The notes under the pieces: model-generated | The model's input: only the letters and a program-made list of their open reading frames with translations | Databases searched by the model: none | What the model was told of the DNA's origin: nothing | Position numbers and translations under genes: made by a program | Shown here: in pieces, positions 1 to 64,000 of the stretch | Layout of the letters: the number at the start of each line of letters is the position of its first letter | Position numbering within the stretch: position 1 is the first letter of the stretch | Origin: a virus | Taxonomy: Duplodnaviria > Caudoviricetes | Length of the DNA: 64,000 nt | Virus record (IMG/VR): IMGVR_UViG_3300042892_000699 | Reading direction: 5' to 3' (one strand)

Positions 1-2
1 AT

Positions 3-110
3 CAGCTTCTTCTGCCCGAGCACATGAACGCAGAATATTTTGACAACTGGGAAAATCAAATGCGTAAGATTCCGCAATTTAATATTGTGGACTGCGTAAG
101 ATTTATGTAA
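3..110 (+). CDS. 3' end of a CDS truncated by the window edge
   Basis: Open frame QLLLPEHMNAEYFDNWENQMRKIPQFNIVDCVRFM ends in TAA at 108-110, directly abutting the ATG at 111. Confidence 0.5.
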   Translation, partial: QLLLPEHMNAEYFDNWENQMRKIPQFNIVDCVRFM

Positions 111-1274
111 ATGGCATTATCATCCTTTCCTACTATAGTAACAAGAGATTTAGTTTTTTGTTACGATATGAACAACACTGGAAAGTCGTGGTTAGGTGCT
201 CCTACGATCAATCGTGTGGCTCCTGCGTGGATAAGTTGGGGAATCGATGGTTCAGGCACAGTAAACATAGGAACTAGAACAATTTTAAGTGACTGGCATT
301 GTAGAATAAATGACTATAATCACAATACTCGACAATCAATTTATGTAACCGGATTATCTGGAAGCATAACTTATACATTTTCAGTAAAATTTAAAAAACT
401 AGAAGGTGCTCCAACACTGCGGTTTCAACTACAGTCTTATAATGGCGGCACATTTTTAGGCTCAGTGTTTCCTACTACAGTTCAATTGGGACTAACTGAT
501 AAAGAAGGTTGGCAAACTGCATTTTTCTCTTACACAACTTCAGCAGGTGCTGATCGAGTGTTATGGTTCATGCAAGACGGGGATGATTATGTCACCTACA
601 CTCATTCTTTCGAACTCAAAGAACCGCAGTGTGAACAACAATCTTTTGTTACACCTTTTGTATCAGGAACAAGATCAAATACGCAGGCCATTGTAGATCT
701 TACCGGTAATAATATCATCACCGCAACCTCACTAACTTACAATAGCGGCGGTACGTTTAGTTTTGTTAGGGCTAATTCAAATTATATAAACATTTCTGCA
801 AACACAAACACCCGTTTTCAAAATAGTCAGCAAACATGGTCGGCCTGGATAAACATTGCAAGCTTCGGACCCAACGGATATAGCGAACTTTATAATAACG
901 GCGGAAATCTAGGTGCTTCAATACAATGGCGAGCAAATGCAATTGGTTTTTTTATATATAATGGTGCATATTTAGACTATGCAGTTTCAGTAACAAATGC
1001 ACTGAATACCTGGATGAACATAACTTGTGTTATAGATAATGTTGCAAGAGTTATGCTTGTATACAAGAATGGTGCATTGGTAGGAACAAGTCCGCAATGG
1101 GCAACATATACGCTACCTAACGGCAGCGTACATATTGGTGGGAACTTTGCAACAGGAAATGGTGGAGATGTTACTCAAGGCAACATTCCCACTGTTCAAC
1201 TTTATAATCGAGCATTGAGTGCAGTTGAAATTAAACAAAATTTTAACGCACATCGAGGAAGGTATAATTTATAA
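111..1274 (+). CDS. LamG/concanavalin-A-like lectin protein with inserted CBM-like domain (paralog 1); putative virion adhesin
   Basis: N-terminal LVFCYDMNNTGKSWLGAPT; C-terminal LamG signature WMNITCV...VYKNG...IGG...VQLYNRALSAVEIKQNFNAHRGRY. Confidence 0.75.
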   Translation: MALSSFPTIVTRDLVFCYDMNNTGKSWLGAPTINRVAPAWISWGIDGSGTVNIGTRTILSDWHCRINDYNHNTRQSIYVTGLSGSITYTFSVKFKKLEGAPTLRFQLQSYNGGTFLGSVFPTTVQLGLTDKEGWQTAFFSYTTSAGADRVLWFMQDGDDYVTYTHSFELKEPQCEQQSFVTPFVSGTRSNTQAIVDLTGNNIITATSLTYNSGGTFSFVRANSNYINISANTNTRFQNSQQTWSAWINIASFGPNGYSELYNNGGNLGASIQWRANAIGFFIYNGAYLDYAVSVTNALNTWMNITCVIDNVARVMLVYKNGALVGTSPQWATYTLPNGSVHIGGNFATGNGGDVTQGNIPTVQLYNRALSAVEIKQNFNAHRGRYNL

Positions 1275-1275
1275 T

Positions 1276-2439
1276 ATGGCAATAGGACATTCTGCATCAG
1301 TTGTTGCTTCTGACCTAGTGTTTTACTACGACATGTTAAATCCTAAGTCGTGGTTAGGTGCTCCTACGACTAATCGTTGTAGCGCAAACACTATTCATAC
1401 CAACTGGAATAACAGCGGAACAGCAACATGGATAAACGACGATCCTTATATTCCTAGGCTATATCCGGATATTATAACAGTGTCTATGACAAAAGACACT
1501 GTAGGGAACAGCCACATTGCTCTCGGTTATGCAACATTGGCAGCAAATACAGTTTATACAGTAAGCGTACACGTTTATATTCCCAGTAATACAACTACAT
1601 TGGCCAGCAGTCAACCATACATAAGACCGTTTCCTGGAAACTTTAATGCAGCAAATTTAGAATACAACGGCAGTAGTGACTGGAATATTTGGCCTAAAGA
1701 TAGATGGATCAGAATTAGTAAAACATTTACCAACTCTGCAACAGATACTGAAATGTATATTTCCTGTTACTTAGATAATGCAGGCAGCAAAATTGCATTT
1801 ACTGCACCTATGGTTGAAGCTAACTCTTTTGCTACACCTTATACTCCTGTCAGTACTTCGAGATCAAATACGCAGGTAATAACAGATTTAATGAATCGAA
1901 GAACAATTACTGCAACCAATTTAACTTATAACAGTAATAATACTTTTAGTTTTAACGGGTCGACTAATAATATTGTTACAAACTCATTTACTTCATCGTT
2001 AGATTTTACAATCAGCATCTGGGTAAGGATGACTTCTGGTCTAGTGGCACAACAACGTCTTGTATCTTCCGATTCGGCAGGAACTTTTACAATTTACTGG
2101 TCAGGCAGCGACTTTGGATTTCATTACAATCCGTTAGACGCATCGCCACCGTCGACTGCTACTGCGGCCACAGGGTTAAGTTACTCTATAAATAGTTGGT
2201 ATAATTTAACAGCAACAAATAATGCAACGGCAGGCACTAGATTTTATGTCAATGGTGTTCTACGAGCAGTTGGAGAAACAAGTGTTCCTCTTGCAGGAAA
2301 TATAACTTTTGGTTCAGACCGTACAAATTCATTACATGCTGCTGCACAAATTCCAGTCGCACTGATTTATAATAGAGTACTAACCGCTGACGAAGTTAAT
2401 AAAAACTTTAATGCACTAAGAGGAAGATATTCAGTATGA
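1276..2439 (+). CDS. LamG-like lectin protein (paralog 2)
   Basis: Start moved to ATG 1276 (MAIGHS), which matches the paralog N-termini; LVFYYDMLNPKSWLGAPT ... IYNRVLTADEVNKNFNALRGRY. Confidence 0.75.
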   Translation: MAIGHSASVVASDLVFYYDMLNPKSWLGAPTTNRCSANTIHTNWNNSGTATWINDDPYIPRLYPDIITVSMTKDTVGNSHIALGYATLAANTVYTVSVHVYIPSNTTTLASSQPYIRPFPGNFNAANLEYNGSSDWNIWPKDRWIRISKTFTNSATDTEMYISCYLDNAGSKIAFTAPMVEANSFATPYTPVSTSRSNTQVITDLMNRRTITATNLTYNSNNTFSFNGSTNNIVTNSFTSSLDFTISIWVRMTSGLVAQQRLVSSDSAGTFTIYWSGSDFGFHYNPLDASPPSTATAATGLSYSINSWYNLTATNNATAGTRFYVNGVLRAVGETSVPLAGNITFGSDRTNSLHAAAQIPVALIYNRVLTADEVNKNFNALRGRYSV

Positions 2440-3650
2440 GTGTGAGAGCAAATCCTTACATCGAAACTAATGGTTTGGTATTTTGTTATGATATGAATAA
2501 CACTAAATCATGGCAAGGTGCTCCTACGACTAATCAGTTTACGTTGCCCACGGCAGATGTAAACGGTTTTGGAGTTCAAAATAGTACATTTACTAGAATT
2601 CGAACTGGAATGTATGGCGGATACGATATTAAGCCAACTGACTACGTTTGGAGATATAATATCTCTGGTAACGATTGTCCGTATCATGGGTGGGATATCC
2701 CAACACCTAGCGGATCCGTAGTTACATTTTCTTTCGATTACTTTGTAGATTTATCCTGTGTTAACTATCCGTCTAATAACTATCTAGCAAATTTTGAAAA
2801 TGCAGGCAGTGGCGTAGGTGGCGCTTATGGAGACCCTACCCCCTCAATTAAAGGAGTTTGGAAAAGAGCCTATTTCACTTCAACTGCAACCGCAACAGGT
2901 AATTCTAGATGCCTGCTGTATCCGGGAGCATGTGGAACAAGATTAGCAGATTCTGGGTTTATACTTTATAAAAATCCACAGGTTGAATTTAATGCTCCAG
3001 GGGGAATTCCTACGCCGTTTGTTGCAGGCTCTCGGTCGGCTACACAGGCAGTTTTAGATCTTACCAACAACAATGTTGTTACTGTAAATGCATTAACTTA
3101 TAACAGCGACGGTACTTTTAGCATTAATAACATTGCAGCATCGTCTTTAAGTATTCCAGATTCTTCTATTACAAGACCTACCTCACTAACAATATCAGCA
3201 TGGGTAAGGATGAATGTCTACAATCCGTTAAATGATTTTGATGGATCATATCCTACCATTGCATGGAAATGTAATTCAGATAATTCAGGCGGCGGCGGGT
3301 CTTATGGATTGAGCCTCGCAGCTCCTAATCCTAGATTTGCAGTTTCTTCTACACAATTAATCAGTGCGTCACCGTTAACATATGGTGTTTGGGTAAACCT
3401 TGTTGGAACGTATTCTGCAGGCGGAGCAATGGTGCTTTATAGGAATGGAGTAGTAGATGCTAGCACAACGGGGCCTGCGTCAATTCCTTATTCTGCACAA
3501 GTATTTTCAGTAGGATCTAGGATATTCAGTGGAGTATATCAGTATCCGTGGAATGGCAGCATTGGATTAGTGAAACTTTACAACCGAGCATTGACCTCGT
3601 CAGAAGTTCGTCAGAACTTTAATTCAATTAAAGGGAGGTATGGACTATGA
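2436..3650 (+). CDS. LamG-like lectin protein (paralog 3)
   Basis: LVFCYDMNNTKSWQGAPT ... LYNRALTSSEVRQNFNSIKGRY; ATGA overlap with the upstream gene. Confidence 0.75.
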   Translation: MSVRANPYIETNGLVFCYDMNNTKSWQGAPTTNQFTLPTADVNGFGVQNSTFTRIRTGMYGGYDIKPTDYVWRYNISGNDCPYHGWDIPTPSGSVVTFSFDYFVDLSCVNYPSNNYLANFENAGSGVGGAYGDPTPSIKGVWKRAYFTSTATATGNSRCLLYPGACGTRLADSGFILYKNPQVEFNAPGGIPTPFVAGSRSATQAVLDLTNNNVVTVNALTYNSDGTFSINNIAASSLSIPDSSITRPTSLTISAWVRMNVYNPLNDFDGSYPTIAWKCNSDNSGGGGSYGLSLAAPNPRFAVSSTQLISASPLTYGVWVNLVGTYSAGGAMVLYRNGVVDASTTGPASIPYSAQVFSVGSRIFSGVYQYPWNGSIGLVKLYNRALTSSEVRQNFNSIKGRYGL

Positions 3651-4792
3651 GTGTGTCAAGCGGCCCGTTATTAACTACTAACGGATTGGTGTTTTACTAC
3701 GATATGACAAATACACAAAAGTCGTGGCAAGGTGCTCCTACGACTAATGTACTTACAAACACTAATCTAGACACAGGATGGAGTCAAGGTTATAATACAA
3801 GTATTATTATAGGTGATACTTCAGCTGGGTCTCCCCCGGGAGTCGAATCTCAAGTAGTGTCGTTTATCGACTCGGATAATAATGGCTCGGGTTATTGGTA
3901 TTCCTACGGTAACTTTGCTCCTCAAGCAGACAGCACTACGTACTCTGTATCTGTATGGGCAAGGACTGTAGGAGCTGATTGGGTTATACAACCCTATACC
4001 GCAGATAATTCCGAAGCAAATCGAGTTTGGTTAACAGCTAAAACAGTAACAGGTAATGGTGTTTGGCAAAGATTAGAATGGCCTAATGCATTTACTACAG
4101 GGGTTGGATGGGACTCGGACTCGTTAAGTTTTCAATTTAATTCAATACCTGCAGGACAACGATGCTGGTTGTGCGCACCGCAAATGGAACCTTTAAGTTA
4201 TTGCACACCGTTTGTAAATGGAACAAGATCTAGTTCACAGGCATTGTTAGATCTAACAGGTAGGAATACTCTTACTGCGGCAAACATGGTATATTCTAAC
4301 AATATATTCACGTTTAACGGCGGTACTTCTTGCTTTGATCTTAATAATAACGCTCTAATATCGGGTACACAAGACTTTACAATCGAAGCAGTGTACTATA
4401 CTTCTGCAACAGACACTGCTGGGAGAGAAATTATAGGAAACTATGGCACAGGTGCTACTGCTAATACTCTATGGTTTGCCACCCACGGTCTGTGGATCAA
4501 CGGAGCAACTCCGTATCACGCAGGCAGTCCACTAAGAAACGGCACATATTATACAGCGGCAACTCGCTTGGGCAGTGCAACTTCTTTATATAAAAACGGT
4601 GCTTTGGAACTAACAGGAACAAACTCTACTTCCATTGCAGTAGGACAAAACTGGCGTATAGGTAAAGATGTAGGTGGTGACGGAGAACCTTTTTTGGGCA
4701 ATATCTACATGGTAAGAGTCTACAATCGGGCACTTAATGCAGGTGAAATTTATCAAAACTACAATGCTGTACGCACTAGGTACGGTATATAA
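3647..4792 (+). CDS. LamG-like lectin protein (paralog 4)
   Basis: LVFYYDMTNTQKSWQGAPT ... VYNRALNAGEIYQNYNAVRTRY; ATGA overlap. Confidence 0.75.
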   Translation: MSVSSGPLLTTNGLVFYYDMTNTQKSWQGAPTTNVLTNTNLDTGWSQGYNTSIIIGDTSAGSPPGVESQVVSFIDSDNNGSGYWYSYGNFAPQADSTTYSVSVWARTVGADWVIQPYTADNSEANRVWLTAKTVTGNGVWQRLEWPNAFTTGVGWDSDSLSFQFNSIPAGQRCWLCAPQMEPLSYCTPFVNGTRSSSQALLDLTGRNTLTAANMVYSNNIFTFNGGTSCFDLNNNALISGTQDFTIEAVYYTSATDTAGREIIGNYGTGATANTLWFATHGLWINGATPYHAGSPLRNGTYYTAATRLGSATSLYKNGALELTGTNSTSIAVGQNWRIGKDVGGDGEPFLGNIYMVRVYNRALNAGEIYQNYNAVRTRYGI

Positions 4793-4819
4793 CAAGAATA
4801 CACTAAAATAGTTTAACGA

Positions 4820-4825
4820 TAAATA
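4820..4825 (+). promoter_or_regulatory. T4 gp55-type late promoter motif TAAATA
   Basis: TAAATA upstream of tail fibre 1; the same motif recurs before most structural genes. Confidence 0.6.
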
Positions 4826-4847
4826 TAAGATCGGAATACGTTAAACT

Positions 4848-7800
4848 ATGGCACTATCAGACCGCGACATTATTATTACGCCCAACAGAGGCGCAAGTTC
4901 AGAACCTATAATCAGCCTTAGAGGCGGAGATGCATCGTCTAGTGCAACTATGACGATGCGAATAGTTAATTCCGGAACTGTTTCAACACTGAGTTTTGAA
5001 GGTACATCGGGGCAGCTGTTTGCTGTATCTGATACATTTGCTGGAACTATATTTTCAGCGAACGATATTTCAGGAATTCCCAGCATCGAAGTATTAGACA
5101 ACGGTGCAGTAAAACTAGCAGAATACAACGGTCAAGTACAGATCGGCGGCGCAACTAATGCAAGTAATGCAACTTCTACAGCAACTGGTGAACTGAGAGT
5201 AGTAGGCGGCGCAGGTGTATGGAAAGATCTAGTTGTTGGCGGAAGTATTACCGTAGCAGGATCAATAAATGCTGCTTCAATATCTGGTACAGTTACTAAT
5301 TCAACTAACGTCACTGTTACTAACGACACAACAAACGCCAGTACACACTATCTTACCATGGTGTCGGGCACTAGTGGAAACTTACCTATCAAAGTTGACG
5401 GTACTGGTTTAGTATGGATTCCTAGTACAAACAGATTAGGAGTTGCAAACACTACACCTAGTTTTTCTCTTGATGTAGGTCCTCAAACTGGTCCGCTACA
5501 AACTGTGGCTAGATTTGGTAATCCTGGAAGTGATATCCTTATAACTCATGCCAGTGCTATTATCAGTCATAATGCTTATTACAACGGTGCCTGGCTAAGG
5601 TCTGCTGCCGGTTACGCAAGTCAGGTTGAATTACAAAACGGTCTATTCAACTTCCAAACAACTCCGACTACTGCCGCAGCCGGAAGTAGTATTACTGACT
5701 GGACTTCAAGATTGATGATTTTAAACAACGGCGACGTTGGTATAGGAACAGCAAGTCCGGCAGCAACTCTGCACATTGTTAGATCTTCAAATCCCTATAC
5801 TAGAATACAAACAGGCGGTGGATCATATTCGTATCTACAATTAGATGACGGTAGTTCGAACGGATACTTGATTAAAAACGTTTCTGCCGGTACAGGAAAT
5901 AATGCTCTTCCAGGAGCACTGTATACATACACTGACAACAGTAAGGCATTTCAACATATTCATAGCGGAACCCCATTGTTTACAATCCTATCTACGGGGT
6001 TTGTAGGTATCGGAACAACAGCACCTGCATATAAATTTAGTGTAAACACAGCGGCTGACGTGTGGCATGCACAGTTTGGTACCAGTGGTGGTAAGCAGGT
6101 AAGAATTGGCGGCAGTACAACTAACGGTAGCGTTATTGGCGCATACAACACCGACGATAACTCTAGCCCAGCAAGTTTATTACTACAGAGAGATGGCGGT
6201 AACGTAGGTATCGGTATAGCAGCCCCTAGTGTAAAATTACATGTTGTTGGTTCAAGTATTTTGTCAAACAATACCGGTATCGACCCTGATGCATATACCA
6301 ACACAGTGGTAGCAGGAGCAATTGCCGACGGCAGTGGTTGGGGAGTAAGCTCTGCAATTGGCGGAAATGCAGGCACCGGTGATTCATGGGCGATTGGTCA
6401 TAATGGTAATTACCTATATTATGGTGTAGGTAACGGTGCAGCAGATAATACATTTGCAACCTATATGGTTACTGGAGGAACTGGAAGGCACCTGTGGCTA
6501 ACTCCGGCTTCGGGAGGTAGTGTTGGTATCGGAGTTGCAGAAGGTACAACTCCCGGTCGTAAGTTAGATGTAAACGGCACTACTAACATCAGCAGTCACA
6601 TTACACAAGGTACTTTAGTTTCTAGACCGAACGTAACATGGGGTGCAAGTGGATCTAGTACCGGTGCAGTGGTTATTAAGTTCCCTGGCGGAACCGGCAA
6701 CTACGGTATGGTCCATGTGGTTATTGACATCTATACATATGACGGTGAACATGCAAGTACTGTAATTGTAGGTGGACACAACTGGAACAGTGCATGGTAT
6801 AATTTTGGAGCTACATTAGTAGGTAGTTATAGTAAGGGTGTGCGTGTTGCATTCAAAGACGGTCAGTATGCAATTGTCTTGGGTAATAATACCAGCACAT
6901 GGAGTTATGGTCAGGTAATAGTTAGAAAAATTCAAAACGGTAGTTACTATAGTGGTGTTATGGATCTTGGTGGTACCTATAGTATTGCACAGGATGCATC
7001 AGCTGAATCGTATACTTATATTTCAGGCAATTTAATTACAGCAGGAGCAGGGTCTAGCGGAGGTTGGAATTCTAGTAATGATGGTTCCGGATCTGGTCTA
7101 GATGCTGACTTGTTAGACGGTATTGATAGTTCTAGTTTTGTTAGAGACGATGCAACATCTAACGGTTACATTGATTTAAACGGTGGTACACAAAATTCAC
7201 CAACTGACGCTACTATATACGCAACTGCTACTAATAACAACGACTGGTTATTAAGACTTAATGCACAGAACTCAAGTAAAACTGAATATGGTGCTTATGT
7301 TCAAATACCGAGTGCTGCAACTTATGCGTGGGCAGTTTATTCGGATAGTAACACATGGAACTGGCGAATTAACGGAGCAGGACAATCGTTCTCCCCTATC
7401 TATTACGATGTCAACGACACTGCCCGATTTATGGACATGAACGGCAACAATACAAGTCAGATAGGTAATTTGAGATTAAATGGTGACTGGTCTACAGGAT
7501 CGCACGCTGAACAGTTAACTGTTCGAGGAACTTATGCTAGTATGTGTTTAAGAGCCACTAATGGTAATCAACCCTATTGGTTATTCCATAATGACTCTAC
7601 CTCGGCCTTGTTATTTTATGGAGGCCGAGGTGCTGTAGATGGAAGTTCCTGGGATTGGGGATTTAGGATTTATGGAGCGTCTGATGGTCTTTATGGAGAA
7701 GGTCGTAACAGCCTGCGAGCACCTATATTCTACGATACCAATGATACTAATTATTATGGTGACTTTGCAAGCAGTTCTAGTTTTAATAATGTAGCCGTAA

Positions 7801-9416
7801 GAGGTGATTTAAATTCAGCCAGCGTATCTAACGGAACTTTAACACTATGGAGTTCTGGAGGAACTTCGACTTCTAGAATACAATTTAAGAATCAAGGTTC
7901 GATAGGATGGGGATTACATGGCGCACTTACAGAAGGCTATGCAACCTACTGGGATATGGATACAAATGGACGTGGTTGGATTTTTAGAAATGCAACGTCC
8001 GGAGCAAACGTAGCCAGTATTGGAAATAGTACCGGTGTTACAACACTGGGTTCATCCTGGGGAACTGGTACGACTCACGCTCAATTAAACGTGCAGCAGG
8101 GTACAAGTAGTGCTATAACATATAGAGACATTGACTTAAAAGGAGGGTGGAGTGGTGGTGAAGGTCACGCTATCAGTGCCACATATGGTTCAAGTGCAGT
8201 TAATCTAGTCGGTCAACAAGTATTCCAACACGACGGTCCTGGATCGAGAATTAAGTGGGGTAGATTGTATCATAGTGGAGATGTATCTGCATATCCTATG
8301 CAGTTAATTTCTGAGAACAATGCTGGTCAAGCATATTTAGAAATTAATTCGGGTTCAATGAGAGCCCCATTGTACTACGATCATAACAATACCAGCTTCT
8401 ACATGGATTTTGCCGGCTACAGCAGAATCAATCAACTGACAATAGCTCATGGAAGAACCAACACATCTGAACAACAACCAGTGGGTCATTTTTCGCACAG
8501 CGATGAAGTATTTTCTATAGATCCTAGTTGGACCACAGATCAATTACGTGCTATGTTTAGCGGCAGCACCAACGTAAATTGGGTCGCAGACAGTACAGCA
8601 CCGGGTGGGTACGCTATTTCTCTCGCAGGCGCTATAAATGTAGGTAATACTGTTTATGGTAGCGGTGTTCCTTGGATCGCTGTAGATCAAGACGATATTT
8701 TCTATATGGAAGTATGGATGAAAAACGTGGTCACGCAGAATGGTCACTACATGGGCAGTATCGATTTCGATCATAACTTTAGCTCTCTAGGTGGAAACCC
8801 AGGTAGTTTTGGTTACTGGGTCATGTCAAACAATGCTCCGAGCGTAGGATCTTGGGTTAAGTATACTGGATATATTGGTGGTTTTGGCAGTAGTACTGGG
8901 CAGTTTAAGCCCGGAACAAAATACTGGACACCACAGGCATTGTTTAACTACACAGGCGGCGGCACTTCTTATATATCAGGATGGAAAGCAATCAGAGTGC
9001 GTCATCCAGGAAATAGAACTTTTGCAGGTGAAGTTCGTGCAACCAGTGAAATTACTGCCTACTATGGATCTGATGAAAGACTAAAAGAAAACATTCAACC
9101 TATTGCAAGTCCCATGGCCATGCTCGAGTCTATTAGAGGTGTATATTTTGACTGGACACAGGAACATATACAATCCCGTGGCGGAGAAGATGGTTTCTTT
9201 GTAAGAAAACATGACATAGGTGTTATTGCTCAAGAAGTTGAAGCGATACTACCAGAAATTGTTGCAACTAGACCTGATGGTTTCAAAGCGGTTAAATATG
9301 AGAAGCTGGTTCCGTTGCTGATAGAAGCAATTAAAGATCAAAAATCTACCATAGATCATCTCAGCGCAGAAGTGCAGGAATTAAAAGAATTAGTGCGAAA
9401 AAGTTTAGGAAAATAA
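4848..9416 (+). CDS. Long tail fibre protein with C-terminal intramolecular chaperone (peptidase S74-type) domain
   Basis: 1522 aa, G/S/T/N-rich, with GNVGIGTxxP-type repeats and DADLLDG; C-terminal SDERLKENI...IRGVYFDW...IGVIAQEVEAILPEIV...VKYEKLVPLLIEAIK plus coiled coil. Confidence 0.9.
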   Translation: MALSDRDIIITPNRGASSEPIISLRGGDASSSATMTMRIVNSGTVSTLSFEGTSGQLFAVSDTFAGTIFSANDISGIPSIEVLDNGAVKLAEYNGQVQIGGATNASNATSTATGELRVVGGAGVWKDLVVGGSITVAGSINAASISGTVTNSTNVTVTNDTTNASTHYLTMVSGTSGNLPIKVDGTGLVWIPSTNRLGVANTTPSFSLDVGPQTGPLQTVARFGNPGSDILITHASAIISHNAYYNGAWLRSAAGYASQVELQNGLFNFQTTPTTAAAGSSITDWTSRLMILNNGDVGIGTASPAATLHIVRSSNPYTRIQTGGGSYSYLQLDDGSSNGYLIKNVSAGTGNNALPGALYTYTDNSKAFQHIHSGTPLFTILSTGFVGIGTTAPAYKFSVNTAADVWHAQFGTSGGKQVRIGGSTTNGSVIGAYNTDDNSSPASLLLQRDGGNVGIGIAAPSVKLHVVGSSILSNNTGIDPDAYTNTVVAGAIADGSGWGVSSAIGGNAGTGDSWAIGHNGNYLYYGVGNGAADNTFATYMVTGGTGRHLWLTPASGGSVGIGVAEGTTPGRKLDVNGTTNISSHITQGTLVSRPNVTWGASGSSTGAVVIKFPGGTGNYGMVHVVIDIYTYDGEHASTVIVGGHNWNSAWYNFGATLVGSYSKGVRVAFKDGQYAIVLGNNTSTWSYGQVIVRKIQNGSYYSGVMDLGGTYSIAQDASAESYTYISGNLITAGAGSSGGWNSSNDGSGSGLDADLLDGIDSSSFVRDDATSNGYIDLNGGTQNSPTDATIYATATNNNDWLLRLNAQNSSKTEYGAYVQIPSAATYAWAVYSDSNTWNWRINGAGQSFSPIYYDVNDTARFMDMNGNNTSQIGNLRLNGDWSTGSHAEQLTVRGTYASMCLRATNGNQPYWLFHNDSTSALLFYGGRGAVDGSSWDWGFRIYGASDGLYGEGRNSLRAPIFYDTNDTNYYGDFASSSSFNNVAVRGDLNSASVSNGTLTLWSSGGTSTSRIQFKNQGSIGWGLHGALTEGYATYWDMDTNGRGWIFRNATSGANVASIGNSTGVTTLGSSWGTGTTHAQLNVQQGTSSAITYRDIDLKGGWSGGEGHAISATYGSSAVNLVGQQVFQHDGPGSRIKWGRLYHSGDVSAYPMQLISENNAGQAYLEINSGSMRAPLYYDHNNTSFYMDFAGYSRINQLTIAHGRTNTSEQQPVGHFSHSDEVFSIDPSWTTDQLRAMFSGSTNVNWVADSTAPGGYAISLAGAINVGNTVYGSGVPWIAVDQDDIFYMEVWMKNVVTQNGHYMGSIDFDHNFSSLGGNPGSFGYWVMSNNAPSVGSWVKYTGYIGGFGSSTGQFKPGTKYWTPQALFNYTGGGTSYISGWKAIRVRHPGNRTFAGEVRATSEITAYYGSDERLKENIQPIASPMAMLESIRGVYFDWTQEHIQSRGGEDGFFVRKHDIGVIAQEVEAILPEIVATRPDGFKAVKYEKLVPLLIEAIKDQKSTIDHLSAEVQELKELVRKSLGK

Positions 9417-9419
9417 AGA

Positions 9420-12400
9420 ATGGCAAATTCAGATCGCGACATTAGAATTATACCGGATAGGGGTTCCTCTACCGATCCGGTTATATACTTCACGGGTGCT
9501 GATAGCCTATCTAGCGCAACCATTACTCTAAGAGTTTATAATTCTGGTACAGATGCTACTCTAAGTTTTGAAGGTGATGTAGGACAGTTATTCTCTATCA
9601 CGGACAGTACGTTTGGTCCTGTGTTTGCAGTCAATGACGTTACAGGTATTCCCAGCATAGAAGTATATGACACTGGTGAAATTAGATTTGCACAGTACAA
9701 CGGATATCTCAATGTAGCAGGTACAGCAAATGCAACTTCAACAAACACAGGCGTTGTAAGAATTGCTGGCGGAACAGGTATAGCAAAGGATCTATTCGTT
9801 GGTGGAAACATCAACGTCGGCGGAACTATTACAGCATCTAGTGTTTCTGGAACAGTTACTAACTCCACAAACGTAACTATCACTAACGATGCTTCAAATG
9901 CCAGCACCCATTATTTGACTTTTGTTTCTGGAACCAGTGGTAACTTGCCTATCAAAGTTGATAATTCAGCATTAGTATGGGTCCCTAGTACAAATAGATT
10001 GGGTATCGGTACAACCAGTCCCACAAGCAGATTACATGTTGCGGGCGCAGGTAACACAACTGGCGGAAATATTCACCTAGGAGACGATGTTAACGGTACA
10101 GCAAAGTGGACTTACATAACAGGAGCGCATTATAACGGAGCTACTAACCTTACTGGCTTCTCATTAATCGGCGGATTATCTGATGCAACTTCAAATAAAG
10201 TTGTAATTGGTGGTAACATTTACGAATCTAACCCTGCAACTGAAATTCAGTTCTGGACACATACTGCAACTACACACGCAACTGGCGGTAGTCAGCGGAT
10301 GGTCATTGACACTAACGGAAACGTCGGTATCAATATTACGTCACCGACAAGTAGATTGCACGTTCGAGAAGCAGGCGCAACCATATCAAGTGGTAATGCT
10401 ATTAATGGTACCTCAATGAGAGGTATCATGGTTGACAACACTAACAATGATGATACTTCAGTGGGTCTATGGTTTAGCACAGGTCCAGGAAGTCACTGGT
10501 CTGGTATCAGTGGTCAGCGATCAAATTCAGCAGCTAACTGGGGAACAGATCTACGTTTCTATACACACGAAGACGCAACTAACGATTTAACATATAGTCG
10601 AGAAAGACTGCGTATCAGCTCTAACGGTCTTGTAGGCATCGGAACCAGTGACTTCTCATACACCACTTCAGATAATACTGCGTTAGTAGGTAGTTTTACC
10701 AACAATAGATTGTTTGTAAACGGTAGTATTCAACTGCTAGGAAACAATGATGCTATTGTATTTGGTCGCGGCACAGGCACATTCCTAAAAGACGAAGAAC
10801 TAGGTTTTGGTTGGGGCGGTGGCTGGTGGATGAATGATGCTACATATCTGCGTGTAAAAGCCTACAAGCACGTCTATAACGAAAATATCTACAGCGGTTC
10901 TAGATTTCAAAACTTTTCAACTAGTTATAATGCACCTAACATGTTTATGCCACGTTGGGAGGACCCAAACTTTGCATATGGCATGTCATCGAATGACAGT
11001 AGCGTCTATTGGATGCAGGCAAAGTATTACGGTTTAGGTAATAACGATCGAGGATTTAGAGTATTAGATTCTAATAGTGGTGCGGTAAGAATGTCAGTTG
11101 CTGATAAGATTACTACACACCAAAACACATTCTATCGTACCTTCAACAGTTACACAGGCTCTGACAACGGTCCAATGAAGACCTGGGACGGTGTACTTAC
11201 TGCCGGTTCGGATTATAGTGGAGCCGCAACTTATACGGTTATTGAAACTAATGTTCCGCAAGACAGCTACATGATGGGCGGCTTTACCATTAACTGGTTT
11301 GAGAACTATTCTAGTAATAACGCTAAAACTAGTATTAATTTAGGTGGTTACTGGAATGCAGAAAGCAATGGCGGTTTTCAAGGCTGGGAGTATACTAGCA
11401 CTAATCCTAATATTGTTCCTACTATTCAGGTAGGTAGAAATATCAGTACTGGTAGGACAGCAATTATATTAACGCACTTTAATTCTAGTTATCCTATTAT
11501 TTTAGCAAGAGACTTATGGTTAGGTTATAGTACTGGTGATTACGATTATGGATCAGGCTGGTCGATCCTACAAACCAACAGTTTGTCAGCTTATACAAAC
11601 TTAGATACTGTTGTTCCTAGGACTTCAGTTGCTGGTAGTTCTGGTTCAGGTTCTGGATTAAATGCTGACCTGTTAGACGGCATCGACAGCACAGGATTTT
11701 GGCGTCAGAGTGGTAGTTGGGCAGGTGATTTAGCTTCTAACGGGTACACAAGAACTAATGGTGTTACTACTGGAGCCGGAGCCGAGTTTGTAGTTTTAGA
11801 AAGTGGTGGTCGAGGATACACATTAGTTGATGGCTCATATTACGCCTACGAAGGTGGCGGATTTTATTCTTCAAGTAACTCTGCGTTTGGTACCTTAAGA
11901 GGTTTTTATTCTGATTCTTCTTCTAGTGTACTGTTCAACGCTACAATAAAAGCACCTAGGTTTGAGGACAGCAATGATACATCATATTATGTAGATCCTG
12001 GCAGTGACTCGAGACTCAACGGTAGATTAACTGTAGCAGCTGGGCACGGTGATTCATCACTTAGAGTGCATCTGAACGCCGCAGACAACGGTGCCGGTAC
12101 AGGTATATCCGCTTTACAAATGTGGTGCAGTGAACCAGGTAATACATGGGACTGGGCAGGCTTTGGTTTCAACGTTGATAACAGTCAGAACACTAACATG
12201 CCTGTCTATTACTTTGGTAGACCAAATCCTAGTTTTGGACAAGCGTACATGAGAATGGGTACAGGCGGACAGTGGTATTTCTATACCGCTACCGCAGGTA
12301 CAGGAGATTATTCAGGTACTAGATATACTCACATGTATCTAGCACCAAATAACGGTGTTGAAACATATGGTAGATTGTATAACGATACTCGTGTCGATGC

Positions 12401-13997
12401 ACCTATATTCTATGACAGTAATGATACTACATATTATGTTAACCCTGCAGTCGACACCCGACTTGGAGGCCAGGTTAAAATAGCAGGTAACGCATCGGGC
12501 AGCGCAGGTAATGCACTTATTGTAGGCAGCACAACTGTTAATTTTTCATTACAAGATACTAATCTAAGACCTATTCTACACGCTCATGGTCAGTACCCTG
12601 CATTAACTTTAAACCATACTGTAACATCAAATACCAATCACGGACCCACAATACAATTTACCTGCAACGGCGTCGGTAATCAGTTTGTTATTGGAACAGG
12701 TGGAGCCGGAACATTCCTAGATATGGGATATTCTAGCGCAGGCGATTGGAATCCACACAATGGTATTGCTGGATACAACGGTGTTACTTTCTTTAGGGCA
12801 AATACTAGCGGAAATATAGGAATCGGCGCTCAGGGCGACTGGGGAGCATTAGGAGGCGGTGATCCAGGGTACGCTATTGATACTAGGGGAACATTATATA
12901 ATAATACTGACATTCGTGCTCCAATTTTCTACGACAGCAACAATACCGGTTACTATGCTGACCCCAACAGTACATCAAACTTTGTAGGGCTAACAGTCGC
13001 TAACAGAATTACAGGAAGCGTTAGCGGATATGCAACTAGAATTGATGATGCACAAAGAACTGCATTTACTGTAGGTGGCAATACAAGTAATTTTTATCCT
13101 GTAGTATTTCAACTTGGTTCAGGACCAACTGTACAACAATACGGCGAGTTTATGATTGAACGTGGTGGATACGACGACCCTGGATACACCGGCGTTAACT
13201 TCTCTACTATGAACGCACGTTTTAGTCACAAGTCCAGCGGCTGGGGCTTTGGTTCTACATATGAAAATTGCGAATCCTTGTATCAAAACGTTCAATTGAT
13301 TGCAAACTGGCAACAGGTCAGCGAAAGCAGTAGAATGATTATTTGGCTTCGTGGCGCAACAATTTATAACTTTTACAATATTGTAGGTAATACAACATTG
13401 TTTAATGGTAACTCTGCTGGTGGAAACATTGTTGAATCTAACCCATCATACTACACTTACACATTTACACCAACAACTACAATTCAACCTAAAGCACAAC
13501 ACAGTAAATATTTCAATAGTGGTGCTATGTTTGATGGTAGCTGCAGGATTCTTAGCTTAGGGTTGGGCACTAATGCATCGGGTACAACGGGTGAAATTAG
13601 AGCAACTAATGAAATTACAGCTTACTATTCAGATCGTAGGTTAAAAACCAACGTTCAAGTTATCGAAAATGCCGTAGACAAAGTAAAAAAATTAACTGGT
13701 ATTACTTATACAGGGAACAATATTGCAGGAGAACACGGGTACGACATCAATAAAAGACAAGCAGGTGTATTTGCAGATGAAGTTGAAAGCGTATTACCAG
13801 AAATTGTTAGGCCAGCTCCGTTTGATATTGATGACGACGGTGACAGCAAGTCAGGTGAATATTATAAAACAGTACAGTATGAAAAATTAGTTCCGTTATT
13901 AATTGAAGCAATTAAAGAACAACAAAAAACCATTGAAAAACAAAGTCAACGCATCAATGACCTTGAAGATAGAATAAATAAAAACAAGTTAATCTAA
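9420..13997 (+). CDS. Second long tail fibre protein with S74-type chaperone domain; paralog of 4848-9416
   Basis: Shares the ~200-aa N-terminus (ASTHYLTxVSGTSGNLPIKVD); C-terminal SDRRLKTNV...GVFADEVESVLPEIV...VQYEKLVPLLIEAIKE. Confidence 0.9.
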   Translation: MANSDRDIRIIPDRGSSTDPVIYFTGADSLSSATITLRVYNSGTDATLSFEGDVGQLFSITDSTFGPVFAVNDVTGIPSIEVYDTGEIRFAQYNGYLNVAGTANATSTNTGVVRIAGGTGIAKDLFVGGNINVGGTITASSVSGTVTNSTNVTITNDASNASTHYLTFVSGTSGNLPIKVDNSALVWVPSTNRLGIGTTSPTSRLHVAGAGNTTGGNIHLGDDVNGTAKWTYITGAHYNGATNLTGFSLIGGLSDATSNKVVIGGNIYESNPATEIQFWTHTATTHATGGSQRMVIDTNGNVGINITSPTSRLHVREAGATISSGNAINGTSMRGIMVDNTNNDDTSVGLWFSTGPGSHWSGISGQRSNSAANWGTDLRFYTHEDATNDLTYSRERLRISSNGLVGIGTSDFSYTTSDNTALVGSFTNNRLFVNGSIQLLGNNDAIVFGRGTGTFLKDEELGFGWGGGWWMNDATYLRVKAYKHVYNENIYSGSRFQNFSTSYNAPNMFMPRWEDPNFAYGMSSNDSSVYWMQAKYYGLGNNDRGFRVLDSNSGAVRMSVADKITTHQNTFYRTFNSYTGSDNGPMKTWDGVLTAGSDYSGAATYTVIETNVPQDSYMMGGFTINWFENYSSNNAKTSINLGGYWNAESNGGFQGWEYTSTNPNIVPTIQVGRNISTGRTAIILTHFNSSYPIILARDLWLGYSTGDYDYGSGWSILQTNSLSAYTNLDTVVPRTSVAGSSGSGSGLNADLLDGIDSTGFWRQSGSWAGDLASNGYTRTNGVTTGAGAEFVVLESGGRGYTLVDGSYYAYEGGGFYSSSNSAFGTLRGFYSDSSSSVLFNATIKAPRFEDSNDTSYYVDPGSDSRLNGRLTVAAGHGDSSLRVHLNAADNGAGTGISALQMWCSEPGNTWDWAGFGFNVDNSQNTNMPVYYFGRPNPSFGQAYMRMGTGGQWYFYTATAGTGDYSGTRYTHMYLAPNNGVETYGRLYNDTRVDAPIFYDSNDTTYYVNPAVDTRLGGQVKIAGNASGSAGNALIVGSTTVNFSLQDTNLRPILHAHGQYPALTLNHTVTSNTNHGPTIQFTCNGVGNQFVIGTGGAGTFLDMGYSSAGDWNPHNGIAGYNGVTFFRANTSGNIGIGAQGDWGALGGGDPGYAIDTRGTLYNNTDIRAPIFYDSNNTGYYADPNSTSNFVGLTVANRITGSVSGYATRIDDAQRTAFTVGGNTSNFYPVVFQLGSGPTVQQYGEFMIERGGYDDPGYTGVNFSTMNARFSHKSSGWGFGSTYENCESLYQNVQLIANWQQVSESSRMIIWLRGATIYNFYNIVGNTTLFNGNSAGGNIVESNPSYYTYTFTPTTTIQPKAQHSKYFNSGAMFDGSCRILSLGLGTNASGTTGEIRATNEITAYYSDRRLKTNVQVIENAVDKVKKLTGITYTGNNIAGEHGYDINKRQAGVFADEVESVLPEIVRPAPFDIDDDGDSKSGEYYKTVQYEKLVPLLIEAIKEQQKTIEKQSQRINDLEDRINKNKLI
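13975..13980 (+). promoter_or_regulatory. Late promoter motif TAAATA
   Basis: Upstream of ORF 14014, followed by an AGGAG RBS. Confidence 0.55.
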
Positions 13998-14013
13998 AGG
14001 ATTAGGAGAAATT

Positions 14014-14364
14014 ATGTCAATTACGTATACCTGGAAAATTACAGGATTAAAGCAAAATAGCAACGGCGAAGTTGTACACGCCACATGGCAAAAAACTGGT
14101 ACAGATTCTGATGGACATTCTGGAGTCTTTACGGGAGCAACTCCTTTTACAATACCAGAAGGTGCAGAACTTATTCCTACTCAGACACTAAGTGAAGATG
14201 ATGTTATGGGCTGGATCAAGGCTATAGTTGTAAACGATTACGAACGACATGTTAATGGACAGATCCAGAAACAGATCGATCAACAAAAATCCGTGTTAGC
14301 AGATGTTAAGTTATCATGGATGCCTGAACCCGCAGCAGCGCCTATGGCACCGCCAACTGAATAA
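14014..14364 (+). CDS. Small tail-fibre-associated protein (assembly or accessory), function unknown
   Basis: MSITYTWKITGL...F-type protein directly after the fibre genes; AGGAG RBS. Confidence 0.55.
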   Translation: MSITYTWKITGLKQNSNGEVVHATWQKTGTDSDGHSGVFTGATPFTIPEGAELIPTQTLSEDDVMGWIKAIVVNDYERHVNGQIQKQIDQQKSVLADVKLSWMPEPAAAPMAPPTE

Positions 14365-14429
14365 TACATAGTCACATTTTAATATAAACAAGGAAATGGG
14401 CTCATAAATATCAGGGCCTCAAGGACATA

Positions 14430-14660
14430 ATGCCAGGAAATTTACCAGCAACAGGATCGGAACTATCATTCGGAAGAGTCAACAGGGCGTATACTAACAA
14501 TACACCTGGTGCTGCCGGCAATGCTCCGTCTGGCGGCCAGAATATTAGGTTAAGTGCTATCCTAGGTAATAATGCTACTTACGGTATTAACCAAGCAGCC
14601 GGAACCCAGATTAGATTCTCTCAAACTTTCGGCGGCCGCTCATATCCTTTTACATATTAA
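14430..14660 (+). CDS. Small Gly/Asn-rich virion-type protein
   Basis: TAAATA at 14405-14410 and an AAGGA RBS upstream; 76 aa. Confidence 0.55.
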   Translation: MPGNLPATGSELSFGRVNRAYTNNTPGAAGNAPSGGQNIRLSAILGNNATYGINQAAGTQIRFSQTFGGRSYPFTY

Positions 14661-14661
14661 C

Positions 14662-15135
14662 ATGAAACCAAACAACATTGCAAAACTATTAGAATCAGTA
14701 AACGAATGCCCTAGCAAATGGGAATTAGATAACGTAATTTGGGCAGATAGAGGAACAAATCCAACAATTTTAAAAAAATTCCTGGAAAGAATCCAAACTC
14801 TATCAGAGTCTGGTGCTACATTAACACCCGGCGAAGCCTCTGAACTAGAACGTCTAACAGATTTACTAGACGACATGGACATCGATGAATGTTCTGAACT
14901 TTTAAATTTAAATGAAGATGCTTCTAAAGAATCTTTTATTGAGAACTTGGCAAGAACCAGCGCAATTGAAGTTCTTACAAATGAAAAATTGAGCTTTGAA
15001 ACCATGACAACCGCTTGCAAACTAAGTCCTAATGACTTTATACTGTGTGCTAAGAGGACCCAAGATTTAATCAATGCTATCCACGGATTGGTAATCAAGG
15101 GCGAAACACTTAGTAACGATGTAGCAGGCGCATGA
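14662..15135 (+). CDS. Hypothetical protein
   Basis: Start moved to ATG 14662, just after the upstream stop; ATGA overlap with the downstream GT. Confidence 0.6.
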   Translation: MKPNNIAKLLESVNECPSKWELDNVIWADRGTNPTILKKFLERIQTLSESGATLTPGEASELERLTDLLDDMDIDECSELLNLNEDASKESFIENLARTSAIEVLTNEKLSFETMTTACKLSPNDFILCAKRTQDLINAIHGLVIKGETLSNDVAGA

Positions 15136-15788
15136 AAAAGAACTCAGTATTTTCTTCAAGTAAATGGTCAACTAAAAAGGGAAAAATAGCAGTATGTATT
15201 CCTACACGGGATACACTGCATTCTGCCCATGCAATGAGCTTACTTGAAATGGTAAAATTTAATACCATGAATGATTTAGACACACATGTGTTTATGGATG
15301 CAAGCACAATCTTACTTACACAACGTGAGAGACTTGCAACAATGGCCTTAGATTTAGGGGCTGAATATATGCTGTGGCTAGATAGTGATATAGTATTTCC
15401 AGCAACCACTGCTGTTAGACTGTTAGCTCACAATCAACCTATAGTTGCAGGAAATTACGTTAGACGACAATTTCCCTGTAAAGGTGTTGCTTATGAAACA
15501 ATAGGCGACTGGGAAAATCCCTTAGACTTTAAAGTTCAAGATAAACTTGTGGACGTAGAAGGAATAGGCATGGGTTGTGTATTAATGAAAACTGAAATAT
15601 TCAATCAACTTCCGAAACCTTGGTTTGAATTTGGATGGAGTCCTGCATCAAATGATTTCTTAGGTGAAGATATGTTACTATGGCAAAAAGTCAGTGCAGC
15701 CGGGTACACTGTCAAAGTTGATACAGCACTAAGTCAAGAACTACGCCACTTAGGAACTTACGGTTTTGGTCCTAGCGACCTAGACTAA
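15132..15788 (+). CDS. GT-A fold (family 2-like) glycosyltransferase
   Basis: IAVCIPTRD N-terminal strand, LWLDSDIVFP DxD motif, GIGMGCVL and GEDML motifs. Confidence 0.75.
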   Translation: MKKNSVFSSSKWSTKKGKIAVCIPTRDTLHSAHAMSLLEMVKFNTMNDLDTHVFMDASTILLTQRERLATMALDLGAEYMLWLDSDIVFPATTAVRLLAHNQPIVAGNYVRRQFPCKGVAYETIGDWENPLDFKVQDKLVDVEGIGMGCVLMKTEIFNQLPKPWFEFGWSPASNDFLGEDMLLWQKVSAAGYTVKVDTALSQELRHLGTYGFGPSDLD

Positions 15789-16220
15789 CTCTAATATCAA
15801 TTCTATTTTTGCTCTAATAATTTTATTATTGAGACTATTCTTTACACCCTGGTGTAAAGGTTTTGGCCAGTTGTTAAAACTGCACCACGCATATCCTGCA
15901 TGTTCGTTATTTAGATGTGGTTGAAATTCTTTTTCTACAATCACAACATAGGTATTATACTGAAATTTTTGATCGTTGCTGGTAAACAACTCAAGAGGTA
16001 CAGTTTTTTTAATACCAGATACTTTTCCAACTTCTTCTTCAATCTCTCGTTGTAATGCTTCAAATGGCGTAGCATCAGTAGGCTCTTTCTTCCCGCCCAC
16101 TAACCCCCATGTTCCTGCAGTTTTTCCTTGAGTTCTCTGTAGCAAGAGAAATCGTTTGGTATCTCTTGCTAAAAATAAACCGCCGCTACAAATAATTTGA
16201 TTTAGAGTACTAGTCGCCAT
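15780..16220 (-). CDS. Nudix hydrolase
   Basis: Nudix box WGLVGGKKEPTDATPFEALQREIEEEVG. Confidence 0.85.
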   Translation of the reverse strand: MATSTLNQIICSGGLFLARDTKRFLLLQRTQGKTAGTWGLVGGKKEPTDATPFEALQREIEEEVGKVSGIKKTVPLELFTSNDQKFQYNTYVVIVEKEFQPHLNNEHAGYAWCSFNNWPKPLHQGVKNSLNNKIIRAKIELILELV

Positions 16221-17599
16221 AAACTTGAATCATACACACCTTCATAAGTTTTAGACCATGCTTTCTGGTCCCACTTATATTGTGTTCCTGTATATGAATT
16301 AGTTATATAGACCACATTACTCTGTGTAGTAGAATTGAATACAATGTTCCATGCAACACCATCCCACTCGATGATGTCGTTTGCATGTGCTTGAAAATCG
16401 CTGTTATCAGCATTCTTCCATGCATCGGGACCGTCATACCCCGGAGTGTTATATGCACTATTAATATTAATATCTTCTAAAATTAAAAATCTTTTGCCAG
16501 TTGCCACACCCGTAGGATTATAAGTTTCAGGATTAATAACTGCGTCAACGGTTCCTCTACCAGCTATTGTAGTATTGCTGGGAATAGTATCTGTATCAAT
16601 GTTTAGTACCATAGAAGATTCGTCGCTAGGATCTAATCCTATATAAGCAACGACTTCAGTATCATCAGGTTGATTAAATCTCAATTGACTCAATCCGGCC
16701 CTAAATTTACCAGGATGCAGATCTAACAACTTATGCCATGACACAATATTTCTAGGATCGGTAATATCTATGTTTTCGCCCTGACCGTTTTTATTAATCA
16801 ATCTTGCTCGATTGTTTAATATTAATAGATCATAATTACCTGGAGTTACAGTAATAGTAGCATCCGGACTTATTTCCCCAAAAACTTCTGCAGCACCTTC
16901 TTTATCATAAGCTGAATTAATTGTGCCGTGACCTACAGAATATACATTAGAAATAATCTTTGTGATAATTCCTAATTTTTTAACTTTAGCGGGCGGGGTT
17001 ATCCAAACAGGTGCTGTAAAATTCATTGTTAGTATATCAATATCTTCACTAACGCCCTGAGGGATTGTTCTTGAACTCCATGTTTGTCCTGTTAGATCCA
17101 ACACACTTAGACTAGTCCAATCTACATAATTATCAGTTGTTTGAATTTCAAAGCTAGGATTGAATAATACTGAAATTTGTTCCCACAGTTGAAGTTTCAT
17201 TTCTGTATTAGTAGTCCATATGTCTGCGGCAAAGGTAATTAACCAAGGACTGGGCATCATTCGTTCTACAGTATAATTGCTACCTTGTGTGTTTAGGTAT
17301 TCTTGACCATCTTCATCCCAGTCACGTTCACGAACTTGGATCTTACTAACAAACGTAGGATCCTGCATACGAGGACGATCGAACTGCAAGTCTTTAATGT
17401 AGCAGGCAATGAACGGAGCACTGGGAATAACGTTCTCGCTATTCTTTCTTAGGATAGATGCAACTTGTCTGCTCATGTCCCCATATCGAACAGGTACTTG
17501 AACTAACTGCCCCTTAGTATCTTTGTAGGCAAAGTTACTCATTACATTTATAAATTGTGTCAAGTATCTGCGTACTTGGCCGTCATAGAAGTGGTCCAT
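16202..17599 (-). CDS. gp15: Tail sheath stabilizer/tail terminator, T4 gp15-like, with C-terminal extension
   Basis: N-terminus MDHFYDGQVRRYLTQF...VPVRYGD resembles gp15 (YFY...RRY...); neck-gene context. Confidence 0.7.
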   Translation of the reverse strand: MDHFYDGQVRRYLTQFINVMSNFAYKDTKGQLVQVPVRYGDMSRQVASILRKNSENVIPSAPFIACYIKDLQFDRPRMQDPTFVSKIQVRERDWDEDGQEYLNTQGSNYTVERMMPSPWLITFAADIWTTNTEMKLQLWEQISVLFNPSFEIQTTDNYVDWTSLSVLDLTGQTWSSRTIPQGVSEDIDILTMNFTAPVWITPPAKVKKLGIITKIISNVYSVGHGTINSAYDKEGAAEVFGEISPDATITVTPGNYDLLILNNRARLINKNGQGENIDITDPRNIVSWHKLLDLHPGKFRAGLSQLRFNQPDDTEVVAYIGLDPSDESSMVLNIDTDTIPSNTTIAGRGTVDAVINPETYNPTGVATGKRFLILEDININSAYNTPGYDGPDAWKNADNSDFQAHANDIIEWDGVAWNIVFNSTTQSNVVYITNSYTGTQYKWDQKAWSKTYEGVYDSSLWRLVL

Positions 17600-17600
17600 A

Positions 17601-18809
17601 TTAATTATCTGCTCTTGGTCTTAGTGCTTTGCTCAATGCTTGTTTCTCAACAACGACTTCTCCAGCAATAGTAGCAGTGTTAGTGTTATTGATAAACGAT
17701 GCCTTTTGTGTTCTTCTGACCTTTGTTGCATCAGTAGTCTGTGTTTCGCCTGTCTGACTAACAGTCATGCGTACATTATCTTCAAACTTAATCCAGTGTC
17801 TTCCGTCATACCTAAATAGTCTATTAGGCAAATAATCAGTTCTTAAATAAAACTGTCCGTTGACGGGTGAAGTAGGAAACTGTATACCAAAGCCATACGG
17901 AGCGCCGTTAGGTGGAACTCCGTCCCCTGTAAGGTATCCTACATAATAATTGTGATCTGGAGAATTTAAAACTATACTTGCATCAAAAGAAGGATTGTCA
18001 ACACTAACATCTAGATCTGTATTTGAAACATCTGCAACGTCTAATGTTTCTGCATTTTTCATAGGAACAACGTACAGATGTTCTGTATCATACCCACTTC
18101 GACCGACATCTGCTTCTGCCTGTGCAATAATTTGATTATTAATATCAATACTAGTTTGGACATTAGAAATTAAATCTCTAATCGTACTACCAGTCGCATC
18201 TCCATTAGCATCGATAAGTTCTTTGTCAAGTATTTCTTTAAATTCTTGTGTATCAACTAACGGCTGACATTTAGCACGTAGTAGGTGCGGATACCATGTC
18301 TGACTATACCCGCTTGCTGGACGAGTAACTTCGCTAATAACATAGAACCGCTTTAGTGCAACTGCATCGTCACCTAATGCATACTCGTCTTTTTGGTGTG
18401 GTAGTTCAATAACATCACCTGCCATTAATTTCCTACCTATTGCATCGAATGTTCCACGTAAATGGAACGTAACCATAATATTGTCATTCTGTAAGAATAA
18501 ACCAAATTGACTTAGATTAAAGTCAATATCTTGTAATGTATAAATTCCACGCAAAATATAAACATCTGGATCGTAATGACGATCTCTATTTTCCATGAAT
18601 AATAAATCTTGTATACCGAGTTCAGGAACGCTTGAGCCGCTTTGATCAGGAGTAGTGGGAGTAGCATCACCGGCTTCTGGTGCAACTGGTCCTAGGTATT
18701 TGTGCAAGAAAACATCAGTTCCGCCTACTTGGAACTGTTCGTTAATTGCACGATCTAAAAATCTAAAATCATTGCCCTTTTCGGGACGGTATAAGGATAA
18801 GCGTGGCAT
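17601..18809 (-). CDS. gp14: Neck/head-closure protein, T4 gp14-like
   Basis: EQFQVGGTDVFLHKY, FNLSQFGLFL and GDVIELP motifs; lies between gp15-like and gp13-like genes. Confidence 0.65.
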   Translation of the reverse strand: MPRLSLYRPEKGNDFRFLDRAINEQFQVGGTDVFLHKYLGPVAPEAGDATPTTPDQSGSSVPELGIQDLLFMENRDRHYDPDVYILRGIYTLQDIDFNLSQFGLFLQNDNIMVTFHLRGTFDAIGRKLMAGDVIELPHQKDEYALGDDAVALKRFYVISEVTRPASGYSQTWYPHLLRAKCQPLVDTQEFKEILDKELIDANGDATGSTIRDLISNVQTSIDINNQIIAQAEADVGRSGYDTEHLYVVPMKNAETLDVADVSNTDLDVSVDNPSFDASIVLNSPDHNYYVGYLTGDGVPPNGAPYGFGIQFPTSPVNGQFYLRTDYLPNRLFRYDGRHWIKFEDNVRMTVSQTGETQTTDATKVRRTQKASFINNTNTATIAGEVVVEKQALSKALRPRADN

Positions 18810-18837
18810 AGTCTTGTATTTATGGCTAAATATCAGT
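18810..18837. promoter_or_regulatory. Back-to-back late promoters (TATTTA 18817-18822 on minus, TAAATA 18827-18832 on plus)
   Basis: The 28-bp divergent intergenic carries one TAAATA per strand, 7 and 5 nt before the respective ATGs. Confidence 0.7.
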
Positions 18838-19596
18838 ATGACTGAAAACGAAAACGAACGACAAAAGGTAATAGATTACTGCAAGACCATGCTGGGAGAT
18901 GGCATGATCGATGTAGAACTAGATCCTGTACATTACAACACTGCAATTGACCGTGCCTTAAACAAGTTTCGTCAACGCAGTAGTAACGCGGTAGAAGAAA
19001 GTTATGCATTTTTAACAGTGGAAGTTGATAAAAATGACTATACGCTGCCACCAGAAGTAATGGCTGTGCGTCAAATCTTTAGACGCAGTATTGGTTCTAG
19101 GTCAGGCGGTGGACAAGGTGGTACGCTGTTCGAACCGTTTAATCTTGCGTATTCTAATACTTACTTGTTGACTGCTACAAACATGGGTGGCCTAGCCACT
19201 TATTATGCCTTTGCAAGCTATCAAAAACAAGTGGGCAAAATGTTTGGCAGTGAGATAAACTTCACTTACAATAAAACTACCAAAAAGTTAACCCTAATGC
19301 AACGTCCTAGATCAGAGGAAGAAGTGCTGTTATGGGTATATAACTATCGTCCTGACTTTAATCTATTGCAGGACCCTTTTGCTAATCAATGGCTCAAAGA
19401 CTATTCATTAGCTACCTGCAAATCGATGTTGGGAGAAGCTCGTGAGAAGTTTAATCAGATTGCTAGTCCACAAGGCGGCACCGCTCTAAACGGAACTGCC
19501 CTAAAAGGAGAAGGCAAAGCTGAAATGGAAATGCTAGAGCTAGATCTAGTAAATTACAAAGACGGCGGAACACCACTTACTTTTGTAATTGGCTAA
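18838..19596 (+). CDS. gp13: Neck/head-tail adaptor, T4 gp13-like
   Basis: Start moved to ATG 18838; LGDGMIDVELD...AIDRAL..F, WLKDYSLATCK..LGEAREKF..IASPQGG..LNG, C-terminal PLTFVIG. Confidence 0.75.
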   Translation: MTENENERQKVIDYCKTMLGDGMIDVELDPVHYNTAIDRALNKFRQRSSNAVEESYAFLTVEVDKNDYTLPPEVMAVRQIFRRSIGSRSGGGQGGTLFEPFNLAYSNTYLLTATNMGGLATYYAFASYQKQVGKMFGSEINFTYNKTTKKLTLMQRPRSEEEVLLWVYNYRPDFNLLQDPFANQWLKDYSLATCKSMLGEAREKFNQIASPQGGTALNGTALKGEGKAEMEMLELDLVNYKDGGTPLTFVIG

Positions 19597-19604
19597 TAAA
19601 AATA

Positions 19605-19633
19605 TTGACAGAGTAATCTAAATGTAATAAATT
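19605..19633 (+). promoter_or_regulatory. sigma70-like promoter TTGACA-17-TAAATT
   Basis: Consensus -35 with a 17-nt spacer upstream of the dNMP kinase gene. Confidence 0.5.
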
Positions 19634-19652
19634 ATAACATCTAGGGGATGTT

Positions 19653-20309
19653 ATGATCATTGGCTTTGTTGGGTTTATAGGGTCGGGCAAAGATACTGCC
19701 GCAGATTATCTAGTTAATACACACGGGTTTAGAAGAGACTCATTTGCAAATACATTAAAAGACGCGGTTGCAGCCGTATTTGGTTGGGACCGCGTTCTGT
19801 TGGAAGGGCGTACAAAAGAAGCCCGGGAATGGCGAGAACAAGTAGACCCGTGGTGGGCTGAACGTTTAGATATGCCCAAATTAACTCCACGTTGGGTTCT
19901 ACAATATTGGGGTACAGAAGTATGTCGTACAGGGTTTCATGATGACATTTGGATTGCTTCTGTAGAAAACAAAATGCGTAAAACTACTGATAATATCGTT
20001 ATTAGCGATGTGCGATTTCCTAATGAAATCAAAGCAATTCATAATGCAGGCGGTATAGTAGTGCGTATCAAGCGCGGTGAAGAACCCGAATGGTATGATG
20101 CAGCAGTTAGTGCAAATTCTGGTCCAAATGGCAATGCTACTTGGAGTCTAAGTAAGGCTAAATTAGCGCAACTTAAAATTCACGCAAGTGAAACAGCATG
20201 GGTCGGTGGCGCAATTGACCACACTGTGTATAACAACACCACCATTGACGCACTGTTTGAACAAATTAAAAGTCTGGTCGAAGATCGCCTTGTCGCCACG
20301 GCAATTTAA
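19653..20309 (+). CDS. gp1: Deoxynucleoside monophosphate kinase, T4 gp1-like
   Basis: MIIGFVGFIGSGKDT P-loop, SFANTLKD, PRWVLQYWGTE, ISDVRFPNE, HASE. Confidence 0.9.
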   Translation: MIIGFVGFIGSGKDTAADYLVNTHGFRRDSFANTLKDAVAAVFGWDRVLLEGRTKEAREWREQVDPWWAERLDMPKLTPRWVLQYWGTEVCRTGFHDDIWIASVENKMRKTTDNIVISDVRFPNEIKAIHNAGGIVVRIKRGEEPEWYDAAVSANSGPNGNATWSLSKAKLAQLKIHASETAWVGGAIDHTVYNNTTIDALFEQIKSLVEDRLVATAI

Positions 20310-20601
20310 GTTTATGTAATAATCGTTGACAGTTAGCGCATACTGTTTTTAGATTAGTATATCTACAGTTGGTAAGATCTCCGTCAACGTGAAACACATT
20401 AAATTGTTCTAGATATTTCGAAGTAAAGCTGCATTTATCACATGTGGCTTTTTTCTTGTAGCCTGCTCTAGCCCATAATGGGGTACCTTCTCCCCTTTCT
20501 CTAGCACAATGATCGCACTTTGACCTATAGAATGGCTTGCCTTCCTTATAGTAGTTGATAGCAACCGGTCGTTGATTGCACTTTTTACATAAATCTCTCA
20601 T
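20266..20601 (-). CDS. Zinc-binding HNH-like protein (degenerate motif)
   Basis: CKKC, CDHC, CDKC; FHVDGDLTNCRYTNLKTVCANCQ resembles HHxDG..NN...NL..LCxxCH. Confidence 0.6.
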   Translation of the reverse strand: MRDLCKKCNQRPVAINYYKEGKPFYRSKCDHCARERGEGTPLWARAGYKKKATCDKCSFTSKYLEQFNVFHVDGDLTNCRYTNLKTVCANCQRLLHKLKLPWRQGDLRPDF

Positions 20602-20663
20602 CTTGCGCCCTTTTAATTGCCCTTTTCTTTGTATTTAATACCGGGAAAAAACAGCCAAACCGC

Positions 20664-20669
20664 TAAATA
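20664..20669 (+). promoter_or_regulatory. Late promoter motif TAAATA
   Basis: Upstream of the sheath gene; AGGAG RBS follows. Confidence 0.6.
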
Positions 20670-20703
20670 ATTTAAAGTAAAAATCCATTTAGGAGATCAG
20701 GTA

Positions 20704-23658
20704 ATGGCAACATTGAATTCACCAGGCGTACAAGTAACCGTAATCGATGAGAGTTTTTATACTCCATCAGCCCCAGGCACAGTGCCTATGGTATTTGTAG
20801 CGTCTGCACAAGATAAAACAAACCCTAGCGGTACAACCGCATTGGGTACAACCGCAGCAAATGCAGGTAAAGTTTGGTTGATTACAAGTCAACGAGATTT
20901 AACTGACACATTTGGTACTCCGGTTTTCTATACTGATGCTAGCAGTAATCCACAGCACGGTAATGAACTTAACGAGTACGGACTGCAAGCCACTTATAGT
21001 CTTTTAGGCGCAAGCTCGAGAGCGTACATTGTACGTGCTGATCTTGATTTAGGTGAACTAGTTCCAACTAGCAGCGTACCAGAAGGTAATCCTGTAGCAG
21101 GAACATACTGGCTAGATACAGATGCTAGCCTATATGGTGTTAAAGAATGGGACGCAAGTACATTGAAATTTACTTCTAAAACTCCTATAGTGTTAGATGA
21201 TACTTCTCCTGCTTCTAGCTTCAGCGGTACAGCACCTTCAAACTCTATCGGTTCTAAAGGAGACTTTTGTATTGTTGTTACAAACGATAATGCAAACACT
21301 CTTTACAGAAAATCTTCCGGTAATGCATGGGTAGCAGTTCAAGATTCTTTTGACAGCGGTAAGAGATATGTTGCTGCTCCTCACTATTCTTACCCAGTAT
21401 TCAACGCTAGTACAGCAACTGGTTCTGTATGGGTTACTACAACAACTCCATCAAACGGTGCAAACTGGAGCGTAAAATATTATAACGGTTCTACACAAGA
21501 CTGGAGCACAGTATCTGCTCCTATCTACAGTGGCGTCAACGAAGCAAACAGAACATTAGATCCTAACGGTGGCGGAACAAGCGTTGGCGTAGGTACATTG
21601 TTTGTTGATAGTAATATCAGCGATGCAACAACTGCAACCAGCACTTTCAAAGTGTGGAGAAAAGCAGTTGCAGGTGTAACGTCAGTTACAGGTTCTGCAA
21701 CAACAAATGCTTCAACAGGATCACATACATTTACTATTAGAGAAAGTAGAAATACAACCACTAACTACAGTGCTTCTTATACAATCACTTTAGCTGGTAC
21801 TACATCTTCTATCCTAGCATCTTTAATTCCAGCTGCTATCAGTGGATCACAATTACAGTATGTTACTGCATCATGGGATTCTACAAACAACAAGTTAACA
21901 ATGGCACACAGCCAGGGTGGTAACTTTGAAATGGTAGACGGCACAAGTAACCCATTAACAAAGATCGGATTTACAGCGTATGATGTAGTATTGCAATCAG
22001 GAACACCTAATCTATACACATCGCCTGCCGGAACTGGGCTAGTTGCAACTAACTGGAAACCTTTGGTTTACGAAGCAAGAGCAACTGCTCCTACAACAGA
22101 TCCAGCTGACGGAGCATTATGGTACAGCAGTGTTGTTGACGAAGTCGATGTGTTATATCACAACGGAACAACATGGGTTAGCTATCGAGATGCTACGGCA
22201 TTTCCTAACACAAGCCCCAACGGTCCTATTGTTAGCGCAACTGAACCAGATGCAGCTACTGGTCAAAGCGACGGAACTCAACTAGACACAGGTGACGTCT
22301 GGATCAGCACAGCTAATCTAGAAAGATTTGGTAAAGACATTTACGTTTACAGCACAACTAACGGATGGGTTTTACAAGACACCACTGATCAGTCTACTCC
22401 TGACGGATGGTTGTTTGCTGATGCACGTTGGGCAACATCTGGCAGTGCAACAGCACCTAGTACAATTGAAGCCTTACTAGCCAGCAACTACTTAGATCCA
22501 GATGCACCAGATCCAGCAATATATCCAAAAGGCATGCGCCTATGGAACACTCGCCGCAGTGGATTTAACGTTAAGAAATACATTGTAGGACATTTAAATC
22601 TAAATGCTAACAATGAACAAAACACTCGTTTCAACAACCAGTCTATGACTTCGTATGTTGCTGATCGTTGGGTAAGTCAATATCCAACAGCGGAAGACGG
22701 TAGTCCACAGTTTGGTCGTTTGGCACAGAGAGCACAAGTTGTAAATGCATTCAAAGAACTAATTGATTCTAACTCAACAATTCGTGACACTGATACATTA
22801 AACTTCAACTTGCTAGCAACACCAGGCTACCCGGAAGCTATTCAGAACATGATTGCATTCAATACCGATCGTGGCGTTACTGCATTTGTAGTAGGTGATA
22901 CTCCATTCCGTTTAGCACCAACTGGCACAGCACTAAGCAACTGGGGTAATAACACCGCCCTTGCATTAGACAACGGTGATGCTGGCGCAACAAGTTTTGA
23001 CGAATACATGGCTATGTACTACCCAAGTGGCTTCACTAACGATAACACTGGCAACAGTATTGTTGTTCCACCAAGCCACATGATGCTACGTACAATCATT
23101 AACAGTGATGCTAAGAGCTATCCATGGTTTGCTCCAGCAGGTACACGTCGTGGCGGAGTTGACAATGCCAGCAGCGTTGGATATGTTGATGCAGAAGGTG
23201 AATTCAGAACCGTTGCACTACACCAAGGACTACGTGATGTACTTGATGATGTTAAGATTAATCCAATTGCAACACTAACAGGTGTCGGAGTTTTAGCGTA
23301 TGGTCAACGTACTCGTGCAAGAAATGCTTCATCATTAGATAGAATTAACGTTGCTCGTTTAGTTTGCTACCTACGTAGACAGCTTGATGTTTTAGCAAGA
23401 CCGTTCTTGTTTGAACCTAATGATGCTCAAACACGTAGAGAAATTAAAGCAGCAGCAGAAAGCCTAATGTTAGAGTTAGTAGGTCAACGTGCCCTATATG
23501 ACTTTATTGTAGTCTGTGATGAAACAAATAACACACCAGCAAGAATTGATCGCAGTGAGTTGTATGTTGATATTGCTATTGAACCAGTTAAGGCCGTGGA
23601 ATTTATCTACATTCCATTACGCTTGAAAAATACTGGCGATATTGCAGCTGGACTATAA
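20704..23658 (+). CDS. gp18: Contractile tail sheath protein
   Basis: SPGVQVTVIDES N-terminus; PWFAPAGTRRG, INPI...G...YGQRT, SSLDRINVARL, FLFEPND..TR, CDETNNTP..IDR.EL.VDI.IEPVKAVEFI. Confidence 0.95.
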   Translation: MATLNSPGVQVTVIDESFYTPSAPGTVPMVFVASAQDKTNPSGTTALGTTAANAGKVWLITSQRDLTDTFGTPVFYTDASSNPQHGNELNEYGLQATYSLLGASSRAYIVRADLDLGELVPTSSVPEGNPVAGTYWLDTDASLYGVKEWDASTLKFTSKTPIVLDDTSPASSFSGTAPSNSIGSKGDFCIVVTNDNANTLYRKSSGNAWVAVQDSFDSGKRYVAAPHYSYPVFNASTATGSVWVTTTTPSNGANWSVKYYNGSTQDWSTVSAPIYSGVNEANRTLDPNGGGTSVGVGTLFVDSNISDATTATSTFKVWRKAVAGVTSVTGSATTNASTGSHTFTIRESRNTTTNYSASYTITLAGTTSSILASLIPAAISGSQLQYVTASWDSTNNKLTMAHSQGGNFEMVDGTSNPLTKIGFTAYDVVLQSGTPNLYTSPAGTGLVATNWKPLVYEARATAPTTDPADGALWYSSVVDEVDVLYHNGTTWVSYRDATAFPNTSPNGPIVSATEPDAATGQSDGTQLDTGDVWISTANLERFGKDIYVYSTTNGWVLQDTTDQSTPDGWLFADARWATSGSATAPSTIEALLASNYLDPDAPDPAIYPKGMRLWNTRRSGFNVKKYIVGHLNLNANNEQNTRFNNQSMTSYVADRWVSQYPTAEDGSPQFGRLAQRAQVVNAFKELIDSNSTIRDTDTLNFNLLATPGYPEAIQNMIAFNTDRGVTAFVVGDTPFRLAPTGTALSNWGNNTALALDNGDAGATSFDEYMAMYYPSGFTNDNTGNSIVVPPSHMMLRTIINSDAKSYPWFAPAGTRRGGVDNASSVGYVDAEGEFRTVALHQGLRDVLDDVKINPIATLTGVGVLAYGQRTRARNASSLDRINVARLVCYLRRQLDVLARPFLFEPNDAQTRREIKAAAESLMLELVGQRALYDFIVVCDETNNTPARIDRSELYVDIAIEPVKAVEFIYIPLRLKNTGDIAAGL

Positions 23659-23662
23659 TAGG

Positions 23663-23668
23663 TAAATA
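23663..23668 (+). promoter_or_regulatory. Late promoter motif TAAATA
   Basis: Upstream of the tube gene; AAGGAG RBS follows. Confidence 0.6.
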
Positions 23669-23689
23669 AAAGAATAAGGAGCATTAAAG

Positions 23690-24337
23690 ATGCCAATTGC
23701 AAGTTTAAATAGATTCACAGTACCGTTGAGCGCCACACAGGCAGCATCAACTCAGGGTCTGTTGATGCCAAAATTAAAGTACCGCTTCCGCGTTACATTA
23801 GACAATTTCGGTGTCCAGGGTACTCCTTCTACTGAATTAACTAAACAAGTTATGACAGTAAGCAGACCTAGCGTTAGTTTCACAACAGTTGAACTACCTG
23901 TATATAACAGCACTGTAAAAATTGCTGGTAAGCACAAGTGGGAAGACGCTGAACTAAAATTACGCGATGACGCAAGTGGAGTTGTAAGCAAGAAAGTAGG
24001 CGAGCAACTTCAGAAGCAGTTTGACTTTTTTGAACAAAGTGCGGCAGCAAGCGCAATCGATTATAAGTTTAGAATGCGAGTTGAAATTTTAGATGGTGGT
24101 AACGGACAATTTGAACCTGTTACACTAGAAAGTTTTGAATTTCTAGGATGCTGGGTAACTAAAGCAACATATCAAGGCGGAGACTACTCAAGTAACGACC
24201 CAATGGATGTTACGTTAGGTATCTGTTATGATAATGCAATTCAATTAGAAGCACCAGGCGGCACAGCAAGCGGTATCGGCTTAGATGTAGGTCGTGTTGT
24301 AAGACCAGCTGGCGCTCAAGGACTAGCTACAGGTTAA
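23690..24337 (+). CDS. gp19: Tail tube protein
   Basis: Follows the sheath gene; PKLKYRFRV, RPSVSF, KIAGKHKWE..L.LRDD, ICYDNA. Confidence 0.85.
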   Translation: MPIASLNRFTVPLSATQAASTQGLLMPKLKYRFRVTLDNFGVQGTPSTELTKQVMTVSRPSVSFTTVELPVYNSTVKIAGKHKWEDAELKLRDDASGVVSKKVGEQLQKQFDFFEQSAAASAIDYKFRMRVEILDGGNGQFEPVTLESFEFLGCWVTKATYQGGDYSSNDPMDVTLGICYDNAIQLEAPGGTASGIGLDVGRVVRPAGAQGLATG

Positions 24338-24357
24338 TAGTTTTATTGACTATAATC

Positions 24358-24382
24358 AAGCCCAGAATATCTGGGCTTTTTC
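24358..24382 (+). terminator. Rho-independent terminator
   Basis: AAGCCCAG-aatat-CTGGGCTT followed by a T tract, after the tube gene. Confidence 0.8.
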
Positions 24383-24388
24383 TTTGAC

Positions 24389-24394
24389 TAAATA
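24389..24394 (+). promoter_or_regulatory. Late promoter motif TAAATA, 5 nt before ATG
   Basis: CTAAATATTCATATG. Confidence 0.65.
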
Positions 24395-24399
24395 TTCAT

Positions 24400-25524
24400 A
24401 TGAGTAATGCCTTTAATAATTTTCTAACATCTTCTAACTCTAGTTATACCTCCGGGTACCCTGTGATGAAGGACTATCAACATGCTAGTCGATTGTATGT
24501 TGATAGTACATATGCAAGGGCCCCAAAATTTGGGTTTATCTATTTTGTACAAATTAATTTAAATTCTGATGCAATTATTGATCAACAATGGTTAAGTCAG
24601 CGAGGTAGTAAAGACGTAGGATTGCTTGCAAAGAAAACAGATTTACCTAGATTTACAGTAGCCACTGAAACTGTAAATCAATATAATAGAAAAACAGTAG
24701 TTCAAACAAAATTAACATACTCGCCTATTACAATAGAACTACACGATGACAACAGTAACCTAACACATAATCTATGGTTAAATTATTTTAAACATTATTA
24801 TGCAGACAGCAACTATGGTGATCTAGATTCAGGTACTGTTAAGGCTAGAACAAGCCCTGAGGCCTTTAGAGATACAAAATATGGAACTATAGATTATACA
24901 TACGGACGTTACGATAGAGGACTAAAAGATAATCAGTTTATCAAGTCCATTGACATCTATGTTCTTCATCAAAAGAAATTCACACAATATACTTTAATTA
25001 ATCCACTTATAACTGAATGGGCACATGATAACGTTGCTCAGAGTGACGGTGGTAAAATTTTACAAAATAAGATGCAGGTATCTTATGAAACAGTGATATA
25101 TAAAACTGGGGCAGTTAACCCTGGAAAGTCTCCCGAGACATGGATTCCTATTTACTACGACAACACTCCTAGTCCTTATGGAGTTAAAGGAGATCCGTTT
25201 CCCGAGAAGAAAATTGTTTACAGGCCTCCTGCAAATTCAAATCCATTATTAGATATTGCTAAAATTTTAGCAAAGAATTATATTAACAAAAATGGTTTAG
25301 GGAAAGCAAAGGGCGTGGGCTACAATATTGCATCAAGCGCACTAGGTGCAATATCTGCAACTAGTCCCGGAAAATACTCAAGCCCACCTAGTACTCAAAA
25401 TCAACCCGGAATTTTTAACTTGCCCGGAGGTATCGGGATAAACATATTCAAAGGTTTCAATACCAGTGTTGATGGAAAAATTAGAGCAAATCCTGCAGCC
25501 ATCATATTCCCACCTAAGAGATAA
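24400..25524 (+). CDS. Tube-like baseplate protein (gp48/gp54-like tube initiator or cap)
   Basis: DLPRFTVATETVNQYNRK.VVQTK..Y.PI.I..HDD, YTLINPLITEW..D tube-fold motifs. Confidence 0.6.
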   Translation: MSNAFNNFLTSSNSSYTSGYPVMKDYQHASRLYVDSTYARAPKFGFIYFVQINLNSDAIIDQQWLSQRGSKDVGLLAKKTDLPRFTVATETVNQYNRKTVVQTKLTYSPITIELHDDNSNLTHNLWLNYFKHYYADSNYGDLDSGTVKARTSPEAFRDTKYGTIDYTYGRYDRGLKDNQFIKSIDIYVLHQKKFTQYTLINPLITEWAHDNVAQSDGGKILQNKMQVSYETVIYKTGAVNPGKSPETWIPIYYDNTPSPYGVKGDPFPEKKIVYRPPANSNPLLDIAKILAKNYINKNGLGKAKGVGYNIASSALGAISATSPGKYSSPPSTQNQPGIFNLPGGIGINIFKGFNTSVDGKIRANPAAIIFPPKR

Positions 25525-25526
25525 TT

Positions 25527-25889
25527 ATGAATTATTCTAACATTCCTGTATCGAATACTACAAATCAAACTGTAATTGCATTTGATAACAAGTATACATC
25601 TCCAGTAGAGATAGATGCAACTGTATTTGCCGCAATGAAGGGATATTTTACAAATAAAAGTTTTGGTGAAGTGTCTGCAGAATCAATTGCTGTTATTTTA
25701 ATAACACAGGCAAAACAAGATGGTTATAATCCTATGCAAATCTTAGATACCCTAAGAGGATTAAATGACGTAGAACTATCGGGGCTTGTATCTGAAATCT
25801 TAAATTACAATAGATTTAAAACAAGTAGTCTAGGTTACGCACAAGAATTTAAAACAAATCCCGAAATACAACGAAACATAATTGCATGA
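25527..25889 (+). CDS. Hypothetical protein (baseplate region)
   Basis: 120-aa ORF in the operon; ATGA overlap downstream. Confidence 0.6.
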   Translation: MNYSNIPVSNTTNQTVIAFDNKYTSPVEIDATVFAAMKGYFTNKSFGEVSAESIAVILITQAKQDGYNPMQILDTLRGLNDVELSGLVSEILNYNRFKTSSLGYAQEFKTNPEIQRNIIA

Positions 25890-26332
25890 GTTTGAAGTTT
25901 AGTAAAGGCGGTTTTAAACTCAACAACCCGGAAAAGTATGTAGGTAACAAACTACCTATATATAGAAGTAGTTGGGAGTTTACTGTGATGACATTTTGTG
26001 ATAACAATCCTGCCGTACAGCAATGGAGCAGCGAACCTGTAAAAATTCCATATAAAGATCCATTATCAGGAAAGCAAACAATTTATGTACCAGACTTTCT
26101 TGTGGTATATCTTGACAAGACACAGAAACGTCACGCAGAACTATGGGAAGTAAAACCTGCAAATCAAACACTTAAAGAAAAAGTTGGTAAAAATGTTTAT
26201 AATCAGGCACAGTTTATAAAAAATCAAGCTAAATGGGCAGCAGCATCTCAGTGGTGTCAACAAAACGGTGTCAAATTTCGAATCCTTAATGAAGGAGATA
26301 TTTTCCATAATCCTGGAAAACGAAATAAGTAA
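25886..26332 (+). CDS. gp4: Head completion nuclease, T4 gp4-like (TnsA-like PD-(D/E)xK)
   Basis: NPEKYVG...YRSSWE..M.FCDNNP.V.QWSSE..IPY..P..GK...YVPDF...EVKP...KW.AA..WC. Confidence 0.85.
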   Translation: MSLKFSKGGFKLNNPEKYVGNKLPIYRSSWEFTVMTFCDNNPAVQQWSSEPVKIPYKDPLSGKQTIYVPDFLVVYLDKTQKRHAELWEVKPANQTLKEKVGKNVYNQAQFIKNQAKWAAASQWCQQNGVKFRILNEGDIFHNPGKRNK

Positions 26333-26336
26333 AAGT

Positions 26337-26816
26337 ATGACAAAGCGACTAGAAGAATTACTTAATATAGAAACCGGCGAGCCCGTTATTGCTGCCAAAC
26401 CTGTTGATGCTGAACCTGTAGCAACTATTGACTTACAAGAAAAACTAGAAGAGTTTGATAAAATTGCGTCTGCTTTACCTAGAGTTAAAGGGCTAGGAGA
26501 TATGGCTGATGGTGAATTAGATGCACTAGCCGACAAAGCAGAAAAAGCCTACGATGATCTAATGGATCTAGGCATGAATGTAGAAGCACGTTATGGCGCA
26601 CGTATGTTTGAAGTTGCAGCCAGCATGATGACACAGGCTATTGCTGCAAAGAGTGCTAAAATAGATAAGAAGTTAAAGATGGTTGATCTACAGTTAAAGA
26701 AGCTGGCGATCGACAAAAAGCACGGAGGCGAAAGTGGAGAAACTGTGCAAGGTGAAGGATATATACTTACGGACCGTAATAGTATCCTTGAAAAACTTAA
26801 AAATTTGAATAAATAA
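26337..26816 (+). CDS. Probable terminase small subunit (gp16-like)
   Basis: Start moved to ATG 26337; helical ARMFEVAASMM..AIAAK...LQLKK and C-terminal ILTDRNSILEKLK resemble the gp16 architecture; upstream of the large subunit. Confidence 0.5.
   Translation: MTKRLEELLNIETGEPVIAAKPVDAEPVATIDLQEKLEEFDKIASALPRVKGLGDMADGELDALADKAEKAYDDLMDLGMNVEARYGARMFEVAASMMTQAIAAKSAKIDKKLKMVDLQLKKLAIDKKHGGESGETVQGEGYILTDRNSILEKLKNLNK
26810..26815 (+). promoter_or_regulatory. Late promoter motif TAAATA, 7 nt before ATG 26823
   Basis: TAAATAAATCATCATG. Confidence 0.55.
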
Positions 26817-26822
26817 ATCATC

Positions 26823-27410
26823 ATGAAATCATTCACCGAATACCTAACCGAGTCTAAGAAACAGTATGACTTCCGCATTAAAATTGCAGGAGAAATGTCT
26901 ACTGAGAAGGAAGACACAATGAAGCGTTTGCTAGGGCGTTTTACTAACGAAAATACCCTAACAGGATTTAAAAAATCAAAGACGCCTATTCAAGCAGTAC
27001 CGTTAGACTTTCCGCAAGTTAAAAACTGCGAAGTAAATATCTATGAAGTTACTCTAGATTTTCCAACAACACAGTTTGAACTAACAGAATATCTAGCAGC
27101 TGAATTAGGTATTGGCAAACAAAATCTTGTGGTTCGTCGTCCAGGCGAGCCAAGTGAAGAATATCAAATGCCCGCTGAGAAAAGAGAAGGGGCCTTATTG
27201 CTAGATCCTGACTATAAAGAGGCAGGCAATCCGCAGTTTGAAAATTACTACGGTGATAAGTACAATACTGGTTTTGTTAAAGAATTGAATGATATCTTAA
27301 AACTTCAACGTAAAGAACGTGGAGAAGAAATCCCAACAGAAGGTGCTGCCAAATACAATACGGATGCAGAGCCGGGTAACACAAGCCTATTTGGCGGCAA
27401 AGGAAAATAA
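26823..27410 (+). CDS. Putative capsid-internal protein with T4-type capsid targeting sequence
   Basis: N-terminus MKSFTEYLTES resembles the T4 internal-protein CTS MKTYQEFIAE. Confidence 0.55.
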   Translation: MKSFTEYLTESKKQYDFRIKIAGEMSTEKEDTMKRLLGRFTNENTLTGFKKSKTPIQAVPLDFPQVKNCEVNIYEVTLDFPTTQFELTEYLAAELGIGKQNLVVRRPGEPSEEYQMPAEKREGALLLDPDYKEAGNPQFENYYGDKYNTGFVKELNDILKLQRKERGEEIPTEGAAKYNTDAEPGNTSLFGGKGK

Positions 27411-27411
27411 T

Positions 27412-28065
27412 ATGCATATGATCGACGTACTAAAAAGACTAGCAGAACTTGATGCTAAGAATCCTAACATTGTTAAGGAAAGTGCTCAAGTTGGGGAGTG
27501 TGGAATGATGCCAGGCATGGTTCCAGAAATGGGCATGAACATTGCTCCGGAGAAGCCATCGATGCCAGCAAGCATTAATATGACAGCAGGCAGCGGTGAC
27601 GAACTAAGCAACATGCTGGCCACTATTATGCAACTTGCAGGACAAAATAAACCTGTATCGGCAGCTCCTCCATTAGACAATGCTCCTCCAGCAGTCAGCA
27701 CATTAGAACCAGCAGGTGCACCATCAGCAACTGATACTATGCGTAGTGTCATTGACAAGTTGAATCCAATGGATGACAACGGTGAAGACGATGTTAATCA
27801 AGCACACGGTGATTTAGATAACGACGGTGATCACGACATGGATGATCACGATATGGAAAAGAAAGACAAAGTTGACGAGTATGACAATACTCCAGCTGAC
27901 CCAAATGACAAAGACGAGTTCGATGCAAACGCACACGCTCATCAAGAGAATCAGCCAGGGCAAGGCGATAGGATGGACGGAGATCGTCCAAAAGCATACG
28001 CAGATATGAACGAAGCAGTAAACGATCTATTTGCACAATATAAAAAGTTTGTACGTGAAAACTGA
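27412..28065 (+). CDS. Acidic low-complexity protein; putative head-internal/scaffold-like
   Basis: Start moved to ATG 27412 after an AAGGA RBS; D/P/M-rich with VKES, VDEY and MNEA candidate protease sites. Confidence 0.5.
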   Translation: MHMIDVLKRLAELDAKNPNIVKESAQVGECGMMPGMVPEMGMNIAPEKPSMPASINMTAGSGDELSNMLATIMQLAGQNKPVSAAPPLDNAPPAVSTLEPAGAPSATDTMRSVIDKLNPMDDNGEDDVNQAHGDLDNDGDHDMDDHDMEKKDKVDEYDNTPADPNDKDEFDANAHAHQENQPGQGDRMDGDRPKAYADMNEAVNDLFAQYKKFVREN

Positions 28066-28082
28066 TCAAACTTGTTTTACCA

Positions 28083-28110
28083 AATAGCCTCTTCGGAGGC
28101 TATTTTTTTT
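28083..28110 (+). terminator. Rho-independent terminator with UUCG loop
   Basis: AATAGCCTC-TTCG-GAGGCTATT plus T tract. Confidence 0.9.
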
Positions 28111-28112
28111 AG

Positions 28113-28118
28113 TAAATA
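28113..28118 (+). promoter_or_regulatory. Late promoter motif TAAATA, 5 nt before the terminase ATG
   Basis: GTAAATACTGCTATG directly after a terminator, so a new transcript must start here. Confidence 0.7.
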
Positions 28119-28123
28119 CTGCT

Positions 28124-29704
28124 ATGGCCTACACCGATAATAAATTAGTTAAAACTGCATACAGTGCTCAAAAATATACTGAAAAGGATATTGAAGAACT
28201 AATGAGCTGTACAGATCCAATTAACGGCCCACACTACTTTCTTGATCATTTCTTTTATATTCAACATCCCACTAAAGGTAAGTTACAATACGAACCGTTT
28301 GAATATCAGCGTAGACTAATTGACAGCTATCACGGAAATCGATTTAATGTAAATTTGTTACCTCGACAAACAGGTAAGACTACAACGGCCGCAGGATATC
28401 TATTATGGTACGCTATGTTTATTCCAGATGCTACTGTTCTAGTAGCTGCTCACAAGTTTACCGGTGCCCAAGAAATTATGTCGCGCATTCGATATGCGTA
28501 TGAATTATGTGCTGACCATATTCGTTGCGGTGTAAAGAGTTACAACAAACAGTCAATTGAATTTGACAATGGTTCGCGTATTATTGCACAGACAACAACT
28601 GAAACAACGGGTCGAGGTTTGTCATTGTCGCTACTATACGCCGACGAGTTTGCGTTCGTTGAACCTAATATTGCTGTTGAATTCTGGACTTCTATATCCC
28701 CTACACTTGCAACAGGCGGTAAAGCGATTATCACTTCAACGCCTAACAGTGACGAAGATCAATTTGCTAACATATGGAAAGAAGCAAACTACAAATTTGA
28801 CGAATTTGGCAACGAACAAAAATTAGGACGCAACGGATTCTTTCCATTCAGGGCATACTGGAACGAGCACCCGGATCGTGATGAAGTATGGGCCAATGAA
28901 GAACGTAGTCGTATTGGTGAAGAGCGTTTCCGTCGAGAACACGATTGCGAATTCTTAGTATTTGATGAAACATTAATTAACAGTATTTGTCTTGCAGGCA
29001 TGGAGGGTGATGAGCCTTATATGAAAATGGGTCAAGCACGTTGGTATAAGAAAGTTAATCCAATGAGCACATATCTACTAGCACTAGACCCTAGTTTAGG
29101 TACAGGTGGTGACCCTGCTGCTATTCAAATTTTAGAAATTCCTAGCTTTGAACAAGTAGGTGAGTGGCAACATAATCTAACTACTGTACAAGGGCAGGTG
29201 CGTATACTTAGAGATTTGTGTAACTTTATTAACGATGAATGTGCTAACAAAGGTGTGCAGGCAAGCATATATTATTCAGTAGAAAACAACAATATTGGCG
29301 AAGCGGCACTAGTTGCTATTGAAGAAATTGGAGAAGAAAGTATCCCGGGATTGTTTTTAAGCGAACCTATTAAGAAAGGACATGTGCGCCGGTTCCGTAA
29401 GGGATTTAACACTACAAATTCTAGCAAAATCAATGCATGTGCTAAATTAAAACATCTAGTAGAAAGCAAAAGATTCCGTGTTAGATCTAAACCTCTAATT
29501 AGCGAATTAAAAGGATATATTGCAAAAGGTGTTAGTTTTGAAGCTAAAGTAGGGCTGCATGACGACTTAGTAAGTGCTACGTTACTGGTTATACGCATGG
29601 CTTTAATGTTACAAGAATGGGATCCTGCAATTTACGATAAAATGCGGGAAGAGCGCGAGGACGAATTCCTAATGCCAATGCCTATCTATATATCTAATTA
29701 CTAA
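28124..29704 (+). CDS. gp17: Terminase large subunit
   Basis: LLPRQTGKTT Walker A, GRGLSLSLLYADEFAFV Walker B, ITSTPN, nuclease LALDPSLG, VENN, HDDLV. Confidence 0.95.
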   Translation: MAYTDNKLVKTAYSAQKYTEKDIEELMSCTDPINGPHYFLDHFFYIQHPTKGKLQYEPFEYQRRLIDSYHGNRFNVNLLPRQTGKTTTAAGYLLWYAMFIPDATVLVAAHKFTGAQEIMSRIRYAYELCADHIRCGVKSYNKQSIEFDNGSRIIAQTTTETTGRGLSLSLLYADEFAFVEPNIAVEFWTSISPTLATGGKAIITSTPNSDEDQFANIWKEANYKFDEFGNEQKLGRNGFFPFRAYWNEHPDRDEVWANEERSRIGEERFRREHDCEFLVFDETLINSICLAGMEGDEPYMKMGQARWYKKVNPMSTYLLALDPSLGTGGDPAAIQILEIPSFEQVGEWQHNLTTVQGQVRILRDLCNFINDECANKGVQASIYYSVENNNIGEAALVAIEEIGEESIPGLFLSEPIKKGHVRRFRKGFNTTNSSKINACAKLKHLVESKRFRVRSKPLISELKGYIAKGVSFEAKVGLHDDLVSATLLVIRMALMLQEWDPAIYDKMREEREDEFLMPMPIYISNY

Positions 29705-29710
29705 TAAATA
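29705..29710 (+). promoter_or_regulatory. Late promoter motif TAAATA, 6 nt before ATG
   Basis: ATAAATAACACATATG. Confidence 0.65.
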
Positions 29711-29716
29711 ACACAT

Positions 29717-32224
29717 ATGAAAGCTATTCAAATAATCTCCCAAGACTTGTTCGATAAAGTCCGCAGTCGTTTCCAAAATTTGGAAATGGGCGACGAAACA
29801 GGTGCTGTAACCATTGATCCTGCAGAGGCAAGATTCTTTGATTTTGACTTTATTAACGAAGGTGTAAATCTAGGCCGTGTGAGCATTAGCCTAAACGATC
29901 TAGGTAGTCTTAAAATATACTACAGTCAAGGCATTACAGAAAATCAAGATGATCCTGCAAAAGGTATGTGGTACGATTTTCTAAAAGAAATGAGACTGTT
30001 TGCAATGCGTAGATTGCTACGTTTTGATACACGCGATATTGCTAAAACAAATTTAGATAAAAATGATTTTCAACATCTTGCAGCAACGCAAGGTACTAAG
30101 GAAGAACCCGAAATGAATACTATGAACGAAACTAAAAAAATTAGAAAAGGTGTATCAGAAAACACTGGTCGTGAACTGACAAATACTCCACGTGATCGGT
30201 TGATATCGAGAATGAGTCCTAGTATTGATAATACCGCATTGATGCAAAAAGTTGGAAAAGTAGTGAATAGTCCAGAATTCAATAGTGATACTATTTTAAA
30301 AATAGTAGATGCTGGAGATTCTATAACACATCCCGTTGGACGTTATATCCAAAAAGAATTTGATGAACTACAATACGACCTAGGTAGACAATATGAGGAT
30401 CATCCCGAAGAAATTGCTGAAAGACTACTATCAATGTTAAAAGATAGAACACAGCAACATATGGGAGAAGGTCTGCAAGAAAGCCGATGGAACCAAAGAA
30501 GTTCTAAAAAAACTAGCCGCGCTGTAAAAGGTGCCACAGAAGTTATTGTTAGACACCACAGTCCAGTAGATGAAATGTATCCAGGCGCACGTAGCCAGAA
30601 GAAAAACATCAAGGCAATTTACATTCAAAATAGAGACGGTGAAAGATTTAAATATCCGTTCATTCATCCAGCTGGCGCATTTGCCATGGCTCAGCACGTT
30701 GACCACGGTGGCGTTCCACACGATCCAGCCGGCAAGGCAATTGTACGTATGAGTGAACAGATTGCCCAATTACAAGAATTCAGCAGACAAGTACAACACA
30801 CTCAATTACATGATGATGCAATGGGCATTAAAGAAAGGGCCGTAGGCCGACTACAAGAATTAAAAGCACAAATTGAATCATTGAGCAAGCGTCATCATTA
30901 TGAAGCATGGACAGCAAGTTTTGTAGAACAAGATGAAACACTAATGGCAGATCTAGATCCTGTCACTATGGAAACATACAAGGCAAAATTTACAGAAACA
31001 AATTTCAAAGAAGATCTAGCAGCATTTTTTCCTCTAATTCACAGCATTATGCAAGAAGCCAATGCTGTTGATCTTGAAGATTTTGTTAATGAAGGAACTT
31101 GTTCCAAATGCGATTGCTCGCCGTGCGAATGCAACGACGACGATAAAGAAGTCAAGGAAAGTGTATTTGACGAATTTACAGAATGGGCAGAAGCGGTTGA
31201 GCAAGGTAAACTAACCGATGATCAAATTCAATCTTTAAAGCAGGCAATGGATGAATTGCCTAACGGTGAGATAGAACTGGGTGTAGACGGTCAAACCGCA
31301 TGGCAATTCTTCAGCAGCTTTGGTTTAGAAGATAGCGACCTCGAAGCAAAATTAAAAGGTGCGTTTGACTTAGATCCTACAACTGATCCTATCGAAGTAT
31401 TACAAGTGTGGGCGCAGGAAAGTTACCCAGAGTTGTTAGTGGCATTAGGACTAACTGGTGCTGCGCCTCAAGAGCCAGCAGCAGAAATGCCGCCTGTAGA
31501 CGCTCCTGCTCCAGAACAACCTCCTGTTGCAGAAGGCAAAGATCCTAAGGCAATGGTACAAGAAGTTGCTAAGATTGTTAAGAGTTTTTACAATCGTGAC
31601 AATCCAGAAGTTGGACCATTCCGTGGCGGTGAAGGCATTGCATTAGATGTTGAAAAACAAATCAGTGAAAAGTTTGGAGAGCAAGCTGGACAACAGGCAA
31701 GACAAATGGCTGAACAATTTATGGAAAAACTAACTATGGAATGGCAACAGCGTCACGGCACACCAGTTAATGGCGATGACGGATTGGCAAGATTAAAAGA
31801 ACTAGTGGGAAACATCAAGGCAAAAGTTGAAGGTAGAGATAGTCATCAAGCTTCTACAACAATGAAGCACGTTGATGCCAGCAATGCCTCTGACACGGAA
31901 AAAGCAGCAATTAGACAAGCATCTAAAGATATCAAACCAGGTGTTAAAGGTTACAGTGACAGGGCAGATGCATTAAAAGCTGCCGGTGTTCCGGACGACC
32001 GCGGTCCGAATGAAAGCGGTCCAGATAAGAGCCAAGTGCCTGCGTACAAACGCAAGGAACAAGGCGGCGACTGGAAGATGTCCACTAAAGATTTAGAAAA
32101 AGAAAAAACCAATAGCCCAACAAGCTCAGCAGGATTAGCCCGTAAAAAAGCAGAACTGGGTCTAGGACAGAACGAATCTACTGACTTAGCAGCAATTATG
32201 AGAATTGCCAACTACAGAAAATAA
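29717..32224 (+). CDS. Large acidic hypothetical protein; putative processed head-internal protein
   Basis: 835 aa, late promoter, segments separated by xxE-S/G motifs (LQES, VNEG, VKES, VAEG, PNES, QNES). Confidence 0.5.
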   Translation: MKAIQIISQDLFDKVRSRFQNLEMGDETGAVTIDPAEARFFDFDFINEGVNLGRVSISLNDLGSLKIYYSQGITENQDDPAKGMWYDFLKEMRLFAMRRLLRFDTRDIAKTNLDKNDFQHLAATQGTKEEPEMNTMNETKKIRKGVSENTGRELTNTPRDRLISRMSPSIDNTALMQKVGKVVNSPEFNSDTILKIVDAGDSITHPVGRYIQKEFDELQYDLGRQYEDHPEEIAERLLSMLKDRTQQHMGEGLQESRWNQRSSKKTSRAVKGATEVIVRHHSPVDEMYPGARSQKKNIKAIYIQNRDGERFKYPFIHPAGAFAMAQHVDHGGVPHDPAGKAIVRMSEQIAQLQEFSRQVQHTQLHDDAMGIKERAVGRLQELKAQIESLSKRHHYEAWTASFVEQDETLMADLDPVTMETYKAKFTETNFKEDLAAFFPLIHSIMQEANAVDLEDFVNEGTCSKCDCSPCECNDDDKEVKESVFDEFTEWAEAVEQGKLTDDQIQSLKQAMDELPNGEIELGVDGQTAWQFFSSFGLEDSDLEAKLKGAFDLDPTTDPIEVLQVWAQESYPELLVALGLTGAAPQEPAAEMPPVDAPAPEQPPVAEGKDPKAMVQEVAKIVKSFYNRDNPEVGPFRGGEGIALDVEKQISEKFGEQAGQQARQMAEQFMEKLTMEWQQRHGTPVNGDDGLARLKELVGNIKAKVEGRDSHQASTTMKHVDASNASDTEKAAIRQASKDIKPGVKGYSDRADALKAAGVPDDRGPNESGPDKSQVPAYKRKEQGGDWKMSTKDLEKEKTNSPTSSAGLARKKAELGLGQNESTDLAAIMRIANYRK

Positions 32225-32274
32225 TTGGCAAAAATAACCGTATTTTCGTAGCCGTATAGGTTGCGATAATAAAT

Positions 32275-32314
32275 AAAACTGTGCATACTAAACACATGCA
32301 CAGTTTTTCTTTTT
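32275..32314 (+). terminator. Perfect 12-bp inverted repeat followed by T-rich tract (terminator or operator)
   Basis: AAAACTGTGCAT-actaaacac-ATGCACAGTTTT then TCTTTTT, upstream of the gp32 gene. Confidence 0.55.
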
Positions 32315-32368
32315 AGTCAGTAGGCTTTAAAGAAGAGGCATAATAAATCAACATTAAGGAAAAACATT

Positions 32369-33379
32369 ATGGCAACATTAGCAGAAATTCGCGCAAAACT
32401 ACAAGCATCTTCACAACAAGGCGGCGGGCAATCCGGCGGCGGTGATAATGCAATTTACCCTCACTGGAACATGCCAGAAGGTTCGACTACAACAGTCCGC
32501 TTCCTTCCTGACGGTGACAGCTCAAATACTTTCTTCTGGATCGAACGTGCAATGATCAAATTGCCATTTGCCGGTGTGAAAGGTGAAACCAATTCCAAGC
32601 CAGTGACTGTTCAAGTCCCATGTATGGAAATGTGGGGCGAGACATGTCCAATTCTTACTGAGGTTCGTCCTTGGTTCAAAGACAAGTCTTTGGAAGATAT
32701 GGGTCGTAAGTACTGGAAGAAGAAGTCATACCTGTTCCAAGGTTTTGTGGGCGAAAGCAAACTACAGGAAGATAAGACTCCTGAAAATCCAATCCGTCGC
32801 TTCATCATCGGCTCACAAATTTTTAACATTGTTAAAAATGCTTTGATGGATAGTGAGATTGAAGAACTACCGACAGACTTGGTTCGTGGTCTTGATTTCA
32901 AGATTGCTAAAACAAGCAAAGGTGGTTATGCTGACTACTCTACTAGCACTTGGGCTCGTCGTGAACGTGCTCTAAGCGATGCAGAAAATGCTGCAATTGC
33001 ACAACATGGATTGTATAATCTAAAAGACTTCTTGCCTAAGAAGCCAGGCGAAGTTGAACTCAAAGTCATGAAAGAAATGTTCGAAGCGTCAGTAGACGGT
33101 GAAGCATTTGATATGGATCGTTGGGGTCAATACTTCAAGCCAGCAGGCTATGGTGGTCGTGACAATGCAGAAGGTGGAGCGGCTAAATCAGCGGCAGCAC
33201 CGGTGGCTAGACCAGCACCAGTACCTGCCGTTGAAGAGCCAGCACCTTGGGAAGATGAAGTTGCAACAGCAGAGAAATCATTCACTCCTCCAGCCGCAAA
33301 AGCTGAGAGCGCAGGTGGGGAGGCATCGAGCAGAGCAGCCGATATCATTGCAATGATTCGTAACCGTCAAAAAGACTAA
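32369..33379 (+). CDS. gp32: Single-stranded DNA-binding protein, T4 gp32-like
   Basis: VRFLPD, CPIL, YWKKKSYLFQGFV, I..II..AL, G.DFKI.KTSKGGYADYS.S.W; Ala/Pro-rich tail. Confidence 0.9.
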   Translation: MATLAEIRAKLQASSQQGGGQSGGGDNAIYPHWNMPEGSTTTVRFLPDGDSSNTFFWIERAMIKLPFAGVKGETNSKPVTVQVPCMEMWGETCPILTEVRPWFKDKSLEDMGRKYWKKKSYLFQGFVGESKLQEDKTPENPIRRFIIGSQIFNIVKNALMDSEIEELPTDLVRGLDFKIAKTSKGGYADYSTSTWARRERALSDAENAAIAQHGLYNLKDFLPKKPGEVELKVMKEMFEASVDGEAFDMDRWGQYFKPAGYGGRDNAEGGAAKSAAAPVARPAPVPAVEEPAPWEDEVATAEKSFTPPAAKAESAGGEASSRAADIIAMIRNRQKD

Positions 33380-33393
33380 TAGGAGAATAGACT

Positions 33394-34461
33394 ATGTCAA
33401 AGGCCTTCGATATTTCGAAGTTCCGCAAGTCTATTACGAAAAGTATTGATGGCTTGGGAATTGGGTTTAACGACCCCACCGATTGGATTTCAACCGGTAA
33501 CTACGCCCTAAACTATCTTATCTCGGGGGACTTCTACAAAGGAGTTCCACTAGGCAAAGTAACAGTTTTTGCGGGCGAATCCGGTGCAGGTAAATCATAT
33601 ATCTGCTCTGGTAACATTATTAAAGCGGCACAAGAACAAGGTATTTTTGTTGTCTTAGTTGACAGCGAAAACGCCCTTGACGAAAAGTGGTTGCTTGATC
33701 TAGGTGTTAATACAAGTGAAGATAAACTTCTAAAACTTAACATGGCTATGATTGACGACGTGGCAAAAACCATTAGTGAATTCATGAAAGAATACAAAAC
33801 CATGCCCGAAGATTCGCGTCCTAAGGTATTATTTGTAATTGATTCATTGGGTATGTTGTTGACTCCTACAGACGTTAATCAGTTCGAAGCAGGCGAGATG
33901 AAAGGTGACATGGGTCGTAAGCCTAAGGCACTTACTTCATTGGTTCGTAACTGTGTAAACATGTTTGGCTCGTGGAATGTAGGTATGGTTTGTACAAATC
34001 ACACATACGCTAGCCAGGATATGTTTGATCCAGATGATAAGATTAGTGGCGGGCAAGGATTTGTCTATGCAAGTTCTATTGTAGTTGCTATGAAGAAACT
34101 CAAACTGAAAACTGACGCTGATGGTAATAAGACTACAACTGTTAACGGTATTCGTGCAGCTTGTAAGATTATGAAAACACGTTATGCAAAGCCGTTCGAG
34201 TCAGTGCAAGTAGAAATTCCGTATACAACTGGCATGAGTCCCTACAGCGGATTGGTTGATTTGTTCGAAGCTAAAAATATGTTGAAGAAAGAAGGCAACA
34301 GTCTTGTTTACACAACAGTCGATGGTGAAATAATCAAACAATTCCGTAAGGCTTGGGAAAAGAACGAAAAAGACGGGCTAACCATTATGATGGAAGATAT
34401 TTCCAAGAATGGAGAAAAAGCCTTAGATCCAATAGCACTTGAAGACAATGAGGAAGCATAA
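33394..34461 (+). CDS. uvsX: RecA-like recombinase UvsX
   Basis: FAGESGAGKS, VDSENALD, VIDSLGML, GDMGRKPKAL, TNHTY..QDMF...ISGGQG..YASS. Confidence 0.95.
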   Translation: MSKAFDISKFRKSITKSIDGLGIGFNDPTDWISTGNYALNYLISGDFYKGVPLGKVTVFAGESGAGKSYICSGNIIKAAQEQGIFVVLVDSENALDEKWLLDLGVNTSEDKLLKLNMAMIDDVAKTISEFMKEYKTMPEDSRPKVLFVIDSLGMLLTPTDVNQFEAGEMKGDMGRKPKALTSLVRNCVNMFGSWNVGMVCTNHTYASQDMFDPDDKISGGQGFVYASSIVVAMKKLKLKTDADGNKTTTVNGIRAACKIMKTRYAKPFESVQVEIPYTTGMSPYSGLVDLFEAKNMLKKEGNSLVYTTVDGEIIKQFRKAWEKNEKDGLTIMMEDISKNGEKALDPIALEDNEEA

Positions 34462-34712
34462 TGGAAGAGCAACTAATCTTTGAAATTTGGGACACATTTA
34501 GAGATCACATTCCTGAAAAGGGCCGTGAATTTGCAGCGTCACAATTTGTTGATTTTTTAGTTAACAAAGATGTCGAAGCTGACACATTAGAAGGACTATT
34601 AGGGTATGATCCACATCTTGACGATGCTATCGAATTAGTAATGAAAGAATTTAATGAAGAAGAAGATGACAGCTTTATTGAAGACGATGATTTCTACGAA
34701 GATGAGGATTAA
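34461..34712 (+). CDS. Small acidic hypothetical protein
   Basis: 83 aa with a D/E-rich C-terminus; TAATG overlap with uvsX. Confidence 0.65.
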   Translation: MEEQLIFEIWDTFRDHIPEKGREFAASQFVDFLVNKDVEADTLEGLLGYDPHLDDAIELVMKEFNEEEDDSFIEDDDFYEDED

Positions 34713-34714
34713 TT

Positions 34715-35170
34715 ATGGGATGGTATTCTAAAGTTAGTAAGGACATTGCTCACTTACCTGACTGCATAGAATACTTTTATAAAGAAATAGATAGTGCAAG
34801 GGCCGAAGTTAAGATCTACGGAAAAGTAGAGAAAGCTTCGGCTTCTTTACCTGGAATTGTTGAACAAAGGTTTAACCAATTGCAGGAAATTGAAGCAGTA
34901 TTAGAATATTTGAACATTGAGTTGCGCCGTATTCGAAGCAAAGCCTTTAAGAAATATCTAGAGAATTATCAAAGAGCACTAAGCAGTCGAGATGTTGAAA
35001 AATACGTCGATGGTGAAGCAGATGTTGTTGATATGGAAAAAATTATCAACGAATTTGCCATGCTGAGAAATCAATGGCTGGGCATTATCAAGGCACTGGA
35101 TATCAAACAGTGGCAACTTAGCAATATTATCAAACTCCGCGCTGCCGGATTGGACGATATTTCCCTCTAA
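34715..35170 (+). CDS. uvsY: Recombination mediator UvsY
   Basis: Helical; FKKYLENYQRALSSRDVEKYVDGE..V...I...ALDIKQWQLSNII; lies between uvsX and uvsW. Confidence 0.8.
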   Translation: MGWYSKVSKDIAHLPDCIEYFYKEIDSARAEVKIYGKVEKASASLPGIVEQRFNQLQEIEAVLEYLNIELRRIRSKAFKKYLENYQRALSSRDVEKYVDGEADVVDMEKIINEFAMLRNQWLGIIKALDIKQWQLSNIIKLRAAGLDDISL

Positions 35171-35172
35171 CT

Positions 35173-35196
35173 AAAAAAGGACTTGCGTCCTTTTTT
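35173..35196. terminator. Bidirectional Rho-independent terminator
   Basis: AAAAAAGGAC-TTGC-GTCCTTTTTT. Confidence 0.8.
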
Positions 35197-35211
35197 GTTT
35201 TCCTGTATAAT
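35183..35211 (+). promoter_or_regulatory. sigma70-like promoter TTGCGT-17-TATAAT, 6 nt before ATG 35218
   Basis: Spacer counted as 17 nt; the -35 lies in the terminator loop. Confidence 0.65.
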
Positions 35212-35217
35212 GTTAGT

Positions 35218-36396
35218 ATGAGTATTGAAGACCTAATTATTCTCCTTGCAATGAAGACCCAAATGAATCCCTATGATTCAAAAATGGTTTGGAGCTTCCA
35301 TGATCAAATTTCTAGAGGTCTTGGATTCACTGAAAAACAGGCAATTCTTGCAGTTCGAATACTGCAAAGACAAAAAGAAAAATTAACGCAGATACTTGGA
35401 CAAGATATCACAAATTTTCTGGAAAATCCCACATATAGAGTACCCCGTAGAACTATCAATTCTAACAAACGAATCTCTGTGATTGCTCATAGTGAATACA
35501 CTAAGGCAATCAAAGTGGAATTTCCTTATAATGAAACCATCTTGGAGAGAATTAGAAAAGAGCGTCCTAATTTGATACACGCGGAATGGGATAAAGATGA
35601 AAAAGCATGGATTTTTGCACTGAACGAACGTAGCATACAATTCCTGATCTCGTTTGTTGAGAAGGACGAGTTCACTGCTGACGAAGAATTTGTTAATTAC
35701 ATTGAGCAAATACTGGCTATTCAAGAAAATCTTGAAAATTTTGTACCTATGGTCAGTTATACCGAAAAAATGCCAAAATTTATCAATGTAAGCCATCGTG
35801 TGCCTCAACCTGAAACCACAGATTTGTTGGACTCGCTATTTTTAGCAAGAAAAGTCGGTATACATACATGGGATGATAGTGTCAGTGAGTACCTGGCTGA
35901 AAATAATATTGAACAATCTGTAATAGATTTCCTAAATGAAAATCCAGGGGTGAATTTTACCGTAAATTTGGAAGAATCTACAATTTACGACATTTCTCGT
36001 ATTGTTAAAAATCTGTCTCCTTGCATGTTTATCATACCGGGCGGCCTGGAGATGGAAAAAATTACAAAAAGTTATGAATTTTTAAAATCACTTGATATCA
36101 CTCCTGAAGAAATGAGTGTGATGTTTAGACTACCTAAAGAAACTGGTGAAAAATTCAATAAATTTATCAAAGACGAGCAACTAAACAATCCCATCACTGA
36201 AAAAACTCGTGCAGTGTTTATCAGCGGCAAGGTACCGAAGACAGTTATCGAATCAAAAATTAAATTCAATTGTGTTGTAAACTTCAGCCTACATAGTGTA
36301 CACTATACAATACGAGAATTTGTGAAAAATCACCATAATGTGATTCACATACTGGACAAAAAACCACAAAGGAATTTTAACTTTGCCATACTGTAA
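35218..36396 (+). CDS. Hypothetical protein
   Basis: 392-aa ORF overlapping the uvsW start; no motif recognised. Confidence 0.7.
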   Translation: MSIEDLIILLAMKTQMNPYDSKMVWSFHDQISRGLGFTEKQAILAVRILQRQKEKLTQILGQDITNFLENPTYRVPRRTINSNKRISVIAHSEYTKAIKVEFPYNETILERIRKERPNLIHAEWDKDEKAWIFALNERSIQFLISFVEKDEFTADEEFVNYIEQILAIQENLENFVPMVSYTEKMPKFINVSHRVPQPETTDLLDSLFLARKVGIHTWDDSVSEYLAENNIEQSVIDFLNENPGVNFTVNLEESTIYDISRIVKNLSPCMFIIPGGLEMEKITKSYEFLKSLDITPEEMSVMFRLPKETGEKFNKFIKDEQLNNPITEKTRAVFISGKVPKTVIESKIKFNCVVNFSLHSVHYTIREFVKNHHNVIHILDKKPQRNFNFAIL

Positions 36397-37876
36397 AATA
36401 ATAATAAAAGACGAGGTCAATGTTAAGATAGAAAATTTAGACCTCGACGCACGAAAGGCTCTGGTCAAGAAATTCAAGTACGAAGACCCCACAGCTAGGT
36501 ATCGTCCAGCCTATAAATTAGGTCGTTGGGACGGCAGTGTTAGTTTTTTCGGATTAGGTGGAACTACCTATCTATCAATGCTACCACAGGTGTTAACATA
36601 TCTTGAGAGTAAAAATTACAACATTGATCTTGAAGATAATCGCAAGCCCATTGCCCTAGATTTTCCTGAAATTTTTGAAGATTTTTGGGGTGATCAGACA
36701 TGGCCCGAAGGTCATCGATTTGCAGGCAAACCTATTAGACTGCGTGACGATCAAGTTGAAGCAGTCAATATGTTTCTTAAAAATCCACAGTGTATTCAAG
36801 AAATTGCAACTGGTTTTGGCAAGACAATAACCACCGCAACTTTATCGAAAATTGTGGAAAAATATGGTCGTACAATAACCATTGTTCCTAACAAAAGTCT
36901 TGTGGAACAAACAGAGGAAGACTTCATTAACTGTAAATTAGATGTAGGTGTTTACTACGGTGACAGAAAAGATCTGAACAAAACGCATACTATTTGCACC
37001 TGGCAAAGTTTGAATATTTTAGACAAAAAATCCAAAGATACCACTGATGAAGAAGTGTTAACTTTAGCAGAATTACTCGAAGGAGTTGCTACAGTTATGG
37101 TTGATGAAGTACACATGGCCAAGGCGGAAGTGTTGAAAAACTTGCTAACCCGAAATCTTGCCAACGCACCAATACGCTGGGGCTTAACTGGTACTGTACC
37201 TAAAGCAGACCACGAATTTCAAAGTTTACGTGCAAGTCTAGGTGAAGTAGTACATCAAGTTCGTGCTCACGAATTACAGGAAAAAGGTGTACTAAGTGAT
37301 TGCCACGTAAACATTATTCAAACGGCAGAGTGGAAAGAATTTAGCGGATATCCTGAGGAGTTAAAATTCCTAGTAACCGATAATGATAGGATGAGTTACA
37401 TATCTACGCTAATTAAAGAGATTGCAAACACTGGCAACACCCTTGTGTTAGTTGATAGAATCGAGTGCGGAGAATTCCTACAAACTCATCTTAGTGGCTT
37501 ATTCAATGTTTTGAAAGAAGAACCGGATGTTGCTTTTATATCTGGTAGAGTAAAAACCAAAGATAGAAAGACTGAATATGACGAAGTTAAAACTGCTACT
37601 AACAAGATTATTGTGGCGACTTACGGTGTGGCCGCTGTTGGTATTAATATCCCTAGGATTTTTAATCTGGTTATGTTGGAGTCCGGAAAGAGCTTTACTC
37701 GCGTTATACAATCAATTGGGCGAGGCATTAGAAAAGCAGACGACAAAGACTTCGTACAAATCTGGGATATTACAGCGTCAACGAAGTATGCAAAGAGACA
37801 CCTTACTGAACGAAAAAAGTTCTATAAGGATGCGAAATATCCATTCGAAATTCAAAAAGTGAAATATAACAAATAA
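36383..37876 (+). CDS. uvsW: SF2 DNA helicase UvsW
   Basis: LRDDQ, ATGFGKT, VDEVH, GLTGT, ATYGVAAVGINIP, QSIGRGIR; TTG start. Confidence 0.9.
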   Translation: MPYCKIIIKDEVNVKIENLDLDARKALVKKFKYEDPTARYRPAYKLGRWDGSVSFFGLGGTTYLSMLPQVLTYLESKNYNIDLEDNRKPIALDFPEIFEDFWGDQTWPEGHRFAGKPIRLRDDQVEAVNMFLKNPQCIQEIATGFGKTITTATLSKIVEKYGRTITIVPNKSLVEQTEEDFINCKLDVGVYYGDRKDLNKTHTICTWQSLNILDKKSKDTTDEEVLTLAELLEGVATVMVDEVHMAKAEVLKNLLTRNLANAPIRWGLTGTVPKADHEFQSLRASLGEVVHQVRAHELQEKGVLSDCHVNIIQTAEWKEFSGYPEELKFLVTDNDRMSYISTLIKEIANTGNTLVLVDRIECGEFLQTHLSGLFNVLKEEPDVAFISGRVKTKDRKTEYDEVKTATNKIIVATYGVAAVGINIPRIFNLVMLESGKSFTRVIQSIGRGIRKADDKDFVQIWDITASTKYAKRHLTERKKFYKDAKYPFEIQKVKYNK

Positions 37877-38379
37877 TGCAAATCTTAACCTTAGAAAACA
37901 AAACATTTTATCTCAACGAATTACCTGAAGAAGTAGACGATGATCTACGATTTTCAGTATTAGATAATAGTGATAATCAAAATCCTGATTACTTTTTTAT
38001 CCCACTAATTTTTCTTGAAAGTTTTACTGGTCCTGCAGCAGTTCTTAAAATAGGTCAGGATGAAATTACTATGCCACTTGATTGGTGTACAATTGTCGGA
38101 GATCCAGAAGGACCAGATATGGAAGTATTGCCATTAACAAGTCTAAATGATAGAGGATTCAAAACATATTGTTTTAATCCACTTAGTAGCTTTAGGCCAG
38201 AATTTCATGAAATTGATATTATTGATGTTTATCAAGATGTTAAATGGTATTTTCCTAAAATGAGGGCTGGGCAACTTTTAACCACACCATTACATGCAGG
38301 CGAAAAACCTTTATGCGCCTATTTTGTTAAAGAAGTTTCTAGACAAAGTGAGATTGTAGATTACACAAGATGTTGGTAA
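37876..38379 (+). CDS. Hypothetical protein
   Basis: 167 aa; TAATG-coupled to uvsW. Confidence 0.7.
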   Translation: MQILTLENKTFYLNELPEEVDDDLRFSVLDNSDNQNPDYFFIPLIFLESFTGPAAVLKIGQDEITMPLDWCTIVGDPEGPDMEVLPLTSLNDRGFKTYCFNPLSSFRPEFHEIDIIDVYQDVKWYFPKMRAGQLLTTPLHAGEKPLCAYFVKEVSRQSEIVDYTRCW

Positions 38380-38380
38380 G

Positions 38381-38662
38381 ATGTCACTAATTTTTGAAAG
38401 TCCGGATAAGGGTAAAACTGTTTATGCTAGAAATGCAGGTTCTACTGAAAAAATGCGGATAGACAGTTCCGGCAATGTAGGAATCGGAACAGGATCACCT
38501 AGGGCATCATTGCATGACGAAATAATGGAAAGTAAATTGTGGGGTGATATTCATCGTGCTGCCAAGTCCGATACTGCTTTACAAGCCGCCCTGGACCGTG
38601 TTAAAATAACATACTACCTTACAGAAGATTACGAAAAAAGATATGGCAACCGCAAAACTTGA
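38381..38662 (+). CDS. Small hypothetical protein containing a tail-fibre-like RIDSSGNVGIGT motif
   Basis: Motif read in the translation; in operon. Confidence 0.65.
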   Translation: MSLIFESPDKGKTVYARNAGSTEKMRIDSSGNVGIGTGSPRASLHDEIMESKLWGDIHRAAKSDTALQAALDRVKITYYLTEDYEKRYGNRKT

Positions 38663-39107
38663 TATTAAGCGTGAACTAAATGCAGTAGACAGTCGCAACT
38701 ATGACTTTTACGAAAACCTCACCGACGAGGAAAAGAAAGCATTCAGTCCTTACATCTTAATGAGGTATACTGCTAATGTGCAAGGTGATCAATCATTGCA
38801 AGAATGGTTCCTAGAAAGGACTAACGAGTATGTTAATAAAAATCATTGGGAATTAAGTAAGAATCATAGACCCTTGTTGTGGAAATTATTTGCAGCAACT
38901 GGTATTGGTTCTAACATGTATCATCCTTATCTTGCCGCAGGTAAAAAGGGCAAAGCAAATAAGATTGAAAAACTGTTAGCTGAAATTTATCCTGCATGGA
39001 AGCTAGATGACATTAAGACGTTAGCTAGCATGATGACTAAGAAAGACATCGACGAACTGTTTGACAAAATGGGTTTTGACAAGAAGCAACGAAAAGATTA
39101 CGAATGA
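38643..39107 (+). CDS. Possible clamp-loader small subunit (T4 gp62-like)
   Basis: FSPYILMRY...NEYVNKNHW helical pattern loosely resembles gp62; replication cluster. Confidence 0.4.
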   Translation: MATAKLDIKRELNAVDSRNYDFYENLTDEEKKAFSPYILMRYTANVQGDQSLQEWFLERTNEYVNKNHWELSKNHRPLLWKLFAATGIGSNMYHPYLAAGKKGKANKIEKLLAEIYPAWKLDDIKTLASMMTKKDIDELFDKMGFDKKQRKDYE

Positions 39108-39799
39108 TAGCATTGGCAGATCAACCTTTTAATTGTGTACATTGCGGTAAGAGTTTTATGAAAGAAAAGACTCTAGTAGCGCACATGTGTGAACAAAAAA
39201 GGCGTGCTCTGCAGAAAGATGAGAAGCGTGTTCAAGCAGGTTATATGGCCTATGTTCGTTTTTATCAACTTACACAAAATGATAAAAAAGGCAAGACCTA
39301 TGAACATTTTTGTACCAGTGCTTACTATAATGCCTTTGTAAAGTTTGGCAGTTTTGTCAATAACGTCAATCCTATCTATCCTCAAAAGTTCATTGACTAT
39401 GTGATTAAAAGTGGTGTCAAATTAGACCACTGGTGCAGGGATGAACTGTATGAACAGTACCTATTTGACATGCTCAAAGTAGAACCAGTCGAAGCAGCAG
39501 TGCAGAGAACATTGCAAACAATGATGGATTGGGGAGACGAGCATAGTGCAAATTTTGCACAATACTTTGATTATGTCAGTTTGAACAAAGCAGTGCATGA
39601 CATGCTAAATGGTCGCGTTAGTCCGTGGCTTATCCTAAATTGTACATCGGGTAAGACCATGGTTAGTAAGATGAGTGACGAACAGTTGAGCATGATTACA
39701 CCTGTATTTGATGTTAAATTCTGGATGAAGAAATTTAAAGATAGTCCTGCAGATATCTTGATGATTCAAGAACTGTGCAACGAGACTGGGATAAAATGA
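39104..39799 (+). CDS. Hypothetical protein with N-terminal C2H2-like zinc finger
   Basis: CVHCGKSFMKEKTLVAHMC fits C-x2-C-x3-F-x5-L-x2-H. Confidence 0.6.
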   Translation: MIALADQPFNCVHCGKSFMKEKTLVAHMCEQKRRALQKDEKRVQAGYMAYVRFYQLTQNDKKGKTYEHFCTSAYYNAFVKFGSFVNNVNPIYPQKFIDYVIKSGVKLDHWCRDELYEQYLFDMLKVEPVEAAVQRTLQTMMDWGDEHSANFAQYFDYVSLNKAVHDMLNGRVSPWLILNCTSGKTMVSKMSDEQLSMITPVFDVKFWMKKFKDSPADILMIQELCNETGIK

Positions 39800-40056
39800 C
39801 AGCCTTTATTAACAACATGTCCCAAGAAGAATTAAAAACATTTCTTCGTAAGGTCATGGGCCCTCCTCGTCGAACATTAGAAGGTCAAGAAAAAGAAAAT
39901 GTTTGGTTGATGATACAGATGCAAGATGAGCCCGACGAGTTTAGTAACAATCAACATAGTATATCTGAAGTCTACAGATTTAATCAGCGAGAATATCATG
40001 TGCATTATTTTCCTAACGAAAGTCCGTATATAGAAGAAATTATGAACGATGATTGA
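39796..40056 (+). CDS. Hypothetical protein
   Basis: Start moved to ATG 39796 (ATGA overlap). Confidence 0.55.
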   Translation: MTAFINNMSQEELKTFLRKVMGPPRRTLEGQEKENVWLMIQMQDEPDEFSNNQHSISEVYRFNQREYHVHYFPNESPYIEEIMNDD

Positions 40057-40300
40057 AATTCGAATACCGTTCGACACTATAGTTCAATACAGACATCTTA
40101 ATTTTATGAAACTACACCACGCTAGTAACCACGCTATCCAGTTAGCAGAATGGTGTAAGGATCAGGGATTGATTATGGGACTAGATTTTGAATGGGCAGT
40201 ATTTCAAGCCGATGAATATGTAACATTTAAGTTTATGAACAAGGGTGAGAAATATTCAACTATGTTTGCATTAAAGTTTGGGAGCGGCAACGGAGTATGA
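40049..40300 (+). CDS. Small paralog-family protein (C-terminal MFALKF)
   Basis: WC...G...W...F.F...YSTMFALKFG, shared with neighbours. Confidence 0.6.
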   Translation: MIEIRIPFDTIVQYRHLNFMKLHHASNHAIQLAEWCKDQGLIMGLDFEWAVFQADEYVTFKFMNKGEKYSTMFALKFGSGNGV

Positions 40301-40605
40301 TTACTAAAACACTTTGGACACTGAGTAAGCCCGATGCTACAGAAATTGATGCAACATTCCTATTTGGGTTGGGTTGCGAAGTGGAAGTCGTTATGCCCGA
40401 ATGGCAAGATTTTGAAACTTCAAATGGAACACGCTGGCGATATCAAAACGAAAATCCCTACATCAAGATAACAACCACTTGCGAAAAACAGGAAATGATG
40501 TTAAAATTAAAGTACGGGGACGCACTCCTTCTATCAGAAACTCCAACATCTTTTTTAGACTATGAAGACTTCCATATGGCACCATACAGCAGATCAGCAG
40601 CCTGA
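40297..40605 (+). CDS. Small paralog-family protein, divergent (EKQEMMLKLKYG)
   Basis: ATGA overlap; related C-terminal motif. Confidence 0.55.
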   Translation: MITKTLWTLSKPDATEIDATFLFGLGCEVEVVMPEWQDFETSNGTRWRYQNENPYIKITTTCEKQEMMLKLKYGDALLLSETPTSFLDYEDFHMAPYSRSAA

Positions 40606-40912
40606 TAAAAGCGGCTATTATATGGGCTTCAGGACCGTAACCCTAGCTGACGATACTTGTGGTGTAGATTACTTTTATTGGAATCATACTGGAGGCATGA
40701 ACGGCAAGGGAGAATGGCGTACTGACAGCACCTGTCATAGTCATTGGGCTAATGTCTATTACTGGACCAAAGATAATCCAGAGCAGTGGGTCGATAGTGA
40801 TCCTCCTGTGAGATATAGAAAAGCACCAAAGTCTAATCCAGCATTGGCTATCGCTTGGAACAATGTCCAAGAAGCACTGCGTCAATATGAAATTGTGAAA
40901 GCACTAACATGA
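40562..40912 (+). CDS. Hypothetical Trp-rich protein
   Basis: WHHTADQQPDKSGYY N-terminus; ATGA overlap downstream. Confidence 0.55.
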   Translation: MKTSIWHHTADQQPDKSGYYMGFRTVTLADDTCGVDYFYWNHTGGMNGKGEWRTDSTCHSHWANVYYWTKDNPEQWVDSDPPVRYRKAPKSNPALAIAWNNVQEALRQYEIVKALT

Positions 40913-41109
40913 GACGACTTAAAAAAGAATTATGGCCATATAAGACCAAAGTTAATCTTTTGCACAGTACCAGAGAAGTTGATGAATGGTTAGGAAAGAC
41001 CTTGGGCAAATTCAAAGGTAAATGGAATGTAGTTCATCACAGTACTTCTATTGAATATTATTTTAAACAAGATCGAGATCTTACTATGTTTATGTTGAGG
41101 TGGTCATGA
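40909..41109 (+). CDS. Small paralog-family protein (QDRDLTMFMLRWS)
   Basis: ATGA overlaps on both sides. Confidence 0.65.
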   Translation: MRRLKKELWPYKTKVNLLHSTREVDEWLGKTLGKFKGKWNVVHHSTSIEYYFKQDRDLTMFMLRWS

Positions 41110-41381
41110 CCAGTATTAGTTCTATTGTCGGCGGCTTGAACATCGGTTCAGAACACGAACTGCGACCTATGAAAACGGGAGAAGCTGGCGGATGGGGTAT
41201 GAAATATACCTGGATTGAAATGGCTCGAACAGAAAGCACTCCCTTGGATCTAAATGAACAGGCACAGACTTGGTGCAGAGAACGATTTGGAAATAGTGGC
41301 AGTCGTTGGTTTGAAAAGAAAGACAAATTTTATTTTAAAGATGAAAAGGATTTGACCTTATTCATTCTGAGGTGGTCATGA
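41106..41381 (+). CDS. Small paralog-family protein (DEKDLTLFILRWS)
   Basis: Start moved to ATG 41106; WCRERFG...RW...FYFKDEKD. Confidence 0.65.
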   Translation: MTSISSIVGGLNIGSEHELRPMKTGEAGGWGMKYTWIEMARTESTPLDLNEQAQTWCRERFGNSGSRWFEKKDKFYFKDEKDLTLFILRWS

Positions 41382-41614
41382 GTGATACTGCTAGCTGGAT
41401 TACATTTGGTAAAGAACGTTATTGGCAACATCCAGACATGGAACAATGGTGCCACGAACATATAGGAACCGGTGGGTGGTCCTACCAAACTCCTAAAACT
41501 TGGGAAGGCATGAATGGTAAGATTTGGGTTATGCACAGCATGTTTGGCAACACTACTTTTGCATTTAAAGATTCTAAAGACTTAACTATGTTTTTGTTGA
41601 GGTGGGGCACATAA
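41378..41614 (+). CDS. Small paralog-family protein (DSKDLTMFLLRWG)
   Basis: Start moved to ATG 41378; WCHEHIG.GGW. Confidence 0.65.
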   Translation: MSDTASWITFGKERYWQHPDMEQWCHEHIGTGGWSYQTPKTWEGMNGKIWVMHSMFGNTTFAFKDSKDLTMFLLRWGT

Positions 41615-41634
41615 AGTGATATATACTATAGAAC

Positions 41635-41835
41635 ATGATTGAGTTTAAAGTTCCTAGCGTAGGTAAAGCAGAGGCTTGGTGCATGAAGCACGTTGGGCCT
41701 CGTCTCTATTATATTCACGATAGAATAGGTGGAGAAGGTTGGCGCATTATGCCGCTTCGTGGCGGCGCTGAAATTTTACTTTGCTTAGAGGACGACAAGA
41801 AAGCCACAATGGCTATGTTAATGCTGATAGAATAA
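41635..41835 (+). CDS. Small paralog-family protein (DDKKATMAMLML)
   Basis: WCMKHVG...GGEGW; TAATG overlap downstream. Confidence 0.6.
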   Translation: MIEFKVPSVGKAEAWCMKHVGPRLYYIHDRIGGEGWRIMPLRGGAEILLCLEDDKKATMAMLMLIE

Positions 41836-42218
41836 TGACTACAGAAAATATAAAACAATTTTGCCAACATCACAGTATTCGTGTACTTGATACAAACAAG
41901 CGGGCACATCGGTACAGCAAAGTCAATTTAAATTACTTTAGAGATCCTATGGATTTTAATCGAGTTTATGAAGATGTTATATATGATAGCGAACCGTTGT
42001 ATACTGTGGAAATTGCTGAAAGTGAATTAGAAAGAATTGCAGACTTCGAATCCGAGGTGTTTAACAACATGAAGAAGCAAGGGCATTACAGAATGTTTGA
42101 AACACTAATGGAGCAGAAAGAACGAGAGAGAGCACTGCGGGACAAATATCCAGCAGTAAAAAAAGCATACGAACAATATAGCCTAATGTTAAAACTGGCT
42201 GAAAGTGGAGAATTATGA
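41835..42218 (+). CDS. Hypothetical protein
   Basis: Start moved to ATG 41835; coupled to the cupin gene. Confidence 0.6.
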   Translation: MTTENIKQFCQHHSIRVLDTNKRAHRYSKVNLNYFRDPMDFNRVYEDVIYDSEPLYTVEIAESELERIADFESEVFNNMKKQGHYRMFETLMEQKERERALRDKYPAVKKAYEQYSLMLKLAESGEL

Positions 42219-42571
42219 GATTAGAAGGTTTTGTAGAAAAAGGTTGGGGTCACGAATTAATTTGGGCAACAAACGACAAGTATTGCGGAAAATTACTAAA
42301 GTTTAATACCGGTGCTAGATTTAGTATGCATTTCCATTCTGTAAAGGAAGAAACCTGGTATGTGTTAAGCGGTGAATTTCAAGTTAGATTTATTGATACG
42401 AAGACAGCGGATGAATATTTAGAAGTATTAAAACCAGGCTCTGTGTGGCATAATAATCCACTGGTACCACATCAACTGATTTGTCTCGAAGAAGGGACCA
42501 TTATCGAAGTTAGCACACCGGACAGTGTCGAAGACAATTATCGAGTTGCTAAAGGAGACAGTCAGAAATGA
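42215..42571 (+). CDS. Cupin-fold sugar isomerase-like protein
   Basis: EKGWGHE...SMHFHSVKEETWYVLSG...PHQL...IIEVST cupin metal motif. Confidence 0.75.
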   Translation: MRLEGFVEKGWGHELIWATNDKYCGKLLKFNTGARFSMHFHSVKEETWYVLSGEFQVRFIDTKTADEYLEVLKPGSVWHNNPLVPHQLICLEEGTIIEVSTPDSVEDNYRVAKGDSQK

Positions 42572-43356
42572 AAATTTTGATTACAGGGTATAAAGGTTTT
42601 ATTGGTCAAAATATGGTCAATGCACTAAATGACGAACACGAACTGTCTCTTTTTGAATGGGGAGAAGAACTTCCAGATTTTAGAGGCTTAGACTGGTGCA
42701 TACATTTAGGAGCAAATTCGTCTACTACTGAAATGGATGTAGACAAGATGCTAGATCAGAATTATGATTTTAGTAGACTTGTTATCAATCAATGTCAGGC
42801 AAACAATGTAAATTTGCAATATGCAAGTTCTGCAAGCGTATATGGACTAGGAAAAGAATTTAACGAAAATGCACCTGTTCATTTGCTAAGTCCATATGCA
42901 TGGAGCAAATATCTTTTTGAAAGATATGTAAGTGGATTTAGAGAAAAATGGTCTAACATAACAGTCCAGGGATTTAGGTATTTCAACGTGTATGGACCTC
43001 ATGAAGATCATAAAGGTGATCAGTCTAGCCCTCATCATAAGTTTACCAAGCAGGCAGAAGCTACCGGAGTTATCAAGCTATTTGAAAATTCTGAGAATTA
43101 CAAACGTGATTTTATTTCTGTACATGAAGTAGTTAGTATTCATAAAAAGTTTTTTAACGTAACTGAATCTGGTATTTGGAATGCCGGTACAGGTCGCGCT
43201 ACATCGTTTGATAACGTTGCTCGAACAATTGCAGAAGGAATGAAATGTAGAGTTGAATATATTCCTATGCCTGATAATGTTAAAGCACATTATCAAACAT
43301 ACACATGTGCTGATGTAACTAACCTAAGAAAGTATTATGACCCGAGTAATGGTTAA
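42568..43356 (+). CDS. hldD: ADP-L-glycero-D-manno-heptose 6-epimerase (extended SDR)
   Basis: ITGYKGFIG, HLGANSSTTE.D...M..NY, YASSASVYG, YAWSK, RYFNVYGPHE.HKG, RDFI, YQTYTCAD. Confidence 0.85.
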   Translation: MKILITGYKGFIGQNMVNALNDEHELSLFEWGEELPDFRGLDWCIHLGANSSTTEMDVDKMLDQNYDFSRLVINQCQANNVNLQYASSASVYGLGKEFNENAPVHLLSPYAWSKYLFERYVSGFREKWSNITVQGFRYFNVYGPHEDHKGDQSSPHHKFTKQAEATGVIKLFENSENYKRDFISVHEVVSIHKKFFNVTESGIWNAGTGRATSFDNVARTIAEGMKCRVEYIPMPDNVKAHYQTYTCADVTNLRKYYDPSNG

Positions 43357-43741
43357 CGGAACATTTGATATTCTGCATCGAGGTCATATTGAAATGCTCA
43401 ACTTTGCTAAAAGCAAAGGAGATGCGGTACTGGTTGTGATTGATACTGATCGTAGAGTGCAAGAGTTAAAAGGTGATGATCGTCCTATTAACAACCAAGA
43501 AGATCGTAAATTTCATTTAGAAAATTTAAAAGCAGTTGACAGTGTATTGTTTTTTGACAGCAAAGAACAACTTATAGAAATAATGAAAAGCTGGAAACCA
43601 GACGTGTATGTAAAAGGCAGCGACTGGAAAAAAGATAGACCTAGCACAGCAGAAGAATATTGTAAAGAAGTGATCTATTATGACAGAGTCGGCGAATACT
43701 CAACTACCAACACCATTCAGAATATTATTAATCGGGGATGA
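43337..43741 (+). CDS. Heptose-1-phosphate nucleotidyltransferase (HldE domain II / HldC-like)
   Basis: NGTFDILHRGH, D..V..LKG..RPIN....R...L, PDVYVKGSDW, C-terminal GEYSTT. Confidence 0.8.
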   Translation: MTRVMVNGTFDILHRGHIEMLNFAKSKGDAVLVVIDTDRRVQELKGDDRPINNQEDRKFHLENLKAVDSVLFFDSKEQLIEIMKSWKPDVYVKGSDWKKDRPSTAEEYCKEVIYYDRVGEYSTTNTIQNIINRG

Positions 43742-44447
43742 TTGCTTAGATGTTTATCAGTTTGGAACTGTTGACAGAATAAGTCCCGAGGCACCTGTTC
43801 CTGTATTCAAATATAGCTCTAAGGAAGAAAGAGCAGGCATGGCTCGTAATGTCAAACTCAATCTTGAAGCACTGGGCTGTGAAGTTACATACCTATGCGG
43901 AGAAACAAGTGTTAAGACCAGATTAATCGATTCCAAAAGTAAACAACACATTGTAAGAATTGACAATGATGTTAAATCTAATCCTATTGAATTTGCTTCG
44001 GCTATTCCTGCGATTTACGACGCAGTTGTGATCAGTGACTACAACAAAGGTACAGTTAGCTACGAATTAATCGAAGAACTCGTTGCTTTGAGCATACCAG
44101 TGTTCATAGACACTAAAAAGACTGACTTAGAACGTTTTCAAGGTGCATGGGTTAAGATTAATGAACTAGAGTATAGCAGATTAACAAGCGAGTGTGCTGG
44201 GTTAATTGTTACATTAGGTAGCAAAGGTGCTAGACTATGGGACGAAGTGCATCCAAGTAAACAAGTAGAAGTAAGTGATGTTTGTGGATGTGGTGATACT
44301 TTTTTGGCGGCACTAACCACTCAATACCTATATACAAATGATATAAAGAAAGCTATAATGTTTGCTAACGTTGCCGCAGGATTAACTGTACAACATTTAG
44401 GAAATTACGCACCATCATACGACGAGATTAGAAATGCCGGATATTGA
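43680..44447 (+). CDS. Heptose-7-phosphate kinase (HldE domain I / HldA-like, PfkB family)
   Basis: IGDDCLDVY..G.V.RISPEAPVPV, ISDYNKG, KINELE, DVCGCGDTF, AN.AAG..V. Confidence 0.85.
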   Translation: MTESANTQLPTPFRILLIGDDCLDVYQFGTVDRISPEAPVPVFKYSSKEERAGMARNVKLNLEALGCEVTYLCGETSVKTRLIDSKSKQHIVRIDNDVKSNPIEFASAIPAIYDAVVISDYNKGTVSYELIEELVALSIPVFIDTKKTDLERFQGAWVKINELEYSRLTSECAGLIVTLGSKGARLWDEVHPSKQVEVSDVCGCGDTFLAALTTQYLYTNDIKKAIMFANVAAGLTVQHLGNYAPSYDEIRNAGY

Positions 44448-45024
44448 TATCGACTTTGCTGATAGAACAAAAATTCTCAAAATTATCGAGCATGTACCAG
44501 CGGCTATTAAAGATAATGGAACTTTTAAAAAGCACAATACTGGCGTATATTGTCATTCTATCCCGTACAATTCCATAACTGATACTGCTAGCTTTGACTA
44601 TAAAGAAGCTGAAAACCGCGGGTATTTTAAGATTGACCTATTAAATGTTGGAATTTACAAAGATGTACGAGATGAAGAACATCTCTTAAAATTATTAAAT
44701 CAAGAACCACTATGGGATCTTTTACAACAGGACGATTTCACTAATATGTTGTTCCATGTGAACGGTCACGGATCAATTCTAAGACAGATGTTGCCAAATA
44801 GCATAAGTCAATTGGCTGCGGTATTAGCTATGATTAGACCGGCAAAACGCTATCTAATTGGACAAGACTGGAATACTGTAAACGCAGAAATTTGGCAAAA
44901 GCCTGCGGGTAATGAGTATTATTTTAAAAAAGCTCACGCTATAGCATATGCGGCAGCTATTGTAGTTCAAATGAACTTAATTTGCGAAGGTCTTACTTCC
45001 TCGCATTCCTTATTAGCTGAATAG
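44434..45024 (+). CDS. Miniature DnaE (Pol III alpha, family C)-like catalytic core
   Basis: MPDIDIDF, KHNTGV, GYFKIDLL, LAAVLAMIRP and YFKKAHAIAYA are collinear with DnaE motifs PDFDVDF, KHAGGV, GLVKFDFL, ALFRP and FNKSHSAAYA in only 196 aa. Confidence 0.75.
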   Translation: MPDIDIDFADRTKILKIIEHVPAAIKDNGTFKKHNTGVYCHSIPYNSITDTASFDYKEAENRGYFKIDLLNVGIYKDVRDEEHLLKLLNQEPLWDLLQQDDFTNMLFHVNGHGSILRQMLPNSISQLAAVLAMIRPAKRYLIGQDWNTVNAEIWQKPAGNEYYFKKAHAIAYAAAIVVQMNLICEGLTSSHSLLAE

Positions 45025-45361
45025 ATTTACGTTTTACTCTCTTTTCAGCAATTTCGCTTAGATTAACACTAGGACCAAATACTAACTCTATGTCTTTTAC
45101 ATTAAAAGTTTTTATAAAGGGTCGGAATACATGCATTTCTTTTTTAAGAAAAATGTTTATGGGTATTTTTCTGTTACTTTCCCACCACCAGACTTCACCC
45201 ATTTCTAGGAAAATCTGTCGTTCCTCGACTCCTACGATCATAGATAGATCGTAGATGCTAGCAACATAATCATCAAAGTTAATAACAATACCTACATATT
45301 CCTTATCATTGGATTTTAAGCAGGTTATGAACGGAAAGTTTTCTTGGAACTGGTCTCTCAT
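44993..45361 (-). CDS. Hypothetical protein
   Basis: 122 aa; converges on and overlaps the mini-DnaE. Confidence 0.65.
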   Translation of the reverse strand: MRDQFQENFPFITCLKSNDKEYVGIVINFDDYVASIYDLSMIVGVEERQIFLEMGEVWWWESNRKIPINIFLKKEMHVFRPFIKTFNVKDIELVFGPSVNLSEIAEKRVKRKSIQLIRNARK

Positions 45362-45371
45362 TAGTTTAAAA

Positions 45372-45377
45372 TAAATA
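45372..45377 (+). promoter_or_regulatory. Late promoter motif TAAATA, 4 nt before ATG
   Basis: ATAAATACTTTATG. Confidence 0.55.
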
Positions 45378-45381
45378 CTTT

Positions 45382-46218
45382 ATGCAAAATTTACCAGTCT
45401 ATTTATATAATTACAAACTCGATGTAACATTAGATTTGGACGCTACTGTAAGAGGAGTAAACCAGGTTATGTACCAGCGAGACCTAAAGATACAAAAAGG
45501 TATCAAAAATCAAGTTAGAATTCAGTTTAAAAATAGCGACCAAAAAAATGTTAGAATCTACAACACGCAAACATTTGTATTCAGTATGTTTGATGCTATC
45601 AATCAGAGATTAATAGTTGAAAAACAAATCGAAGTACTAGATGTAGCAACTACTTCAACCAAGGGATTAGCTATACTAACTCTTAATGAGAGTGATACAT
45701 TAGATTTAGATAGAACCAGTTATCAATATACAATTAAACTTAGAGAATCTGATGGAGCCTATCTCCCAACTTATTCTAATACTTACTACGGAATGGCAGG
45801 AACCCTGCATCTAAGTTCTGAAGTATTTCCTGTTCTCAAAGACAGCACCACTATAAACACGTTTAATATTACATACAACGACGATATACAGAAGTATGAG
45901 CATAAGAGTGGAAACATCTATGCTAACCCAGAATACAATGGTAATAGCGCATTGCACACATTAGCCATGTACATGACCGGATATAAGGGGACCGTATACA
46001 TTCAAGGAACCCTGGACAACACTCCGGGATCAAGTGGAAATTATTCTAACATCGTTACCAAGACTTATACTGGATTTACCGGAATAGATTCGATTAACTT
46101 TAATGGTGTCTATACCTATATTAGAATTCTACATGTTCCTGGAACTGCACCTGCAGAATCTAATAATGATAATCCTAGTTTCTTCGGATCGTTTGACAAA
46201 GCACTTTACAGAAGCTAA
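45382..46218 (+). CDS. Beta-rich hypothetical late protein (Ig/baseplate-upper-like N-terminus)
   Basis: KGIKNQVRIQFKNSDQK, GLAILTL...L....YQY; late promoter. Confidence 0.45.
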   Translation: MQNLPVYLYNYKLDVTLDLDATVRGVNQVMYQRDLKIQKGIKNQVRIQFKNSDQKNVRIYNTQTFVFSMFDAINQRLIVEKQIEVLDVATTSTKGLAILTLNESDTLDLDRTSYQYTIKLRESDGAYLPTYSNTYYGMAGTLHLSSEVFPVLKDSTTINTFNITYNDDIQKYEHKSGNIYANPEYNGNSALHTLAMYMTGYKGTVYIQGTLDNTPGSSGNYSNIVTKTYTGFTGIDSINFNGVYTYIRILHVPGTAPAESNNDNPSFFGSFDKALYRS

Positions 46219-46221
46219 ACT
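46193..46221 (+). promoter_or_regulatory. sigma70-like promoter TTGACA-17-TAAACT, 6 nt before the primase GTG
   Basis: Spacer counted as 17 nt. Confidence 0.6.
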
Positions 46222-46227
46222 GTATAT

Positions 46228-47232
46228 GTGAACGATATACAATCTGCATTACTGACATTACTGCCTTCTAAGAGGAAACTTACATCCGGTGGATGGACCA
46301 GTTTTAATGCTCCCTGCTGTCATCACAGAGGAGAACGTCAAGATGAAAAACTGCGTGGCGGTATTAGAGTAGAGAATGACGGGTTTGTATATCATTGTTT
46401 CAATTGTGGATTTGCCGCAGGATGGACTCCTGGTAAAATTCTAAGCAAGAATACCAAAAGCCTATTTCAATGGATAGGCATGAATGAGATAGACATAGGT
46501 AAACTTAATCTTGCGGCACTCAAGATCAAAGATGACCAGCCCGTTCTTAAGAAAGCACTAAATTTAGTATTATTAGAAAAACCCTTGCCCGATGGCACAA
46601 TGTCTGTAATGGAATGGATTAATACCGGGTACTTGCCCGATGTAGCAGAAGACATTGGCAAGATAGTAGAATACATTTTAAGTAGGGGTATGGAGCTCGA
46701 TTGGTACAATTGGATGTGGAGTCCTGCATCGGGCTATGTAGATAGAGTACTAATACCGTTTTATCAAGATGGAAAGGTAGTAGGATACACTGGCAGAAAA
46801 ATCAATCCCGGCAACCCTAAGTACTTGACAGATAGTCAAAGTGGATATGTTTTTAATTTGGATCGTCAAGGGTGGAATCGTCAATGCGTCATAGTCGTAG
46901 AAGGACAATTTGATGCTATAGCTATAGATGGCGTAGCCATTATGACGAACGAGCCTAACGATGCCCAGATTGCAAGATTGACTGGATTAGGAAAAGAAAT
47001 TATAGTAGTACCAGACAGAGATCGCCCCGGTGCCAAGATGCTCAAATCAGCAATAACCAATGGCTGGAGTGCTAGTTTGCCTCCGTGGGGCGATGACGTC
47101 AAAGATGTAGCAGATGCTGTAAAGAAATATGGACGACTGTATGTGTTAGCCACAATCTTGCACTACAAGGTTGCGGGCGAGATAAAAATAAATCTAATGA
47201 AGAAGAAACTAGAAGCGTTAAGAGATGAATAA
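46228..47232 (+). CDS. gp61: DNA primase (DnaG-type, T4 gp61-like)
   Basis: Zn-binding APCC...YHCFNCGF, IPFY..GKVVGYTGR, Toprim VVEGQFDA, PDRD..G, KDVAD. Confidence 0.85.
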   Translation: MNDIQSALLTLLPSKRKLTSGGWTSFNAPCCHHRGERQDEKLRGGIRVENDGFVYHCFNCGFAAGWTPGKILSKNTKSLFQWIGMNEIDIGKLNLAALKIKDDQPVLKKALNLVLLEKPLPDGTMSVMEWINTGYLPDVAEDIGKIVEYILSRGMELDWYNWMWSPASGYVDRVLIPFYQDGKVVGYTGRKINPGNPKYLTDSQSGYVFNLDRQGWNRQCVIVVEGQFDAIAIDGVAIMTNEPNDAQIARLTGLGKEIIVVPDRDRPGAKMLKSAITNGWSASLPPWGDDVKDVADAVKKYGRLYVLATILHYKVAGEIKINLMKKKLEALRDE

Positions 47233-48697
47233 AAAAGAAAAACCACAAAAACCCAATTATGACTTTGAAGTGCAAAAGCTGTACTTGGAAATGTTTCTAA
47301 GTGATGCTGAGACGTTTGTACGTTGTCAAAATATTTTTGATCCCAAAAACTTTGATCAGCGACTGCAAGAAAGTGCAGAGTTCATTACAAAATATGTAGA
47401 TGAATACAAGGTAATGCCCGAGGCCAATATCGTCAACGCATCTACAAGAAGTCAGTATAACCCAGTTGCATTGCCCAGAGAAAACTATGAATGGTTAATG
47501 AATGAGTTTGAAAACTTTAGCAGACACAAAGGACTAGAAAGGGCAATTATCGAGTCTAGTGATTTGTTAGAGTCCGGAGACTACGGTCCAGTTGAAAAAC
47601 TAATTAAGGATGCTATACAGATATCTCTAAACAAAGATATGGGTACAGATTACTTTGAAGATCCCAGAGCACGTCTGACTAAACTTAAAGATGGCAATGG
47701 GCAGATCAGCACAGGATGGCCCAGCATTGATAAGAAATTATACGGCGGATTTAACCGAGGTGAACTGAATATCTTCTGTGCTGGATCAGGTGGCGGCAAG
47801 AGTTTGTTCTTAGCCAACTTAGGAGTGAACTGGGCACTAGCTGGACTTAATGTCTTATATCTTACATTTGAATTAGCCGAAGGCCTCGTAGGTATGCGAC
47901 TCGATAGTATGATGACAGGTATTACAACTCGAGAGATCTTTAAGAACATCGACGACGTTGAACTCAAGGTCAAGATGTTGGGCAAGAAGAGTGGTAACTT
48001 ACAGGTTAAGTATATGCCATCGGGCAAGAACTGTAACGATATCCGTGCCTACTTGAAAGAGTATCAGGTCAAGAAAGGTTGCAAGCCCGACGTTATTCTA
48101 ATTGACTATTTGGACTTGATGATGCCGTTGAGTGTTAAAGTTAGCCCAAGTGACCTGTTCGTTAAGGACAAGTATGTGTCGGAAGAAATTCGTAACTTGG
48201 CTATGGAAACACAATGTATCACAGTCACAGCGTCACAGTTAAACCGTAGTGCTGTTGAAGAAATTGAGTTTGATCACAGCCACATCTCGGGCGGATTGAG
48301 TAAGATTATGACGGCGGATAATGTTATCGGTATCTTTACCAGTCGTGCTATGAAAGAACGTGGGCGGTATCAAATACAGTTTATGAAGACACGTAGTTCT
48401 AGTGGTGTTGGGCAAAAAGTTGATCTAGAGTTTAATGTAGATACATTGCGTATTAGCGACCTAGGTGAAGATGAGCAAGAAGGCAGTTTTAATCAGCAAC
48501 GGCAACAGGGTGGCGGAAGTAGTGTCTATGCAGGCCTAAAAAGGACCAGCACAGTGTCAACTACTACTGATCCCGAAACTGGAGAAATTATTCCAATTGA
48601 TCCTACAAAAGGTGTAGCTGTTAGTAAAAATAAACACGCCAAGGGTGTTGCCGACATTAGAAGTATGTTGGCTAATTTAAATCCTGAAAAAGATTAA
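47225..48697 (+). CDS. gp41: Replicative helicase (DnaB / T4 gp41-like)
   Basis: STGWPSIDKKLYGGFNRGELNIFCAGSGGGKSL, IDYLDLM, ASQLNR, HISGG.SK...ADNV, MKTR. Confidence 0.9.
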   Translation: MNKKEKPQKPNYDFEVQKLYLEMFLSDAETFVRCQNIFDPKNFDQRLQESAEFITKYVDEYKVMPEANIVNASTRSQYNPVALPRENYEWLMNEFENFSRHKGLERAIIESSDLLESGDYGPVEKLIKDAIQISLNKDMGTDYFEDPRARLTKLKDGNGQISTGWPSIDKKLYGGFNRGELNIFCAGSGGGKSLFLANLGVNWALAGLNVLYLTFELAEGLVGMRLDSMMTGITTREIFKNIDDVELKVKMLGKKSGNLQVKYMPSGKNCNDIRAYLKEYQVKKGCKPDVILIDYLDLMMPLSVKVSPSDLFVKDKYVSEEIRNLAMETQCITVTASQLNRSAVEEIEFDHSHISGGLSKIMTADNVIGIFTSRAMKERGRYQIQFMKTRSSSGVGQKVDLEFNVDTLRISDLGEDEQEGSFNQQRQQGGGSSVYAGLKRTSTVSTTTDPETGEIIPIDPTKGVAVSKNKHAKGVADIRSMLANLNPEKD

Positions 48698-49254
48698 AAC
48701 CAATTTGCAATTTGTAAACGACCTGATTCAGCTATAACTTTGTGCCACTGGTCAATATCATCTGATCCAAATACAGTTTCGACTTCAGCAGGAGCATAAC
48801 TCCATGAACTCCATGAATGCCAAGGTTCTTTTCCTGCAACTTCCCCTTCAATGTGTCCGGGCAACCAACGTGTAAATCCTGCAACTACTCTGAAATGTTC
48901 AGGACCTTCTCCCTTGCTTATTGCGGCAAGAACTGAAACATCATGACTTACTCCAATTCGATTTGTAACTTTAGTAGTGTTAGATGTATACCAGTCTAGA
49001 CTATGTATTACATGTATTCTATTAGTTGACTCTTGACCGCCGTTGTATAAAGGCTGGTCTTGATCTGTATGTAAGCCTACATTCTGCATTACAGTTTGAA
49101 ACGTGATATCATTTGTAAATGGTTTATTGATCTGGAGTCCTATAGCCCCGGTTGCATCATGATCTAATATTAGCAATACTCCTTTACGAAGAATCGGTTC
49201 CTGTCGTCTAGGATGAGCTGCTAAAAGATAACCTCTATAATTTTGTTCAATCAT
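48694..49254 (-). CDS. YqgE/AlgH (DUF179) family protein
   Basis: LLAAHP...LILDHDATGAIGLQINKP, LYNGG, VAGFTRWLPGHIEGE...W. Confidence 0.8.
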   Translation of the reverse strand: MIEQNYRGYLLAAHPRRQEPILRKGVLLILDHDATGAIGLQINKPFTNDITFQTVMQNVGLHTDQDQPLYNGGQESTNRIHVIHSLDWYTSNTTKVTNRIGVSHDVSVLAAISKGEGPEHFRVVAGFTRWLPGHIEGEVAGKEPWHSWSSWSYAPAEVETVFGSDDIDQWHKVIAESGRLQIANWF

Positions 49255-49283
49255 AATAATATTTAATCAATAAATAATATTCT
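49255..49283. promoter_or_regulatory. Back-to-back late promoters (TATTTA 49260-49265 minus; TAAATA 49271-49276 plus)
   Basis: 29-bp divergent intergenic, with motifs 5 and 7 nt from the ATGs. Confidence 0.55.
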
Positions 49284-49976
49284 ATGCGAATGATTGAATT
49301 TACCAAGGGCTACGAGGAACATGATCGATTAAATCCCAAACTATGGGATGGTATACAACTGCGCCCCGAAGTTAAAGTTAAGCTGTTACAGATTGCAGAA
49401 AAATTTAGAGAATTTATAGATATCGATGTTCCTGTTATCGATGTACAAATAACCGGAGGTCAAGTCACTTATCACTATACCGAGCAAAGCGATCTTGATC
49501 TGCATCTAATTATAGACTATGGTAAAATACAGTGTGATCAAGAAGTGGAAGAATTGTTGGACACTAAACGATTACTGTTTAAAGAAAAATTTCAAATCAA
49601 TATCAGAGGTATTCCTGTAGAGCCCGGAACAGAAGATCAAACTCGTCCGACTGTAAGTTCAGCGTGGAGTCTTAAAACTAATAGCTGGATACGCGAGCCA
49701 AAGAACTATAGTGGCAAAATAGACCGTAAAAGCATCGAAAAGCAGTACGAGTACTGGGATAATTTAATCAGGTATGTTTTGAATCAAAACGACTTCGAAA
49801 TGGCTCAAAAAGTTCTAAAATTATTACGAAAATACCGCAAAATAGGTCTAAAACAGACCGGAGAATACGGGATAGAAAATTTAGTATATAAGAGCTTACG
49901 TAACAGTAAATCATTAGAAAAGCTAGTATCTTATATAGATCAGACATTTGATAAAAATTTAAGCATCAATAAGTAA
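49284..49976 (+). CDS. Pol-beta-superfamily nucleotidyltransferase
   Basis: ITGGQVTYHYTEQSDLDLHL fits hG[GS]x9-13DhDh; C-terminal helical region with GEYGIENLVYKSLR. Confidence 0.65.
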   Translation: MRMIEFTKGYEEHDRLNPKLWDGIQLRPEVKVKLLQIAEKFREFIDIDVPVIDVQITGGQVTYHYTEQSDLDLHLIIDYGKIQCDQEVEELLDTKRLLFKEKFQINIRGIPVEPGTEDQTRPTVSSAWSLKTNSWIREPKNYSGKIDRKSIEKQYEYWDNLIRYVLNQNDFEMAQKVLKLLRKYRKIGLKQTGEYGIENLVYKSLRNSKSLEKLVSYIDQTFDKNLSINK

Positions 49977-49993
49977 ACTTTTATAAAGAATCA

Positions 49994-50018
49994 AAAGGAG
50001 CCTGAGGGTTCCTTTCTT
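49994..50018 (+). terminator. Probable Rho-independent terminator
   Basis: AAAGGAGCC-TGAG-GGTTCCTTT plus T-rich tail. Confidence 0.6.
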
Positions 50019-50054
50019 GTTTGTAAATATCAACAACATTTACACAGGATAAAA

Positions 50055-50654
50055 ATGACCTTAGAAGAAATGATCCGTAAAACTGGCAAGCGCCAGGACT
50101 CATTCCAAATAATGATAGAGCATTTAAAAACTTGTGAAGAACCATTAATAATTGAAACAGGATGCGCTCGTCCTCCACATAAAGAGTGGGGAAGCGAAGA
50201 CGTAAGTTTTAAAGATGAAGGATTCAGCACAAGAATTTTTGATGCATTCATTAATCAAAGCGGCGGTGAATTACACTCCGTTGACATCAATCCAGAACAC
50301 GTAGAATATGCACTTACTCAAGTAAGCGATCGAGTACAAATCCATTGCAGTGACAGCGTTGAATTTCTCTGGCAAGCAAATCAGAACTTAACTGAAACAG
50401 AGAACTATGTAGATCTGTTATACTTAGATAGTTATGATTACGAACCAGAAGACCCATGGCCCAGTGCTGCACATCACATTAAAGAACTTGCGGCAATTAT
50501 GTCTAGACTGCGGCCTGGTTCACTTGTTGCTGTAGATGATAATTTTATTGTCAATGGGCAACGTCAAGGCAAAGGTGCATACATTTATGATTTTATGCAG
50601 AGCATCGGCAAACCTTTAGTACATGAAGGTTATCAATACATTTGGAGATTTTAA
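50055..50654 (+). CDS. Class I SAM-dependent methyltransferase
   Basis: IIETG, SVDIN, DSVEFL, DLLYLDS, AVDD motifs. Confidence 0.75.
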   Translation: MTLEEMIRKTGKRQDSFQIMIEHLKTCEEPLIIETGCARPPHKEWGSEDVSFKDEGFSTRIFDAFINQSGGELHSVDINPEHVEYALTQVSDRVQIHCSDSVEFLWQANQNLTETENYVDLLYLDSYDYEPEDPWPSAAHHIKELAAIMSRLRPGSLVAVDDNFIVNGQRQGKGAYIYDFMQSIGKPLVHEGYQYIWRF

Positions 50655-51490
50655 TGAAAGTATATGATTGTTTTCCATTCTTTAACGAATTAGACGTTTT
50701 AGAAATTCGATTGAAAGAACTGTGGGACGTAGTTGACGTATTTGTTTTAGCAGAATCAAATCTAAGTCACAGCGGTAAACCCAAAGAATATATCTTTGAA
50801 AATAACAAAGAGAGATTTAGTCAGTGGATGAGTAAGATTCGTCATATAAAAGTAGAAGACATGCCCGAGACTGAAGACTCGTGGGTCCGTGAACGTTTCC
50901 AGCGGGTTTGTCTTGACCGAGGCCTATATGATATGGAACCCGAAGACATTGTTATTGTCAGTGACTGTGACGAAATTACTCGTGCTGAGATCGTTACTTT
51001 GATAAAAGAAGATGAGAATAATTATGACAAATACATCTTGAACATTCCGCAATTTCAATATAAACTAAACTACATGAAAGTTTATAACGTTTCAAAAAAT
51101 GCCAACATCATGGTAACAAGAGGTCGTTGTTATTCAAACGCACAACAAGAAAGAGAATGGACATTCTTTTGGAACGCAAAGCCAGAAAACACAGTATTTG
51201 TGGATCATGGCGGCTGGCATTTCACTTACCTAGGTGATGATCAACATGCGATTACCAAAATTCAAAACTTTGCTCACACAGAAACTGATACACCTGATAT
51301 GATCAAGCGTCACAATATCAAATGGTTTATACAAAACAAATACGGACATCATGGTCCCAATGACAGCGAAAGATATGAGTGGGTTCAACTAGATGATTAC
51401 TTTCCCGAATGTGTTACTAGTAATGTTGAACAATACAAAGATATGATTTTAGAAGGCGCAGTATTACGTGCCACAGATATGTATAGATAA
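50654..51490 (+). CDS. GT17-like (beta-1,4-N-acetylglucosaminyltransferase-type) glycosyltransferase
   Basis: VYDCFPFFNELDVLEIRL.EL...VD.FV..ES...SG.PK, W.RE.FQR, SDCDEI, GGWHFTY; start at 50654 (TAATG). Confidence 0.8.
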   Translation: MKVYDCFPFFNELDVLEIRLKELWDVVDVFVLAESNLSHSGKPKEYIFENNKERFSQWMSKIRHIKVEDMPETEDSWVRERFQRVCLDRGLYDMEPEDIVIVSDCDEITRAEIVTLIKEDENNYDKYILNIPQFQYKLNYMKVYNVSKNANIMVTRGRCYSNAQQEREWTFFWNAKPENTVFVDHGGWHFTYLGDDQHAITKIQNFAHTETDTPDMIKRHNIKWFIQNKYGHHGPNDSERYEWVQLDDYFPECVTSNVEQYKDMILEGAVLRATDMYR

Positions 51491-51500
51491 GAAAGAAATT

Positions 51501-52277
51501 ATGACAACATTTTCACATTCAGGTACCATGGGCGACACATTGTGTAGCATGGTTGCAGTTAAAATATTAGGCGGTGGTGATGTTTACCTTCGTCTAGGTA
51601 ATCTTAAAAAAATGATTCAAGAAAAGTTAGGGTGGCCTGATGCAGGACGTCACAACGATAAGATGAGACAAGTAGACTTTGATCAAATGGAAGAGTTTAT
51701 GTTGCATCAACCGTACATTAATAGTTTTAAAGTATGGAACGGTGAAGATATTGATTACGAACTTGAAGATGCAGCATTGCATTTAGAGACAGGTTTCTTA
51801 CCTCGTAATTTTAGTAATCAACATGCACTAGCCAATGGCATTGATCACAAATATCATTTCAGACAACTTCAAATAGATCCATGGATGGAATGTCGTAATC
51901 CTATTAAGATTCCAGGACGTCCTATTGTAGTCCATCGTAACATGAATTACCAAGACGGAAATGAAAAAGACAGCAAAACATGGCAAAACGTTTGTCAAAG
52001 AGGATTAACTGACCAGGGCGTATTTGTGGGCAGTGAAGAAGAACATGCGGCCTTTGAAGAAATATTCAAAGTATGGGTACCTCATTATAGAACAGAAAAC
52101 CTAATGGAACTTGCTCGAGTTATTCAAGGCAGCGAATACTTTGTTACCAGCATGGGCGGTCCTAGTGCAGTTGCACTGGCGTTGGGTAAGACTATGATGT
52201 TAGAAGTTCGTAAAAACGAACCATTCGAACGTTTAGAAATCAACTATCCTTTTAGATTAAACATTCAATATTTCTAA
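51501..52277 (+). CDS. GT9-like (ADP-heptose heptosyltransferase-like, GT-B fold) glycosyltransferase
   Basis: N-terminal SGTMGDTL; C-terminal LMELARVIQGSEYFVTSMGGPSAVALALGK, compare GT9 L.elaali..a..f.g.DSGp.HlA.A.g. Confidence 0.55.
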   Translation: MTTFSHSGTMGDTLCSMVAVKILGGGDVYLRLGNLKKMIQEKLGWPDAGRHNDKMRQVDFDQMEEFMLHQPYINSFKVWNGEDIDYELEDAALHLETGFLPRNFSNQHALANGIDHKYHFRQLQIDPWMECRNPIKIPGRPIVVHRNMNYQDGNEKDSKTWQNVCQRGLTDQGVFVGSEEEHAAFEEIFKVWVPHYRTENLMELARVIQGSEYFVTSMGGPSAVALALGKTMMLEVRKNEPFERLEINYPFRLNIQYF

Positions 52278-52278
52278 A

Positions 52279-53025
52279 ATGCGTGTAGCCTTAATCAGTG
52301 GCGGTCATCCTAGATTTACCGGAGACTTTATTGCCTTAATGCATCAGTTAACTGGCTTTGAGTCTGCGGATCTCTATCTAAATTTTTGGAACAGTAACTG
52401 GGCTTCAACTGAAGCAGAAGGCAGTGCTAGAATAGAATCAGTGTTATTGCCAAACTATCGTTTAGCAAAATTAAAAATAACAGAACAACCCGCATGGGAA
52501 CTTCCTCCACACACATTGCCTCATCCTCCTGCTACACCCGAAAATATTCGTTGGTGGTATCAACGTAGGATAGGCATGTGGCAATCCTTGTACATGGCTT
52601 TTGATTTAATCGATCAAGATTATGATCTTGTGATTAGATTTAGACCAGACGGTATGATTAACACAGTACTTGATTTAAGATCTTTAAATGTACAAGATGA
52701 TATTGTTATACCTAAGAACGGTTGTGGATGGAATCACTGGCCCGTTAATGATCAATTTGCCGTCGGAACTTACAACAGTATGAAATTGTACACTGATATA
52801 GGTAGACAATATAATAAGTTGGTAGTAGAATCAGATCCACAATGGGAACACAACGGACACGGAAACTGGTCAGGAGAACACATACTTGGCCACTATATAA
52901 ATAAAAATAATATAAAATATAGATTAGAAAACTTTGATCACGTCTTAACCACAAGAGGTCGTTCTAAGTTTACTGACAAACATTATCACTTGCCTGTTAC
53001 GCAAGATCCAACAACCACATTATGA
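52279..53025 (+). CDS. Putative glycosyltransferase (xAhhhSGxPRF...YDLVIRxRPD family), paralog 1
   Basis: MRVALISGGHPRF, YDLVIRFRPD, NDQFAVG, E..L..Y. Confidence 0.55.
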   Translation: MRVALISGGHPRFTGDFIALMHQLTGFESADLYLNFWNSNWASTEAEGSARIESVLLPNYRLAKLKITEQPAWELPPHTLPHPPATPENIRWWYQRRIGMWQSLYMAFDLIDQDYDLVIRFRPDGMINTVLDLRSLNVQDDIVIPKNGCGWNHWPVNDQFAVGTYNSMKLYTDIGRQYNKLVVESDPQWEHNGHGNWSGEHILGHYINKNNIKYRLENFDHVLTTRGRSKFTDKHYHLPVTQDPTTTL

Positions 53026-54398
53026 ATAAACTTGTAATCTTTGACTTAGACGGCGTACTGATAGAAAGTAGAGAACTACACTATCATAGTCTAAATGCCG
53101 CATTAGAATCTATTGATAAAAAATATATAATCAATAGAGACGAACACCTTAGTGTATATGACGGACTCAATACCACTAAGAAATTAAAACTATTATCCGA
53201 AACAAAAGGTTTGCCCACAGAGTTTCATGATCTTATTTGGCGGAAGAAACAAGAAGCAACATTTGATCTAATTCGTAAATTTGATTTTGATTACAAATTG
53301 ATCGATATATTTGTTAAACTGAAAAAGCAAGGTTATCTAATTGCAGTGGCCAGTAATAGCATACGTGAAACTGTTAAGTTAAGTTTGCTTAAAATAGGAG
53401 TCATGGAATATGTTGATTGCTATGTAAGCAATCAGGATGTTACTTTACCTAAACCGTATCCAGAGATGTACTGGCAATGTATGACCATGTGTAATGCACT
53501 GCCCCGCAATACATTGATCATCGAAGACAGTCACATTGGTAGACAAGGTGCATTGGACAGTGGTGGAAACTTACTGGCTGTAGAAGACTCACACGATGTG
53601 ACCTGGTCAAAAATTAATAATAAATTATCACATATGAACTCACAAACAATTAAAAATAACATTCCTTGGAAAGACAGTAAACTAAATGTTTTGATCCCTA
53701 TGGCAGGCGCAGGCAGTAGATTTGCACAGATGGGTTACACATTTCCAAAACCACTGATCGAAGTCAACGGCAAGCCCATGATTCAAGTGGTGGTAGAAAA
53801 TTTAAACATTGAAGCACACTTTATTTTCATTGTACAAAAAGAACACTATGAAAAATATAACCTCAAATATCTGCTCAACTTAATTGCACCGGGCTGTGAC
53901 ATTGTGCAGGTTGAAGGTGTAACTGAAGGTGCAGCCTGTAGCACACTACTGGCCAAAGAATATATCAATACTGATGCTCCATTAGTTATGGCCAACAGTG
54001 ACCAGTATGTTGAGTGGAACAGTAACGAATGTATGTATGCGTTTACCGCAGATGAGATTGATGGAGGTATCGTTACATTTGAAGCAAGTCATCCCAAATG
54101 GAGTTACGCTAAACTAGGTGATGATGGTTTTGTTAGCGAAGTAGCAGAAAAGAAAGTCATCAGTAATGAAGCTACAGTAGGCATATACTATTGGAAGAAA
54201 GGTAGTGACTACGTTAAGTATGCAGAAGATATGATTGCAAAAGACATTCGTGTTAACAATGAGTTTTATGTTTGCCCTGTATTCAACCAGGCTATTGAAG
54301 CAGGTAAGAAAATTAAAGTTAAGAAAATTCAAAAGATGTGGGGTATAGGCACTCCGGAAGATCTAAATCATTTCTTAGCAAATCATAAAGAAGATTAA
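53022..54398 (+). CDS. HAD phosphatase fused to a sugar-nucleotidyltransferase-like domain
   Basis: FDLDGVL, VASNS, PKPYPE, IEDS.IG; then IPMAGAGSRF...PKPLI, T.GAA.S.L, FYVCPVFN, GTPEDL. Confidence 0.85.
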   Translation: MNKLVIFDLDGVLIESRELHYHSLNAALESIDKKYIINRDEHLSVYDGLNTTKKLKLLSETKGLPTEFHDLIWRKKQEATFDLIRKFDFDYKLIDIFVKLKKQGYLIAVASNSIRETVKLSLLKIGVMEYVDCYVSNQDVTLPKPYPEMYWQCMTMCNALPRNTLIIEDSHIGRQGALDSGGNLLAVEDSHDVTWSKINNKLSHMNSQTIKNNIPWKDSKLNVLIPMAGAGSRFAQMGYTFPKPLIEVNGKPMIQVVVENLNIEAHFIFIVQKEHYEKYNLKYLLNLIAPGCDIVQVEGVTEGAACSTLLAKEYINTDAPLVMANSDQYVEWNSNECMYAFTADEIDGGIVTFEASHPKWSYAKLGDDGFVSEVAEKKVISNEATVGIYYWKKGSDYVKYAEDMIAKDIRVNNEFYVCPVFNQAIEAGKKIKVKKIQKMWGIGTPEDLNHFLANHKED

Positions 54399-54401
54399 AG
54401 T

Positions 54402-55082
54402 ATGAGCAAATATATTCTATTTGACATCGGTGCAAATCAGGGTCAAGACAGTTTAGACAGAACACGTAACGACACCTCAGTAGAGACCTGGGCATTTGAA
54501 CCTATTCCCGAATTGTTTAGTAGAATAGACACTGCAAGAAAAAATGGGTACACATGGCAATTTTATCATCGTGCTGAACCAGCTGGCGTTAGCTACGAAG
54601 ATCGTTATCATGTATTTCCTTTGGCAATTAGTGACTATGACGGTGAGTCAACATTTTATGTTGCCGATCGTGATCCAGTAGGTGACTGGGGCGCTAGCAG
54701 TCTATATCCATTTGTTGACGAAGTAAGTCAGACCTGGCCCGGGCGGCGAGACCTAGTTACCACAAGAACTGTCACAGTCAAAGTTTCTAGATTTGATACG
54801 TGGTATAAATCACAGGGCCTGAACTTGGAAAAGATCGATTACTTTCATTGTGATACACAGGGCAGTGACCTACGTGTGCTCAAAGGCATGGGCGACTATG
54901 TACGCCTAATTCAAGAAGGTGTTGTGGAATGTGCTCGGGATGAAGCAGGGAAACTCTACAAAGAAAACCACACAGTGGCCGAGATGAAAGATTTCCTTTC
55001 TGAACATGGATTTGCTGTGTTTCACGAACAATCAAACGACCAGTGGTCAAATGAACTCAACTTATATTTTAGAAAGAAATGA
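54402..55082 (+). CDS. FkbM-family methyltransferase
   Basis: FDIGAN.G, AFEP.P, AISDYDG, ID..H.DTQGSDL.VL.G. Confidence 0.8.
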   Translation: MSKYILFDIGANQGQDSLDRTRNDTSVETWAFEPIPELFSRIDTARKNGYTWQFYHRAEPAGVSYEDRYHVFPLAISDYDGESTFYVADRDPVGDWGASSLYPFVDEVSQTWPGRRDLVTTRTVTVKVSRFDTWYKSQGLNLEKIDYFHCDTQGSDLRVLKGMGDYVRLIQEGVVECARDEAGKLYKENHTVAEMKDFLSEHGFAVFHEQSNDQWSNELNLYFRKK

Positions 55083-55528
55083 AACTGATAGCACATCGTG
55101 GACTGATCAATGGTCCTAACCGTTCATTAGAAAATCAACCACAGCAGATTAAAAATAGTCTAGCTCTGGGCTACGATTGTGAAATTGACCTATGGGTATT
55201 TGACGGCAGACTTTATCTAGGACACGATGGTCCACAGTACAACATTACTAGAGAATTTTTAGATCAACCGGGTCTGTGGATACACGCCAAACACATAGAC
55301 GCACTTGACTGGTTGTTGGGCAAAGATTTGAATTATTTCTGGCATCAAGAAGATCATTACACACTGACCAGTAAAAACTACATTTGGGCCTATCCAGGAT
55401 ATCCTGTAACTGGGAGAAGTGTACAGGTCATGCCCGAAACTGCGGATCCCACACTGAGTAATCTAGACTGGAAATGTCATGCTATATGCAGTGACTGGAT
55501 TCTAAAGATTCAAGCCCAGCGCCCGTAA
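55079..55528 (+). CDS. Glycerophosphodiester phosphodiesterase-like (short)
   Basis: LIAHRG...EN......L..GYDCEIDLW...LYLGHD, WIHAK, ICSDW. Confidence 0.7.
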   Translation: MKLIAHRGLINGPNRSLENQPQQIKNSLALGYDCEIDLWVFDGRLYLGHDGPQYNITREFLDQPGLWIHAKHIDALDWLLGKDLNYFWHQEDHYTLTSKNYIWAYPGYPVTGRSVQVMPETADPTLSNLDWKCHAICSDWILKIQAQRP

Positions 55529-56277
55529 TCGCTACGGTAAGCATCTCGTTCAACAGCGCCAAACTTACGCAACACTACTTCATAGCTGTCTTTATTATGG
55601 TTAGTCAGTCCCTGTGCTGCTATGTGAAATGCCAACATGGTTTCTGGATGATAGATCAAACCTAGTTTATGATGATACTCAACTATGTACTGAGCTAGAT
55701 CACAGTAAGTGGACATTGCACTGCTCTGCCCCAGTGCCATCATGTCGTTGGTCTTGTGCCCATAGCCGTGTACTTCATTGCTGGGAGTGATAACAGTTTG
55801 AGGATTTTGTTTTAGATATTCTAGACAATGTTCTAGATCCAAGGGTGCAGCCAAGCCTAGATCCGGGCGTGTGCGTATGACCAAATCATAGGACTGACCC
55901 GTGGCCTGTTCATGTGCTCGTCGCTGTAGATCACATTCCCTTACGCTGGTATACATGCCCCACATTCGTTCCACGCTGGTTTCCCCTGCTTTGTGGTGTA
56001 CCCGAGGCGGAGGATAACTGCTTCGATTCTCTATGCTTAGATTAATCAACTGGTGCCCTGCAGGCAGATAGCTGTTCAAGCGACTGTGTGCTGTTTCATA
56101 TTCCATGTGACGCCAACTGGGCGCTACAACATCTACTCCACGATGTTCTTCACATTGACTGTCCTGCCACAGCCAAACAAACCAGTCCACTGTGGTATAG
56201 CCCCGGAGATTTTCCAGAAGCAGATCGAATTCTCTACAGAATCTAGGTTCTCCGGGTAATAACAATGCTACTCTCAT
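55510..56277 (-). CDS. Putative glycosyltransferase, paralog 2
   Basis: MRVALLLPGEPRF, YDLVIRTRPD, NDMMALG, HPETML; ATGA overlap gives start 56277. Confidence 0.55.
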   Translation of the reverse strand: MRVALLLPGEPRFCREFDLLLENLRGYTTVDWFVWLWQDSQCEEHRGVDVVAPSWRHMEYETAHSRLNSYLPAGHQLINLSIENRSSYPPPRVHHKAGETSVERMWGMYTSVRECDLQRRAHEQATGQSYDLVIRTRPDLGLAAPLDLEHCLEYLKQNPQTVITPSNEVHGYGHKTNDMMALGQSSAMSTYCDLAQYIVEYHHKLGLIYHPETMLAFHIAAQGLTNHNKDSYEVVLRKFGAVERDAYRSDYGRWA

Positions 56278-57050
56278 GCCCAACTTCCGAAATCGCTAAT
56301 ATATTCTGTTTCACTTATCCGTTGACCCAACTGTCTAATGTCAATGCGGAATCCGGCAGTGCGTATTCCCATCTGCTGAGATTTCAAATAATCTCCCAGT
56401 ATGGTCTCGGGATGAAATATTTTACCCTGTGCTATATACTGTTCAATCGAATGTAAACAGTCAGCATAACAACTCATGGCAGCACCCCGTCCCACAGCCA
56501 TAAGATCACTGACTGCATGTCCATAGCCCGCACGAGTATTATCGGGCATGATCACTGCACGATCATCATGCCCTAGGATTTCAGCACAGCGAGCTAGATC
56601 CAAGGTATTGTGTAGCATTAGATCGGGACGTATCTTCAGTACTAGGTCATAGGGTTGTCCGGTGCTGTGTTCGTGTGCTTGACGCATTTGATCTGTGCGC
56701 CAGTTACCCCAGAACATTTTCCACCCGTTGGCCACGTTGGTAACACCGTCATCACGACCACTGTGAGGGAATGCCAGCTGACTTTGATCCACTAGTTCTA
56801 AGTGAGCCAAACGATGCCCACCCTGTAGATTCAGCTGAATACGTTCCTGAGCCCACTCCACTGTGGGATTGAGCCACCCGGGTGCCACCAACTCACTGCC
56901 CTGACTGCGCCAATAGTCACTGCGACTTTGGCTGCGTGACCAAACGGACACAAACCAATCAGCAGAATCAAAGCCCACAAGCCTAGATTGAAACACTGTC
57001 AATTCCCTGCAGAACCTAGGTTCACCGCTGACTAATATGGCCACCTTCAT
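56274..57050 (-). CDS. Putative glycosyltransferase, paralog 3
   Basis: MKVAILVSGEPRF, YDLVLKIRPD, SDLMAVG, HPETIL. Confidence 0.55.
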   Translation of the reverse strand: MKVAILVSGEPRFCRELTVFQSRLVGFDSADWFVSVWSRSQSRSDYWRSQGSELVAPGWLNPTVEWAQERIQLNLQGGHRLAHLELVDQSQLAFPHSGRDDGVTNVANGWKMFWGNWRTDQMRQAHEHSTGQPYDLVLKIRPDLMLHNTLDLARCAEILGHDDRAVIMPDNTRAGYGHAVSDLMAVGRGAAMSCYADCLHSIEQYIAQGKIFHPETILGDYLKSQQMGIRTAGFRIDIRQLGQRISETEYISDFGSWA

Positions 57051-57074
57051 CGGTCAAGAGCCCAACCCAGCAGC

Positions 57075-57088
57075 GCGAAGCGCGAAGC
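57075..57088. repeat. Tandem GCGAAGC heptamers (mini-hairpin motif)
   Basis: GCGAAGC GCGAAGC read directly in the intergenic. Confidence 0.7.
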
Positions 57089-57130
57089 GGTAAAAAAGAG
57101 ATTTTTATACACCTTTATCTACCCACTTAA

Positions 57131-57694
57131 TCACACTAGATCCAGAACAACGTCACGTAGATTCTTACGTGCCACACGAGTCCTTAAATCTGTCGAGATC
57201 AAATCCAGTACACTGCCCAGATCATTACCGTTGACCTTAAACGACAGTCCGCCTGCTTCAAGCCACTGTGAACAATTGTCCGGACGATCATCTACTAATA
57301 TATCCCCCACTGTGCAGTGTTTATGCTTGTCCCACGAATGCGGTCCAAAGTGTACGGGTACGTCGGGAAAATGTAGTTGTGCCCATAACACCTTGTCATA
57401 GAATGCCCAGTGTACATCATCTTTGGCGGGCACAGCAGTGAGAAACAGCAAATTCCAACCCAAGATGTCTCTATATTGACGTGCTAGATGTACAAGCTCG
57501 CCCACCCTGGGCATAAGTGGTAGATCACGGTAAAAACGTGTTTGAGTCTTGATCAGTTCCCATTCTTCCACAGTGTTGCGATAGTGTGTGAGTGAATCGG
57601 GATTGCGCATTGGTCGACCTAAAAAGCTAGAAGCAGCTGATTCCCAATCAGCTACGACTCCGTCCATGTCTAGATAAAAGGTATTTTTAGTCAT
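57131..57694 (-). CDS. 5'(3')-deoxyribonucleotidase (HAD, NT5C-like)
   Basis: YLDMDGVVADW, FLTA, DKVLW, ILVDDRPDNC..W...GG. Confidence 0.8.
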   Translation of the reverse strand: MTKNTFYLDMDGVVADWESAASSFLGRPMRNPDSLTHYRNTVEEWELIKTQTRFYRDLPLMPRVGELVHLARQYRDILGWNLLFLTAVPAKDDVHWAFYDKVLWAQLHFPDVPVHFGPHSWDKHKHCTVGDILVDDRPDNCSQWLEAGGLSFKVNGNDLGSVLDLISTDLRTRVARKNLRDVVLDLV

Positions 57695-57706
57695 AAGTTA
57701 TACTTG

Positions 57707-58144
57707 TTAGTTATAGATGTAATTGACAGTGTCCGCATTGACTGACAGCACGCCAGCACCATTGCGTAGGTGAAACACACGAGCCATGTCAGTGGGTGGT
57801 GATAGAGTGACAAACTGTGTTAGAGTGGGTTGCACAACTCGTAGATGATCACGAGTCTGTAGAATCAACTGCCTCCCAGAACCAGCACTGTAGCTCCATA
57901 TGGTATAGAACACTGCTATGTGTGGAGTCATCATGTTGGGATGTGTTAGTTCCAGTGTGTTTTTGGGAACTGAATCTTTGTAAACAGCACATACAGCAGC
58001 CATGGGCTTACCATAGAGATCTAACAGTACAAATATATTACTGCGTTCACTTACTCTGAATTCAATGGGTATTTCGGGACGCACGGGATCGTCCTTGACT
58101 ATGGCGCAAAGTGGGTCAGTGAGGGTGGTTATACAGTGTAGCAT
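57707..58144 (-). CDS. Hypothetical protein, possible GNAT-like fold
   Basis: DDPVRP, AVFYTIWSY..GSGRQLI, VTLSP.T.MA..FHLRNGA. Confidence 0.4.
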   Translation of the reverse strand: MLHCITTLTDPLCAIVKDDPVRPEIPIEFRVSERSNIFVLLDLYGKPMAAVCAVYKDSVPKNTLELTHPNMMTPHIAVFYTIWSYSAGSGRQLILQTRDHLRVVQPTLTQFVTLSPPTDMARVFHLRNGAGVLSVNADTVNYIYN

Positions 58145-58164
58145 GAGTGTGCGAGTTTAAAATA

Positions 58165-58193
58165 ATTATATACGTACTTATGCTATAAGTCAA
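58165..58193 (-). promoter_or_regulatory. sigma70 promoter TTGACT-17-TATAAT
   Basis: Read on the reverse complement. Confidence 0.75.
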
Positions 58194-58464
58194 GAATTTC
58201 TATATATAGAGGAAAAAATTAGCGCAAAAAATTTTCAAAATCCGAACAGCGTGGGTACCGAAAGTTTTAGCGGCTCAAATTTTTGCCGCGCAGTTAAAAA
58301 AGGGGGAAGAGATCTCGGCCCCTGGTGATCTACTCTAACACTGGGGGTGAAAAGTTTGGAGATTTTTTGAGAGAATTTTTGAGAACTTTTGGCATGCTTG
58401 CAAGTTAGTGCTTGCTAACATGTGCAAGCACTACCTGACCACCCCACCATGGCCGGCCACCCCC

Positions 58465-58761
58465 TCAGGCCTGGACCACCTGGTCCTCATCAGCCAGCAA
58501 GCCCAACTCCGAATCACCGTAGCAGTCAAAGCCCTCTGCTTCTAACTCAGCAATGGCTTCGTTCATGAGACTCTCTACTACACGAACCTTGTCCACGACC
58601 CGTAGTTCTTTGTGGCGTGTAGCCCGCTTAGTACCCTGCTTGTACACTAGCGTATAGTGCTCAGCACAGTAGCTACGGCCCTCTAGTGCGGCGTGTGTAC
58701 ATGTAGGTGTGTGAGCGTGTGCGCCAATGTACTGGCATGTGTGTTGTGTAGTGTTAGTCAT
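58465..58761 (-). CDS. GcrA C-terminal-like zinc-binding protein
   Basis: HTCQYIG...TPTC...EGRSYCAEHY..VY compared with GcrA C..PIG....FC......PYC..H...AY. Confidence 0.5.
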   Translation of the reverse strand: MTNTTQHTCQYIGAHAHTPTCTHAALEGRSYCAEHYTLVYKQGTKRATRHKELRVVDKVRVVESLMNEAIAELEAEGFDCYGDSELGLLADEDQVVQA

Positions 58762-58984
58762 TGTTGTCTTTTACTATCTTATCTAGGTCTGCTCGTTGCT
58801 GTTCGTTAGCGTGACTGTAGGCAGCAATACCCTGCACCACACCCAGTTCAAAGCCCGCCCTACGGCCGAGGTAATCACTACAGATGAACAGCGCCAGCAT
58901 ACACCAGAACCATTCACTGTAGAAGTCTATACCAGCGGCACTGAGTACTGTGCCCACTAGTGCGTATATGATTACTCGGGTCAT
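58754..58984 (-). CDS. Small membrane protein
   Basis: Two hydrophobic segments; ATGA overlap. Confidence 0.6.
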   Translation of the reverse strand: MTRVIIYALVGTVLSAAGIDFYSEWFWCMLALFICSDYLGRRAGFELGVVQGIAAYSHANEQQRADLDKIVKDNND

Positions 58985-59853
58985 GCTCGCTTCATACAGG
59001 TAGTCTTGGCCATTGCCTGCCAGTTCTTTGGAAAGCCCTTGCGCAGGTCTGCCAGCTTCAAGACCATACGCAGGCTTAGCTCTCTGAGTTTGTCCTGGTT
59101 GGTCTCCACAAAATTGACAATCTCGTCCTTTTGGATCTGACTGAACTCAAAGCGGTCCAGCATGCCTGCATCGTTCACAACCTGCTTGATACGCAAGATC
59201 TTCTCTCTGTCGGTGTCCATCTGCAGGTCAATGTAGTGGCAACGGCTTTCCAATGCATCTAAGTGATCTCTCAGTCGCTTGCTCTTAACGTGCTCAAACT
59301 TGATGTTGGTGATAAAGATAGCCGCACCTTTGAACTCAAAGCGATCTGGGATACCTTCGGAGCGCAGGAGCCTGCTGTCTGTGTTCCAAGCAATGAAACG
59401 GCGCTCACTGGAGTCCAAGGCACCCTTGAGGATGTTCAAGCTGAGGTCTTCCATAAGGATACTGTCGCAGTCATCGAACACAACCACGTTCTTAGCGTCA
59501 GAGAACTCATACAGTTTAGCGTACAGTCCCAAGGCACTCATAGCACCTTTGACAATCTCAAACTTGGGTTTCTTCTCAGCCAATGTATCAAACAGGCCGT
59601 CCTTTTGCAAAACCTTCTCAACTCCAAAGCTCTTGCCAACACCCGGGGGACCCGATACAATCATAGCACGGACATCACCTGACTTCACAGCCTTGGTCAT
59701 CTCGTCCAGAATCTCAAAGCGCTCGCCCAGTCGTGCCAGGATCTCTGCGTCTGTTTCCTTAGCCACTTCGTTCTCGCGCTTCTTGATAGCGTCCGTATCG
59801 AATTCCAGTACTGTAGTGCCCTTGCTGGGGGCTTTTGCTTTAGTTGCTGCCAT
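58981..59853 (-). CDS. P-loop (AAA-like) ATPase
   Basis: IVSGPPGVGKS Walker A, VVVFDDCD Walker B, IFITN, ALESR. Confidence 0.8.
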   Translation of the reverse strand: MAATKAKAPSKGTTVLEFDTDAIKKRENEVAKETDAEILARLGERFEILDEMTKAVKSGDVRAMIVSGPPGVGKSFGVEKVLQKDGLFDTLAEKKPKFEIVKGAMSALGLYAKLYEFSDAKNVVVFDDCDSILMEDLSLNILKGALDSSERRFIAWNTDSRLLRSEGIPDRFEFKGAAIFITNIKFEHVKSKRLRDHLDALESRCHYIDLQMDTDREKILRIKQVVNDAGMLDRFEFSQIQKDEIVNFVETNQDKLRELSLRMVLKLADLRKGFPKNWQAMAKTTCMKRA

Positions 59854-59879
59854 GTTGTTTCCTTAGTGTTAAAGATTGT

Positions 59880-59908
59880 ATTATAGCAGGGAATTGCTTC
59901 CCCGTCAA
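59880..59908 (-). promoter_or_regulatory. Early sigma70 promoter TTGACG-17-TATAAT
   Basis: Reverse complement; AAGGA RBS downstream. Confidence 0.85.
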
Positions 59909-59915
59909 TGACTAA

Positions 59916-60266
59916 TTAGTCCATTCTTGAACCAGCGTAGACCTTGTCCAAGCCCAACTTAGCCTTGAGCACCTCTGCGTATGCATAGGCACCCGCTTCC
60001 AGGATGTCCAAGCTCTGAGCAGCCGCCTTGCCTGGATTCCACAGCTGGAGCGAACCTGTGTAGTCTTTGCGGAAGCCAGCGGCTTGCAGGGCCTTGCCCA
60101 ACTTGCTGTTGGAGCGTACACCCCACACATTGACCCAAGCAAAGCCACAAGCGCCACGGTCACCGCCCAGTGCGGCATAGGCCTGCTTAACAGCTGAGCG
60201 AGCAGCCAGTGCGGCTTCGTTGGTTGCGTCTTGCACGGCGTCCAGGTTAAAGTCTTTAGCGTTCAT
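59916..60266 (-). CDS. Hypothetical early protein
   Basis: GACGFAWV motif; own promoter and AAGGAG RBS. Confidence 0.7.
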   Translation of the reverse strand: MNAKDFNLDAVQDATNEAALAARSAVKQAYAALGGDRGACGFAWVNVWGVRSNSKLGKALQAAGFRKDYTGSLQLWNPGKAAAQSLDILEAGAYAYAEVLKAKLGLDKVYAGSRMD

Positions 60267-60299
60267 TTAAAAGCTCCTTAGTGCGTTGTTGATGTATGT

Positions 60300-60328
60300 A
60301 TTATAACAAGGTTTTACCAACTTGTCAA
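60300..60328 (-). promoter_or_regulatory. Early sigma70 promoter TTGACA-17-TATAAT
   Basis: Perfect consensus. Confidence 0.9.
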
Positions 60329-60331
60329 CTG

Positions 60332-60532
60332 TTATTTGCTGTTATTTGTGTGGCTTTTAAACAACAGGCCGCAGAGGAAGTTCAATCCCCATGCTTGGAA
60401 CAGAGTGATGGTCTTCAACCCAAACAGTTCGGGCATCAACCAGTCCCACAGCCACATTGTGGGCAGTGCCATGATCAAACTGAAGGCAACTAGAACTGCA
60501 ACGGCAGTGATGAAAGCGGCGATGGCTTGCAT
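60332..60532 (-). CDS. Small membrane protein (66 aa)
   Basis: Start moved to ATG 60532 after AAGGAGCACACC; hydrophobic. Confidence 0.65.
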   Translation of the reverse strand: MQAIAAFITAVAVLVAFSLIMALPTMWLWDWLMPELFGLKTITLFQAWGLNFLCGLLFKSHTNNSK

Positions 60533-60546
60533 GGTGTGCTCCTTGT

Positions 60547-60765
60547 TTACTTGTTCAACTTGTTCAGGCTTTCCAGGTGCTCTGCTTTGGCCAATTCGAT
60601 GTCGTAGACCATCTTGCACAGGTAGACTATCATACCTACACAGAAGCCTACGCCAATCTGTGCCACTGTGAAGTAGGTGAATGCCACGTTGACTGCGAAG
60701 CCTGCTACTAGGGCAATGCCCAGGAGTTTGCCCATGTTGAGCAGTGCGGTTTGTTTTGGAGTCAT
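60547..60765 (-). CDS. Small two-TM membrane protein
   Basis: Hydrophobic; AAAGGA RBS. Confidence 0.65.
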   Translation of the reverse strand: MTPKQTALLNMGKLLGIALVAGFAVNVAFTYFTVAQIGVGFCVGMIVYLCKMVYDIELAKAEHLESLNKLNK

Positions 60766-60766
60766 T

Positions 60767-60901
60767 TCATTTTCCTTTGGTTTGTTTGGCTTCTTGCTGG
60801 GCGATCTTGCCCGAGTAGGCTTTGCCTGCGGTGTGGATCAGACCAGTCTTGGTGTAGGTAATAACACCGCCAGTGCTTGATGGAACTGTTTTTGCTTGCA
60901 T
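60767..60901 (-). CDS. 44-aa early peptide MQAKTVPSS...TKGK (below ORF-track cutoff)
   Basis: Translated by hand; promoter 60928-60956 and AAGGA RBS upstream. Confidence 0.6.
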   Translation of the reverse strand: MQAKTVPSSTGGVITYTKTGLIHTAGKAYSGKIAQQEAKQTKGK

Positions 60902-60927
60902 AGTGCTTCCTTGTTGTTTAAGTATGT

Positions 60928-60956
60928 ATTGTAACATAAAAAAGCCTCAGTGTCAA
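60928..60956 (-). promoter_or_regulatory. Early sigma70 promoter TTGACA-17-TACAAT
   Basis: Reverse complement. Confidence 0.85.
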
Positions 60957-61016
60957 CCTACGAAGTGCCCAGGCGTGTTGCAGGGCCTAGTGGTAGGCTG
61001 ACTCTTTGGCAACTCT

Positions 61017-61406
61017 TTAGACCCAGCTGTCCACCATCATAACGGGCTTCTTAAGGGCTCGCTTAACGAAGTCTTCTGGCTCGTCATCGCAACGTACCAT
61101 AACAAAACCCATGCTCTCTACCAGGTCTGTCTCGCATACTTGGATGTCTACACCTGCGGCCTCTAGTGCCATGTTCATCTTGGTTAGTGCATATTTGACA
61201 CCTGCTTCAAAGGCAGCGTACTCGCCGTCTGCTGTGTCTTCAAAGTCAAAGTGTTCTTCCATCACTTGGTGATAGTCTTGTCCATCTGCTATGATGAACT
61301 TGCCGATCTTGTTCCACTGTGCTCTGCTGTCTACGTCAAAGTGGTCACAAGCTTCGTTCATGTCAAACTGTGCGAAGTTGTCGTAGTTTACTTTAGATTT
61401 AGCCAT
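61017..61406 (-). CDS. Acidic hypothetical early protein
   Basis: Own promoter and GGGAG RBS. Confidence 0.7.
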   Translation of the reverse strand: MAKSKVNYDNFAQFDMNEACDHFDVDSRAQWNKIGKFIIADGQDYHQVMEEHFDFEDTADGEYAAFEAGVKYALTKMNMALEAAGVDIQVCETDLVESMGFVMVRCDDEPEDFVKRALKKPVMMVDSWV

Positions 61407-61437
61407 TTGTCGCTCCCTTTTGTGTTAGTGTGTATGT

Positions 61438-61466
61438 ATTATAACTTCAAAGTCTGAACTTGTCAA
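61438..61466 (-). promoter_or_regulatory. Early sigma70 promoter TTGACA-17-TATAAT
   Basis: Perfect consensus. Confidence 0.9.
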
Positions 61467-61656
61467 GAACTTTGTTAGCTTCTTTGAACTGTGGCAATTT
61501 AGCCACAGCAGTGTCGATGGTCAACAGGTGTGCCTGCGCCAGCAGTTCTTCTGCGTACAGGCGGTCGTCTTCCGATACTTCTATGTACCATTGTGCCAGC
61601 TGACGAGTAGGCATGTTCAACAAGAACATGAGGTTGTTGGTATCGTGTGCGTTCAT
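61447..61656 (-). CDS. Hypothetical early protein (69 aa)
   Basis: Start moved to ATG 61656 (MNAHDTNN), with TAATG overlap and GGGAG RBS. Confidence 0.6.
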   Translation of the reverse strand: MNAHDTNNLMFLLNMPTRQLAQWYIEVSEDDRLYAEELLAQAHLLTIDTAVAKLPQFKEANKVLDKFRL

Positions 61657-61739
61657 TAAAATTCTCCCATGATGACGATTGCCAAGCCCATGACGATCAC
61701 GGGCAAGAGTACTATGGCTAGGTTGATCATTGCTTGCAT
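61656..61739 (-). CDS. 27-aa single-TM micropeptide MQAMINLAIVLLPVIVMGLAIVIMGEF
   Basis: Translated by hand; TAATG stop/start overlaps on both sides. Confidence 0.6.
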   Translation of the reverse strand: MQAMINLAIVLLPVIVMGLAIVIMGEF

Positions 61740-61963
61740 TAGATCCACTCCTTATAGTCGCCATGTTCTTCGTTGTCGTTGAAGCCTGCGGTGTAGGCCA
61801 CGATCTCGTTGGGTGTCATGTCCTTGAGAGTGACACGCCCTGAGGCTTTGGTGTCACCTAGGTAGTAGTGGGGATTGTAGTCCCTGCGGTAATAGCTGTC
61901 TGCCATGCCGCGATCATAAGGACCACCGTGTCGTGTGTCCATCTCGATGTGTTCTCTAATCAT
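61739..61963 (-). CDS. Hypothetical early protein
   Basis: RHGGPYDRG.ADSYY.R...PHYY; promoter plus AAGGAG RBS. Confidence 0.7.
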   Translation of the reverse strand: MIREHIEMDTRHGGPYDRGMADSYYRRDYNPHYYLGDTKASGRVTLKDMTPNEIVAYTAGFNDNEEHGDYKEWI

Positions 61964-61989
61964 CTTTGCTCCTTAGTGTCTATGTGTGT

Positions 61990-62018
61990 ATTGTAACAGG
62001 AATTCAAAGCCCTGTCAA
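61990..62018 (-). promoter_or_regulatory. Early sigma70 promoter TTGACA-17-TACAAT
   Basis: Reverse complement. Confidence 0.85.
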
Positions 62019-62030
62019 CCACTAAGGTCT

Positions 62031-62348
62031 TTACCAAACCAACTCTTTTGCTGGGTAACGGATGGAACCTTCGTAGTCCAACTGGCTCTGCTCAAACTCT
62101 GTAAGGTAGTTATCGGCTACGATGCGGAAGTCTACGATGTGCTCGCGGAAGTGATCGTTGTCGCATTCGATCTGGCTACGCAAGGCCATCACTGCCATAG
62201 TAGCATCAGCCATGCCACCTTTGAACTTCTTGATCACATAATCAGAACCGCCCTTGAACTTCCAGTACTGTGGGCACTCTCCTTCACCGTCCCAATCGTG
62301 GGCGCCGTAGTTCTCTTGGTACTGTGTGCTGATTAAGAGTTTAGCCAT
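62031..62348 (-). CDS. Hypothetical early protein
   Basis: TQY.ENYGAHDWDG.GECPQYWKFKGG; promoter plus AAGGAG RBS. Confidence 0.7.
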   Translation of the reverse strand: MAKLLISTQYQENYGAHDWDGEGECPQYWKFKGGSDYVIKKFKGGMADATMAVMALRSQIECDNDHFREHIVDFRIVADNYLTEFEQSQLDYEGSIRYPAKELVW

Positions 62349-62374
62349 TGTGTGCTCCTTGTTGCGATGTATGT

Positions 62375-62403
62375 ATTATAACATCAAAAAGAAACCCTGT
62401 CAA
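62375..62403 (-). promoter_or_regulatory. Early sigma70 promoter TTGACA-17-TATAAT
   Basis: Perfect consensus; 30-bp block 62353-62382 is identical to 63388-63417. Confidence 0.9.
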
Positions 62404-62416
62404 GTGCAGGGTTATT

Positions 62417-62491
62417 TGGTCCGGCCACCAGGAATCGAACCTGGATTGACTGCTTAGAAGGCAGATGTTCTGTCCATTGAACTATGGCCAG
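62417..62491 (-). tRNA. tRNA-Arg(UCU) with encoded CCA
   Basis: Reverse complement CTGGCCA TA GTTC AATGGACA GAAC A TCTGC CT-TCT-AA GCAGT CAAT CCAGG TTCGATT CCTGG TGGCCGG A CCA folds as a cloverleaf. Confidence 0.9.
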
Positions 62492-62497
62492 GAATCT

Positions 62498-62785
62498 TTA
62501 TCTACAGTGAGTGCGCCAGCCAAAGAACTGACCATAGCCGTTATAGACCGGAGTATGGTAGCATACCGGCTGTGGGGGCAAGGGTTGGTAGATGATCTGC
62601 GGTTGTGGTTGGTAGATCACAGGAGGTTGTTGAACGATTACAGGAGGCTGAACAGGCTGTTGTTTAGCCATTGAATTGCCTATGAATCCGCCTAGGATGA
62701 TACCCAGCAAGACATCCTCTGGACCAGCTGCCTGTGCAGTGCCCAAGGATGCGATCAGTGCGATTGAAGTAAGGATTCGTTTCAT
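62498..62785 (-). CDS. Secreted-type protein: signal peptide, glycine zipper and Pro/Gln-rich repeat
   Basis: MKRILTSIALIASLGTAQA signal; LLGIILGGFIG; QPPVIVQQPPVIYQPQPQIIYQP. Confidence 0.65.
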   Translation of the reverse strand: MKRILTSIALIASLGTAQAAGPEDVLLGIILGGFIGNSMAKQQPVQPPVIVQQPPVIYQPQPQIIYQPLPPQPVCYHTPVYNGYGQFFGWRTHCR

Positions 62786-62791
62786 AGTTCT

Positions 62792-62820
62792 ATTATACAG
62801 TCAATTATTTATCAAGTCAA
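62792..62820 (-). promoter_or_regulatory. sigma70 promoter TTGACT-17-TATAAT, 6 nt before ATG (leaderless)
   Basis: Reverse complement TATAATAGAACTATG. Confidence 0.75.
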
Positions 62821-63021
62821 CTCTTTGAAGGTGCGCCCTTTGAGATCCAGCTTGAGCGGTGTTCGGAACTTCTTTACCTGATCTGTACCCGCTGGTATGT
62901 AGGCAATGGCTGTGGCACTACGACCGCTGACTCGTTCATTGAAGACGTAGATGTGGTTGGCGCCGTTGCTGTCTGTCCACTGTGTGGTTTCCTGATAGAC
63001 TTTAATCGATTTGGATGTCAT
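62812..63021 (-). CDS. Hypothetical early protein
   Basis: 69 aa; GAGG RBS. Confidence 0.6.
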   Translation of the reverse strand: MTSKSIKVYQETTQWTDSNGANHIYVFNERVSGRSATAIAYIPAGTDQVKKFRTPLKLDLKGRTFKELT

Positions 63022-63187
63022 GTATCTTACCCTCGTTGAAGATGTAATAGAGGTTCATTGGACCGTAGTAGACCCAAATGCAATCGTTGCCCCGGGTCAT
63101 TGTATAGTTTGATATCCCTTTGCGAGCCATGTCCTCTTCGACAAGGATGACCTCTAGTGGGTTCAAGTCTGGATGTATCTTAAGCAC
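63002..63187 (-). CDS. Hypothetical early protein
   Basis: 61 aa; GTG start overlapping the upstream stop. Confidence 0.5.
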   Translation of the reverse strand: MLKIHPDLNPLEVILVEEDMARKGISNYTMTRGNDCIWVYYGPMNLYYIFNEGKIHDIQID

Positions 63188-63383
63188 GTTTCAGCACTCC
63201 GAAGATAGAATTTTGCAGTTCAGCGGCTTCCTCAGTCTCGAGGTAGAAGTCAGTCCGTGGATCCCAGTAGCGGCCTTCCTTAGGATCGTAGTAGGCAACA
63301 CGACCGTTGGGATAGTGGAAAGGACCTTCAAGTCCATTGCGTGGACCGTATTCCTTATTGTGCTTGAAGACGATGTAGCTCAT
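63180..63383 (-). CDS. Hypothetical early protein
   Basis: GLEGPF...NGRV.YYDPKEG.YWDP.TDFY; promoter plus AAGGAG RBS. Confidence 0.7.
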   Translation of the reverse strand: MSYIVFKHNKEYGPRNGLEGPFHYPNGRVAYYDPKEGRYWDPRTDFYLETEEAAELQNSIFGVLKRA

Positions 63384-63409
63384 TGACTGCTCCTTGTTGC
63401 GATGTATGT

Positions 63410-63438
63410 ATTATAACGCCGTTTGGATAACCTGTCAA
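63410..63438 (-). promoter_or_regulatory. Early sigma70 promoter TTGACA-17-TATAAT
   Basis: Perfect consensus. Confidence 0.9.
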
Positions 63439-63447
63439 CCTGTAGGG

Positions 63448-63633
63448 TTATTCCATATAGTTGATTGGCGGATCCAGCATGGCCTCCAGCCGAGCAACCT
63501 CTTCCTTGGCACTGGCATACATACTCAGCAGCCACTCAACTCGCTCGGCTGGACTACCTTCACGCCAGTCCTTGCTACCCTCGAACAACTCTGTGGGCAG
63601 GAGTTCCTGGATGCGTTCAATTTCTGTTTTCAT
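63448..63633 (-). CDS. Hypothetical early protein (61 aa)
   Basis: Start moved to ATG 63633 (ATGA overlap). Confidence 0.55.
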   Translation of the reverse strand: MKTEIERIQELLPTELFEGSKDWREGSPAERVEWLLSMYASAKEEVARLEAMLDPPINYME

Positions 63634-63746
63634 TTCCAACCCCACACCACTGAGTTATACTGCCCACTGCGACGAGCACGGACTTTGGCCTTACGCTCTT
63701 GTCGTTGTAGGAATAGCATAGTCCATGCATTTGTTTCTAATCTCAT
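63630..63746 (-). CDS. 38-aa basic peptide MRLETNAWTMLFLQRQERKAKVRARRSGQYNSVVWGWK
   Basis: Translated by hand; AAGGAG RBS upstream, ATGA overlap downstream. Confidence 0.55.
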   Translation of the reverse strand: MRLETNAWTMLFLQRQERKAKVRARRSGQYNSVVWGWK

Positions 63747-63755
63747 ATCAACTCC

Positions 63756-63980
63756 TTAACGAACAGCCAAACGCTTGAGCATGGCCAGGGTCTCTGGCTT
63801 GTTCATCAGACGATCAAAAGCCTCTTGTGGGTTGTAGTACAGGCCAGTCTTGCGATCCTGCACGCTAGCGGCGGCATCTTCTTCACGCTGTCGCACAATG
63901 TCGTAGGCCACATCGTCAGCATAGCCTTTTGCAGTCAACTCTGCCATCTGTGCTTCAAACTCTTCTTGACTGTAAAACAT
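63756..63980 (-). CDS. Hypothetical early protein
   Basis: 74 aa; AGGAGCACACC RBS of the same cassette type. Confidence 0.65.
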   Translation of the reverse strand: MFYSQEEFEAQMAELTAKGYADDVAYDIVRQREEDAAASVQDRKTGLYYNPQEAFDRLMNKPETLAMLKRLAVR

Positions 63981-64000
63981 GGTGTGCTCCTGTTTGTTGC

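Follow-up and report, generated by a model that had tools for sequence, protein, structure and literature searches.

The window, by which we mean the whole 64,000-nt stretch of viral DNA that was analysed, carries four tandem paralogs on the + strand: g1 (111–1274, 387 aa), g2 (1276–2439, 387 aa), g3 (2436–3650, 404 aa) and g4 (3647–4792, 381 aa). The last two each begin in an ATGA overlap with the gene before them, and the true start of g2 is the ATG at 1276, the program-made list of open reading frames extending it to a GTG at 1219. The four proteins are ~30% identical to each other, and each matches Pfam Laminin_G_3 (PF13385) in its C-terminal half, with scores of 53.6–77.1 bits against a gathering cut-off of 27.6 (E = 1e-14 for g1). 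They are encoded in the tail-fibre region of a jumbo T4-like phage from a lake, itself uncultured, and, on the modelling described below, combine two lectin folds. Upstream of the array lies a fibrinogen-like gene, and downstream of it are Peptidase_S74 fibres. A location in the virion is hinted at by the PHROG label 'virion structural protein' and by a weak match to a virion protein of S-PM2; the proteins may serve as adhesins in host recognition, and may bind glycans with an effect on host range. Megablast of positions 1–5000 against the phage collection gave no match, and tblastn found only C-terminal stretches of 85–100 aa, in cyanophages S-RIM44 and S-PM2. The nearest record, a 17-kb fragment (G001), contains no homolog, and our literature search returned nothing specific on this LamG family in phages.

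The predicted structure of the g1 protein (AlphaFold2, pLDDT 86.3) is a two-sheet jelly roll that aligns with solved LamG-type domains at Z = 19–21 (rmsd 2.5–3.2, 187–205 residues aligned). Single-domain LamG structures align across model residues 10–379 with ~180 residues skipped; for one of them, 5hon_A of 206 aa, 188 residues align with Z = 20.4 and rmsd 2.6. The model supports an arrangement in which the first LamG strand is N-terminal and a CBM-like β-sandwich of ~150 residues is nested in the first loop; a β domain inserted in LamG had been read from the DNA alone, with an AlphaFold model proposed as the check. By the model alignment, and by insert-free paralogs in relatives, the N-terminal strand and the C-terminal 200 residues make up a single sandwich; these shorter paralogs, of 230–250 aa, match profile positions 1–33 plus 200–390 and are joined at the same two points, 33 and 200. 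The left motif, KSW-x-GAPT-x-N, would thus be the chain leaving LamG strand 1, and the right motif, PFV-x-G-[TS]RS-x-x-Q-A-x-x-DLT, the chain re-entering strand 2. Likeness to other Laminin_G_3/ConA-like domains, such as AbnA domain 4 and the HcN domain of clostridial neurotoxins, is at the level of the fold only: identity to solved members is 14–19% and function is not transferable, and in the present proteins a second, complete domain splits the jelly roll behind strand 1.

The inserts, all on the + strand, are M1 in g1 (213–668), M2 in g2 (1375–1857), M3 in g3 (2535–3029) and M4 in g4 (3749–4222). None matches a Pfam family at E up to 0.1. Modelled alone, M1 is a CBM4/16/22-like β-sandwich (AlphaFold2, pLDDT 93.7) that aligns with the CBA120 tailspike TSP4, in its C-terminal domain, at Z = 13.3 and with a hyaluronan-binding module at Z = 13.2; across galactose-binding-like CBM sandwiches (CBM4/16/22/61/70) the modelled fold gives Z = 11–13.3 over 123–146 aligned residues. 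At the profile level M2 matches the M1 family weakly (112 columns, probability 67%, E = 5e-5), M3 matches it in its C-terminal part only and M4 matches it with a probability of 54%. The fold resembles those of the CBA120 TSP4 C-terminal domain (5w6h), the Klebsiella K2-2 tailspike (8iq9), the Pa193 fibre (9b45) and CBM4/16/22, at a TM score of ~0.65. The inserts differ from these tailspike and fibre sandwiches in sequence (8–18% identity) and in being nested in a LamG loop, the others being terminal.

At the left junction, where the chain leaves LamG strand 1 for the insert, a short sequence is identical in all four genes. The junction lies on the + strand at 183–207 in g1, where it encodes K-S-W-L-G-A-P-T, at 1345–1375 in g2, at 2511–2535 in g3 and at 3725–3748 in g4. 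The 14-nt core, AGGTGCTCCTACGA, occurs exactly once per paralog (194–207, 1356–1369, 2516–2529 and 3730–3743), and no further copy is present in the 64 kb, even with up to one mismatch. It encodes G-A-P-T as GGT GCT CCT ACG, so that the identity at all four wobble positions that was originally noted is exact in every paralog. In the window Gly is most often encoded by GGT and Pro by CCT; ACG is a rare Thr codon (5–9%) and GCT a non-preferred one for Ala. From the codon usage of the window, the chance that four genes agree at all four codons is ~1e-5. In 20,000 synonymous-codon simulations run on the real protein alignment of the paralogs, the four-way identical run was never longer than 12 nt, against the 14 nt observed. 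Of the 20 invariant columns elsewhere that are at least four-fold degenerate, only 1 has one and the same codon in g1–g4. Synonymous identity here is therefore far above what codon bias predicts. The longest exact match between any two genes falls at this junction in six of six pairs. The lengths first reported are borne out by a 25-nt run in g1/g2 (p = 0.00025) and a 24-nt run in g3/g4 (p = 0.0024); taken singly, the g1/g3 and g1/g4 runs fall short of significance (p = 0.35 and 0.09).

The right junctions, where the chain would re-enter LamG, lie on the + strand at 651–714 in g1 (T-P-F-V-S-G-T-R-S-N-T-Q-A-I-V-D-L-T; repeat families D4 and D10), 1840–1887 in g2, 3012–3075 in g3 and 4205–4268 in g4. 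The 16-mer AGATCAAATACGCAGG that was said to be shared by g1 and g2 is indeed exact at 672–687 and 1861–1876, but its significance is marginal (p ~ 0.01 for that pair, ~0.06 over the six pairs). As described, g1, g3 and g4 all contain TAGATCT, which is not significant by itself; a longer form, TAGATCTTACC, is common to g1 (694–704) and g3 (3055–3065).

The relatives compared were two close syntenic arrays, L026 (genes a1–a4) and L023 (b2 and b3), and a more distant phage, P0015. Writing N, M and C for the N-terminal strand, insert and LamG body, we find the combinations N1–M1–C3 in a1, N4–M3–C4 in a4, N3–M3–C4 in b3 and a foreign insert with C1 in P0015. Gene a1 joins M1 (98.7% aa identity) to C3 (84.5%), a4 joins an N4-like strand to M3 (91.5%) and C4 (93.1%), and b3 joins N3 to M3 (88.5%) and C4 (91.0%); a4 and b3 share one event. 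In P0015 an unrelated insert precedes C1 (81%), whilst in P0047 and P0042 an M1-type insert is followed by an unrelated LamG domain. The g2 orthologs, a2 and b2, are colinear in every module, and M4 has no counterpart in L026 or L023. Nucleotide identity of the modules to L026 ranges from 81.8% to 93.9% along the array, which implies separate histories for the modules.

The breakpoints fall at or beside the two junctions that the original prediction had named as places where insert and flank should be found in chimeric combination. BLAST segments end at 2533 and 3747 at the left junction and at 681, 763, 787, 3042, 3059, 4205 and 4219 at the right. On the left, the homology of 1194–2533 to L026 stops in the g3 junction and that of g4 to a4 stops at 3747; on the right, homology to P0015 starts at 681 in g1, M3 homology to a4 and b3 stops at 3059, C3 homology to a1 starts at 3042, and C4 homology starts at 4205 (a4) and 4219 (b3). 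Judged by informative sites, a1 crossed over within TAGATCTTACC (694–704), a4 and b3 on the right between GCTGGT and AGATCT, and a4 on the left, from N4 to M3, within the identical left patch; immediately upstream of that patch, a3 carries a w4-like tract, which is very short. At the a4/b3 site the present g3 and g4 share little microhomology, so the true parents were other alleles. A further set of IMG/VR contigs (L001–L016, ~30% identity) is too distant to reveal chimeras, and showed codon variation and the insert-free paralogs.

The same re-assortment is seen across the family. Many uncultured freshwater T4-like phages carry the genes in tandem arrays, with two to nine paralogs in each; a near-length search gave 1,072 family proteins and a search at E ≤ 1e-30 ~2,100 cluster representatives, some of them giant multi-LamG proteins. 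Among 117 proteins, whose pairs are phylogenetically non-independent, 163 pairs have inserts at least 80% identical, and in only 26 of these do the LamG bodies reach that level as well; conversely, 39 pairs reach 80% identity in the LamG body, and in 13 of them the inserts are unrelated. Insert and LamG body are thus almost unlinked across these 117 members. Change points map between −10 and +40 aa relative to the right junction, and in the g1-type subfamily the insert is the conserved part and the LamG partner varies. The proposal that receptor-binding inserts are exchanged therefore holds as far as re-assortment goes, but the inserts are not the only mobile part, since LamG bodies swap at least as freely.

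We consider it probable that these observations reflect homology-guided shuffling of three modules at linkers conserved for their structure, in the manner of T-even adhesins. Both junctions would be structural parts of the LamG host domain, and for that reason conserved in all paralogs; that conservation would leave them as the sole usable nucleotide homology between modules that otherwise cannot be aligned. Homologous or microhomology-guided recombination would then re-assort the N-terminal strand, insert and LamG body over evolutionary time, either among the tandem paralogs, by unequal crossover and short-patch conversion, or with co-infecting relatives; we can only infer the balance between intragenomic and interphage exchange. 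The presumed agent is the phage's own T4-type recombination machinery, and involvement of UvsX or other T4-type enzymes is plausible; a RecA/UvsX-like recombinase gene (33394–34461, + strand; PF00154, E = 1.5e-14) with a gp32-like gene beside it (32369–33379) provides the context. Products broken at domain borders would survive because only those fold. Breakpoints at the borders are also expected from selection for foldable proteins alone, and homology guidance and functional filtering are inseparable here. The identity of 14–25 nt at the left junction looks like a lineage-specific footprint of exchange or conversion on a motif that is conserved at the protein level.

The strongest alternative is that the left patch is an evolved handle, kept identical by recurrent conversion or second-order selection, in an RT-independent cassette acting on ecological timescales. 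The four-way identity far beyond chance, the crossovers within the patch, the w4-like tract in a3 and the retention of GGTGCTCCTAC[G/A] in three of the four L026 paralogs would all fit. Exact identity is not a conserved handle, however, because the L023 orthologs have drifted (GGA GCT CCT ACG; GGT GCC CCT ACC; GGC GCC CCA ACA) and paralogs inside other phages (L002, L013 and L018) use differing codons for G-A-P-T. In four lake metagenomes dating from 2020–2024, positions 1–5000 recur letter for letter, in one full-length contig per run with no differences and no joints, a comparison of contigs that is blind to rare variants and low-frequency recombinants; an identical g1 protein occurs on many lake-metagenome contigs of up to 376 kb, and the gene neighbours are the same in 22 contigs. 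Near the array there is no dedicated enzyme or repeat system: within 1–16000 we found no TR/VR-like pair, the only repeat families being the junction motifs at 60–81% identity, and all junction repeats are direct, in frame and on one strand, with no inverted repeats at the junctions. We therefore judge the handle unlikely, and the cassette as first proposed is not borne out, there being no sign of anything dedicated or fast-acting; as for recombination handles at the DNA level, the crossovers in the patch and its identity beyond chance stand, but that identity is not maintained in L023. It is similarly doubtful that the array is an evolvability device in which unequal crossover and short-patch conversion make new CBM–LamG pairings on ecological timescales; if it were, it would be a recombination-based analogue of diversity-generating retroelements for jumbo phages.

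Much less probable is a function of the 14-mer at the nucleotide level, as an RNA structure, translational signal or protein-binding site, the breakpoints being incidental. The uniform use of ACG and GCT would fit, and CUCCU, which is anti-Shine–Dalgarno-like, could pair with the purine-rich Shine–Dalgarno sequences at the ends of the preceding genes; yet this candidate pairing is only 4 nt, and we dropped it as orthologs drift at these sites. Against any such element, the positions vary freely in the L023 orthologs and in all more distant relatives, the motif has no other copy in the 64 kb, and an exact-pattern scan of IMG/VR for TCNTGGNNNGGTGCTCCTACGA gave one match, in an unrelated high-GC contig (L017), which we attribute to chance. 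Least credible is chance with codon bias acting on ancient independent fusions, for although GGT and CCT are common codons and the g1/g3 and g1/g4 runs and the right 16-mer are weak or marginal, none of the 20,000 simulations reaches the four-way run, and modules of 82–94% nucleotide identity are combined differently from one syntenic array to another, with informative sites switching sharply, which requires recent exchange.

Shuffling guided by homology at the linkers has clear precedents. Host-recognition genes of T4-type phages have been described as made of conserved and hyperplastic segments (work of 1996 and 1998, as cited in Trojet et al. 2011, PMC3157838), and the chimeric genes of the relatives studied here likewise break in or beside two conserved junction motifs. 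They differ from T-even adhesins, which are unrelated beta-helical fibres or gp38 with glycine-rich motifs, in combining LamG with a nested CBM-like domain, in having both junctions in one host domain split by the insert, in forming tandem arrays and in being known from sequences alone. PeSL cassettes, in which short repeats flanking variable modules are recombination substrates in T4-type phages (Arbiol et al. 2010, PMC2839356), are intergenic promoter–terminator cassettes that shuffle whole genes, whereas the repeats here are coding and in frame and shuffle domains within genes. With diversity-generating retroelements and invertase shufflons of the Gin/Cin/Rci type the array shares variation in receptor-binding-type domains bounded by fixed sequence; it has neither, within 1–16000, the TR/VR pair of the former nor, at its junctions, the inverted crossover sites of the latter, and in a contig-level comparison its variation is between phages, not within a population.

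Thus, the array is a clear new example of a known process, ordinary homology-guided shuffling, with no dedicated device and no new mechanism. It is a clean natural case at the level of domains, in which breakpoints located to near-nucleotide precision coincide with both seams of a nested-domain protein, and a prediction made from the raw sequence, that of chimeras at named sites, is one that can be verified in metagenomes. The family offers a ready library of swappable modules, both CBM-like and LamG, whose permissive junctions are known, for studies of the co-evolution of lectin pairs and for the construction of chimeric binders.

The four paralogous genes g1–g4 lie head to tail on the plus strand within 111–4792 (111–1274, 1276–2439, 2436–3650 and 3647–4792, respectively), in the tail-fibre region of a T4-like myovirus. 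From its sequence the array looks translationally coupled, since g2 and g3, and g3 and g4, overlap by ATGA. In g1, g2 and g3 the Shine–Dalgarno sequence of the next gene lies within the codons for a conserved C-terminal (R/K)-G-R-Y (GAGGAAGG, GAGGAAG and GGGAGG within 1254–1278, 2418–2439 and 3631–3650), 8–12 nt before the ATG. Downstream are two 1,520-aa Peptidase_S74-type fibre genes and, beyond these in the window, sheath, tube, terminase, gp32-like and RecA/UvsX-like genes. The two S74 fibre paralogs (4848–9416 and 9420–13997) have conserved ends (71–78% nt) and diverged middles, the same pattern as g1–g4 at a larger scale. In this phage, as in its syntenic relatives, the LamG array always follows a 63–71-aa ORF and a gene for a fibrinogen-C-domain protein of 244 aa (PF00147); the latter gene, just upstream of the window start, is at 5054–5788, 7060–7791 and 1176–1910 of contigs L022, L023 and L026. 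A protein identical to g1 is encoded by lake-metagenome contigs as long as 376 kb, indicating a jumbo phage.

The g1–g4 proteins are ~30% identical overall. They share an N-terminus (LVFxYDMxNxxKSWxGAPTxN) and a linker (TPFVxG[TS]RSxxQAxxDLT), between which lie unalignable middles of 152–165 residues, and the C-terminal half of each matches Pfam Laminin_G_3. In the g1 structure that AlphaFold predicts from 70 sequences (pLDDT 86.3, pTM 0.80), contiguous single-domain LamG-type structures cover residues 10–379 with only ~188 residues aligned, which places the strand at 14–19 in the LamG sandwich with ~180 residues looped out; AbnA domain 4 (5hon_A, 206 aa) matches with Z 20.4 and rmsd 2.6. Insert-free paralogs of 230–250 aa in related phages match profile positions 1–33 and then 200–390, reading KSYPGSGTTWTDLSGN across the seam. 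The predicted structure and these paralogs support the layout originally predicted, of N-terminal strand, insert and LamG remainder. Folded alone, the looped-out part of g1 is predicted to be a CBM4/16/22-like beta-sandwich (pLDDT 93.7), and structurally it comes closest to a hyaluronan-binding module and to C-terminal domains of phage tailspikes and fibres (Z 13). The hhalign comparisons between inserts (prob 54–67%, E ~ 1e-4) suggest that the four are probably distant relatives of one fold. In related arrays (L018 3441–4991, L025 9503–11656) the first LamG loop can hold a glycine-rich domain (Pfam Gly_rich_2) of 250–450 residues, or nothing, so the same seam accepts unrelated inserts.

A search with g1 returned 1,072 relatives, some matching only one half of it. 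P0047 and P0042 have the N-terminus and insert in common with g1 (61–63% identity) but not the LamG body, and P0015 has the LamG body in common (81% aa, 78% nt) with an unrelated insert. P0015 (L018 6001–7896) also carries an extra ~240-residue C-terminal extension beyond the LamG body, in which no family match was seen. Two syntenic contigs carry a four-gene array (L026, a1–a4) and a three-gene array (L023, b1–b3), both flanked as in the window by a fibrinogen-like gene upstream and S74 fibres downstream. Splitting each gene into N-terminal strand (N), insert (M) and LamG body (C), the order is M1–C1, M2–C2, M3–C3, M4–C4 in the window, M1–C3, M2–C2, Mx–Cx, M3–C4 in L026 and M1–Cy, M2–C2, M3–C4 in L023. 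Modules in common are 82–99% identical in amino acids and 81–94% in nucleotides; the others are at the background of 20–47%. Compared with g4, a4 is a complete insert swap (N4-like, M3, C4). The expected insert/flank chimeras thus occur in L026 and L023, the two close relatives available, and in P0015.

The breakpoints themselves fall at the seams, as had been proposed. BLAST segments end on the left at 2533 and 3747, 4 nt beyond the g3 and g4 copies of the 14-mer described below, and on the right at 681, 763, 787, 3042, 3059, 4205 and 4219, all within right junction zones. Refined by three-way informative sites, a1 switches from g1-type to g3-type inside GTAGATCTTACC, an 11-nt stretch common to g1 and g3 that includes TAGATCT. 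In a4 and b3, through one event common to both, g3-type sequence gives way to g4-type between GCTGGT and AGATCT, at G|TRS, and a4 switches from g4-type to g3-type within TCN-TGG-NNN-GGTGCTCCTACN-ACT-AAY; the crossovers of a1, a4 and b3 therefore all lie in the left patch or right junction zones. The L023 array equals that of the window minus the interval 3059 to 4219, a difference expected if g3 and g4 had crossed over unequally at their right junctions, with either polarity.

Across the 117 family members that could be split into modules, insert identity reaches 80% or more in 163 pairs; the LamG bodies are likewise at least 80% identical in 26 of these and below 60% in 125. Conversely, where LamG bodies reach 80% identity (39 pairs), the inserts are unrelated in 13. 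Because the pairs are non-independent, the counts are descriptive. The change points concentrate between −10 and +40 residues of [ST]RSxxQ, a spread due to the conserved stretch after the right junction. Inserts do swap, as the original prediction held, but exchange is not limited to them: LamG bodies swap too, and within the g1 subfamily it is the insert that is conserved and its LamG partner that varies.

The left-junction 14-mer, AGGTGCTCCTACGA, occurs exactly at 194, 1356, 2516 and 3730, with no other copy in the window even with one mismatch. It encodes G-A-P-T as GGT GCT CCT ACG; in this window ACG accounts for just 5–9% of Thr codons, and GCT ranks second among Ala codons. If codons are drawn independently, all four genes agree at four consecutive codons with a probability of ~1e-5. 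In 20,000 rounds of redrawing every synonymous codon on the true alignment, no four-way identical run exceeded 12 nt, whereas the observed run is 14 nt long. Synonymous sites outside the patch are saturated: of 20 other invariant columns with at least four-fold degeneracy, just one has the same codon across g1–g4, and gene pairs agree at ~50% of identical-residue codons. In all six pairs the longest exact match anywhere is the left patch (14–25 nt). The claimed identity at this junction is therefore exact, four-way and beyond codon bias. On the right, the 16-mer said to be shared by g1 and g2 (672 and 1861) is present yet marginal (p ~ 0.01), and the shared TAGATCT is by itself not significant. 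Insert M1 contains a second G-A-P-T (403–412) with the junction's coding, AAGGTGCTCC; G-x-P-T is nearly invariant across the M1 family, and this copy may be coincidental or left over from an earlier seam.

The four-way identity could reflect a handle or cassette that is actively maintained, as first claimed. G[AKR]PT is conserved at the protein level only: its codons in other phages include GGT GCA CCT ACT, GGG GCC CCA ACT and GGC GCA CCA ACT, and in L002, L013 and L018 they vary even among the paralogs of a single phage. In L026 the 14-mer is kept in a1, is one base off in a2 and a4, and differs more in a3; the three orthologs in L023 (~81% nt identity) read GGA GCT CCT ACG, GGT GCC CCT ACC and GGC GCC CCA ACA. 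Given this drift, the nucleotides are under no lasting selection, which leaves a maintained handle unlikely and a functional nucleotide element very improbable. A repeat search of 1–16000 found no TR/VR pair, and no inverted crossover sites at the junctions. Chance is hardly credible given the simulated runs. The identity, confined to this lineage, is best read as the footprint of recent short-patch conversion or exchange.

We consider it likely that homology-guided recombination at structural seams, with selection for folding, explains the module shuffling. Both seams would be structural LamG elements, for which reason they are conserved in every paralog and would thus supply the sole nucleotide homology that the otherwise dissimilar modules have in common. 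There, T4-type recombination would resolve, whether between paralogs or between co-infecting relatives, presumably with the RecA/UvsX-like and gp32-like gene products encoded in the window, and selection would keep products that fold; guidance by homology and selection for folding are confounded. The shuffling is likened to that of T-even adhesins, as referred to by Trojet et al. 2011 (PMC3157838), citing Tetart et al. 1996, 1998. In contrast to those adhesins, g1–g4 belong to a different protein family, have a predicted nested two-lectin architecture with both seams within one host domain, and occur in tandem arrays. PeSL-mediated shuffling (PMC2839356) bears a looser likeness, and a literature search on this LamG family found no paper.

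The array is stable at present. The 22 contigs carrying g1 have the same neighbours, and all sampled words are present in 24 of the 24 listed lake runs (2020–2024). Contigs of four lake-water runs (2020, 2020, 2023 and 2024; word depths 33–119 for 1–5000) show zero differences from 1–5000 and no joints, though rare variants would be invisible in assembled contigs. These matches indicate a clonal phage population that persists, with the caveat that the source sample may be among the runs. Since module divergence between the window and L026 is uneven, from 82% to 94% nt, the sequences suggest that modules were exchanged with a broader gene pool in addition to being rearranged within the genome.

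Follow-up and report, generated by a model that had tools for sequence, protein, structure and literature searches.

TAAATA boxes at the start codons of late genes in an uncultured lake giant phage, and the leaderless late messages they probably specify

The DNA considered here raises the question of how phage late genes are expressed when a promoter-like box lies almost upon the start codon. The window comprises 64,000 nt of IMGVR_UViG_3300042892_000699 (Duplodnaviria; Caudoviricetes), an uncultured lake giant phage, and in it the hexamer TAAATA is found 4-7 nt 5' of the first ATG of the open reading frame at nine genes. So short a distance leaves no room for a Shine-Dalgarno (SD) sequence, and SD-like motifs occur at 0/9 of these sites and at 1/20 such sites in G007, a complete 322-kb relative. 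An earlier note on this DNA had listed the nine boxes, their gaps and the lack of an SD sequence, and in each of these respects the listing is exact. The boxes, with two hairpins that precede them, are as follows.

18817..18822, minus strand: TAAATA box, 7 nt before ATG 18809(-) of a 402-aa virion/neck protein (17601-18809)
18827..18832, plus strand: TAAATA box, 5 nt before ATG 18838 of the head-tail adaptor, 252 aa
24358..24378, plus strand: intrinsic-terminator hairpin, 9 bp and a T tract, directly 5' of the 24389 box
24389..24394, plus strand: TAAATA box, 5 nt before ATG 24400 of a 374-aa tail-tube-like protein
26810..26815, plus strand: TAAATA box, 7 nt before ATG 26823 of a 195-aa protein of a virion protein family
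28082..28105, plus strand: intrinsic-terminator hairpin, 10 bp and a T tract, directly 5' of the terL box
28113..28118, plus strand: TAAATA box, 5 nt before ATG 28124 of the large terminase (terL), 526 aa
29705..29710, plus strand: TAAATA box, 6 nt before ATG 29717 of an 835-aa virion structural protein after terL
45372..45377, plus strand: TAAATA box, 4 nt before ATG 45382 of a 278-aa virion structural protein
49260..49265, minus strand: TAAATA box, 5 nt before ATG 49254(-) of a 186-aa putative protein
49271..49276, plus strand: TAAATA box, 7 nt before ATG 49284 of a 230-aa protein, phrog_36119

It is conceivable that an A/T-rich hexamer pairs with ATG by chance in A/T-rich intergenic DNA, as the window is ~60% A+T and its intergenic regions are richer still. 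However, 9/81 gene starts have TAAATA 4-7 nt before the ATG, whereas dinucleotide shuffling of the 50-nt upstream regions (5000 rounds) gave 0.49 on average and never more than 5, and the spacing, which the earlier note had proposed to compare with a shuffled background, is thus far above chance; at non-start ATGs in the window the same spacing occurs in 2/2271. TAAATA is also depleted ~2-fold in the window (33 copies on both strands together, 72 +/- 8 expected), 17 of the 33 have a same-strand gene start no more than 40 nt downstream, and the gaps from box to start are bimodal, at 4-7 and 20-38 with none at 8-19. In G007, TAAATA is the rarest of 15 letter permutations and yet tops them at 4-7 nt before the ATG of long open reading frames, with 21 cases vs 1-16 for the other 14, commoner though these are. 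Together with conservation in up to 77 relatives per gene, these counts refute a chance origin, which is next to impossible. The conserved element is the 6-bp core TAAATA and not the full T4 8-bp box TATAAATA, which is present in 3 copies in the window and is not enriched.

For each gene, conservation was assessed in as many as 77 IMG/VR relatives, and since these share a phylogeny the counts represent non-independent events. A TAAATA box was found in every relative, with all six letters invariant across sites and relatives, the gap held to about ±1 and the spacer letters varying freely. The gap is 5 in 74/77 relatives at 18838 (66 unique gap-5 sequences), in 43/44 at 24400 (22 distinct box contexts) and in 69/74 at terL (38 unique gap-5 sequences), 4 or 5 in 71/76 at 45382, and 4-7 in 77/77 at 29717; at 18809(-) it is 7 in 46/70 and 3-8 in 66/70. 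At 26823 it is 5-8 in 40/55 relatives, and because in the 15 others this box is followed by a leader of 17-23 nt with AGGA or GGAA, the leaderless and leadered modes appear to interconvert. The only relative locus found for 49254(-) is identical and hence uninformative on conservation. At the level of single bases, 99% of 188 unique gap-5 sites have a pyrimidine immediately before the ATG, as does every site with a gap of 4, 6 or 7. Letters vary freely at positions -5 to -2, although A and T prevail there (spacer A+T 60-82% per position), and gap-7/8 sites keep an A three bases 5' of the ATG. Upstream of -13 no conserved letters but terminator T tracts were found, and thus no -35 element.

The same sequence comparisons indicate that the ATG adjoining the box is the true translation start. 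At 8/9 window starts it is the first ATG, GTG or TTG after an in-frame stop, and at 18838 it is fixed by 77/77 relatives. The start codon is ATG at 9/9 box-proximal window genes vs 55/72 other genes, and ATG starts in relatives number 77/77, 76/76 and 68/70. The first 12 codons are free of stops in every relative, and over codons 2-12 diversity is greater at third positions than at first and second ones, a mark of purifying selection.

A candidate reader of the box is suggested by T4, in which the late promoter box TATAAATA occupies -13 to -6 and is served by the sigma factor gp55, the co-activator gp33 and the clamp gp45 (PMC2988020). TAAATA corresponds to T4 positions -11 to -6, likewise without a -35 element and with an A+T-rich stretch after the box. 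Unlike in T4, the letters before the core are not TA (-13 is mostly A or G, -12 mostly A or C), for which the Aeh1 late box, which varies at -13/-12, may be compared (PMC2988020). As in T4, the genes that follow TAAATA are late and structural, encoding sheath, tube, tube-like, adaptor, neck, terminase and virion proteins. A gp55-family sigma is present in 5/5 long relative contigs able to hold it (G002, G007, G008, G009 and G010), with matches to phrog_234 at E 1e-24 to 1e-26 and, for the G010 open reading frame, to phrog_12791 at 7.6e-84; in G010, a close relative, its gene adjoins a gp47-like gene, as it does in T4. The sigma gene is thus seen in relatives, the search having covered, of the window's own genome, the window alone. 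The clade sigma is about 320 aa vs 185 aa in T4, and no significant match to T4-type gp33 or gp45 was obtained in G007-G010 with profiles that recovered T4's own genes (phrog_254, phrog_223, PF02916); the counterparts may be too divergent for these profiles.

The box also stands at a greater distance from other late genes.

20664..20669, plus strand: TAAATA box, 34-nt leader and AGGAG, tail sheath gene (20704)
23663..23668, plus strand: TAAATA box, 21-nt leader and AGGAG, tail tube gene (23690)
45400..45407, minus strand: full TATAAATA, within the first codons of 45382, 38-nt leader for gene 44993-45361(-)

Sheath and tube had been said to carry the same motif with longer leaders and AGGAG, as they do, and in T4 too they have SD-bearing leaders. 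The sheath box, leader and AGGAG are kept in about 60 relatives, and leadered gaps drift more than start-proximal ones, being 19-23 for the tube gene (35/42 relatives) and 32-41 for 44993(-) (75/76, with 47 in one). The sixth base after the box at leadered promoters is a purine in 80-100%. SD-like motifs accompany about 60% of leadered TAAATA genes vs 0-5% of leaderless-type genes and 12% of random ATGs.

These leadered sites bear on a reading in which TAAATA is no promoter and acts in RNA as an A/U-rich non-SD translation enhancer, whether S1-dependent or resembling the TAAAAA of Flavobacterium. Bacteroidota are common in lakes, the G+C of the phage is about 40%, and a Flavobacterium non-SD motif of this kind has a spacer peak near 7 nt according to GeneMarkS-2 (PMC6028130). 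However, the same invariant hexamer lies 20-38 nt upstream of the SD-led sheath and tube genes, beyond the SD sequence, its six letters are all invariant where A-rich enhancers are degenerate, it is depleted elsewhere in the window on both strands together, and it matches the late box of T4 and Aeh1 in a clade that has gp55. Further, with AAGGAG sites and nine near-consensus TTGACA-17-TATAAT promoters in the early region, the host should not be a Bacteroidota-type system. An RNA-level enhancer is, on balance, very improbable.

An alternate scenario accepts the late promoters as real and holds that the adjoining genes are translated mainly from read-through or polycistronic mRNAs by SD-independent internal initiation, with the leaderless transcripts mainly serving downstream genes of the operon and the spacing reflecting genome compaction. 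Read-through is plausible at 26810 and 29705, because these boxes touch or overlap the stop codon of a preceding gene on the same strand (that at 26810..26815 overlaps it). Many window genes are without a clear SD sequence even away from boxes, and in E. coli leaderless translation is weak and inefficient, and 5' extensions lower it. However, strong conserved terminators stand directly 5' of two boxes, those of 24400 and terL, where the hairpins end 7-10 nt 5' of the box. The hairpin at 24358..24378 is kept in relatives with differing stem sequences (mean dG -15.2, z -5.4), and that before terL is similarly conserved (mean dG -13.8, z -5.0), its stem ending 7 nt before the box in 28/44 unique relatives. 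Two divergent pairs, moreover, have no upstream co-oriented gene; the boxes at 18817..18822(-) and 18827..18832 fill a 28-nt divergent intergenic region, and those at 49260..49265(-) and 49271..49276(+) are twins in a 29-nt divergent gap. With terminators upstream and twin boxes so placed, any new transcript should start right at the ATG. Compaction alone would not explain why 93-98% of relatives have a gap of exactly 5, why a pyrimidine precedes the ATG (99%) or why ATG alone is used, and translation mainly from read-through is rather unlikely.

The spacing of the motif, its conservation, the -1 pyrimidine, the restriction to ATG, the terminators, the gp55-family sigma of relatives and the T4 geometry make leaderless late mRNAs from T4-type promoters probably the best reading of the nine genes, and comparative sequence lends strong support to what the earlier note had proposed. 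Under this reading, host RNA polymerase with a phage gp55-family late sigma would recognize TAAATA as the core of a late promoter. Given a T4 box at -13 to -6, a gap of 5 would put +1 on the A of ATG, and initiation at the sixth base after the box, as in T4, would yield the A of ATG for gaps of 4 (45382), 5 (18838, 24400, 28124 and 49254(-)) and 6 (29717). For gaps of 7-8 (7 at 18809(-), 26823 and 49284), initiation would occur at the conserved A three bases before ATG, and since such sites keep this A, some messages may carry a 3-nt leader. It counts against the reading that gaps of 7-8 fit only if initiation lies 1-2 nt more distant from the box than it does in T4, or if such a leader is made. 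The messages of the nine genes most likely begin at the AUG or within three bases of it, with a 0-3-nt 5' UTR and no SD sequence; with the box so close, no ribosome-binding site would be needed and the ribosome could bind the 5'-terminal AUG. Sheath and tube would be expressed from the same box through a 20-38-nt leader carrying AGGAG, which suggests two initiation modes from one promoter type, the leaderless mode going with the packaging enzyme, neck and minor virion proteins. In this model we infer the mRNA 5' ends and the mode of translation from sequence. The earlier note had divided these modes into an SD-led tier for abundant proteins and a leaderless tier for low-copy ones. SD-led sheath and tube do stand apart from leaderless-type terminase, neck/adaptor, tube-like and other virion proteins; however, the leaderless-type set of a complete relative also includes enzymes, and the two-tier idea is partly supported, its division by protein abundance being a supposition. 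That leaderless genes resist translational shut-off is speculation.

Promoters of the sigma70 type may also lie close to a start in the window.

35206..35211, plus strand: TATAAT, 6 nt before ATG 35218, directly after the terminator 35172-35197
46193..46221, plus strand: sigma70-type promoter TTGACA-17-TAAACT, ends 6 nt before GTG 46228 (primase)
62792..62820, minus strand: sigma70 promoter TTGACT-17-TATAAT, ends 6 nt before ATG 62785(-) of a 95-aa early open reading frame

Three such promoters had been counted at this distance, and two, before 46228 and 62785(-), are found by promoter scan; the site before 35218 is a -10 only, the scan finding no acceptable -35 for TATAAT 35206-35211, and its module (terminator, TGnTATAAT, 6 nt, ATG) recurs in roughly half of 31 relatives. 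The -35 of the 46193..46221 promoter falls in the end of the upstream gene, where 61/64 unique relatives retain TTGAC at synonymous sites. Of these relatives, 39 begin the primase gene with ATG and 24 with GTG; the window has GTG, whereas 5'-terminal recognition in E. coli-type systems requires AUG.

Among other phages, start-proximal (4-7 nt) sites number none in T4, one in PA5oct and 13 in cultured HTVC008M. Half of the window's promoter-proximal starts are at gap 4-7, whereas the same procedure gives 13-34 in T4 (plus three longer), with none <13. By these comparisons, T4 itself is without the promoter-at-start layout and the window clade comprises dozens of relatives with it. The closest cultured relative, Pseudomonas jumbo phage PA5oct (terL 55.6% identical), has a late sigma of the same family (phrog_12791, E 6e-83), shares the gene order around terL and places TAAATA ahead of several late genes. 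However, its leaders are 16-40 nt with SD-like sites, and a gap of 4-7 is found in only 1/69 box-proximal starts, the orthologue of window gene 45382 (at 144985, TAAATA-N5-ATG). HTVC008M, a cultured Pelagibacter/SAR11 T4-like myophage, resembles the window clade in its gp55 homologue (E 3.5e-66) and in having TAAATA as the rarest permutation, and its TAAATA-to-ATG distances peak sharply at 5 nt, with 12 long-ORF ATGs at just that distance; it differs in often retaining the full TATAAATA and in its lineage (Kyanoviridae, 147 kb). To our knowledge, none of the papers searched describes this layout in HTVC008M.

In bacteria, a -10 box lying 6-8 nt ahead of the start is taken by GeneMarkS-2 as a sign of leaderless transcription (PMC6028130). 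Bacterial leaderless mRNAs (lambda cI from PRM; Actinobacteria and Deinococcus 'group C', PMC6028130) share with the window clade such a -10-type box 6-8 nt before the start, no SD sequence and a start codon as 5' end, but they depend on the housekeeping sigma, whereas in the window clade a gp55-family phage sigma would take that role, and the feature goes with phage genes of one temporal class. Leaderless late transcripts have a precedent in published work on the Thermus phages phiYS40 and Lalka27a, whose transcripts are mostly leaderless and arise also from a phage-specific late -10 box with the transcription start 6 bp downstream (bioRxiv 10.64898/2026.04.20.719267). There too the A or G of the start codon is the 5' end, and late promoters are dense, including twins in divergent intergenic regions. 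However, their box is TAGGGT with a C at -25, they belong to another phage family, their host is of the Deinococcus-Thermus group, in which leaderless mRNAs are the rule, and their 5' ends have been mapped, whereas those of the window clade are predicted from sequence. It is possible, though distinctly unlikely, that aquatic T4-superfamily phages (the freshwater jumbo clade and, independently, SAR11 myophages) run a dedicated leaderless tier, in which transcription of the genes for enzymes and minor virion proteins begins at the AUG under a gp55-type sigma, which would set their output low and keep them translated when SD initiation is altered or shut down late, with the conserved choice of a 0-nt or a 3-nt (A-Y-Y-AUG) leader serving as tuning.

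All nine late genes at which the earlier note had reported a TAAATA box 4-7 nt before the start codon were recovered from the sequence, with every gap (box to ATG) exact.

Table. Late genes of the window with TAAATA 4-7 nt before ATG (the leaderless type; genes are named by start), and the same gap at their orthologues. Relatives are 80 IMG/VR loci retrieved with each of the terminase, the adaptor (18838) and gene 45382; the orthologous start was placed by tblastn and the distance taken to the nearest upstream TAAATA.
18809, minus strand; gap 7; in relatives 7 in 46/70 and 3-8 in 66/70
18838, plus strand, adaptor protein; gap 5; in relatives 5 in 74/77
24400, plus strand; gap 5; in relatives 5 in 43/44
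26823, plus strand; gap 7; in relatives 5-8 in 40/55
28124, plus strand, large terminase (terL); gap 5; in relatives 5 in 69/74
29717, plus strand; gap 6; in relatives 4-7 in 77/77
45382, plus strand; gap 4; in relatives 4-5 in 71/76
49254, minus strand; gap 5
49284, plus strand; gap 7

At eight of these sites no other start codon lies between the preceding in-frame stop and the ATG, and the ninth start (18838) is fixed by the relatives. TAAATA occurs 33 times on the two strands of the window, against 72 +/- 8 in dinucleotide shuffles, and 17 copies lie within 40 nt upstream of a same-strand gene start, with gaps that are bimodal (4, 5, 5, 5, 5, 6, 7, 7, 7, then 20-38, with none at 8-19). The comparison with a shuffled background that had been proposed as a check on the spacing gave 9 of 81 gene starts with a box at 4-7 nt, against a mean of 0.49 when the 50 nt before each start were shuffled 5000 times (no shuffle gave more than 5); before other, non-start ATGs the same spacing was found in 2 of 2271 cases, and a chance co-occurrence of TAAATA with ATG is excluded. 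The full 8-bp T4 late promoter box, TATAAATA, was not enriched in the window, and the element is therefore taken as its 6-bp core. All nine genes start with ATG, and GTG or TTG opens 17 of the 72 other window genes in a crude gene list. The set consists of the terminase, two neck/adaptor proteins, the tube-like protein, three other virion-family proteins and two unknowns, for which "low-copy or catalytic" appears a fair summary; the sheath and tube genes, as had been proposed, are Shine-Dalgarno (SD)-led from the same box.

Further copies of the box stand in other settings. At 4820-4847 it lies 22 nt upstream of a 1522-aa tail-fibre gene (4848), with a leader in which no SD is recognisable. 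At 32270-32307, between an 835-aa virion gene and the SSB gene, it is followed directly by a 14-bp hairpin that scores as a minus-strand terminator and also has a T run on the plus strand; this box may serve no gene, may give rise to a short RNA, or may be a chance occurrence. At 20602-20637, on the minus strand, the box and the ATG of gene 20266-20601(-) are 30 nt apart, and in this leader AAAAGGGC occurs twice. Both copies are kept in about 50 relatives, and the pair may represent a translational-repressor operator or a double SD-like site.

Conservation among the relatives extends to the box, found in all of those scored, and to the gap, while the spacer letters vary in almost every relative (38 unique gap-5 sequences for terL and 66 for 18838). 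Greater drift is seen at promoters of the leadered type, namely 19-23 nt for tube and 32-41 nt for gene 44993(-). In 15 relatives gene 26823 has the same box followed by a 17-23-nt leader with AGGA or GGAA, which indicates that the two layouts interconvert in evolution, an SD appearing where there is room. Gene 49284, used as query, retrieved a single related locus that is identical to it, and the 49254/49284 pair is thus without comparative support. That the boxed ATG is the translation start is indicated by its position as the uppermost ATG of the ORF in nearly all relatives, by the use of ATG in nearly all relatives of the nine sites, by the lack of stop codons in the first 12 codons in any relative, and by diversity over those codons that peaks at third positions (0.22/0.11/0.51 at positions 1/2/3 for 18809; 0.28/0.08/0.49 for 29717).

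The same ATG also has the marks of a transcription start. The usual preference of bacterial RNA polymerase is for a pyrimidine at -1 and a purine at +1, and among 188 unique gap-5 sequences the base before ATG is T in 81% and C in 18%, with positions -5 to -2 free and A+T-rich; the pyrimidine at -1 recurs at gaps 4, 6 and 7. In T4, TATAAATA occupies -13 to -6 with an A+T-rich segment behind it, and phage Aeh1 has a variant at -13/-12 (PMC2988020), so that a 5-nt gap would set +1 on the A of ATG. At leadered promoters of the clade a purine occupies the sixth base behind the box in 80-100% of relatives, often with another at the fifth, which fits the same T4 geometry. At sites with gaps of 7 or 8 (relatives of 18809(-), 26823 and 29717), A stands at -3 in 52 of 54 unique sequences, in the pattern A-Y-Y-ATG, and these messages may start at that A with a 3-nt leader; the base pattern suggests a preference for a leader of exactly 0 or exactly 3 nt and against one of 1-2 nt.

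The most serious rival holds that the boxed genes are translated mainly from read-through transcripts begun further upstream. Against it, the boxes of 24400 and terL stand 7-10 nt behind the two top-scoring terminator hairpins of the late region, and both hairpins are kept in relatives with differing stem sequences (mean dG -15.2 and -13.8 kcal/mol, respectively; z about -5). Likewise, the ATGs of the divergent pairs 18809/18838 and 49254/49284 are separated by 28 and 29 nt, which are occupied by back-to-back boxes, an arrangement that for 18809/18838 is kept in most relatives. Terminators and short divergent gaps together leave new transcripts of these genes almost no place to start except the ATG, and the exactness of the box-ATG spacing further argues against read-through. 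Leaderless late mRNAs from T4-type promoters are the probable reading, well supported by sequence.

Two other promoter arrangements involve gene 45382. In the stretch 45372-45407 a full TATAAATA on the minus strand lies within the first codons of the gene and would drive gene 44993-45361(-) through a 38-nt leader antisense to the 5' end of the presumably leaderless 45382 message. This arrangement is kept in 75 of 76 relatives and in Pseudomonas phage PA5oct, and the divergent pair could be coupled by antisense pairing or promoter interference. In the final codons of the same gene (46193-46230) a sigma70-type promoter is embedded, one of three that the earlier note had placed 6 nt before a start codon. 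The claim holds cleanly for 62785(-), with TTGACT-17-TATAAT, 6 nt and ATG, a gene for which no homologue was found among the relative loci retrieved. It also stands for 46228 (TTGACA-17-TAAACT and 6 nt), where the start is GTG. At 35218 a -10 stands alone behind a terminator; this module, as TGnTATAAT, 6 nt and ATG, recurs in about half of the 31 relatives compared. The -35 of 46228 is kept at synonymous sites of 45382 in 61 of 64 unique relatives, even though GAT is the commoner Asp codon (791 against 503). The start downstream is that of the primase, 5-6 nt after the -10, and is GTG in 24 of the 64. GTG would be a poor leaderless start in E. coli-type systems; the primase may be a case of a leaderless GUG start.

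The window derives from a jumbo myophage of fresh water, uncultured, that belongs to the T4 superfamily. A megablast search with 10 kb of it returned no cultured phage, and the nearest record, G001, had no match to window 18000-30000. The large terminase is 55.6% identical to that of PA5oct, with remoter matches in Sinorhizobium phage Phosso and the Serratia BF/Erwinia group. The genes and their order resemble those of T4: sheath stabiliser, neck/adaptor proteins, dNMP kinase, sheath, tube, tube-like protein, head closure, terminase, SSB, UvsX, UvsY, helicase and primase. G+C is 38-42% as far as about 56 kb and 48% over the final 8 kb, which form an early region where the minus strand has nine near-consensus TTGACA-17-TATAAT promoters. 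These lie within about 5.3 kb (58165-63438), score 11-12 of 12 consensus matches and mostly precede 25-31-nt leaders with TAAGGAG. Signals that bear on the host are canonical sigma70 and SD elements, together with an LPS-heptose operon. It could be supposed that TAAATA acts in RNA as an A/U-rich translation enhancer, like the TAAAAA motif described in Flavobacterium with GeneMarkS-2 (PMC6028130). An enhancer does not fit with three observations: SD-led genes have the same invariant hexamer at a long distance upstream, the hexamer matches the T4 box, and sigma70 and SD signals in the early region are canonical; a Bacteroidota-type non-SD ribosome-binding site was rejected on the same three grounds.

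A late sigma factor suited to T4-type promoters was sought in the relatives. The profile of T4 gp55 (phrog_234, identified with T4's own gene) finds a single ORF, about 310-320 aa long, on each of five long contigs from relatives, among them the complete 322.5-kb genome G007 and also G010, which has an adaptor protein 90% identical to that of the window. The G010 ORF (L246:1453-2418, minus strand) matches phrog_12791, "sigma factor for late transcription", end to end (7.6e-84) and adjoins a gp47-like SbcD gene, the position that gene 55 holds in T4. At about 320 aa it exceeds the 185 aa of gp55, and the gp55-like part is the C-terminal half (residues 184-304). PA5oct and Phosso encode the same sigma family. 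Profiles of T4-type gp33 (phrog_254) and gp45 (phrog_223, PF02916) had no significant match in the relatives, T4's genes being detected as positive control; counterparts too divergent for these profiles may be present.

Table. Gaps in other genomes under one procedure, from the box to the nearest ATG that is the first of its ORF and opens 80 codons or more (60 for T4).
G007, complete relative; TAAATA; 16 sites at gap 4-7 (8 at gap 5), 20 at 4-9, and a broad leadered class at 16-40
T4; TATAAATA; gaps 13-34 nt, plus three at 52-78; obvious SDs; none below 13
PA5oct; TAAATA; 1/69 at gap 4-7, the orthologue of gene 45382 (start at 144985)
Phosso and Serratia BF, region around terL; TAAATA; leadered sites only
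HTVC008M; TAAATA; sharp peak of 12 sites at gap 5, and one more at gap 4

In G007, none of the other 14 permutations of TAAATA is as rare (149 copies), yet TAAATA has the most copies 4-7 nt before a long-ORF ATG (21). The leaderless-type genes of G007 (L248-L264; e.g. L262:693-1193, minus strand) include those for a peptide deformylase, a ClpS-like protease adaptor and a polynucleotide-kinase-like protein, and also a baseplate wedge protein. HTVC008M, a cultured SAR11 myophage (host Pelagibacter HTCC1062) with a gp55 homologue (E 3.5e-66), shares the layout, with TAAATA-N5-ATG for example at the starts 11972, 16007(-) and 49760; the layout is thus lineage-specific but not unique to the window's clade. 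An SD-like motif precedes about 60% of the TAAATA genes with leaders and 0-5% of those of the leaderless type; for random ATGs the figure is 12%.

The mechanism is not new in kind: both leaderless mRNAs and promoters of the gp55 type are well known, and leaderless late transcripts have already been found in Thermus phages. In YS40 and Lalka27a leaderless transcripts have been mapped, including from a phage-specific late box with the start 6 bp downstream (bioRxiv 10.64898/2026.04.20.719267), whereas the 5' ends proposed here are read from the genome. The PA5oct paper gives sigma70-like promoters only, and a literature search combining leaderless with TATAAATA, gp55, T4-like or cyanophage found no description of T4-type late promoters fused to start codons. 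In the textbook case of late transcription, that of T4, all described late messages to our knowledge carry leaders with ribosome-binding sites. While T4 late genes thus have SD-bearing leaders and gaps of at least 13 nt, about half of the promoter-proximal late genes in this large uncultured lake clade, and 12-13 genes of the SAR11 phage, have the T4 promoter type fused to the start codon. If these are leaderless, gene callers and start annotation for such phages should adopt a promoter-at-start model, promoter spacing would be a readable predictor of expression mode (leaderless or SD-led), and the compact terminator-promoter-ATG module would be available to synthetic biology. Leaderless initiation would then belong routinely to late expression in abundant aquatic phages, the hosts of which otherwise use canonical sigma70 and SD signals.

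Follow-up and report, generated by a model that had tools for sequence, protein, structure and literature searches.

How does a phage that encodes relatives of three enzymes of ADP-heptose synthesis, and encodes them beside a small cupin, arrive at an activated heptose, and what is the cupin there for? Synthesis of ADP-heptose is a textbook pathway of LPS formation, and one of its enzymes, GmhA, is under study as a target for antibiotic adjuvants. The question is raised by positions 42215-44447 of a 64,000-nucleotide stretch of viral DNA (the whole of which is called the window here), where four overlapping genes on the plus strand encode the cupin and the HldD-like, HldC-like and HldA-like proteins. 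It is most likely that these four packed genes make the activated seven-carbon sugar ADP-heptose, and the best reading, for which we see an even chance, is that of a phage pathway in which the cupin serves as a sedoheptulose-7-phosphate isomerase resembling the phosphomannose isomerases (PMIs).

The phage and the cassette

The window comes from a jumbo myophage of fresh water, a distant relative of Pseudomonas phage PA5oct. Its genes for terminase, tail sheath, primase and helicase show it to be a phage. Here the cassette is carried by a jumbo phage of lytic type rather than by a cell. A megablast search of the window against GenBank phages returned no match. The stretch was detected in 24 runs of lake-water metagenomes, which span 23 studies; each run is a possible source of this DNA. 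The 64 kb searched here are taken to be part of a genome of about 376 kb, since the cupin cluster is recorded on contigs of up to that size. The features relevant to the argument are the following.

42215-42571, plus strand: metal-site cupin, 118 aa, single domain (Cupin_2, phrog_7851)
42568-43356, plus strand: HldD-like SDR, 262 aa, ADP-glycero-manno-heptose 6-epimerase-like (TIGR02197, 1EQ2)
43337-43741, plus strand: HldC-like nucleotidyltransferase, 134 aa, heptose-1-phosphate adenylyltransferase-like (TIGR02199, 5X9Q, phrog_7878)
43680-44447, plus strand: HldA-like PfkB kinase, 255 aa, heptose-7-phosphate 1-kinase-like (TIGR02198, 4E84, phrog_8133)
57131-57694, minus strand: NT5C-like HAD phosphatase, candidate GmhB analogue (Pfam NT5C)

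The four cassette proteins fall into the Pfam families Cupin_2, Epimerase, CTP_transf_like and PfkB, and the cassette matches PHROG families 7851, 540, 7878 and 8133. Consecutive genes overlap by 4, 20 and 62 nt, and the cassette itself overlaps the upstream ORF by 4 nt and the downstream ORF by 14 nt, with small unknown genes on one side and replication genes on the other. The 62-nt overlap is made by the N-terminal 12 residues of the kinase and, as these are kept in the nearest relatives (residues 1-255 of the query are aligned in loci L003, L004, L005 and L082), the annotated kinase start is probably real. An earlier note, made from the DNA letters and a list of ORFs, had described four overlapping genes here along with their motifs, and all of these (the ORFs, GYKGFIG and YxxxK, HRGH, GEYSTT and GCGDT) are indeed present. 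A scan for promoters and terminators from 38 to 49.5 kb gave counts close to chance expectation and no terminator on the plus strand.

Identity of the kinase, nucleotidyltransferase and epimerase

Homology of the three enzymes to HldA, HldC and HldD is established at the level of protein sequence, the best named match of each being its own heptose-pathway family, though all three score below the NCBI equivalog cut-offs. The HldD-like protein matches TIGR02197 (heptose_epim) at 230 bits (cut-off 274.6), with GalE, the next family, at 54 bits, and it aligns with E. coli HldD (1EQ2) at an E value of 3.5e-52. HldD is defined as an SDR with Ser116, Tyr140 and Lys144 and a second base, Lys178 (E. 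coli numbering), and the window protein keeps all four catalytic residues, along with the GYKGFIG Rossmann motif and YxxxK. It is shorter than its E. coli counterpart (262 versus 310 aa), missing roughly 25 residues beyond the first beta-alpha unit as well as the last 20 residues at the C terminus, which explains the score below 274.6. A C6 epimerase requires a stereocentre at C6, which is present in a heptose and absent in a hexose.

The HldC-like protein matches TIGR02199 (rfaE_dom_II) at 113.6 bits (equivalog-domain cut-off 181.5), its best solved relative being Burkholderia HldC (5X9Q, E 7e-20, versus 5e-15 for TagD), and it carries HRGH, a form of HxGH, and YSTT within the C-terminal GEYSTT. 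Assignment to TagD itself (TIGR01518) was rejected, as the score of 75.8 bits is below both the 165.4-bit cut-off and the HldC score, and the neighbouring genes are of heptose type, not of teichoic-acid type. The HldA-like protein matches TIGR02198 (rfaE_dom_I) at 153 bits (cut-off 345; ribokinase 45 bits), Burkholderia HldA (4E84) at an E value of 2.5e-24 and phrog_8133 at 1e-91. Its N-terminal heptose-kinase motif, VDRISPEAPVPV, is identical to that of the Burkholderia enzyme, and it carries GCGDT, the PfkB anion-hole motif (GxGD catalytic motif), while being shortened by about 60 residues (255 versus about 315 aa).

Could these enzymes act on something other than heptose, as a TagD-type glycerol-3-phosphate cytidylyltransferase, a ribokinase-like kinase and a hexose epimerase? 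The sub-cut-off scores of all three, the 75.8-bit TagD match and the C-terminal STT, which is common to TagD, would be compatible with such a reading, and the sub-cut-off scores and the shortened epimerase and kinase leave substrate and nucleotide specificity short of proof. However, the heptose families score higher in each case (114 versus 76, 153 versus 45 and 230 versus 54 bits), the kinase motif is that of Burkholderia HldA, the HldD-specific K178 is kept, and the three enzymes co-occur as a set, like those of the bacterial pathway. We consider non-heptose substrates very unlikely. The alternatives that would have overturned the earlier proposal (glycerol-3-P cytidylyltransferase, ribokinase, GalE) thus all score well below the heptose families.

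The missing GmhA and the phosphatase step

Neither gmhA nor gmhB was detected in the window, in line with the earlier note: no SIS-family gene is found among the subset of window ORFs scanned, and a tblastn search of the window with a phage GmhB-like protein (from locus L083) reveals no HAD-IIIA GmhB. Similar observations can be made for other carriers. Five related jumbo phage genomes, one of them 79% and the other four 93-100% complete, lack any SIS_2 match, and TIGR00441, the GmhA family, has no match in P-SSM2 or S-CAM3, both of which are complete. The LPS of cyanobacteria has been reported to lack heptose (PMC4515613), so cyanophages are probably unable to borrow a host GmhA. In Archaea, five cupin-bearing MAGs were searched, three of them with a full five-gene operon, and only a single one contains a GmhA-like gene, at 109 bits, below the cut-off. 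A 735-kb phage (LR756501) and a fragment (MT838225) encode a kinase homolog and neither GmhA nor the cupin, and are uninformative as to replacement of one by the other.

The phosphatase step is represented more variably. A GmhB-like gene lies inside the cassette in 29 other phage loci, and across phage cassettes this slot is occupied by three unrelated HAD types (GmhB-like, NT5C-like and minimal HAD), an interchange suggesting that the logic of the pathway is conserved while its parts are swapped. One example of the minimal type is the P-SSM2 gene annotated as 'phosphoheptose isomerase', which has the DIDGTIC, TAR, GKP and IDDK motifs of a minimal HAD. The window encodes an NT5C-like HAD (57131-57694; Pfam NT5C, 29.1 bits) that the earlier note did not mention. 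It lies 13 kb away from the cassette, shares 43-48% identity with the in-cassette HADs of loci L050, L070, L061 and L033, has the DMDGV and DD catalytic motifs intact, and is a candidate heptose-1,7-bisphosphate 7-phosphatase, analogous to GmhB.

Comparison across genomes points to the cupin itself as the source of the isomerase step, and to a HAD from a different subfamily for the phosphatase step. Of the earlier proposal that the phage makes its own activated heptose, perhaps drawing on host GmhA and GmhB, the core is supported, in that most of an activated-heptose pathway is encoded by the phage, with the heptose families and the structures 1EQ2, 4E84 and 5X9Q as the best matches. Supply by the host enzymes, while possible, is not the best fit.

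The cupin as a candidate isomerase

The isomerase step is the only one left without an enzyme and the cupin is the only conserved gene left without an assignment, which makes the latter a candidate for the former. The cupin matches Pfam Cupin_2 at 32.9 bits and phrog_7851 at an E value of 3e-41, and its AF2 model has a pLDDT of 91. Its family has thousands of almost identical members in viruses of aquatic habitats: homologs number more than 4,589, and identity is 74-86% for the best 120. A 3His-1Glu site is formed by H39, H41, E46 and H86, of which H41 and H86 are invariant, and H39 and E46 nearly so, among 28 phage homologs. Further invariant residues are K9, K26, K44 and R110. The match to MannoseP_isomer (PF01050), at 19.6 bits, is below the gathering threshold of 23.6, but 16 of 28 close relatives match this family at E<0.01, and one fused relative (P0126) passes the threshold at 31 bits. 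No significant sequence match to solved PMIs was obtained. Isomerases and epimerases are not separated by Foldseek, which finds generic cupins only, by a profile search of PDB sequences, which finds only oxalate-decarboxylase-type matches, or by the NCBIfam WbuC and GMP_PMI matches, all of them weak. Natural fusions occur as well: the cupin is joined to HldC in P0197, to a minimal HAD in P0131, P0135 and P0160, and to an NT5C-HAD in P0126. Literature linking any cupin to sedoheptulose-7-phosphate isomerase or GmhA was not found.

The main alternative places the cupin later in the pathway: heptose-7-phosphate would be supplied by host GmhA, and the cupin would be a metal-dependent epimerase or isomerase acting on the nucleotide sugar together with the HldD-like SDR, resulting in a non-canonical heptose, which corresponds to the cupin-modified variant of the earlier note. 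Models for such an arrangement are CapF, an SDR plus a cupin, and the heptose-modifying cupin/SDR pairs of Campylobacter. Consistent with this are the 4-nt overlap of the cupin with the SDR start in the window, the adjacency of cupin and SDR in many loci, and the bacterial homologs of the cupin, which adjoin UDP-GlcNAc 2-epimerase-family genes in glycan clusters. Homologs at 50-57% identity are found in Bryobacteraceae and Marinoscillum, in other polysaccharide clusters devoid of hld genes. Matches to the WbuC family (TIGR04366) are weak and recurrent among the cupin relatives (17-31 bits, versus the cut-off of 42), and occurrence of the cupin without the kinase would suit remodelling of a host-made sugar nucleotide.

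However, such an epimerase would require a free keto intermediate, and no cassette enzyme is known to release one; in HldD this intermediate remains enzyme-bound. In the largest class of cassettes, ordered cupin-gmhB-hldC-hldA-hldD, the cupin and the SDR are at opposite ends, and in 14 of the 45 cupin loci that could be evaluated, hldC is present, alone or along with hldA, but no SDR lies within 4 kb. The HAD fusion partners of the cupin are sugar-phosphate phosphatases, not SDRs. Membership in WbuC or CapF, which would be recognized by a score above 42 bits and by FnlA/FnlB/FnlC partners or fusion to an SDR reductase, is not supported, as the WbuC scores lie below 42 bits and no significant sequence match to CapF or WbuC was obtained. 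SDR epimerase-family genes are present somewhere in every large relative and do not discriminate between roles of the cupin. Finally, this reading would leave the pathway without an entry in cyanophages, whose hosts reportedly have LPS without heptose (PMC4515613), and in the archaeal MAGs that lack GmhA. Overall, we regard a late role for the cupin as possible but doubtful.

Distribution, synteny, and gene gain and loss

Homologous heptose sets have been annotated in cyanomyoviruses and pelagimyophages (PMC7378029, PMC7029224), and the cassette is recognized in hundreds of IMG/VR contigs. Given these contigs, and the long-standing annotation in the T4-like cyanophages (P-SSM2, S-CAM3), it belongs to a type already known from phages. 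Across 82 phage loci anchored on the kinase, the cupin is found together with hldC, hldA and usually hldD, in at least six different gene orders. In an independent scan anchored on the cupin, hldA and hldC were within 4 kb in 36 of 45 evaluable loci (80%), while four of the 45 had hldC only and another four had no hld neighbour. Five-gene operons, cupin-hldD-hldA-gmhB-hldC, are present in MAGs of Woesearchaeota and Methanosarcinales.

There are also examples of the cupin on its own, which weigh against the isomerase reading. The complete 354.7-kb genome of one relative (G016) encodes a cupin at 80% identity and no PfkB kinase anywhere. Within the synteny class of the window, the cupin is constant while the presence of hldD, hldC and hldA varies, the cupin alone being retained in L150 and L157, and in T4-like contigs the cupin stands alone between unrelated genes. 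These patterns, along with the far wider distribution and better conservation of the cupin compared with the hld genes (top matches at 74-86% identity, versus 53-80% for the kinase), would be expected if its function were unrelated to heptose, for instance general isomerization of phosphomannose or another sugar, or a role outside sugar metabolism. The gene would then merely occupy a hotspot of recombination at which hld genes are gained and lost, and the three hld genes would top up a host pathway. Against this are the 80% of evaluable loci with hldA and hldC within 4 kb, in many gene orders and in distant phages as well as Archaea, and the three independent kinds of fusion, which tie the cupin to enzymes of the pathway. 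An unrelated function seems improbable.

Candidates for use of the sugar are encoded by some of the relatives. GT9 matches, from weak to clear, are found in four of five jumbo relatives and are homologous to PSSM2_307 of P-SSM2 and gp154 of S-CAM3, and in other phages a GT9-like gene and a NodU-like carbamoyltransferase adjoin the cassette. Neither of these is seen in the window, where no heptosyltransferase candidate was found and where tblastn detects no homolog of the GT9-like transferase. We found no publication on what phage-encoded ADP-heptose does.

A proposed pathway and its implications

With the cupin as the isomerase, the pathway would start with conversion of sedoheptulose-7-phosphate into D-glycero-D-manno-heptose-7-phosphate by the cupin, which would act as a metal-dependent enzyme akin to the isomerases of phosphomannose and lyxose and take the place of the SIS-fold GmhA. 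The HldA-like kinase would then phosphorylate C1, and the 7-phosphate would be removed by a HAD phosphatase, possibly the NT5C-like protein (57131-57694) or else a host enzyme. AMP transfer by the HldC-like enzyme would produce ADP-D-glycero-beta-D-manno-heptose, to be epimerized at C6 by the HldD-like SDR into the L-glycero form, which would presumably be passed to a phage or host glycosyltransferase. In this scheme we infer what the cupin does, which phosphatase acts, which nucleotide is used and what accepts the sugar. The uses proposed in the earlier note, virion glycosylation or LPS remodelling, are putative.

A broader proposition can be made with a little less assurance than an even chance would warrant: that the cupin is an uncharacterized sedoheptulose-7-phosphate isomerase, non-homologous to GmhA; that with the interchangeable HADs it makes the ADP-heptose pathway of phages and DPANN Archaea self-sufficient; and that the heptose is used by phage GT9-like transferases, sometimes along with a carbamoyltransferase, on virion fibres or on the surface of the infected cell. 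What goes beyond prior annotation is the absence of GmhA in the relatives, the three interchangeable HADs, and the linkage and fusions of the cupin. If true, this would mean a second, unrelated enzyme for the first step, and with it a clear example of non-orthologous displacement, and mis-annotations propagated among phages would be corrected ('phosphoheptose isomerase' on the minimal HAD, 'cysteine dioxygenase' on the cupin). The cassette is very common in phages of lakes and oceans, and identification of the heptose acceptor, whether virion fibres, host envelope or other, would explain a widespread auxiliary function. The cassette of the window is an ordinary member of this widespread set, adding a freshwater jumbo-phage example at a hotspot of gene gain and loss.

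Comparison with known systems

The closest known system is the bacterial pathway for ADP-L-glycero-beta-D-manno-heptose, of which the window has homologs of HldA, HldC and HldD with catalytic motifs intact. The kinase and the adenylyltransferase are split, as in Burkholderia (HldA plus HldC, versus HldE), and, as in the bacterial pathway, the genes form a translationally coupled set. Unlike in the bacterial pathway, neither a SIS-type GmhA (among the window ORFs scanned) nor a HAD-IIIA GmhB is seen and a 118-aa cupin always accompanies the set instead. The bacterial kinase and epimerase are also longer than those of the phage, by 50-60 residues.

Among phages, the same four families are clustered in cyanomyoviruses, as in P-SSM2 (PSSM2_309-313, T4-GC 304-308) and S-CAM3 (gp148-151), and also in S-SSM7, S-CAM1, S-SM2 and P-TIM68, the P-SSM2 and S-CAM genes being 37-46% identical to the window proteins. 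The sets of the cyanophages also include a minimal HAD, a NodU-like carbamoyltransferase and a GT9-like gene, whereas the window cassette lacks such neighbours, and they adjoin tail-fibre genes and have the epimerase on the opposite strand, whereas the window set lies between small unknown genes and replication genes.

As to the cupin, CapF of the S. aureus UDP-L-FucNAc pathway, with its C-terminal cupin, and the WbuC cupins are similar in presenting a metal cupin beside an SDR, but in the phage the cupin and the SDR are separate proteins, and no 4,6-dehydratase is present to make a 4-keto substrate. The type II/archaeal cupin PMIs (PF01050; Thermococcus 7ZVY and 7ZVM) and the D-lyxose isomerases share with the window cupin a small single cupin fold, the 3His-1Glu site and an N-terminal (K/R)xWG. 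While the PF01050 score of the window cupin is below the threshold and its seven-carbon activity is putative, the PMIs turn a ketose phosphate into an aldose phosphate of manno configuration, which is analogous to the reaction of GmhA, with six carbons in place of seven.

The heptose cassette and its carrier

The four overlapping genes that the earlier note described as an ADP-heptose operon are borne out, as to reading frames, overlaps and motifs, in the translations of the window:

42215-42571, +, cupin, 118 aa, Pfam Cupin_2
42568-43356, +, HldD-like epimerase, 262 aa, Pfam Epimerase
43337-43741, +, HldC-like nucleotidyltransferase, 134 aa, Pfam CTP_transf_like
43680-44447, +, HldA-like kinase, 255 aa, Pfam PfkB

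The translations contain a Rossmann motif with YxxxK, HRGH with a C-terminal GEYSTT, and GCGDT. Successive genes overlap by 4, 20 and 62 nt and the outer ones overlap their flanking ORFs by 4 and 14 nt, the cassette being part of a long, tightly packed, co-directional gene array, and a consensus scan of 38-49.5 kb recovered neither a + strand terminator nor an excess of promoter-like sites. Just upstream, at 40909-41614, three consecutive overlapping ORFs of 66, 93 and 80 aa with near-identical tails (DLTMFMLRWS, DLTLFILRWS, DLTMFLLRWGT) are a tandem paralog family. Directly 3' of the kinase lies a 196-aa ORF (44434-45024) that starts MPDIDIDFADR, matches phrog_11778 'DNA polymerase' and keeps this position in about 20 related contigs; it looks like a detached piece of a DNA polymerase III alpha-like enzyme, implying a split polymerase gene.

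As to the identity of the enzymes, the best NCBIfam matches are heptose_epim for the epimerase (230 bits; GalE next, 54 bits), rfaE_dom_II for the nucleotidyltransferase (114 bits; TagD, 76 bits) and rfaE_dom_I for the kinase (153 bits; ribokinase, 45 bits), all three scoring under the curated equivalog cut-offs of 274.6, 181.5 and 345 bits, respectively. The best solved relatives are Escherichia coli HldD (1EQ2, E 3.5e-52), Burkholderia HldC (5X9Q, E 7e-20, versus 5e-15 for TagD) and Burkholderia HldA (4E84, E 2.5e-24). Residues S116, Y140, K144 and K178, the last being the HldD-specific second base, are all conserved in the epimerase, and the VDRISPEAPVPV motif is identical, letter for letter, in the window kinase and HldA. 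Epimerase and kinase each fall 50-60 residues short of their bacterial counterparts. Action on non-heptose substrates, by a TagD-type enzyme and a hexose epimerase, is unlikely, because heptose families and heptose structures match best and the HldD residues and the HldA motif are kept. The heptose reading is well supported at the level of homology, and the module very probably makes a nucleotide-activated heptose.

The window also encodes a large terminase, which shares 55.6% identity with the terminase of Pseudomonas jumbo phage PA5oct and 51% with the one from Sinorhizobium phage Phosso. Alongside it are genes for a 984-aa tail sheath, a UvsX-like recombinase, a primase and several helicases, DnaB-like and other, and we read the carrier as an uncultured freshwater jumbo myophage. 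Its genome is assumed to be of about 376 kb, since the 90%-identity cluster of the cupin, recorded on 78 contigs, reaches a contig of that length. Lake-water or freshwater metagenomes contain the full-length stretch in 24 runs (23 studies), each of them a possible source of this DNA and none of them RNA.

Steps without a canonical enzyme

Five related jumbo genomes, of which four are 93-100% complete, gave no SIS_2 match, and the complete genomes of P-SSM2 and S-CAM3, both cupin-bearing, gave no TIGR00441 match. Cyanobacterial LPS reportedly lacks heptose and Kdo (PMC4515613), and therefore a host GmhA is probably no option for cyanophages. The cupin family is rare among the genomes of the species collection (23 loci), several of the loci being evidently phage contigs binned into MAGs, and a hit in the protein collection named as that of a Cytophagia MAG (P0094, locus L086) lies on a T4-like phage contig. 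Woesearchaeota and Methanosarcinales MAGs possess five-gene operons, cupin-hldD-hldA-gmhB-hldC; of five cupin-bearing MAGs searched, three of which have the full operon, only one has a GmhA-like gene.

The phosphatase slot in the phage loci is occupied by three unrelated HAD types. The first, GmhB-like HAD-IIIA, is present in 29 loci (TIGR01656, 85 bits in one compared genome, G002) and is absent from the window. The second, an NT5C-like HAD of about 161 aa, lies inside the cassette in four compared loci (L050, L070, L033, L061), and the window has a relative of it adjoining a second sugar gene cluster:

57131-57694, -, NT5C-like HAD, 43-48% identical to the in-cassette NT5C-like HADs, catalytic motifs intact

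The third is a minimal HAD of 102-114 aa with DIDGTIC, TAR, GKP and IDDK motifs. The cyanophage genes annotated as 'phosphoheptose isomerase' (L001:6719-7063, PSSM2_311 of P-SSM2; L002:6749-7069, gp150 of S-CAM3) look like mis-annotated minimal HAD phosphatases, because they carry the four HAD phosphatase motifs and no SIS domain; for the P-SSM2 gene Pfam returns weak HAD matches alone.

The cupin as a candidate isomerase

The isomerase is the sole pathway step without an enzyme, and the cupin is the sole conserved gene without an assignment. The family is large: homologs of comparable length number more than 4,589, the top 120 being 74-86% identical, and clustering at 50% leaves 3,236 representatives with E<1e-3. 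Across an alignment of 28 phage cupins, K9, G10, W11, G12, E14, K26, H41, K44, W48, H86, Q87, E98, D103, D107, R110, D115 and Q117 are invariant and H39 and E46 nearly so, residues that by alignment make up a predicted complete 3His-1Glu metal site along with several basic positions; AlphaFold predicts one cupin barrel with high confidence (pLDDT 91). Of the specific families, MannoseP_isomer is hit by 16 of the 28 members and D-lyxose isomerase by 13, and atlas clusters of the same cupin are auto-named mannose-6-phosphate isomerase or lyxose isomerase. The conversion of fructose-6-P to mannose-6-P, whose enzymes the cupin resembles, is the six-carbon analogue of the GmhA reaction. Representative clusters also include fusions of the cupin to HldC (P0197), to the minimal HAD (P0131, P0135, P0160) and to the NT5C-like HAD (P0126, over the Pfam PF01050 threshold at 31 bits). 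We consider the chances about even that the cupin is a sedoheptulose-7-phosphate isomerase.

Evidence the other way comes from WbuC-family matches, which recur at 17-31 bits (cut-off, 42 bits), and from gene neighborhoods. A cupin-anchored scan returned at least 598 stretches, and in 36 of the 45 loci evaluated, those flanked on each side by 3 kb or more, hldA and hldC lie within 4 kb of the cupin; the remaining nine have hldC only (4), hldD and a phosphatase (1) or no hld gene (4), one of the last having a weak NT5C-like match (27% identity) and nothing else. One genome of 354,680 bp, rated 100% complete (G016, locus L139; IMGVR_UViG_3300032236_000747), encodes a cupin 80% identical to that of the window and no PfkB kinase, and therefore the cupin can persist without the rest of the cassette; its neighbors there are unrelated (a DUF454 protein, a phosphatase-like protein, S-adenosylhomocysteinase and dCMP deaminase). 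In the synteny class to which the window belongs, defined in cupin-anchored maps by the same upstream genes and the polymerase fragment downstream, eight of the loci flanked by 3 kb or more on each side hold a four-gene cassette like that of the window and five lack hldD; among the shorter-flanked ones, two have the cupin alone (L150, L157) and one has cupin-NT5C-hldC. The hld genes thus come and go at this site, and the cupin stays. Cupin homologs of Bryobacteraceae and Marinoscillum pacificum (50-57% identity) belong to other polysaccharide clusters, without hld genes, next to a UDP-GlcNAc 2-epimerase-family gene, GT4, GT2 and GT87. All of this is consistent with a first-step isomerase able to supplement a host pathway as well, and fits equally an enzyme remodelling a host-made sugar nucleotide, two roles that the computations run here did not tell apart. 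We regard a later-acting epimerase as about half as likely as an isomerase, and whatever probability these two readings leave falls to an independent or other function.

Use of the sugar

A protein of about 310 aa with similarity to GT9, the heptosyltransferase family, is encoded in four of the five large relatives, one copy scoring over the Pfam threshold, and is homologous to the gene adjoining the carbamoyltransferase in P-SSM2 and S-CAM3; no homolog was found in the window.

L090-L093; L001:2690-3802; L002:2817-3956; L094:11148-12119: GT9-like family members, conserved in jumbo relatives and cyanophages

The gene is often beside a NodU-like carbamoyltransferase, which hints at a possible carbamoylated heptose glycan, and in several loci the cassette is bordered by giant genes (2,100-2,700 codons), suggestive of a putative heptosylation of large virion or surface proteins. 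The window's only glycosyltransferase candidates belong to a separate cluster at about 50-57 kb (50055-57050), which also holds two unassigned genes:

50055-50654, Methyltransf_24 protein
50642-51490, GT17-like glycosyltransferase
52279-53025, +; 55510-56283, -; 56274-57050, -: three paralogs with weak phrog_13607 matches
53022-54398, beta-phosphoglucomutase-like HAD fused to a sugar-1-phosphate nucleotidyltransferase
54402-55082, FkbM methyltransferase

This cluster may serve to synthesise and transfer a different activated sugar, or the heptose may be what it uses. Between a helicase and the cluster lies an AlgH-like DUF179 protein (48694-49254, -; Pfam, 88.9 bits). Over 56000-64000 the G+C content is 0.48-0.49, up from about 0.37-0.43, and the - strand now carries most ORFs, suggesting a module of distinct composition, to which the NT5C-like HAD and a phrog_1250 protein (58981-59853) belong.

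Comparison with known phages

Among GenBank phages, tblastn gives 35 records with the kinase and 63 with the epimerase, mostly T4-like cyanophages (P-SSM2, P-SSM5, S-SSM7, S-CAM1, S-CAM3, S-SM2, P-TIM68, S-T4), and a kinase-anchored scan of IMG/VR finds 80 loci at 53-80% identity, many on contigs of 280-364 kb, in which ORF maps show the cupin grouped with hldC, hldA and usually hldD, the gene order taking at least six forms. In P-SSM2 a GT9-like gene comes first, followed by NodU-like carbamoyltransferase, nucleotidyltransferase, kinase, 'phosphoheptose isomerase', 'cysteine dioxygenase' and, on the opposite strand, epimerase, the block adjoining a tail-fibre gene, and S-CAM3 has the same arrangement; the 'cysteine dioxygenase' belongs to the cupin family of the window. 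Phage genome notes class such genes as host-derived heptose/LPS genes (PMC7378029), rfaE is present in pelagimyophages (PMC7029224), and we found no functional study of a phage heptose cassette in the literature. Phage gene sets of this kind are widespread and already annotated, and the window is therefore an ordinary example. It departs from the characterised pathway in having no GmhA or GmhB, the two being likely replaced by the cupin and by HADs of other subfamilies.
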